Shown: one piece after another, positions 1 to 35,201 of the stretch
Position numbering within the stretch: position 1 is the stretch's first letter
Layout: the number at the start of each line of letters is the position of its first letter
Assembly: GCF_004010195.1 (NCBI RefSeq)
Contig: NC_057746.1
Coordinates: 16,936,820 to 16,972,020 of the forward strand
DNA: 35,201 bases
Direction of reading: 5' to 3'
Source: Chiloscyllium plagiosum
Lineage: Eukaryota
Translations under genes and position numbers: made by a program
The notes under the pieces: generated by a model
What the model saw: only the letters and a program-made list of their open reading frames with translations
Database searches by the model: none
Told to the model about the DNA's origin: nothing

Positions 1-77
1 TCAAACTACCTGTACTCACTGTCTCTCAATGCCACCACCTCCCCTACACCACTTTACATCCTTCCCAACCCACTCAC

Positions 78-277
78 CGACTTTCAGTTCCCTCTGTCCA
101 TATTCCAGGTATTTCTTCAGCCACTCGACACACTTCTCCTCGAGGTAATGCTTCCACCTCTGCTTGTCCACCACAAACTGGTCCCATTTGTTTTTGATAC
201 TTTCCGCCTAGGGGACTGGGGTCACCCACACCATGTGATCCTTATCGAAGCTCATCAAAGCTCGTCCATCCCATCCT
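78..277 (-). pseudogene. MHC class I copy A, truncated alpha2 exon with nonsense codon
   Basis: GWDGRALMSFDKDHMVWVTPVP*AESIKNKWD...LKKYLEYGQRELKV; TGG>TAG at 208-210. Donor G|GTGAGT is intact. Homology to copy B stops near 277. Confidence 0.92.
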
Positions 278-1149
278 AATGTGGAGATAATGAAACAGCC
301 AAAAAAATATTGTTTATNNNNNNNNNNNNNNNNNNNNNNNNNNNNNNNNNNNNNNNNNNNNNNNNNNNNNNNNNNNNNNNNNNNNNNNNNNNNNNNNNNN
401 NNNNNNNNNNNNNNNNNNNNNNNNNNNNNNNNNNNNNNNNNNNNNNNNNNNNNNNNNNNNNNNNNNNNNNNNNNNNNNNNNNNNNNNNNNNNNNNNNNNN
501 NNNNNNNNNNNNNNNNNNNNNNNNNNNNNNNNNNNNNNNNNNNTTTCTCCCACCCCCAACTGTCCTTGACAATGTGGCAGCAAGCTGTCGTTTTGGACCA
601 ATTCAGTCTGTGTGGTGTAGTTACACACATAATGCTGGTCCCAGGTGATAATGTCAATTAACTCCTTTAATTCCAAACTTTGCTAAATTGTGGGAAACCA
701 GATCAATGATGTAAACCTTTTACTGGAATATTTGTAAACGTTGTATTCCAATTCTGACGCTAACTATACTGAAGCCACTGTTTAATGATCTTTCTACCCC
801 TCAAGTCATCATTGTGCAACTTTTCAGTGTAGGTACCCAAAATGAGTGGGATTAGATTCTCTACTGGCTGAAAGTTTGAAGTGCTCATTGCCTGAACATT
901 ATGTGGTGTAGATGTTACCAGCTGCATATTCGTCCCAGCCTGAGTGGTGAAAGACGAGGATGGGATCCTGAGCTTTATTAAGACAGGTATTTCCCAATAG
1001 GTTTGAACTGAATTTCCATCTGAATGGTAATCTCAGTTTTCTCAGAAGAGAACCTTGATTAAAGCCTTTGCGGAACATATGAAGAATTGGTCTCAGTGTG
1101 AACGTCCACGTGACAAATCCTGTACCAAACTGGTCCAGATGAACTTCCA

Positions 1150-1990
1150 ATCTATCCTTCCATTAACACCAACAGAAGAATTCTCCCAAATGTGGAAGAC
1201 TTCCCCTACCTGGGAGGCTACATCTCATCTAAGACTGACATCAGTGCTGAGATTCAACATCCCATCCAACCTCTGAGGGCTATCTTCCAATTCCTAAGGA
1301 TGAGAGTCTTTGATGACCAGGATATCAGTGCTGATACCTGGTTCCTCATATATAAAGGAGAAAGTGAGGACTGCCGATACTGGAGATCAGAGCTGAAAAA
1401 TGTGTTGCTGGAAAAGCGCAGCAGGTCAGGCAGCATCAAAGGAACAGGAGAATCGACATTTCGGGCATAAGCCCTTCTTCAGGATTGATTCCTGAAGAAG
1501 GGCTTATGCCCAAAACGTCAATTCTCCTGCTCCTTTGATGCTGCCTGACTTGCTGCGCTTTCCCAGCAACACATTTTTTCAGCTCCTCATATATAAGGCA
1601 GGCATTCTACTTTTCCACATGACTCCAAAACTTTGGACTATATACAGATCACACCTCAAAAACACTTGACAAATCCCATCAAGATTGTTCAAGACAGATA
1701 CTCTGCATCAACTGGGAGCACAAATGTGCTAATATCAACATCCTATTGTGCCAGCATCGAGGCCACTATAATCTGAAACCAACTCTGGCATCCTAAGCAC
1801 ATGGCCAGGCAGAGTTCCTATTGCCAAAAGAAATCATCATCACCCACTTAAGAATGCTTTTGAATAAGAGGCAAAGGAAGCATTTCAAAGACACGCTGAA
1901 GTCTTTGCTCAAGAAATGCAACATAGATATCTTTGCATTGAAGCCCCTCACTCAGAAAAAACGATTTTGGAGGAAACTAACTTTGGAGTG
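1150..1990 (+). mobile_element. RTE-clade LINE RT C-terminal remnant, split by the 1356-1583 insertion
   Basis: FPYLGGYISSKTDISAEIQH..LRMRVFDDQDI..IYK, continuing ..KTWTIYRSHLK after the insert. Confidence 0.65.
1356..1583. mobile_element. Palindromic Penelope-terminus mini-element with two opposed hammerhead-like cores
   Basis: Inverted arms of about 94 bp (1391-1484 / 1490-1584); direct flanking repeat TCCTCATATATAA (1343-1355, 1584-1596). Confidence 0.85.
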
Positions 1991-2809
1991 ATTTGTACCA
2001 GGAGCAGACAGGTGGGACTAGTCTAGTTTGGGATTAAGGTTGGTGTGGACTAGTTGGACCAAAGGGTCTGTTTCCTTGCTGTATGACTCTACGAGTGTGA
2101 AGGAATAAAATTCTTTGAGAACATGTGGTGACAAGAGGAAGTATGGAAAAGAAACTGGGGAAAGGGATGCCAATGATTTCAAGACTAAGGAACAATTCCA
2201 GCTCCCAGAAACTCCTGTCAAACGTGCTTTTAGAGATGGAACCCTAGGATTGGAATCATCAGCCATATAAGGACCCACAGAATCAATGACCTGGAGTATC
2301 CTAGGTGGACAATCATATTGATTAGTGAAGGGTCACCAACATCAGGATTGCTTTTATAACTTTCACAAACAGAGACCCCAATTTCTGACAGATATAACTT
2401 AAATTCCTGAATATATTCTAAAAATAACTAGATTTTCCAAAGAGCCAAAAGGAACAGGCTCAAGGGGATAAATATTCTCTTCCAATTCTTATGGCCTTTT
2501 CTTTAATTCATTCAAGGATTGTGGTATATTTGGATAGTGAGCTCTTACTGTCTATCCTTAATTGTCCAGAGGGCAGTTATAATGCATGCCCATTCTCGTG
2601 GGTCTAGAGTCACATGCAGGTGAGACCAGGAATAGGCATCAGTCTTCCTTCCCTAAAAAGAACATTACTGAATAAGATGGATACTATGACAATATTCTTC
2701 TACATTCTTCATTCCTACTGACTTCCTTTCCTCACTCTCCAACTAAATGACGCTGTCTTTCTATTCCACCCTATTCTCCAGATCTCTGCGTGACACTCCT
2801 TCCTTAATC

Positions 2810-5220
2810 GAGAGTGTTTTGCTGGAAAAGAACATGAGGTCAGGCAACATCCGAGGAGAATCGACATTTCGGTCATAAGCCCTTCATTGGGACTGAGGCT
2901 TTTGGGCTGGGGCTGAGAGATAAATGGAAGGGGCATTGGGTTTGGTGGGGAAAGATAGCTGAGAAAGCGATAGGTGGATGAAGATGAGAGAGAAGATGAT
3001 AAGTCAGAGGGGGGAGTGGAACGGATGGATGGGAAAGGTGACGGAGAGGTTAGGAGGGCGGTGCTGAGTTGGAGGCTTGGGACTGGGAAAATGTGGGGGG
3101 GTGGGGGGAAAGAAATGAGGAAGCTGTTGAAATCCACATTTATCCCATATGGTTGCAGGGTCCCAAGGCAGATTATAAGGCGTTCTTCCTCCAGGCATTG
3201 GGTGGTAATGTTTTGGCGGTAGAGGCGGCCCAGGACCTGCATGTCCTTAACTCCCCCTCCCATTCTGTTGAAGTGTTCAGTCACAGGGCAGTAGGGTTGG
3301 CTGGTGTGGGTGTCCCAGTGAAGTTCTCTGAAACAATCCACAAGAAGGCGTCCTGTCCTCCCAATGTGGAAGAGATCATATGAGGTGCAACGGATGCAGT
3401 AGATGACATTGGTAGAGGTACAGGTAAATTTCTGATGGATGTGGAAGGATCTCTTGGGACCTTGGAGGAAGGTGAGGGGAGTGGTGTGGGCATAGGTTTT
3501 GCACTTCCTGCGGTGGCAGGGAAAGGTGCGGGCTTGTGTGGTGTGTGTCCCTGACGAGGAAGTCGCAGAGGGAATGGTCTCTCCGGAATGCTGATAGGGG
3601 TGGGAGGGAAACATGTCTTTTGTGGTGGGGTCCATTTGTAGGTGGCGGAAATGGTGGAGGATGATGCAATGTATGCAGAGGTTAGTAGGGTGGAAGGTGA
3701 GGACCGGTGGCGGACGAGGGAGTTCTGTCTTGTTGCATTGGGAGCAGTGGGGTTCAAGGGCAGTGGTGCATGAAGTACAGAAGATGCACTAGAGGGCATC
3801 ATCAACCACATGGGAAGGGAAGTTGCGATTTTGGAAGAAGGAGGCTATCTGGGACTTTCACAGGTGGAATTGGTCATCCTGGGAACAAATGCGGCAGAGG
3901 TGGAGGAATTGGGAATAAGGAATGGCGTTTTTACAGGAGGGAGGATGGGAGTTGATGGACTTGTAGTAGATACCTGTAGTTAGTCGGTCACCGGAGATGA
4001 TAATGCAGAGGTCCAGGAGGGGAGGGAGGTGTACGAGATGATCCAGATGAATTTGAGGTCGGGGTGGAAGGTGTTGGTAAAGTTCCCAACGTCCTTCTGG
4101 GAGCATGAGGTGGCACCGATACAGTCATCGATACAGCAGAGGAACAGGTTGGGGGTGGTGCTGGTGTAACTGCATAAGATGGACTGTTCCACATACCTGA
4201 CAAACAGGCAGGAGTAGCTGGGTCCCATGCAGGTACCCACGGCTACCCCTTTGGGTTGAAGAATGTGGGAGGATTGCAAGGAAAGGTTGTTGAGGGTGAG
4301 AACCAGTTCAGCCAGGCAGATGAGGGTTTTGGTGGAAGGGTACTGGTTGGGACGGAGTGAGAGGAAGAAACGGAGTGCTTGGGAGACCTTCATTGTGGCA
4401 GATCGATGTGTATAAGGACTGGATGTCCATGGTGAAGATGAGGCGTCGGGGGCTGGGGAAACGGAAATCATGGAGGAGATGAAGTGCATGGGAGGTGTCA
4501 CGAACATAGGTGGGGAGTCCCTGGACTAAGAGAGACAGATCAGTGTCGAGGAAGGAAGAGATGAGTTAATTGGAACAGGCGCAGGCTGAGACAGTGGGTC
4601 GACCGAGAAAGTCAGGTTTGTGAATTTTCGGTAGAAAGTAGATTGGGTAGTGCTGGATTCACACACAATGCGATTGGAGGCTGTGAATGGGAGATCCTCA
4701 GAGGTGATGAGGTTGTGGATGGCCTGGGAGATGATGTTTTGGTGATGGGACATGATCAAGGGGACAGTAGGAGGAAGTGTCTGCGAATTGGCACCTGGCT
4801 TCAGCGGTGTAGAGATCGGTCCGCCACACTACTACTGTGCTGACCCCCCCCCCCCCCTCCCTTGTCTGCAGGTTTGATGTGGAGGTTGGGATTGGAGCGG
4901 AGGGAGTGGAGGGCTGCGCATTATGAGAGTGAGTGGTTGGAGTGGGTGAGGGCGGTGGACACATTGAGGCTGTTGATGTCACAGCGGCAGTTTGTAATGA
5001 AGAGGTCAAGAGTGGGTAACAGGCCAGCATGGGGTGTCCAGGTGGATAGTTGTGTGTTGGAAGTGGGAGAAGAGATCCTCAGTGGGTGGGCAGGTGTCTT
5101 GGTTGAAAGTGTGGGCATGGGAGTGGCGGAAGAAATGTTCAAGGTCACACCATGTGTTGAACTCATTAATCTGGGTGCGTAGATGGATGAAAATGAAGCC
5201 TTTGCTGTAGACTAAATGTT
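2810..5220 (-). mobile_element. Penelope-like retroelement (RT + GIY-YIG endonuclease), degenerate
   Basis: RT motifs LAELVLTLNN, GVAVGTCMGPSY and CIDDCIG; GIY-YIG-type FTCTSTNVIYCIRC..HIGRTGR; many frameshifts. The 3' terminus has a decayed hammerhead-like motif at about 2859-2895. Confidence 0.9.
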
Positions 5221-6411
5221 CGTTCTTTAATTACTTAAATGGGGTTCATTGTCTGTTCAAATTGACATCTTTTGTTTTTAGATATTGGCCAGGATCTCAA
5301 GCATGGCTCAAGTGTTCTTATGGTTTCTGGAGTCTCGCTGAGGTGTTCCAGGTCCAGCAACAGTGACACCAATGCCCCAGGACTCCCCAGCTCGGCAACA
5401 TCAGAGGAATCCCTGCTCCAGGTTCACAAATCATTTCACTATTTCTATAGTCTGGCTGTTATAATTAGCTAGCATGGCAAGAAGACAGTTTGAGACTTAC
5501 ACAACAGACATTTTAAAGTCAGTTTCTTAAATGTGAAACCAGCTAAAATGATTCGTGAGCCTCGATCATGAAGCAATTTCAAAATAAGGAATTAATTAAT
5601 ATGAATTAGCAATGACGAGGCATGTAACCTATAGTAAAGTCATGATATCTTTTAATAATATATTATTGTAAATATACATTGAGTTATTACTCCACAAATG
5701 GCAAATCTCAAGCAAACAATAAGAGCTGCTGAGCTGAAGCTTTCCTACTTGGCCTTAGTATTCAATACACTCAGTAAATTGGGTAAAGAATTGGACATTA
5801 TTAGGCATTATTGAAATACACTACCACAATATACAAATGTTTTGATGAGTCCTGGTGTACTACTGAAGCGGAAATTGTTCACAAACTTGGGAAAGTATCT
5901 TGTGTGTCAGTCAGCAATCATAATTAAACAGACAGTTACGTTAGTCAATGAGTGTACAACAGTTAGGCTGCTTGGAGAGAATGAACTAAGAGTTAATGAT
6001 AGAGAATTAAATTGAGAAGAATTTGTTCACCTGTTACCAAGTGCTGGGTAAAGGAGAAAACTTCACAATTCACGTCAATCTCATCACGTGACATTGTTAA
6101 AGGTATAATTCTCAAGTTAACTTTTTTATCTTTTCCTTTCACTTAAAAACATCTCTATCATTTTAACATTTTTACTTTTCTCTCTTTAAATTGTCAATAT
6201 ATCTTTTGAATTTTGCAAATAAAGATTTTGTTCTCGCCTTATGGTTGTCTCGTACTAACCTAAATTTAAGACAATGGAGTTACTGACGTTTAAAACCTGA
6301 AATTAGATAAATATTACCCCATAAACCATTCTGATAGTAACATTGATCAAAGGTTAAACTCCCAGTTCTCAACCTGGCTCTGCCCCGGCCTCTCACACCC
6401 CCATTACTCAC

Positions 6412-6460
6412 CTGCAGAGAGCTCTCCCCACAGAAGCCCCAGCACTATCAGTCCAATCAT
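6412..6460 (-). pseudogene. MHC class I copy A, leader exon (no alpha1 exon visible downstream)
   Basis: Encodes the same MIGLIVLGLLWGELSA, donor G|GTGAGT. Intron 1 homology to copy B ends near 6050. Confidence 0.88.
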
Positions 6461-6542
6461 CGTGACTTCAGTTGACAGTCTGGGAGGAGAAATTAATTTC
6501 CAGCGGACTGTCTCAGCTGTGCCTTGGACTGATATTAAACTG

Positions 6543-6745
6543 ATATCGATTCTCCTGCTCCTCGGATTCTGCCTGGCCTGCTGTGCTTTCCCAGCACCAT
6601 ACTCTTGACTCTGATCTGCAGTTCTCACTTTCTCCTAATATTAACCCGTTCTGAAGAAGGGTCACTTGACCCAAAATGTTAACTCCGACACCTCTCCACA
6701 GATGCTGCCGAACCAGCTAAGCATTTTTGCAATTTCAGTATTAGT
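6543..6745 (+). mobile_element. Two nested Penelope-terminus fragments between promoter and ATG of copy A
   Basis: 6545-6637 matches the first subfamily tail; 6648-6745 has GTTCTGAAGAAGGGTCACTTGACCCAAAATGTTAAC of the second subfamily. Confidence 0.65.
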
Positions 6746-6769
6746 TCCTTTTCCTGTTCATTGACATAC

Positions 6770-6920
6770 CTTCACATTGATTGATCCCAAAATATCATCG
6801 GTCCAATTACAATAAAAAGACTCAGTGAATCATCAGGGTCCGGCAAAATAGAAAACAAATAGATTGCATAACCCCACCCAGGCTTGGGACCGAAGCAAGT
6901 AAACACTTCCACTCTCATTT
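6770..6920 (-). promoter_or_regulatory. Decayed paralogous class I promoter of copy A
   Basis: Aligns with 20600-20750; only the Y-box CCAAT (6803-6807) is intact. Confidence 0.65.
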
Positions 6921-7169
6921 CTAGTTCCTGGGAGAAGGAACTGAGCTGCAATTCACTTTCGGGACAGAAGCCATTCAGCCCCTTGATGCTGCCTCACCAT
7001 CCAATGACAAGATTGCTGAGCTTAACTCCAGTTTCATCTCCTTCAATCACCATTAGTCAAACCTTAGTCTCCAAAACTGTAATTATCCCTGGTATGGAGG
7101 TGCTTTTGCGTTATCCCCATTCACAGACCTTTAGTGGAGATATGTTTTAATGGATCCTTTGTGTGAGGG

Positions 7170-7470
7170 AAGGTGGTGATGTCACTGGGCTGAGAATCCC
7201 CCCAGCTAATGATCTGGGACATGGGTTGACATCCCCCATGGCAGACAGTGAGGTTTGAATTCAATAAAAAAAATCTAGAACTGAAAGCTAGTCTCGTGGT
7301 GGACATGTACCCAATGGTGATACATGTAAAACCATCTAGTTCACTCACAGGAAATCTTCTGTTTTTATCTGGTCTGGGCCTACATGTGACTCCAGACCCA
7401 CAGCAATTGCACTCTGGTCAAATAGGGCTGGACAATAAATAATACCTAGTCAATGATGTCCACATTCAAT
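7170..7470 (+). mobile_element. tRNA-derived SINE-like element
   Basis: A-box-like gtggtgatgtcactgg and B-box-like gggttgacatccc; paralog at 21015-21255. Confidence 0.55.
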
Positions 7471-7479
7471 GAACAAAAT

Positions 7480-9010
7480 AAAGTCTTCTGTGTGGAAATG
7501 GGCTTCCTGAGACTGCCCCAAAATCCTGCCAAACCTGACATCAAGGTACAGTTAAACTCGAGGAGTATAAAGCAAAGACTGTGGGCCCTAACAAATTCTT
7601 TGGAGTTATGTGCCCCCAGTGAAACTGTTCAGGTACAGCAATCTCAGACACAGGACAGCACTGCTGGAGTTCATCACGAAACATTGTTAGGTCCAAAAAT
7701 TTTCAACTCCTTCATCAATGACCTTCTCCTCATCCTAAAGTCAGAAGTTGAGACGTTCACTGATGGTTGTATATTTTTCAGTCTGAGACCTCAGATGCTG
7801 AATCAGTTCATGTATTTATGTAACAAGACTCATGATACAACATTGGGCTAGCAGGTGGGAAATCACATTCATGCCAAAAAAGTACCAGGCAATGACCATC
7901 TTCAACAAGACTGAATCTCAACATCTTTCATTCATCTCACCACTTTGACATTCACAGGCTTTATCATCACTGAATATCCCACCATCCATATTAAGTTGTA
8001 TTCCACTGGCCAGGACCTGAATGCGACCAGTTTTTAATTTTTTTTAAATTTTAAAATGATTTTAACAGTCAGGAAGAGGGTGGGGTTTCTGCAGTAAGTA
8101 GTTCATCTCCTGGCTCCCCAAGGTGTGTTCACCATCAACAAGATGCTCATGGTGTTCAGAGGGAATGTGAGCTGTGAGCAGGATGCAGAGATATATCAGT
8201 GTATTTTAGACAAGTTGAATGAGTGGGCAAATGCATGGCAGATGTAATATAATGTAATATTCACCTTATGTTCTTCAGTAGTAAAAACAGGAAGGCAGAT
8301 TATTATTTGAATGGTGATATGTTGGGAAAAGGGAAGGTGCAACAAAAGCTGTACAACAGTCTCTGAAGGTAAACATGCAGGCGAGGCAGGCAATAAAGAA
8401 CAAAAATGGCATGTTGAGCTTCATAGTGAGAATGTTTGAGTGCAGGAGCAGGGACATCTTGCTGCAGTTGTACAGGCACTTGATGATACCACACTGAGAA
8501 TATTCTATACAGTTGTGGTCACATTATCAGAGGCAAGATATTCAGCTGACAGAGAGAGAGCAACAAACATTTATCATATCAACTCCCAGGAAAGCAGGAC
8601 TGATATATGAGAGAGACTGGATCGGTTAGGACTCTATGCACGAGAGTTTAACAGAATGAGGAGTGAGATCTCATAGAAACCCAGGACTAGACAGGGTAAA
8701 TGCAGGGAAAATCCCAAAGACCAAGGAGTCCAGACAATAGGTCACAGTCTAAGGATGTGCAGGAGGCCACTTCGGACTGAGTTGGGAAGAAATGTCTGCA
8801 TCCAGAGAGTGGTGAGCCTCTGCCACAATGTCATACTGAATATTTGGAGGAAAAAGTTAGATACAGTTCTTAGGGCTAAAGGAATCAATGTGGAGAAAAA
8901 ATGGAATTAGGGTCCTGAGTTGGACAATCAGCCATGATCATTTTGAATGGTGGAGCAGAGTTAAAAGGATGAATGACCTTCTCCTGTTCCTACTTCCTCT
9001 GTTTCTGTGA
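7480..9010 (+). mobile_element. Decayed CR1-type LINE fragments with 3' tail
   Basis: LGPKIFNSFINDL remnant; CR1 C-terminal homology 8150-8900; tail cagccatgatc..gaatggtggagcag..ctcctgttcct. Confidence 0.7.
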
Positions 9011-9959
9011 TTTCCGTCACTGTTGGGGTGTTCACCTTTTATGGCAATGACTCTCACTCTGAGATGGATGTACTTTGCCAATGTCTAGCTTTCACATCCA
9101 GTTTTGAATGTTGCAAACATTACTTCGAAGTGGTGCAAAGAAAATATACAGTGAAGGTGGAAACCCATCATAATTGTGTAGAGATGGAAAGCAGCAGTCA
9201 GTCTCAACGATGGTACTGCCTGAATTCCTACTGGACATTCTGGAAATCTGGGAATATGGGATTTCTGTGGAAATCTGGGAATATGAGTGAGGTGGAGGCG
9301 AGTTAGATATTGTTACTGTCTTTGTTACTGTTTACAAAGTTACAGTCTTTGCTGCTCCACACTCCCTTACTGTATCCACCTTTGGCCTTTGTTCATTGAG
9401 CCCACCAGGTGGCTCATGAACTGTGCACACAGTATCTTTGGCAGTGCTTCTGTTACCCGCTGGAAAGGGAAGCCCTTTAGGAATGTCAGGCAGGAGTGTT
9501 CTCTGTCCAGGATATTCTGATGGGAGACCAGTACAGAGGTGGTGTCTTTCATTGCCAGGCTGGCATTTTTGCTGAATGTTCTGTAAGTCAGTGCAACAGT
9601 TGGTGTTACCCTGAACATTGAATGATTGGTCCGGACCTGGAAACAGAATGTGTGGGATTTTCTGCACAATTCCATCCATTCTCTCAGACAGCAACTTCTG
9701 CACAATGCTGTGGGGAGCTGCTGGAATTGTCACATCGCTATCAGCTGATGGAGAAAACAATCTCACTCACTGATTTTGTAGGTTTGGTCCATGAACAGTA
9801 ACCTCTGAAAATCTCCCGGTACGGCCTCTGGGCCAGCATCATACATCTTATCAGGTCATTGGATTGATGTAAGGCACTTGTCTGTCAGTTTCTGTGGCCA
9901 GAATCTTCAAGGGCTCTGACCAATGTGGGCTCTGGCCACACTCATGGAGAATTCCAGGG

Positions 9960-10520
9960 TTTTGACCCATTGACACTGATGAATAGAGATATATTTCCAA
10001 GCTAGGATGGTGAGTAGTTTGGAGGATATCATGTAGATGGTGGCTTTCCCATGTATCTGCTGCCCTTATCCTTCTGGGAGGTCATGGACATTGATGTGGA
10101 GAGCATTGTCTAAGTGCTGTGTTGAAGGTTCACAGTGCAACTTGTAAACAGTATGGACTGCTGCTACTGAGTCTTACTTGTGGAAAAGCTCGTTATGAAT
10201 GTGGTGCCAATGCATTGTCTTGGATGGTGTCAAACTTGATCAGTGTTGCTGGAATTGTACTCATATAGGTAAGTCGGGAGTATTACATCACACTCCTGAA
10301 TTGTGCACTTTTGATGGTGAACAGGCTTTGGTGAGTCAGAGGTGAGTTGCATGTTGCAGTATTCTTTGCCTCTAACTTGCTCTTGTAGCCACTGTATTAT
10401 ATGTTCAGTCCAGTTCAGTTCAGGTTCAGATTAATAGTAACCCCTCAGAGGTTGATAGTGGGATTCAGTGATGGTAAAGCTATTTATGGTCAAAGGCTGA
10501 TGGTTAGACTCTTTCTTCTT
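9960..10520 (-). mobile_element. Old CR1-type LINE fragment
   Basis: Reverse-complement similarity to the LINE remnant at 7960-8140. Confidence 0.5.
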
Positions 10521-10524
10521 GCAG

Positions 10525-10920
10525 ATGATGTGGAGGTGCTGGAATTGGACTGGGGTGGACAAAGTTAAAAATCATACAACACCAGGTTATAGACCAGCAC
10601 ATTTATTTGGAAGCACTTTCGGAGTGTTGCCCTTTCATCAGGTAGCTGTGAGACAAGATACAGAATTTATAGCAAAAGATCACAGCATCATACAACTGAA
10701 ACAATATATTGAACAAACCAAGATTGCTGTTAAGTCTTTCATCTTTCAGCGTGGTTATAGGTTTTGGTTCATTAATATGAAAATTCCAGAATTTCTTTTA
10801 AGTCACATTCTCGAGATAACTTAAGATGATATGGATTGATTGCCTGCAGATTATATTTTGCTCCAAAAGTAAGCAACATGTCTGCAAAAACAATTCTGCA
10901 AATGCAAATTCACCTGATAG
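10525..10920 (-). mobile_element. Probable third Penelope-family terminal fragment
   Basis: Minus-strand CCTGATGAAAGGGCAACACTCCGAAAG hammerhead-like remnant at about 10611-10642. Confidence 0.5.
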
Positions 10921-10922
10921 CC

Positions 10923-10923
<1 letters not shown>

Positions 10924-10956
<33 letters not shown>

Positions 10957-11165
10957 ACGCATACACATGTATGTGAGCGAGTGCAAGTGAGTTTGCGTTT
11001 ACATGTGCGTGTGTGAGTGTGACAGAGTATATTCCTGTGAGAGGGCACATGTGTGGATGTGAGTATGGGGGGACTGTGTGTGTATGACAGACACCATGTT
11101 TATGAGAGTGGGTCTGCGTGAGTGTGAGAGTATGTGGAGCTGTGTGTGTATGTGTCCGCGTGTTG
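10924..11165. repeat. (GT)n microsatellite and GT-rich tract
   Basis: Direct observation. Confidence 0.9.
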
Positions 11166-11169
11166 AGGG

Positions 11170-11452
11170 AGGATGAATTTCAAGACCAGGGACCATATTT
11201 TTAAGGTGAGAGGAGAAAGAATTTAAACCAACATGAGAGGCAACATTTTTACACTGAGAATGGTTTGTGTTTGGAATGAATTTCCAGAGGAAGTGGTGGT
11301 ACAGTTACACCATTTATATTTGGATGAGTACACAAATAGTAAATGTTTGTAGTGATATGGACCCGGCCCATCCAGGTGGGACTAGTTTAGTTTGGGAACA
11401 TAGATGGCATGGATTGTTTGGGTCGTTTCTGTTCTGTATGACTCGATGACTC
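11170..11452 (+). mobile_element. CR1 LINE 3' end
   Basis: TRDHIFKVRGER-like C-terminus and tail similar to 24670-24860. Confidence 0.65.
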
Positions 11453-13185
11453 AATAAACACCTCAGCAAAATCTCAGAGTTGGAGAGAGTGGGACAGAAA
11501 ATAGTGCAGCCTTGAACCCAAGACAGGAGTCTGGAATGCAGACCATGAGTACGCAGCTCTATTGAGACTTTGCACGAGGAAGGGTATAAATTGATAGGAG
11601 TGTGAACATGGAAACAGTTCAAGTCAGAAAGTGTGAGACTGTAGCATGGCCTGAGCAAGAGGTGGATTCATGACATCATAGTAAGGTAATGTTATCTTCC
11701 ATCAGTATCCAGAGATATTGCTGTGTAACAAGCTCATAGAAAAGGCCTCACTCAGTATTTAAGGTGCAGGAAAATTCAAATTGAGGTCTGAGATGATCCC
11801 ACTGATGAATGGCTGATGAAGATCATGTGTATGTGCTAAATTGACTGGCAGTATTGTGCAGGGGGCATGACCAATGGTATTGTGGAGACAAGGTTTCTGC
11901 TCAGGAAAAATAACCACACTGTCAAACATTAAAAATTGTTTCCCGAGATTTGGCCATCACCGGCAATGCCAGCATTTGTTGTCCAGAGGGCAGTTAAGAG
12001 CTAACTTGTTGTGTAGTGACATGTAGACCAGACTGTAATAATTTCTATCCTGGAAAGGCATTAGTGAACCAAATGGCTTTTTACAACAAACAATAAAGAT
12101 TACATTATCACCATTAAAGCTGTCTCTTCATTTTAAGTTTGACTGAATTCACATTTCACCATCTGCCAAAGAGGGATTTCAGTAATCTACAATTAACAAA
12201 ATGTAAACATTTCAATAAGCTAGATTGACAATTCAAATCACTCCTGAAATTAAGGATGAACAAATTAGAAGATCAATTCCAGCAATGGAAACCTGGCTTC
12301 CAGCAAGGACATTAGAGGATCCTGGGGAAGAGAAAAAAAGCTGTTACAGAGCACAGGAAACCCAGCAGACCCTGTAGCATCTCCCAAAAACACCAGCAGT
12401 GAAACACAAAAGTCCCATTCCCCAAACATCAGTAAAACCCCTCAGACCCACTCCCGAAAGACCAGCAAAACCCACAGGGACATGGAAGATGAGGAGGCCA
12501 TTTAGCCCCTCAATCCCGTTCCACTATTCAATCAGATCTTTGCTGGTGTGTTGCCTCAATCCATTTATGTATCTTCCATTTGTCTCTTAATTTTGAGTTT
12601 TATAGATTTTAATTCACTGAAGTTCATTTTGCATCAATTACCTTCTGAGAAAGAGAGAGTTCTAACCATTTCCCAGTCTGTATGTGTGGAAGTGTTTCCT
12701 AGTTTCACCCTCAATAGGTCTAACTTTAACTACACTGACATTCGAGTCTGAGACACCCCGCCAGTCAAAACAGTTCTCCTCTATCTCCACATGGTCTGGT
12801 CTCTTGACCTGCTCGGAGGCCTCCATCAGATCTAGACCCCACCCACCACACCGCAGTAATTCAGAATTCCGGGAGAGCAAAACTGAACTCCAGAAACAAA
12901 CTACAGCGAGAACTCTAGGAGTATTGACTCCTTTAAAAGGAGTTAATCAGCTGACAGGAAGCCCCATTCAGGATGAAAGGTTTCCAGATGTTTCTATAGC
13001 CCAAATCCCTCCTCTTGACAATATCTTGAGGCTGAGACCAGGATAAGGTCAGCCAACTGCAGAAGGACAGTCTGAAAGCTTAGTGTCAAACTGCATGAGC
13101 TGGTCTTTAGTGATTCACACAGGGAGAGAGAGAGTCTGAGCTCAGTGTCCACCCTCCAGATCATACAGCGAAAACCAGCCCCAAT

Positions 13186-13361
13186 ATAGAATAACCTCAG
13201 TTATCCAAACATCAATTATCTGAATTTCAGATTATCCAAACAAGATCTCAAGGTCTTGTCAATGCTTTGTTTCTTTATGATCAGATCAGTTATCCGAACA
13301 ATCAGTTATCCAAACCACATACTCCCCGCCCAGCTTGTTCGGATAATTGAGGTTGTTCTGT
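13186..13361. mobile_element. Tigger/pogo-like MITE
   Basis: Imperfect terminal inverted repeats agaataacctcagttatccaaaca / tgttcggataattgaggttgttct, internal ttatcc repeats; related copy at 27750-27905. Confidence 0.6.
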
Positions 13362-13409
13362 CCCAATTAGAATGATCTACTCACAACATCGACCAACAAT
13401 ATTCATGCC

Positions 13410-13453
13410 TCAGGAAATGGCAGAACCGTCTGAGGATGTCCTTTCATCAGAAG
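13410..13453 (-). CDS. MHC class I copy B, exon 7 (cytoplasmic tail (T)SDERTSSDGSAIS*)
   Basis: Acceptor tctttccattaacag|, Ser-rich tail, TGA at 13412-13410. A probable 3'UTR donor GTGAGT lies at 13384. Homologous 44 bp at 29522-29565. Confidence 0.82.
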
Positions 13454-13764
13454 CTGTTAATGGAAAGAGAGGCATTAGAAACTGCTCATTATCAGAGTGA
13501 AAGAGAGTGAGAAATGCGAGTGTGAGACAGCGTGCAAAACAGTGAGAAACATGAGTGTGAGAGAAACAGTGTTAGAGAGAAATTCACAAGAGAGAAAGCA
13601 TGAGTAAGAGAAATGAGTGAGAGCGAGAACAGGAGTGAGAGTGAAAATGACCCAGAGATGTAAAAGAAAGAAACAGTGTATGAGAGAGAGAAAGAGAGAG
13701 AGAGAGAGAGCTCACGAGAGCAAGAGGAGGATGAAAGACAGATAGACTACTCTCGACCAGACAG

Positions 13765-14030
13765 AGAACAAAACAGAAATTGCTGGAGAATCTCAGCATG
13801 TCTGGCATCATCTGTGGAGAGAGAAAGCAGAATTAATGCCTTACATCCAGTGACCCCGACCCCCCCCACCGCCACCACCACCACCACACCTCTCCTCCGC
13901 GTGCACAAGCGTGGGAGAACTCCTAGAACAAAACATCACTGGACTCAAAATGTTAACTGTTTTTCTCTCCACAGCTGCTGCCAAACCTATTGAGTTTCTC
14001 CAGCAATTTTTTCTCTGTTTCAGATCTCTG
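13765..14030. mobile_element. Older palindromic Penelope-terminus element (second subfamily) in copy B intron 6
   Basis: Inverted arms aattgctggagaatctcag...ctgtggagaga / tctctccacag...tttctccagcaatt, similar to the terminus at 27270-27360. Confidence 0.65.
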
Positions 14031-14106
14031 CACTTGTGTTTGAAACAGAAAGAACAGCTTGTCATACACTAACACAGACGCTGAGATGTCTGAGTTATCA
14101 GCTTAC

Positions 14107-14139
14107 TGTTTGTGGGATTGTAGCCGCTCTTCATTCCTC
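14107..14139 (-). CDS. MHC class I copy B, exon 6 (33-bp cytoplasmic exon, (G)GMKSGYNPTN)
   Basis: Acceptor ccttgttttacag|, donor A|GTAAGC, phase 1-1. The 33-bp size and the Tyr are typical of class I cytoplasmic exon 6. Confidence 0.85.
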
Positions 14140-14494
14140 CTGTAAAACAAGGAATGTTCAGTCAGTTCGAGATACTGTCAGGAAATCAGAGGAAATGCTG
14201 AAGACCCTCATTCCTATCCAGACTCAGCCTCTCCTACCCACATTGCCCTAAGCTGCTGATGCCCAACAGTGAACTCAGAGCCAGCCCCAGTCAGTCTGAA
14301 CTGTCTGACCTGACACTCACAACATGACAATTTCACCCCTCAGACACTCCAGCCTAACGTGAGGAACAGGGCACCATATCTATGACCCTCCTTCACAAAC
14401 AGAGTTCCTCTCCCAACTGCCTGAGCCATCACTAACCCTGAGACTGACTCCCAAACACAGAGCTTCTTCACAAACCCTCTGAACCCAAACAATG

Positions 14495-15030
14495 AACCAG
14501 ATACTATAAGATATAGGAGCAGAATTAGGCCATTCAGCTCATCGGATGTGCTCCACCATTCGATCGTGGTTGATATATTTCTCAACCTCATTCTCCTGCC
14601 TTCTCACCGTAACCCTTGAGCCCTTTACCAATCAAGAATCTATCTATCTCTGTCTTAAAGACACTCAATGTCTTGGCCTCCACAGCCTTCTGCAGGAATG
14701 GGTTCCACAGAGTCACCACCATTTGGCTGAGGAAATTCCTCCTCAGTTCTAAAAGGTCATCCCGTCACACTGAGGCTGTTCTCTTTGGTCCTCGAGTCTC
14801 CTGCATCTTCTCCACATCCACTCTGTCCAGGCCTCTCAGTAATGTGTAATTTTCAATGAGATTTGCCCTCAATATTTTAAACTCCGTCCAGTACACACAC
14901 AGTCCTCAACAGCACCTCATATGACAAGCTCTTCATCCCTGGGATAATTCTTGTAAATCTCCTCTGGGCTCCCGCCAACACCAGCACATTCTTCCGTAGA
15001 TATGGGGCCCAAAACAGCTCACAATATTCC
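14495..15030 (-). mobile_element. CR1 LINE 3' end in copy B intron 5
   Basis: Reverse of CR1 tail (ataggagcagaattaggccattcagc..ctccaccattc) plus ORF2 C-terminus. Confidence 0.7.
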
Positions 15031-15123
15031 TTTTTACTTCAGTACAGTCTGGCCATACGCTTCCAGACTCTCCAATTCCCTGAAATGCCAGTGAGGAGCC
15101 ACCATTTTCTTACAAACTCCTAC

Positions 15124-15218
15124 CTTTCTTCTTGTGAATGACAACAGCCCCAACAGCGAGAGAGATGATCCCGAGGAGTCCAAATACAATCCCGACAATA
15201 ACAAGAACCTGGGAGTGA
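15124..15218 (-). CDS. MHC class I copy B, exon 5 (transmembrane; 5' end hidden in N gap)
   Basis: HSQVLVIVGIVFGLLGIISLAVGAVVIHKKK: hydrophobic helix plus basic stop-transfer, donor G|GTAGGA. Colinear with the copy C TM exon. Confidence 0.88.
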
Positions 15219-15689
15219 NNNNNNNNNNNNNNNNNNNNNNNNNNNNNNNNNNNNNNNNNNNNNNNNNNNNNNNNNNNNNNNNNNNNNNNNNNNNNNNNNN
15301 NNNNNNNNNNNNNNNNNNNNNNNNNNNNNNNNNNNNNNNNNNNNNNNNNNNNNNNNNNNNNNNNNNNNNNNNNNNNNNNNNNNNNNNNNNNNNNNNNNNN
15401 NNNNNNNNNNNNNNNAAGAAAGGGGGATGAGAGATAGAGAGCCAAGTGAAGCAGGAAGAGAGAGAAAGAGAAAGAGACAAAAAATTTGTTTTTTAAAATT
15501 CGGCCTTATACAGGATACATGGTACACAGTGAGTCAATTTTATCCAATGAGCATACACTTGTATTTAGTCACATGAAGCTGCTCATCTCATCCTTCCTCA
15601 TCCACATGTGTTACCATCACTCCCTATTCCTTTCTCAACTCCCCTTAAATACATCCTGACAAGCTCATTCCCTGTAGCAGCGAGCTTCA

Positions 15690-16005
15690 TATTCTCTTCA
15701 TGCTCCGACTGCAGATATTTCTCTGGAATTCCTTGTGAAAGATTTGGTGACTGTCTTGTGTTGATGGTCCTTAGTTGTGCTTTTCGCCAAACACTGTCTC
15801 TGCACCCACTCTTTCAAAATGTTTGGGCTCCATTTTTCAAGAGAGAAGACATCAAGCCTCTCAATCCTTTCCTGATACATACACTCACACGTTTCTGATA
15901 TCGATATTGTAAATCTTCTCAGCACCCTCTCCAGTGCTTCAATATCCTTTACATCACATGGCAACCAGAACTGTCTGCAGTTCTCGACATGTGGTCTAAC
16001 CAAAC
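15690..16005 (-). mobile_element. CR1 LINE ORF2 fragment
   Basis: LVRPHVENCRQFWLP..KDIEALERVLRRFT. Confidence 0.7.
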
Positions 16006-16164
16006 TTCAAGGTAGAATTGAAGGTGAGGTAGGATAGGCTAAATCTCCCTCTCAAGATTAAAGCCTATCCTCGGGTTTTTTGTAAAGAAATTTCCTTTCT
16101 AACCGTAAGCCACGAGTGAGGTTCTGGTAGGTGGAGGGTAGCAAATATTGTGCTGGGCTGCAAA

Positions 16165-17205
16165 GAAAATCCTGGGAACTATGGACCAGATATCTGTTGT
16201 AGGTAAATTACTTGAGAAGGTTCGGAGAGATAAAATACACATGCATTTGGAAAGACAGGGTTTGATTATAAATACTCTGCATGGCTTTGTGTGTAGGAGG
16301 CTTTGTGCATTCCTGAAGAAGAGCTCATGCCCGAAACGTCGATTCTCCTGCTCCTTGGATGCTGCCTGACCTGCTGTGCTTTTCCAGCAACACATTTTCA
16401 GCTTTGTGCGTAGGAGATCATACCTCACAAATTTCTTAGAATTCTTTGTTGAAGTGACCAGGAACATAATCTAAATGGATTTCAGTAAGGCCTTTAAAAA
16501 GGTTCCACATGGTAGGCTGACCTGGAAGGTTAGATCGCATGGAATTCAGGGGAAGCTGGCAAATTGGAGATACAATTGGCTTGATGCTAGGAAGCAGAGG
16601 GTAATAATGGAAGCATGTTTGTCGGACTGGAGGCCTGAGACTAATGGTGTGCCTGAGGGGTCAGTGCTGGGCCCATTGCTGTTTGTTATCAATATCAATG
16701 ATTTGGATGAGATACAAGGTATGATTAGTAAGTTTGCAGATGACACTGAAACGGGCAGTATTGTGGACAGTGAGGAAGGTTATCAAAAATTGCAGCAGGA
16801 CCTTGATCAGCTGGGGAAGTGGCAAGTGGAGTTTAATGCAGATAAGTGTGAGGTCTTGTGATTTGCAAAGTCAAATCAAGGTAGGGGTTTCAAGGTGAAT
16901 GGTAGGGCCTTAAGGACTATTGTGGAACAGAGAGACCTTGGAGTTCTGGTGCACAGTTCTCTGAAAGTGGAGTCAAAGGTTGCCAGAACAGTCTTCATCA
17001 GTCAGGGCATTGAGTATATTTGGGAAATTATGTTGCAGTTGCACAGGACGTTGGTAAGGCTGCACTTGGAGTATTGTATTTTGGTCACCTTGCTAATAGA
17101 AAGGATGTTATTAAACTAGAAAGAGTGCAGAAGGACGTTTCCATGATACAAGGGACTGAATTATGAGGAGTAGTTGGACAAGCTAGGATGTTTTTCTTTG
17201 GAGAC
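16165..17205 (+). mobile_element. CR1 LINE ORF2 RT fragment in copy B intron 4
   Basis: MDFSKAFKKVPH, GVPEGSVLGPLLF, FADDT; stops and frameshifts. Confidence 0.9.
16300..16400 (+). mobile_element. Single-arm Penelope-terminus mini-element inserted in CR1 RT
   Basis: Core CTGAAGAAGAGCTCATGCCCGAAACGTC at 16313-16340; flanking repeat GCTTTGTGYGTAGGAG (16284-16299, 16401-16416). Confidence 0.8.
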
Positions 17206-17681
17206 AATTGTTTTTGATCACCAGAATCAATGACTAATGTGATGTCGTAGAGACGACCAGGCTGTCCTGTGTATAAGTCTCCTCACGTTGGGATTTTGCA
17301 TCTCCTGTCTCCTATCACACAGGAGTGTCCAAAGCTCATCTCTGCTCTTTGTTAGAATATCTCAAAATGTTTCTCTCCTCCCTGGGACTACCTGGGATTC
17401 CTGTCTTGGTCTGTAGACTGCTTAGTGCTGCTGCATATAATAATTTAAATTCTAAAATTACATTTAAATGAAACCATATTCAGGGTGATGGGGAGAAGGC
17501 AGGAGAATAGCACTGAGTGGTAATGCTCAGCGAGACAAGTCAGGTCATGATGGGCTGAAGAGCCTTCTTTAGAACAATTCTGTGACTCCATAATTTCAAA
17601 GTCCAAATCAATATTGTCAATTGTGAAGGGAAGTGTTTCCTTGCAGAACACCACTTCCCACATTCTGACACTCTGACTAAC

Positions 17682-17855
17682 TAAGGAACAGGAGAATCAA
17701 CGTTTCGGGCATAAGCCCTTCTTCAGGAGTCCTGAAGAAGGGCTTATGCCCGAAACATCGATTCTCCTGTTCCTTGGATGCTTACTGACCTGCTGCGCTT
17801 TTCCAGCAACACATTTTCAGCTCTGATCTCCAGCATCTGCAGTCCTCACTTTCTC
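17682..17855. mobile_element. Palindromic Penelope-terminus mini-element in copy B intron 4
   Basis: Opposed CTGAAGAAGGGCTTATGCCCGAAAC cores; perfect 13-bp flanking repeat CACTCTGACTAAC (17669-17681, 17856-17868). Confidence 0.85.
17695..17727 (-). ncRNA. Minimal hammerhead ribozyme-like motif (best-preserved core)
   Basis: CUGAAGA-A-GGGC-UUAU-GCCC-GAAA-CG-UU; palindromic AACGUU in place of stem III, as in Penelope-associated minimal hammerheads. Activity untested. Confidence 0.6.
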
Positions 17856-18876
17856 CACTCTGACTAACCAACCCTTTTCCCCCAATCTCTGTTTCCTGTC
17901 TGCAAAGCAGCTAACAATCCATTTTACCACATTCCCACTGACCCCACATTCTCTAAACGTTTCTATTATGGGAGTATCTGATCAAATGCCTTTGAAAACT
18001 TTGCAACTGTACATCTGCAACATTACCACTGTGTACCCTCTGTTACTTCATGAAAAATATTCAATGGAGTTGGTCAAACACAATATTCTCCCTCAAAATT
18101 CATGCTGACTATTCATTGTTACACTGAGTTGGACAGAGATCATCAAGAAACAATGTTAAATAGACTGGGCTACAATTCCAGGATACACTGGATGCTGCCA
18201 CACTGAAATATCAGGATACATGGATCCTATTGGACATTATTATCCCTGGATTCACTGGACTGTCTCATAATAAAACATCTCAGGATCTGTTTCTGTATTT
18301 TTATTCACAGGGATATGGGTGTCAATGCCTGGGCCAGTCTTTACAGTCATTCCCTAGTTGCTCTACAGAAGGCGGTGGTGAGCTGCCTTCTTAGACCAAA
18401 TGCAGCTTATGTGCTGTAGATGGACCCAATATGTATTTCAGGATGCTGAGTAGCTTCGTGGGAAACTTGCAGGAGCTAGTGTTCCCAAGTATCTACTGCC
18501 CTTGTCCTTTGAGATTAAAGTGTCCATGGACTTGAAGAGTGCTCAGGAAATATGGTGAACTGAAAGGACATAGCAGGTTCTGTCACACGCATAGCAGATG
18601 ATATACTAATACTTTAATCCTTAATTATCCTGGATATTAAGATGCTGGGCAGCATTACACACCAGGATACACTGGGAGACTGTCCCTGATTCACTGCCTT
18701 AATTACTGTCCTCTACAATTGATGTGAGCACTGTGACACACTGACAGTTCATATGAACTTCCCTCTCTCTCTCTCTCTCTACCCTGGAGCATCCTGCTGA
18801 ACCAGCTCCGCTGATCCTCTCTCTTGTGATCCTGGTCTGAGTCTGGTTCCTCTCTAACAATGAGAATCAGTCTTAC

Positions 18877-19140
18877 CATAAATCACGACCAGCTTCTCCT
18901 CCAGTCCACTGTGCTCCACCTGACAGGAATACTCAGCCTGATCCTCCGGATCAAACTCTATCCATTTCCGGATCTGGTAGGTCATGTCGTGATTGGGTAA
19001 GATCCCAGTGGACAGGGTCTCATCGATCAACACTCCGTCCCTCCACAGAGTCACCTCGATGGCTTGTGGGTAAAACCCAGTGACGAGACAAGACAGCCGG
19101 TTAGAATCACCCAGACGGGCAAAGGACACATCAGGGGGAA
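18877..19140 (-). CDS. MHC class I copy B, exon 4 (alpha3 C1-set Ig domain)
   Basis: Acceptor tcccccag|, donor G|GTAAGA, 264 bp. Translation includes LSCLVTGFYPQAIEVTLW...LPNHDMTYQ...YSCQVEHSGL. Confidence 0.97.
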
Positions 19141-19237
19141 CTGGGGGAGAGAGGAAGAGGAGTCAGTGCAGGAACATGGAGAGAGAGACACACAGGCACC
19201 ATGAAATTTAACAACTATCACTCCCCTGCCCACTCAC

Positions 19238-19510
19238 CGACTCTCAGTTCCCTCTGTCCGTACTCCAGGTATTTCCTCAGCCACTCAATGCACTCCACCT
19301 CCAGGTAATGTTTCCACCTCTGCTTGCCCAACTCATTGTGGTCCCATCTGTTTTTGATGCTTTCCGCCCAGGGGACTGGGGTCACCCACACCATGTGGTC
19401 CTTATTCAAGCTGATCAAATCTTGCCCGTCCCATCCTCTGTGGTTGAACCCACTCACAGTCCCATCATCCCTCAGGTCACAGCCAGTCATCATCTGGTAA
19501 ATGTGGATCC
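19238..19510 (-). CDS. MHC class I copy B, exon 3 (alpha2 domain)
   Basis: Acceptor ttgacag|, donor G|GTGAGT, 273 bp. Translation (G)IHIYQMMTGCDL...GWDGQDLISLNKD...IKNRWD...HYLEVECIEWLRKYLEYGQRELRV has the C101/C164 pair. Confidence 0.97.
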
Positions 19511-19684
19511 CTGTCAATCAGAAACACAAGTTGCCGGTCAGAGACACAGTCTCACCTGGTGTCCCCTCCAACCACTCCCACAGTCAGTCTCTGGAACTCA
19601 GATTCACTCCTAATTTCTCCCATTCCCACACAAACTCCCCAAATGCACAGGAAGATGTCAGGATGTGGAACGGTGAGCACTCAC

Positions 19685-19945
19685 CCCCTGTCTGGTTGGT
19701 CCGTGACATAAATGTCAGAATATCGTGTTTGGCAAAGTCTTCTTGCTCCTGAGCAAGAAACCGTTTCCTATTCCAAGCCTCGGGTCCCTCGCTGTCCACC
19801 ATCCACTGTTCCCGGGGGATTAAATCCTTGCGATTGCTGTCATACATAACAAACTGGACCCCGTCCACATAACCAACAATCACAAACTCTGGGAAATTGG
19901 GAATCGAAGTCAAACCAGTGACAAAATACCGGAGAGAGTGAGTTT
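19685..19945 (-). CDS. MHC class I copy B, exon 2 (alpha1 domain)
   Basis: Acceptor tgtttcag|, donor G|GTGAGT, 261 bp. Translation (E)THSLRYFVTGLTSIPNFPEFVIVGYVDGVQFVMYDSN...EGPEAWNRK...MSRTNQTGG has the class I motifs HSLRYF, GYVD and the N86-Q-T sequon. Confidence 0.97.
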
Positions 19946-20371
19946 CTGAAACACAGAAAAATCAGGGCATGAATTCCTGAATCATGAATCATTTTGTTCA
20001 CCTTTTCTCCAGCACTGGAGAGAATTTCTCAATTCACTTCAGCTTCATCACGTGATGTTGTTAACTTTTTTCTCTTTTCCTTTTACTTGAAAAAAACGCC
20101 TATCAATTTTTCATTTTTACTTTTCACCCTGTAATGTTCAATAGATCTTTTGAATTTCGCAAATACAGATCTTTTCTTTCGCCTTATGGTAAAGTCTCGT
20201 ACGAACCTAAATCATTTAAAACAGTGGATTCACTGACGTTAAAACAAGAAACAGATAAATATTACCCCATAAACCATTCTGATGGTAACATGATCAAAGG
20301 TTAAAGCCCCAGTTCCCAGTCTGGCTCTGCCTCTCTCTCTCACACCCCGCCCCCCCCCCCCCATTACTAAC

Positions 20372-20420
20372 CTGCAGAGAGCTCTCCCCACAGAAGTCCC
20401 AGCACTATCAGTCCAATCAT
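20372..20420 (-). CDS. MHC class I heavy chain copy B, exon 1 (signal peptide MIGLIVLGLLWGELSA)
   Basis: ATG at 20420, 16 hydrophobic codons + 1 nt, donor G|GTTAGT; phase 1 joins the alpha1 exon in frame. Confidence 0.92.
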
Positions 20421-20604
20421 TGTGATTTCAGTCGACAGTCTGGGAGGAGAGATTATTTTCCACCGGACTGTCTCAGTCTGTGAGCTGTAATCGAGAGTGA
20501 TATTAAACTGTTCTGAAGAAGGGTCTTCAATATCTCTCCCGACAGATTTTTCAGCACTTTGTTTTAGTTCTTGTTACCGTTCCTCTTCACCGAGACACCT
20601 TCAC

Positions 20605-20750
20605 ACTGATTGGTCCCAAACTATCATCGATCCAATCACAATAAAAAGACTCAGTGAGTCAGCAGACTCCGGCAGAATAGACAACAAACAGGTTCCATAA
20701 CTCCGCCCAGGATTGGGAATTTCCAATCACCTAAACACTTCCACTTTCAT
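20605..20750 (-). promoter_or_regulatory. MHC class I proximal promoter of copy B
   Basis: In transcription order: GAAAGTGGAAGT IRF/Ets-like (20737-20749), kB GGGAATTTCC (20715-20724), GC box (20701-20708), S-like GGAACCT (20690-20696), X2-like TGACTCA (20655-20661), Y box ATTGG (20632-20636), CCAAT (20609-20613). The order resembles vertebrate class I promoters. Confidence 0.75.
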
Positions 20751-21014
20751 CTCCAGTTGCTGGAAGAATGAGCTGAGCTGCAAATCATTTTCGGGACAGA
20801 GATCATTCAGATGCTGCTACGCCACCCAATGAGATCATTGCTGATTTTTAACTCCAGTTTCATCTCCTTCAATCGCCAAAATATCAGACAAACCTCAGTC
20901 TCTAAAAATGCAATCATCTCTGATATGGAGCTACTTTTGAATTATCCCAACATTCACAGACCTTAAGAGGAGATATGTTTAGATGGATTCTTGGTGTGAG
21001 GGAAGATGGTGAGA

Positions 21015-21255
21015 TTGTGGTAATGTCACTGGGTTGGGAATCCCCCCAGCCAATGATCTAGGGACATGGGTTCACATCTCCTCATGGCAGACAGTGAGGT
21101 TTGAATTCAATAAAGAAACAATCTGGAACTGAAACCTAATCTCGTGGTGGACATGTACCCAATGGTGATAGACGTAAAACCACCTAGTTCATTCATGTCC
21201 TTTTCTGGAAGGAAGGAGAAATAGGGCTGGACAATAAATGCTGCCTAGATTGCAA
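21015..21255 (+). mobile_element. tRNA-derived SINE-like element (paralog)
   Basis: gtggtaatgtcactgg ... gggttcacatctc. Confidence 0.55.
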
Positions 21256-21259
21256 TAAA

Positions 21260-21905
21260 GTCTTCTGTGTGGAAACGGGCTTCCTGAGACTGCATCCAAA
21301 TCCTGCCAGACCTGGTGTACAGTTAAAGTTTAGGGGTATACAGCAAAGACTGTGGGCCCTAATAAATCCCTTGGCGTTATGTGCCCCCACTGAAACTGTT
21401 CAGGTACAGCAATCTCAGACACAGGACAGCACTGCTGGTGTTTCTCACAAAACGGTGTTGGGTCCAAAGATTTTCAACTCCTTCATTAATAACCTTCACT
21501 ACATCCTTAGGTCTGAAGTCAAGATGTTCACTGATGGTTGGATATTTTTCGGACGTGGTGGCGACACCTCAGACACTGAATCAGTCCATGATATAAGATA
21601 CATGATACAACATAGGGCTAGCAGGTGGGAAATCACATTCATGCCAAACAAGTAGCAGGCAATCTTCTGACCATCTTCAACAAGACTGAATCTCAACATC
21701 TTTCATTCGCCTCACCAATTTGACATTCAAAGGCTTTACTGTCACTGAATCTCCCACCATCAATATTGAGTTGTATTCCACTGACCAGAACCTGAATTCG
21801 ATCAGCAGTATTAACACTGTAGTTTTAATAGTTGGTGAGAGAGTGGGGATTCTGTAGTAAGTAGTTCACCTCCTGGCTCCCCAAGGCCTATTCACCATCA
21901 ACAAA
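21260..21905 (+). mobile_element. Decayed CR1-type LINE fragment, paralog of 7480-8140
   Basis: VLGPKIFNSFINNL; near-colinear with the copy A upstream region. Confidence 0.65.
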
Positions 21906-23224
21906 GTGTTGTATGATGGAACCTTGTCGCTGCTGACGGTGTTTGGAGAGATTGGTGAACTCTTGGTCACCAGAATCTGGGTTTACTGCCTCATTTCTCT
22001 TTGTGTTTTACTCAGCTTTGTCGAGTGCGCTGACTACAAGAACATCTGAACTAAGATCTCATTATGTCATCGGATTGGGTGAAGCTTAATCCATGACCTG
22101 ACATGAAAACTTTAAGAACCAAATATTTTCCGCACATGTCAGGAGTGTATTGCAATGCAGCAATGTGTCTTCTGTGTTGGTTATTGAAGGATTTTTCTGG
22201 GCTTTTGCAGCCAAAATGGAGCATTCCTAACTTTGTTGTCAGTAATAGAGGAATCTGGCTGAGTGTGGCCTAAAAAACAATTTGTGAACTCTCTACTGAC
22301 TCTACTGAATGGAACCAGCTGTCTGTAGTTTTAAAAACAACCTGTCCTCTTCATAGTTTTTCAAAGGTTATTCACACTATTCATGGCATTATGAATAATT
22401 CCTGGTGATTTTAATAAAGATTCCAGTTCTCTTTGATGTCTTCACTGAGTGAACTTACAGCTTGAATACGTTTTCCCACTTTTCCTGTGGTTTCAACTAT
22501 TTCTCTGCAGCTGTTACTGTAGAGCAATGGCAAATTTCCTGTCTTCCTCCTTCGAATATTGCATTGTTGGATTCCCAAATTGTCCTTTGCACTTTTCAAG
22601 AAAGAAGAATGAGGAATAGTTGTGAATGTAAGTGGTCTGACCTGTATACTTCAACATAAACCTTTATGAAGAACTATATCCTCATTTTTAACAATGACGA
22701 TATTTGTATATTTCGCTCTGGGTGACTTCTGGTGTTGCACAATTGCCAGTGCAACAAACTCATTTTAAAATGACTTTTGTGTGTCTTGATGCGAGTTTGA
22801 TTAGAGAACTCATTGGCAGTTGGAAAGAAAGAATAGGAATAAATGATCAGAGAATGGGGTGAAGCGGAATCTCCTGTAACTGAGTTCGAGCCTCCATTTC
22901 CTTCTCACCTCCCACTGGATGCTACCCATCCAGTGTTTCCCTCACATCCTCAGCTGTCTCTCCAACTGCCTCCTCATTCTCATCTGGTGAAAAGGGGAGA
23001 AACTTCCCAGTACAGGGTGTATTGCAAATCAGAATGTACACTCAACATCTCAGCTGCAGTGACAGAGGGCATGGGTGTGCTGGCAAAGTGGTGATGTATT
23101 GTACCAGCAACATATTGAGGGTTAGTTGATATAATGGAGAGCTGAGATGCTTCTGTGCAGCAATGTGTGCTTGGAGAGGAATAAGTGCATGCACGGAGAG
23201 GCGGTCACTGCAGGTCACTCAGCT

Positions 23225-24862
23225 GTCATGTAAACTTTTGAATGGACTTAGAAGAGTATAAAGAAAGTAGGAGTATACTTAAGAGGGAAATCAGGAGGCA
23301 AAATGGGGACATGAGATAGCTTTGGCAAATAGAATTAGGGAGAAGCCAAAGTGTTTTTACAAATATATTCAGGACAAAAGGGTAACTAGGGAGAGAATAG
23401 GGCCTCTCAAAGATCAGCAAGGCGGCCTTTGTGTGGAGCCGTAGAAAATGGCGGAGATACTAAATGAATATTTTGCATCAGTATTTACCGTGGAAAAGGA
23501 TATGGAAGATATAGACTTTAGGGAAATAGATGGTGACATCTTGCAAAATGTCCAGATTACAGAGGAGGAGGTGCTGGATGTCTTGAAACGGTTAAAAGTG
23601 GATAAATCCCCAAGACCTGATCAGGTGTACCCTAGAACTCTGTGGGAAGCCAGAGAAGTGATTGTTGGGCCTCTTGCTGAGATATTTGTATCATTGATAG
23701 TCAGAGGTGAGGTGCCGGAAGACTGAAGGTTGGCAAACGTTGTGCCACTGTTTAAGAAGGGTGGTAAAGACAAGCCAGGGAACTATAGACCGGTGAGCCT
23801 GACCTCGGTGGTGGGCAAGTTGTTGGAGAGAATCCTGAGGGACAACTACATGATTCTCTCCATGTAGTTGGAAAGGCAAGGACTGATTAGGAATAGTCAG
23901 CATGGCTGTGCGCGTGGAAAATCATGTCTCACAAACTTGATTGAGTTTTTTGAAGAAGTAACAAAGAGGATTGATGAGGGCAGAGCGGTAGATGTGATCT
24001 ATATGGACTTCAGTAAGGTGTNNNNNNNNNNNNNNNNNNNNNNNNNNNNNNNNNNNNNNNNNNNNNNNNNNNNNNNNNNNNNNNNNNNNNNNNNNNNNNN
24101 NNNNNNNNNNNNNNNNNNNNNNNNNNNNNNNNNNNNNNNNNNNNNNNNNNNNNNNNNNNNNNNNNNNNNNNNNNNNNNNNNNNNNNNNNNNNNNNNNNNN
24201 NNNNNNNNNNNNNNNNNNNNNNNNNNNNNNNNNNNNNNNNNNNNNNNNNNNNNNNNNNNNNNNNNNNNNNNNNNNNNNNNNNNNNNNNNNNNNNNNNNNN
24301 NNNNNNNNNNNNNNNNNNNNNNNNNNNNNNNNNNNNNNNNNNNNNNNNNNNNNNNNNNNNNNNNNNNNNNNNNNNNNNNNNNNNNNNNNNNNNNNNNNNN
24401 NNNNNNNNNNNNNNNNNNNNNNNNNNNNNNNNNNNNNNNNNNNNNNNNNNNNNNNNNNNNNNNNNNNNNNNNNNNNNNNNNNNNNNNNNNNNNNNNNNNN
24501 NNNNNNNNNNNNNNNNNNNNNNNNNNNNNNNNNNNNNNNNNNNNNNNNNNNNNNNNNNNNNNNNNNNNNNNNNNNNNNNNNNNNNNNNNNNNNNNNNNNN
24601 NNNNNNNNNNNNNNNNNNNNNNNNNNNNNNNNNNNNNNNNNNNNNNNNNNNNNNNNNNNNNNNNNNNNCTACCAGAGGAAGTGGTGGAGGCTGGTACAAT
24701 TGTAACATTTAAGAGGCATTTGGATGGGTATATGAGTAGGAAGAGTTTGGAGGGATATGGGCCGGGTGCTGGCAGGTGGGACTAGATTGGGTTGGGATAT
24801 CTGTTGGCATGGATGGGTTGGACTGAAGGGTCTGTTTCCATGCTGTACATCTCTATGACTCA
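23225..24862 (+). mobile_element. CR1 LINE, 5'-truncated, spanning a gap
   Basis: MAEILNEYFASVFT, QHGCARGKSCLTNLIEFFEEVT, MDFSK; tail ctctatgactc. Confidence 0.93.
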
Positions 24863-25384
24863 GGGCAGGCACAGGGTGCACAGTTACTGTCTTTGCTGCT
24901 CCACGCTCCCTTGTTGTATCCACCTGTGGCTATTCTCCTTGAGTCTACCAGGTGGCTCATGAACTGTGCACACAGTATCTGCAGCTTCAGTAGTGATTCT
25001 GTTACCTGCTGGAAGGGGAAGCCTTTTAGGAATGTCAGGCAGGATATTCTGATAGGAGAACAGTACAGAGATGGTGTCTTTCATTGTCAGGCTGGCATTT
25101 TTGCTCTGTAAATCATCTGTAAATCAGTGCAACAGTTGGTGTTACCACGAATGTCAGATGGTTGGCCTAGAAGCAGGATGATCACACTTCCACTGGAGTA
25201 AGCCAGTATTTGAGCACGTTTCCATCCAAGCTCTCAGCCAGTTCCTCCATCACAAAGGTGAATACACCTGCTGGGATTGTCCAGCCCATCACCGATAGAA
25301 AGGAATATCACACTCAATGACATTGAGGGTTTGGTCCATGAACAGTAATCTCCAGGGAATATCTCCAGGGAAAGTGAGGGTGGG

Positions 25385-27370
25385 ATTGGAACTGGAAGGG
25401 AAACATTGGTGAGTTGTGGGAGGGGATTAGAATAGGACTGGAACAAGGAATGTTCCAGCAATTCCTCTGATGTTTTACACCAGTTTCCAGTTTGCAGGCT
25501 CCAGCCGCCTCCTCTTTCCCATGGATGTGCAATCCCTTTACACGTCACCCCCGACCAAGATGGTCTCAGGGCTCTCCACTTCTTCCCGGAAAGCGCAGGC
25601 TTGAACTGTCCACTCACCTCCACTGTACTCTGCTTGGCCAGACTTGTCCTCACTTTCAACAGCTTCTCTTTTAACTCCTCTCCCTTTCTTCAGGTCAGAG
25701 GGGTGGCTGTGGGTCACCGCACATGTCCCAGTTCTTCCTGTCCCTTTGTGGGGTATGTGGAACATTCCTTGTTCCAGTCCTATTTTGGCTCCACCCACAA
25801 GTCTTTCTCTGATATATCAATGATATCATCGGTGCTGCTTCCCTCTCTCATCTGGAATTGTAAAGTTCATTGATTTCACTTCCAATGTAGCCCTGACTCC
25901 TCCCTTTCCTTCCTCGACATCTATTTCCATTTCTGACGATAGACTGTCCACTAATATCCATTATAAACCTACCGACACCCTCAGCTACCTGGGCTATCCC
26001 TCCTCGTACCCTGTCCATTCCGTTCTCTCAGTTCCTCCATCTCCATTGCATATGTTCTGGCGATGCCAACTTCGACAAGGGAGCCTCAGTAATGTCCATG
26101 TTAGTCTTCCACCAAGGATTCCCCAACACCGTCGTCAACAGGGCCCTCAACTGGGTCTGACCCATCTCCCGCACGTTTGCCCTCATCCCCTCCCACAACA
26201 ACGATAAGGTTCCCCTTGTCCTTACCCAACATCCCATCAGCATTGCCATCCAGAAGATCATCAGCCCCCACTTCCACCACCTCCAGCAAGATGCCACCAC
26301 CGGACACATATTCCCCTCCTCTCCCTTGCCTGTCTTCCACAGGGACCATTCCCTCTGGGACACCCTGGTCCACTCTTCCTTCATTCCCAACACACCCCCC
26401 ACAGCATCTTCGCCTGCAGGTGCTGAAGGTGTAACACCTGCCCATTTCCCGCCTCCCTTCTCAGTATCCAAGGGGCAAACACACTTTCCAGGTGAAGCAG
26501 GAGAAAGTGGGGACTGCAGATGCTGGAGATCAGAGTCGAGAGACTTGCACTGGAAAAGCACAACTGGTCAGGCAGCATCCGAGGAGCAGGCGAATCGGCA
26601 TTTCGAGCAGAAGCTCTTAATCTCCTGCTCCTCGGATACTGCCTGACTGGCTGGGCTTTTCCAGCACCACACTCTCGACTTCCATGTGAAGCAGAGCTTT
26701 ACCTGTATTTCACACAATTTAGTCTCCTGCATTCGCTGCTCGCAAAGTGGTCTCATCTACATTGGGAAAAATGAAGCATAACCTGGGTGACCGCTTTGCA
26801 GAACATTACGTTCTGCCCACAGAGAAGATCCTCAGCTTTGTTATGTGTCAGTTTAACACACCATCCCGTTCCCTGCCCAACACCTCTGTCTCGGGCCTGC
26901 TGCAGTCCTCCAGTGAAGCTCAGTGCAAGTTGGAAGAATATCAGCTCACTTTACACTTGGGCCCTGCAGCCATCCAGACTCAGTTTTGAGTTCAATAATT
27001 TTAGGGCCTGAACTGCCCATGTCCTAGCCCCCGACCACACACACCAGACGTTGTTACCACTGTCTGCCATTAAACACTACCTATGACTAGCCACTAACAG
27101 TCTCCATTAACCGCTATTTACCCTCCCAGCCATATCATTAAGAACTCCAACTGTTCTCTCTCTCTAGCCTCTATCCTCACCTATCATTTACTCCTTATCC
27201 CTCCCCCACCCTATCTTCTGCTTATAATCCAACTACCATGGGTTCTGAGGAAGGGTCTCTGGACCTGAAACATTAACTTTGATCTCTCTTCACAGATGCT
27301 GGCAGAGCTGCTGAGCTTTTCCAGCAACCTCTGCTTCTGATTTACAGCATCTGCAGTTCTTTCGATTTAT
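25385..27370 (+). mobile_element. Penelope-like retroelement, 5'-truncated and degenerate
   Basis: LVLTFNSFSFN..GVAVG..FVGYVEHSLFQSY; GIY-YIG remnant near 26700-26810 (CIRCSQSGLIYIG..LGDRFAEH); terminal hammerhead-like motif at 27242-27278. Confidence 0.88.
26501..26679. mobile_element. Palindromic Penelope-terminus mini-element nested in a Penelope element
   Basis: Inverted arms with the centre partly deleted; flanking repeat TTCCAKGTGAAGCAG (26486-26500, 26680-26694). Confidence 0.8.
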
Positions 27371-27749
27371 TCCGCATTGTCGAAGTTCTTTTAGTTTACA
27401 AAGCAGGGGGTGGTGTTTAAATGTCAGAGCATATATTGTTAGGGAGCAGACATGACTGACAAAGACTCTGTACAAAAGAGAAGTGTACGTACCTTGGTTT
27501 CAACAACTGACTTCAATTACCTTAATAACAAAGTCTTTGAATCAGGGACAGGCCATTTAGGACAGAGATGAGGAGAAACTTCTTCATTCAGAGGGTAGTG
27601 AATCTTTGGAATTCAGCATCACAGAGGGCTGTATATGTTTAAGACTAAGATTGATAGATTTTGACAGGGTATTATGACTGAGGCTAGAGGATTGCACTGT
27701 CAGCCTCTCTCTCTCATAGGAACGCCACAGCATTTCTTGAAGTGGTACA

Positions 27750-27905
27750 ACAGAGGAACCTCAATTAGCCGGCATTCGATTAACTGCATTTCAGATTATC
27801 TGAACAAGATCACAAGGTCTCGATGTTTGGCTCACTATGTTATCCGGCACTCGATTATCCGGCATTCGATTAACCGAACCGAAATACTCCCTGACCGTGT
27901 CCCTC
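27750..27905. mobile_element. Truncated copy of the same MITE family
   Basis: Shares aacctc..tttcagattatc.gaacaagatc.caaggtc..atactccc with 13186-13361. Confidence 0.55.
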
Positions 27906-28097
27906 TAAAATCGTGCCAATTGCATAACTCATCCACATTAGTTCGCAGTAAAACAAAATGTTCTGTCAGCCACATTTATTTCAAAAAGTATTGTTTTTTT
28001 ATAAGAAAACATGAGTCATTCAGCAAAGTCGTATTGCAAACACTGGTCACAAGTACTCATGTCTCAGAATCTGAGTACAAACAGGTTAAAGAGACAA

Positions 28098-28237
28098 AAA
28101 GAATCAAGAGTGTGGACCTGGGAAAGCACTGCCAATCAGGTCAGCATCCGAAGTGCAGGAGAAACGATGTTTTGGGCATAAGCCCTTCATCAGAAAGACT
28201 ATGATCTCCAGCATCTGCAGCCCTCACTTTCTCCACC
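28098..28237. mobile_element. Penelope-terminus mini-element (partially inverted)
   Basis: Minus-strand CTGATGAAGGGCTTATGCCCAAAAC core; flanking TTAAAGARACAA (28086-28097, 28238-28249). Confidence 0.7.
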
Positions 28238-28442
28238 TTAAAGAAACAACCATCCAAGATTCCCATATTCCTTAGATCTCAGGAAAAAACATCCCTGGAT
28301 TCCAAGATGGGTCACTGAGGCAACTGGGAAAGGGAAAGAAATACAGAGTTATAGAGTAAGGAAACAGCAGGGACAGCACCTCAACCACAAGCATCAATAA
28401 TAAGATGCATCAGACAGAATCTGAAACAGCAGCAAAAACAAA

Positions 28443-29298
28443 TCTCAGACCCACTCCCCAAACACCAGCAAAATTTCCTCAGACCCACTCCCCAAACACC
28501 AGCAAAACCTCTCAGACCCACTCCCCAAACACCAGCAAAATTTCCTCAGACCCACTCCCCAAACACCAGCAAAACCTCTCAGACCCACTCCCCAAACACC
28601 AGCAAAATTTCCTCAGACCCACTCCCCAAACACCAGCAAAATTTCCTCAGACCCACTCCCCAAACACCAGCAAAATTTCCTCAGACCCACTCCCCAAACA
28701 CCAGCAAAATTTCCTCAGACCCACTCCCCAAACACCAGCAAAATTTCCTCAGACCCACTCCCCAAACACCAGCAAAATTTCCTCAGACCCACTCCCCAAA
28801 CACCAGCAAAATTTCCTCAGACCCACTCCCCAAACACCAGCAAAANNNNNNNNNNNNNNNNNNNNNNNNNNNNNNNNNNNNNNNNNNNNNNNNNNNNNNN
28901 NNNNNNNNNNNNNNNNNNNNNNNNNNNNNNNNNNNNNNNNNNNNNAATACCCCTCAGACCCACTTCCCAAACACTAGCAAATCCCATCAGACTCACTCCC
29001 CAAACACCAGCAATTCCCCTCAGACCCACTCCCCAGACTCCAGCAAAACTCCTCAGACTCACTCACCAAACACCAGCAAATCCCCTCAGACCTACTCCCA
29101 ACTACCAGCAAACTCCTCAGACCCTCTCACCAAACACCAGCAAAACCCCGCAGACTCACTCCCCAAACACCACAAATCCCCTCAGACCCACTTCCCAAAC
29201 AAAAGCAAAACCCCTCAGACCCACTGCCCAAAGACCAGCAAATCCCCTCAGACCCACTCCCCAAACAATAGCAAAACCCCTCATCAATCCCCAAACAG
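28443..29298. repeat. 33-34 bp minisatellite (CTCAGACCCACTCCCCAAACACCAGCAAAATTTC)n
   Basis: About 12 near-identical units before the gap and about 10 diverged units after it. Confidence 0.95.
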
Positions 29299-29521
29299 TG
29301 ATCACACGGGGAAGGAGAGAGAGGGGGGAAGGTGGGGTGGGGGGAGAGGGGGGAAGGTGGGGTGGGGGGAGGGGGGCAATGGATAGAGGGAGAGAGAGAA
29401 AGAGAGAGGGAGGGAGGGAGGGACTGAGGTCAGAGGCCACCCTCCACATTGTACAGTAAACACCAGCTCCAATAGCCAGTTACAGTGATCTGCTCCGAAC
29501 TGGATCAATTCTGTTCATACC

Positions 29522-29565
29522 TCAGGTATTGGCAGAGCTGGCTCAGGTTGTGTTTTCTGCAGAAG
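29522..29565 (-). pseudogene. MHC class I copy C, cytoplasmic exon 7 homolog
   Basis: Aligns with 13410-13453. The ancestral AG is absent and TCA>TGA occurs at 29545-29543 in the ancestral frame. Confidence 0.65.
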
Positions 29566-29811
29566 AGGTATTAAAAATACTTCATTCTCAGAGAGACAGA
29601 TTCAGAGTATGTGACAACCAAAGGCAAAAGCAGAGAGAAATATCCACACAACAATAACACAGAATGAAAATTTGTGATACGAATGTACAGAGACAGATAT
29701 AGAGACAGAGAGAAGTAAGAGGTGCATCTGCATACACAAACACACACAATAATTAGGTACTGAATGTATCAAAAAACAGCAAACACAGAGAATGCTGGAT
29801 GATTAGCTTAC

Positions 29812-29843
29812 TGTTGTAAAATGGTGGATGATTTTCATTCTCT
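29812..29843 (-). pseudogene. MHC class I copy C, cytoplasmic exon 6 homolog (32 bp)
   Basis: Acceptor aaacag|, donor |GTAAGC. Aligns with 14107-14139 but is 1 nt shorter, with Tyr>His. Confidence 0.65.
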
Positions 29844-30358
29844 CTGTTTAAAAAAAAGAGAATTTTTAGTGAAGAATGTAAATGGATGAAAAGAGAGAAG
29901 GTTTCAATCTCCCTCGCCTTGTGCCCCTCTCTCCCAACACTGAACCGCTGCCAACACTGACCCGAGACCCGCACTCTCAAAAATGACCAAAGACATATAT
30001 TCCTATCTGCAGCCAAAACCCACAGCCCAGCCCTGACCTGAGAACTTCCTCAGTGTGAATATCCACATTCAGGGGACTCACCCTCCACCTCACTCTCTGG
30101 GCTCCCCCACCTTTGTGGGGGCCTGACGTTCACAGTTTGAGTCTGTGATTGCTGGCTGAGCCTCTGAGGAACAGGCCCCCACTTTGGCCCATTCCTCTCC
30201 AAACTGAGAGCCTCCGCCCAGACTCTGAGCCTGAGAACTGTCCCCCAAAACGCAGAGCTTCTGCCACTCTAAACACCTCCAAAAAAACCTGAGACCTCAA
30301 AGTCTCCATGTGCGACAACCCAGGGGGCTGTACCACTCTGAAAGTTATCTGTTCCTAC

Positions 30359-30463
30359 CTCTCTTTCTGTAGATCAAAACAAAGTTGGTGAGAATGAGGA
30401 GGATCCTGAGAACTCCAAGTACAATAGAGGTAATAACAGGAATCTGCAGTTGATACTTTGATA
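30359..30463 (-). pseudogene. MHC class I copy C, transmembrane exon
   Basis: Acceptor tttgcag|, donor G|GTAGGA, 105 bp open: (V)SKYQLQIPVITSIVLGVLRILLILTNFVLIYRKR. Confidence 0.8.
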
Positions 30464-30619
30464 CTGCAAAGACAATGAGAGATCGAGAGACCATTAGAGA
30501 CTGGGAAAGAACAAGAGACTGAGTGGAGAGGGAGAGAAAGAGAGAGAGAGAGAGAATAAATGGACAAAAGAGAGAATGAGTGAGACAGAATAAGAGGGCA
30601 TGGGAGAGATTATGAGAGA

Positions 30620-31905
30620 GAATGAATGCAATCCTAGTGTTTACATCCTAGAGGGATGTGGCTGAGGAAATAGTGGAGGCATTGGTTGAGATCTTTCAAA
30701 AGTCACTGGAGTCAGGGAAAGTCCCAGATGATTGGAAGATTGCTGTTGTAACCCCCTTGTTCAAGAAAGGATCAAGACAAAAGATGGAAAATTATAGGCC
30801 AATTAGCCTCACCTTCGGTTGTTGGTAAAATTCTAGAATCCATCATTAAGGATGAGGTTTCTAAATTCTTGGAAGAGCAGGGTTGGATTAGAACAACTCA
30901 ACATGGATTTAGTAAGGGCAGGTCGTGCATGACAAACCTGTTGGAGTTCTTTGAAGAGGTGACAAGTAGGTTAGACCGGGGAAACCCAGTGGATGTGGTC
31001 CACCTAGACTTCCAAAAGGCCTTTGATAAGGTGCCACATGGGAGGCTGCTGAGCAAGGTGAGGGCCCATGGTGTTCGAGGTGAGCTACTGGTATGGATTG
31101 AGGATTGGCTGTCTGACAGGAGGCAGAGAGTTAGGATAAAAAGTTCTTTTTCGGAATGGCAGCCAGTGACAAGCGGTGTCCCGCAGGGTTCAGTGTTGGA
31201 GCCACAGCTGTTCACATTATATATTAATGATCTGGATCAAGGGACTGGGGGCATTCTAGCGAAGTTTGCCGATGATACAAAGTTAGGTGGACAGGCAGGT
31301 AGTACTGAAGAAGTGGGGAGGCTGCAGAAGGATCGAGACAGTTTGGAAGAGTGGTCCAGGAAATGGCTGATGGAATTCAATGTAAGCAAATGCGAGGTCT
31401 TGCACTTTGGAAAAAAGAACAGAAGCATGGATTACTTTCTAAANNNNNNNNNNNNNNNNNNNNNNNNNNNNNNNNNNNNNNNNNNNNNNNNNNNNNNNNN
31501 NNNNNNNNNNNNNGGGAGATCTAATAGAAACTTACAAGATAATACATGGCTTGGAAAGGGTGGATGCTAGGAAATTGTTTCCATTAGGCAAGGAGACTAG
31601 GACCCGTGGACACAGCCTTAGAATTAGAGGGGGTAAATTCAGAACAGAAATGCGGAGACATTTCTTCAGCTAGAGAGTGGTGGGCCTGTGGAATTCATTG
31701 CCACAGAGTGCAGTGGAGGCTGGGACGCTAAATGTCTTCAAGGCAGAAATTGATAAATTCTTGATGTCACAAGGAATGAAGGGCTACGGGGAGAATGTGG
31801 GTAAGTGGAGTTGAAATGCCCATCAGCCATGATTGAATGGTGGAGTGGACTCGATGGGCCGAATGGCCTTACTTCCGCTCATATGTCTTATGGTCTTATG
31901 GTCTA
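30620..31905 (+). mobile_element. CR1 LINE, 5'-truncated, in copy C intron 4
   Basis: LDFQKAFDKVPH, SGVPQGSVL, FADDTKL; tail (cttatggt) repeats. Confidence 0.93.
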
Positions 31906-32300
31906 ATAGAGAGAATGGGTGTGAGACAGAGAATTGAGTTTGAGAGAGAGAATGAGTGCAAGAGAATAACAGTGTGTGAGAGAATGAGTGAGAGAGAGAG
32001 AGAATAAGAGTGAGAGACAGAAAGCGTGAGAGAAAATAAGAGTGTGAGAGACACAGAAAGCAAGAGAATAAGAGTGTGTGAGAGGGAGCAAGAGAGAGAT
32101 AGCGACAGAGCAAATAAGAGATTGAGAGACAGAGTGAGGAGAGATGGCGCGTGAGAGACCAAAGAGGAGTGTGTGTGTGAGAATAAGAGAGAAAGCAAGA
32201 GAGAATAAGGGAGAGGGAGAGAGACAAAATAAGAGAGTGAGAAAGACAGAGAATAAGAGAATGTGTGAGAATAGGAGAGTGTGAGGGAATAAGAGTGTGG
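31905..32300. repeat. GA-rich low complexity
   Basis: gagagaataagagtg-type degenerate repeats. Confidence 0.85.
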
Positions 32301-32309
32301 CGAGTGGCG

Positions 32310-33700
32310 AAGGTTCAAGAAAAGGAATGGGGATAACCCTGGGAATCATAGACCAGTCAGTTTTACATTTGTGGTGGGCAAATTGTTGGAAAGGATTCTG
32401 AGAGACAGGATTTATGATTATTTGGAAATGCATAGTTTGATTACAGATAGTCAGCACGGCTTTGTGAGGGGCAGGTCATGCCTCACATTCTTTATTGAAT
32501 TCTTTGAGTATGTGACAAGACACATTGGTGAAGGTAGAGCAGTGGATGCGGATTCTTGCAAGTTTGATCAGGTTCCCCATGGTAGTCTCATTCAGAAAGT
32601 AAGAAGGCATGGGATGCAGGGAAATCTGGCTGTCTGGATACAGAATTGGCTGGCCCACAGAAGACAGAGGGTGGTAGTAGATGTAAAGTATCCAGCCTGG
32701 AGCTTGGTGACCAGTGGTGTTCCGCGGGGATCTGTTCTGGGACCTCTGCTCTTTTTGAGTTTTATAAATGATTTGGATGAGGAAGTGGAAGGGTGGGTTA
32801 GTAAGTTTGCTGAGACACAAAGGTTGGTGGAGTTATGGATAGTGTGGAGGGCTGTTGTAGGTTGCAATGGGCTATTGACAGGACGCAGAGTTGGGCTGAG
32901 AAGTGGCAGATGGATTTCAATCTGGAAAAGTGTAAAGTGATTCATTTTGGAAGGTGGAATTTAAATGCATATTACAGGGTTAAAGTCAGGATTTTTGGCA
33001 GTGTGGAGGAACAGAGGGATCTTGGGGTCCATATCCATAGCTCCCTCAAAGTTGCCACCCAAGTTGATAGAATTGTTAAGAAGGCACATGGTGTGTTGGC
33101 TTTCACTAGCAAGGGGATTGAGTTTAAGAGTCATGAAGTTATGCTGCAGCTCTATGAAGCCCTGGTCAGACCACACTTGGAATATTGTGTTCACTTCTGG
33201 TCACCTCATTATAGGAAGGATGTGGAAGCTTTAAAGAGGATGCTGAGGAGATTTACCAGGATGCTGCCTGGACTGGAGGGTATGTCTTATGAAGAAAAGT
33301 TGAGGGATCTCGGGCTTTTCTCATTGGAGCGAGGTTGGATGAGAGGTGACTTGATAGAGGTGTACAGGATGATGAGAGGCACAGATAGAGTGGATCGCCA
33401 AAGACTTTTTCCCAGGGCAGAAATGGCTACTACAAGGGGGCATAATTTTAAAGTGATTGGAGGAAGGTTTAGGGGAGATGTAGGCAGTTTCTTTACACAG
33501 AGAGTGGTGGGTGAGTCGAATGCACTGCCAGCAGTGGTAGTCGAGTCAGATACATTAGGGACATTTAAGTGACATGTGGATGATGGTAAAATGAAGGGTA
33601 TATCGGTTAGTTTGATCTTTAGAGTAAGATAAAAGGTCAGCAAAACATCGAGGGCCGAAGGGCCTGTACTGTGCTGTCTGTTCTATCTTCTATGTTCTAG
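32310..33700 (+). mobile_element. CR1 LINE, 5'-truncated, in copy C intron 4
   Basis: SQHGFVRGRSCLT, SGVPRGSVLGPLLF, LVRPHLEYCVHFWSP; tail ttctat repeats. Confidence 0.93.
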
Positions 33701-34010
33701 TAAATGTGTGAGAGAGAGAGTAAGTGAGAGCGAGTAAAAGTAAGAGAGAGAATAAGAGAGCGAGAGAATGAGAAAAAGAGAAGGAAAAAGAGTGAGAGAC
33801 AAAGGGAAAGAAAAAAAAGAAAACGTGAGAGAGAGAGAAAAAGTGAGAGAAAAAATTGAGAAAAAGTGAATGAGAGAGAAAGAATGTGTGAGAGAGAGAA
33901 AATAAGAGTGAGAGAGAGAATAATAGTGAGACAGAGTGAATGAGAAAATCATGGAATGAGTGAGAATGAGAAATAACATGGGGAATTAGATAGAGACAGA
34001 GAGAAAGAGG
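33700..34010. repeat. GA-rich low complexity
   Basis: Continuation of the 31905-32300 tract, split by a CR1. Confidence 0.85.
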
Positions 34011-34648
34011 ATATCATATAGTGCACAAAGCCAGACCAATCATTTCCCTACTTACAGTGCCCTCAAATCTTCCCCCATCTTTTCTCACCTGAGTCTATAT
34101 TCATTGACTCGATTCCCTTCCCATTTTCCCTTGAATACATCTCCGAAAGTCACTTCAAACACTTCCTACAGCAGTGACTTCCACGTTCTCATTTCTCTTT
34201 GGGTGACCACTTTTGCAACTTACAAATGGATTTCTTAGAGGATCCCTCAAACCATTAACTTCAACTTATTCTCTTCCAAACAGAAGGAATCACAGTCTCG
34301 GCATCTCGGCAAAAACCCTTTATCATTTTAAAGAATTAACCGTACACCATCCATTAGTCTTCTTTTCACAGGTTAGTTTTTGATCACTTTCTGATTTGTA
34401 AATGGTGACAGGGAAGATTCCAACCAAATGCAATCTAGGGTATGAAATAATCAGAATTACACAAGATATCCCAGGATATGCCAAGCACTATCTCTGTTCT
34501 TATCTTCTATAAATCACATGAGCATTTTGGCACATTGACAATTAATATTGTCCCTCTCTCTACCCTAGGTTGTCCTGGTCAAGCAGCGCAGCACTGACCC
34601 TCCCTGGTCTGAGTCTGGTTTCTCTCTGACAGTGAGAATCAGTCTTAC

Positions 34649-34906
34649 CATAAATCACCTCCAGCTTCTCCTGCAGCCCGCTGTGCTCCACCTGACAGGA
34701 ATACTCGGCCTGATCCTCCGGATCAAACTCATTTTCGGACCTGATAGGTCTTGTCGTGATTGGGTAAGATCCCAGTGGACAGGGTCTCATCGATCAACAC
34801 TCCATCCCTCCACAGAGTTACCTCGATGGCTTGTGGGTAAAACCCAGTGACAAGACAGGACAGCCGGTTAGAATCACCCAGATGGTAAAGGACACGATGG
34901 GGGCAA
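34649..34906 (-). pseudogene. MHC class I copy C, alpha3 exon with frameshifts
   Basis: About 92% identical to the copy B alpha3 by hand count. A 1-bp deletion near 34884 gives TAA at 34820-34818; there is a 5-bp deletion near 34731. Splice sites are intact. Confidence 0.92.
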
Positions 34907-34964
34907 CTGAGGGAGAGAGGAAGAGGAGTCAGTGCAGGAACATAGAGATACTAAATCCCAGGCA

Positions 34965-35201
34965 TTCACTCACACTCACCCGTCCTCCACCACTCCCCTT
35001 TATCAACACTCAGCCCTCTTCACACACACTCACATCCTCCCTTCCACTCAATCACCCACACTCATGTCCTCCCCTACCTCATTCACCTACACTCACTCAT
35101 ACCCTTCCCCTCCATCCACACTCACTCCTCCCTCCCACTCTGCCATCCACACACACTAGCTCTCCACCTATACATACACTCACTCACCACCCTCCCTTCT
35201 C
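34965..35201. repeat. C/A/T-rich low complexity in copy C intron 3
   Basis: cacactcac/ccctcc repeats. Confidence 0.75.

Follow-up and report, generated by a model that had tools for sequence, protein, structure and literature searches.

The insertion units of Penelope-like elements (PLEs) have already been published with an inverted pLTR, a tail and a TSD of 8-10 bp, according to the available passages of Arkhipova et al. 2013 (PMC3846280) and Craig et al. 2021 (PMC8557442). The available sections of Cervera and De la Pena 2014 (PMC4209133) report thousands of solo hammerhead motifs, and pairs on opposite strands that are ascribed to truncated PLEs. For Poseidon in vitro, the accessible text of Frangieh et al. 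2024 (PMC11167929) describes that both target strands are cut and extended, and that hammerhead cleavage is dispensable. The pLTR of Penelope in D. virilis contains a promoter and start site (PMC2377424). We found no shark-specific description in the literature, and an entry in Dfam or Repbase is likely. A whale shark paper merely lists Penelope as present, and sharks are not named in the available parts of the main text of PMC4209133 or in its supplement file with matches.

Short inserts in a shark genomic window

We analysed a window, i.e. the whole stretch of 35,201 nucleotides from Chiloscyllium plagiosum. It contains six short inserts without an ORF (A-F, lengths of about 90-230 nt, Table 1). 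All insert arms are homologous to positions 2808-2896, the pLTR of a Penelope copy (P1), as an earlier note on this DNA had proposed, and those of inserts A-E have 74-95% identity to the reference arm 17732-17856. A stub consists of one pLTR, with or without a tail of 34 nt, often head-to-head with an inverted second copy. Four of the six are two-armed (A, C, D, E) and two single-armed (B, F), and no two copies share the same structure.

The two heads of insert A are separated by a single G at 1487, and the centre of insert C is also one nucleotide (17729). The outer end of the left arm of C lies inside the pLTR, at a match of 3-4 nt to the end of the target repeat. The host of insert A is presumably a decayed RTE-like LINE. 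Insert B lies in a CR1-like LINE, with a 9-nt partial target copy (16300-16308) after its left TSD. One set of diagnostic bases is common to D, E, F and P1, another to A, B and C. The arms of A have in common a lengthened T run and a substitution that occurs in two of nine arms, those of A itself. Insert F, the tail on one arm only and the old pair G were not in the earlier list.

With at most one mismatch, the flanking direct repeats are 15 nt in A, 16 in B, 16 in C, 15 in D and 12 in E, while none of 3000 random intervals of 100-230 nt reaches a repeat of at least 12 nt. Paralogous empty sites support three inserts (B, D, F). Compared with the CR1 copy at 32375-32590, B appears as a gap of 117 nt (insert plus one repeat), and F as a gap of 106 nt compared with the duplicated segment 20400-20560 (paralog site 20495-20524). 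Insert D breaks a Penelope ORF that is uninterrupted in the copy at 3330-3560. The repeats and the empty sites of B and D bear out the five TSD-flanked inserts of the earlier note. No paralog of the insert A site was found in the window; independent contigs from run X2 cross the right junction of A (1556-2087) and the 3' junction of P1 (2498-2858).

Table 1. Coordinates of the inserts, the Penelope copies and the hammerhead matches in the window.
Feature	Position	Strand	Description
Insert A	1356-1583		left TSD 1343..1355, 13 nt exact; second copy 1584-1596
A left arm	1357..1486	-	whole pLTR and 34-nt tail (tail ~1357-1390); core from 1482
A right arm	1488..1584	+	whole pLTR, tail-less; core at 1492, GAAA>AAAA
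P1 3' pLTR	2808..2897	-	tail-less, core decayed
P1 body	2898..5222	-	3' UTR, broken RT and GIY-YIG ORF
Insert F	6543..6635	+	single tailed arm, begins ~+26; decayed TSD 6530-6542 / 6636-6648
G	13766..14034		old head-to-head pair, second pLTR family (13766-13856 minus, 13926-14034 plus)
Insert B	16300-16400		left TSD 16284..16299, 16 nt, 1 mismatch; second copy 16401-16416
B sole arm	16309..16403	+	no tail; A-C mismatch disrupts stem II (pair probability 0.00-0.21)
Insert C	17682-17855		left TSD 17669..17681, 13 nt exact, 16 with 1 mismatch; second copy from 17856
C left arm	17683..17728	-	46 nt; core at 17726
C right arm	17730..17856	+	pLTR and tail (~17823-17856); core at 17732
P2	25458..27360	+	second Penelope copy, 5'-truncated
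Insert D	26501-26679		inside P2; left TSD 26486..26500, 15 nt, 1 mismatch; second copy 26680-26694
D left arm	26501..26619	-	tailed; begins past CUGA box; stem II G-C to A-U double change
D right arm	26620..26679	+	tail-less, no core; begins ~+30 to +32 from C of CUGA
P2 pLTR	27242-27360		different pLTR family; hammerhead-like core, then tail-like end
Insert E	28098-28237		left TSD 28086..28097, 12 nt, 1 mismatch; second copy 28238-28249
E left arm	28102..28196	-	tail-less; core at 28193, GAAA>AAAA
E right arm	28199..28234	+	tail only
Hammerhead matches, stub family	1482, 1492, 17726, 17732, 28193	-, +, -, +, -	descriptor scan
Hammerhead match, second family	6651	+	descriptor scan

The parent Penelope element

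The pLTR of P1 has the same strand as the ORF and can be aligned with every arm; its core is decayed in P1 and intact in paralogous arms. P1 is 5'-truncated at about residue 200 of homologues with 880-930 aa, and it has a weak flanking repeat of 9 nt (2800-2808 / 5223-5231), a length also reached by 34 of 3000 random intervals. Its alignments with two shark RT/GIY-YIG proteins extend over 441 and about 440 residues; these proteins have weak RVT_1 and GIY-YIG Pfam matches, one of them above the cut-off. A Pfam search of P1's own fragments gave no match. According to the available text of PMC8557442, a Zn-finger-like Cys motif between RT and endonuclease defines the Neptune clade. The closest homologues have this motif, and a partly decayed form of it is found in P1, which we classify as Neptune-like, a putative clade label taken from the Cys motif only. 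The parent is an endonuclease-bearing Penelope-like element, as shown by the RT/GIY-YIG ORF and hammerhead pLTR of P1 together with the tail, the inverted pLTR and the TSD of the stubs.

Neither for G nor for P2 did we find a TSD above chance. When 153 PLE-related proteins were compared with the arms by tblastn, there was no evidence for an ORF start inside the pLTR; only short mixed-frame matches at protein ends were obtained, which we read as gene-model capture of the repeat.

The hammerhead core

A relaxed minimal-hammerhead descriptor gave six matches in the window and none in each of 20 dinucleotide shuffles, in agreement with the motif reported earlier. Judged by sequence, the cores fit the PLE minimal hammerhead, with CUGAnGA, an unpaired base, a G-C-closed stem II, GAAA, a palindromic stem III stub and UH. 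The earlier note placed a core on both strands; this holds for two of its five inserts (A and C) and fails for B with a single arm, D without a CUGA box in either arm, and E with one core and a tail-only second arm. G12 is lost in two of the five stub-family cores. For A and C, stem II has a predicted probability of 0.000 on either strand, compared with 0.93-0.98 in single arms, because the palindrome duplex buries the core.

In a covariation test with 12 related sequences, 81% of the stem I/II cells are paired, a level that is not significant, since 115 of 500 shuffles also reach it. Between the families the first stem I pair changes from C-G to U-A, and stem II has one double change. In a cofold of two heads, by a method that cannot model the core, the minimum-energy structure is not a dimeric hammerhead. 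An Rfam search with E up to 10 gave 17 matches, all below the gathering score and none to a hammerhead. Weak miRNA matches to insert C, also below the gathering score, were obtained in the Rfam search.

The motif scan found nothing in viral contigs and nothing in metagenome contigs; a single match in prokaryote genomes has a bacterial coding-like context, with the rest of the arm absent, and was taken as chance. RNA run X21, from a poly(A) single-cell library and read to about 2%, has both strands without pile-ups of starts or ends; this type of library cannot show the cleavage site. No RNA source is listed for 16200-17950.

Ends of the arms in the window and in public data

The outer ends of the arms lie at two discrete sites, whose spacing of 34 nt is the known PLE tail. 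Nine of the ten stub arms in the window terminate at one of these sites, five at tail-plus and four at tail-minus. The tail is found on five of the ten, never on both arms of one insert, and three of the four two-armed inserts carry one end of each type; the exception is C, where the end of the short arm matches neither site. At the head, 6/10 arms begin 2-4 nt upstream of CUGA and 2/10 (D right and F) no more than about 3 nt from the predicted cut, which lies inside the core at about +28. The proposal that the inserts are ribozyme-delimited is therefore not upheld. In this view the hammerhead travels with the pLTR as a passenger and has no part in where the inserts end.

In public contigs and reads, among the ends listed (24 of 3319), loose ends fall at the tail-plus end (587 in X2, 858 in X9, 512 in X21), at the tail-minus end (545, 698 and 191+361) and at the head, 2-4 nt ahead of CUGA (401, 635 and 221), and the flanks of these piled-up ends are mostly mixed. 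Some copies extend past the head into the 3' UTR, according to the X9 loose-end consensus. Eleven of the listed joints (15 of 742) lead into the head at 1487/1488 from varied positions in the other arm, several with filler letters; these positions are inexact aligner breakpoints and adjoin bases where copy A departs from most copies. Also among the joints listed, a recurrent C-like junction, 4 nt shorter than A, is found in 37 contigs of X2 and 38 of X9, and direct tandem tail-less units (joint 1484 to 1397) in 9 and 14 contigs.

In public shark contigs the stub occurs in very high abundance. The inverted arm varies in length both there and in the window, which supports the earlier suggestion that the inversion forms during insertion. 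In two DNA runs the summed depth of the arm is 65-68 times that of the best P1-body bin, a ratio that is inflated by divergence of the P1 body and is not a copy number.

Origin of the inserts

We hold with high confidence that the inserts are of PLE identity and that the inversion is made at insertion. The overall reading, in which a Neptune-like PLE with an endonuclease left them as short products of its insertion, is very probable, if slightly less firm, and we infer that the earlier note was right about mobilisation by PLE RT/GIY-YIG. The GIY-YIG domain would make a staggered cut of about 12-16 nt, and RT would be primed at either of two internal sites of the element RNA, tail-plus or tail-minus. 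Priming at both nicks would give two cDNAs, and joining of their 3' ends would make a palindrome that has the tail on just one side. The RNA may begin at the fixed 5' end, with run-off cDNA made from the 5' pLTR. This two-nick, run-off detail falls somewhat short of an even chance. More tentatively still, the commonest Neptune product in these sharks would be a strong-stop-like run-off cDNA, primed at the tail sites in the 5' pLTR of an RNA that begins 4 nt before the core, with palindromes made by double-nick priming. We found no PLE-focused literature that states such a run-off origin. At the head there is a weak initiator-like match, to a motif with a density of 12.4/kb in the window. A cap-derived extra G at 1487 is not claimed, as it could equally be the templated base of the left arm.

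Fold-back is possible but rather unlikely: the second arm would be self-primed on the first cDNA or on an antisense template, with the tail asymmetry produced by endonuclease resolution. It is suggested for head-to-head PLE junctions in the available text of PMC3846280 and in the tail passage of PMC8557442. The variants common to both arms of A are as compatible with fold-back copying, or with a later conversion, as with two priming events on a single RNA. However, the 1-nt centre of C with both heads near-complete, the tail-only second arm of E and the cut-back heads of D suit two independently primed cDNAs, and the filler letters at joints also speak against it.

At a similarly low probability, the head could be a truncation hot spot and not the transcript start: cDNA primed at the 3' pLTR would end at the hammerhead's 5' edge because of the structure of the RNA or its processing there (an RT stop, a splice acceptor or a protein block). 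An intron in D. virilis stops at the 5' boundary of helix I, in the part of PMC4209133 available. The second pLTR family also seems to begin just before CUGA in its solo copies (6645, 20510), and the X9 copies that run past the head agree with such a stop; however, P1 has no AG directly before the head. RT also reaches the 3' side of an RNA structure first, which counts against this explanation.

A self-propagating non-autonomous family, in which the stub or palindrome is transcribed, released by the hammerhead and re-inserted in trans by PLE enzymes, like a retrozyme or SINE, is improbable. The very high abundance and arm depth, the recurrent junction, for which a palindromic master could equally account, the direct tandem units and the pLTR origin proposed for retrozymes (bioRxiv 10.64898/2026.07.22.740005) are in its favour. 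However, the depth ratio is inflated as described, the ends are away from the cut site and no two window inserts share a structure. In addition, A and C lose stem II in the duplex, transcription reaches the antisense arm before the other, G12 is gone from two cores and 97% of the mapped RNA reads continue into other sequence. A single-arm source driven by the pLTR promoter may also be considered. Finally, a MITE-like TIR DNA transposon or an assembly artefact is extremely improbable: the inserts are short, ORF-less and have inverted repeats and TSDs, but the variable TSD length, the single-arm copies and above all the asymmetric tail and the homology of the arms to the PLE terminus rule out a MITE, and the crossed junctions and empty sites argue against an artefact.

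If the run-off origin is true, the stubs are a very large natural record of where the PLE transcript starts, how far the nicks are staggered and how both strands are primed, and an internal promoter could turn solo heads into SINE-like templates. As very many insertions of 90-230 nt have readable TSDs, tails and junctions, counting can separate twin priming, fold-back and run-off. Stub hairpins can also be mis-called as MITEs or microRNA precursors.

Comparison with known systems

In LINE-1 twin priming, synthesis on the RNA is also primed from a second nick, and an inversion arises during insertion, as proposed here; L1 inverts a different upstream segment, whereas the stubs hold the same segment twice. 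Non-LTR retrozymes (Cervera and De la Pena 2020, PMC7229834; bioRxiv 10.64898/2026.07.22.740005) are, like the stubs, non-coding, related to pLTRs, equipped with a type I hammerhead and found as monomers dispersed in vertebrate genomes. They are direct tandem repeats that give circular RNA, with ends set by self-cleavage, whereas the window inserts are solo or inverted (tandem in 0/6), with ends at the tail sites on one side and 2-4 nt ahead of CUGA on the other.

With the metazoan PLE minimal hammerheads, as described in the available text of PMC4209133, the cores share the lack of helix III, G10.1-C11.1, the palindromic ACGU at stem III and the unpaired base before stem II, a conserved trait that the earlier note had taken for a caveat. 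The spacing of the cores is 10 nt in A and 6 nt in C, with a stem II of 4 bp, compared with 100-700 bp for the opposite-strand pairs reported there. In Poseidon from Anolis carolinensis, two internal RT start sites define the tail, as proposed here; that clade differs from the Neptune-like element, and the accessible text of PMC11167929 derives no palindromic stubs or fixed 5' end.

The inverted pLTR, the tail, the TSD and the opposite-strand minimal hammerheads are all published, so the stubs are ordinary for PLEs, and the idea of a distinct palindromic non-autonomous family gives way to an architecture found in the available parts of PMC3846280, PMC8557442 and PMC4209133. The closest match is the insertion unit of endonuclease-bearing PLEs in the first two, which shares the head-to-head inverted pLTR, a tail of 30-40 nt at one end, the TSD, strong 5' truncation and solo pLTRs. 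In contrast to those units, as far as they are described there, the body is wholly missing in most copies here, the 5' ends lie 2-4 nt before the core, and the TSD is 12-16 nt rather than the 8-10 of rotifers (PMC3846280).

Origin and anatomy of the inserts

The five inserts described in the earlier note (A to E) lie where it placed them, and the window contains a sixth (F), see the table. With at most one mismatch allowed, A to E are flanked by direct repeats of 12-16 nt, as had been claimed, while flanking repeats of at least 12 nt occur in none of 3000 random intervals of similar size. At B, a gap of 117 nt is seen against another CR1-like copy (CR1 and RTE are what we take the LINEs of the window to be). 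At F, the gap against a duplicated segment is 106 nt, and D breaks into the ORF of P2, a second Penelope copy. For these three, the inserts open to an empty-site comparison, the flanking repeats are true duplications. Contigs of the public run X2 cross both the right junction of A and the 3' junction of the Penelope copy P1, so these are not assembly errors.

All arms, i.e. the pLTR-derived parts of the inserts, are pieces of one module of 125-130 nt, formed by a hammerhead core at the 5' end, a linker of about 60 nt and a final segment of 34 nt. The 3' end of P1 is this module without the final segment. The Penelope origin proposed earlier is supported, as every arm comes from the module that ends P1, an element with RT and GIY-YIG. 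The named relatives closest to the retroelement ORF of the window, at 55% and 47% identity, come from two carpet sharks. Ahead of the endonuclease lies a Cys motif that, by the definition in the available text of PMC8557442, suggests membership in the Neptune clade.

Among the outer ends of ten arms of stubs (short inserts without element body), five are past the 34-nt segment, four just before it, and one, in the left arm of C, is internal, where the arm briefly matches the target repeat. The two-armed inserts are oriented head to head, and in three out of four the 34-nt segment, which is the PLE tail, is present at one end but not at the other. Counted from the C of CUGA, six of ten arm starts fall between -2 and -4; the remaining four are near +7, +26, +31 and +90. 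One set of diagnostic bases is common to A, B and C, another to D, E, F and P1.

Features of the window and their coordinates. Repeat, direct repeat flanking the insert.
Feature	Position	Strand	Remark
Insert A	1356-1583		Repeat 15 nt
Insert B	16300-16400		Repeat 16 nt
Insert C	17682-17855		Repeat 16 nt
Insert D	26501-26679		Repeat 15 nt
Insert E	28098-28237		Repeat 12 nt
Insert F	6543-6635		
Penelope copy P1	2808-5222	minus	Broken RT + GIY-YIG element; truncated near residue 200 relative to homologues of 880-930 aa
Penelope copy P2	25458-27360	plus	
Second pLTR family	6645-6736		
Second pLTR family	13766-14034		Old inverted pair
Second pLTR family	20510-20545		
Second pLTR family	27242-27360		P2 terminus
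MHC class I exons	18854-19961	minus	MHC_I and C1-set domains
C1-set region repeat	34551-34948		86% identity
Old segmental duplication	6053-8141 and 20017-21904		77-79% identity; source of the empty site of F
Minisatellite	28424-29297		33-34-nt unit, open frame running through
Related short stretch	12388-12477		16 kb upstream of the minisatellite

D (26486-26694 with its flanking repeats) is the stub of one Penelope family within the ORF of another, just before the GIY-YIG motif. B has an additional partial target copy of 9 nt (16300-16308) between duplication and head, as though the target had served twice in priming or repair of the synthesis. The second pLTR family has a stem II of 5 bp and a U-A pair in stem I, versus C-G in the first family. 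Its solo copies seem to start about 3 nt upstream of CUGA, and F is inserted directly upstream of one copy. The LINE-like repeats of the window surround MHC class I exons, recognised by the Pfam domains MHC_I and C1-set. Together with transmembrane-like exons near 15110 and 30400, these exons form a class I cluster, of genes or of their remnants.

The hammerhead motif

A minimal hammerhead descriptor finds six sites in the window versus none in 20 shuffles; because the copies are related, this marks a repeat bearing the motif, not function. The Rfam search of the window returned no hammerhead match. The motif has the traits of the minimal PLE hammerhead in the available text of PMC4209133. These include the unpaired base, so the unpaired A, earlier noted as a caveat, is not a defect. 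G12 is absent from two of the five cores found in the first family. Covariation is not significant in 12 window sequences (115 of 500 shuffles score as high).

A core on both strands, which the earlier note had ascribed to the inserts, is found in A and C but not in the other listed ones. In A and C, stem II is predicted to form with a probability of 0.000 on either strand, versus 0.93-0.98 for single arms, and the antisense arm precedes the core in transcription; the palindromes are therefore poor ribozyme substrates. The predicted cut falls after +28, and the preferred arm starts are at -2 to -4. As the predicted cut site is not an insert boundary and the palindromes are poor substrates, the inserts cannot be described as ribozyme-delimited.

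Public sequencing runs

Positions 1300-3400 of the window were compared, at 80% likeness, with two sets of DNA contigs, a set of RNA reads (X21, poly(A) single cell) and one run of unknown kind. Loose ends (24 of 3319 listed) accumulate in three places, the tail-plus end (X2, 587; X9, 858; X21, 512), the tail-minus end (X2, 545; X9, 698; X21, 191 and 361) and the head (X2, 401; X9, 635; X21, 221). The flanks of these piles are mostly mixed (agreement 0.33-0.57), hence the three boundaries are common to many independent insertions. Summed depth of the arm is 65x and 68x that of the best bin of the P1 body in the two DNA sets; the P1 body is diverged and the ratio is no copy number, and we read it only as stubs being far more numerous than copies with body. 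Upstream of the head, the consensus from X9 is similar to the 3' UTR of P1, so some copies continue past the head into the body.

The joints (15 of 742 listed), with aligner breakpoints as their left coordinates, connect various positions of one arm with the other arm's fixed head, in some cases with filler letters. With the variable second arm, this agrees with the earlier suggestion that the inversion forms at insertion. Two observations point in the opposite direction: a junction shorter by 4 nt than that of A is recurrent (37 and 38 contigs), and tail-less units occur as tandems in direct orientation (9 and 14 contigs). The joint 1484 to 1397 is such a tandem, its head joined to the tail-minus end; these units are possible seeds of retrozyme-like dimers where the hammerhead could work. 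Several contigs have joints from 2072-2091 to 1356-1397, where pLTR ends meet the short repeat that forms the 3' terminus of the LINE at 2010-2091, which suggests insertion into or beside that microsatellite.

A possible mechanism

The data establish a PLE origin, target-site duplications, two outer ends, a preferred head and a variable second arm. According to the available text of PMC11167929, the purified protein of an anole PLE cuts and extends both target strands, the tail is set by two internal sites at which RT begins, a shortened template 5' end leads to shorter products, and hammerhead cleavage is dispensable. The pLTR promoter of D. virilis Penelope drives transcription (PMC2377424, accessible portion). 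In the inserts, a staggered cut of 12-16 nt would be followed by priming at one nick or both. Two cDNAs, one from each start site, would be joined through their 3' ends, comparable to LINE-1 twin priming. The head would be the 5' end of the RNA, reached after 94 or 128 nt from priming in the 5' pLTR.

The second arm might instead be made by fold-back synthesis, as proposed in the available part of PMC3846280, and the two arms of A do share a longer T run and a substitution seen in two of nine arms. For the head, the rival is a stop caused by structure at the edge of the hammerhead. The fixed head would most simply be the 5' end of the RNA; the initiator-like match there is weak, such motifs occurring at 12.4 per kb.

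Comparison with known elements

A literature search, with Dfam and Repbase outside it, found no published account of these shark stubs or of a run-off origin, and the accessible portions of PMC6155905 and PMC8455134 hold nothing specific to them. In the available text of a 2026 preprint (10.64898/2026.07.22.740005), non-LTR retrozymes are traced back to pLTRs, and one chondrichthyan is covered. Retrozymes are direct tandems in the accessible text of that preprint and of PMC7229834, whereas none of the six window inserts has this arrangement. In the available text of PMC4209133, thousands of solo minimal hammerheads are reported, and opposite-strand pairs 100-700 bp apart are attributed to truncated PLEs. 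An inverted pLTR with a one-sided tail and a target-site duplication is the typical Penelope structure in the accessible part of PMC3846280 and is depicted as general in that of PMC8557442. The inserts are real and abundant, and their kind is already known for PLEs.
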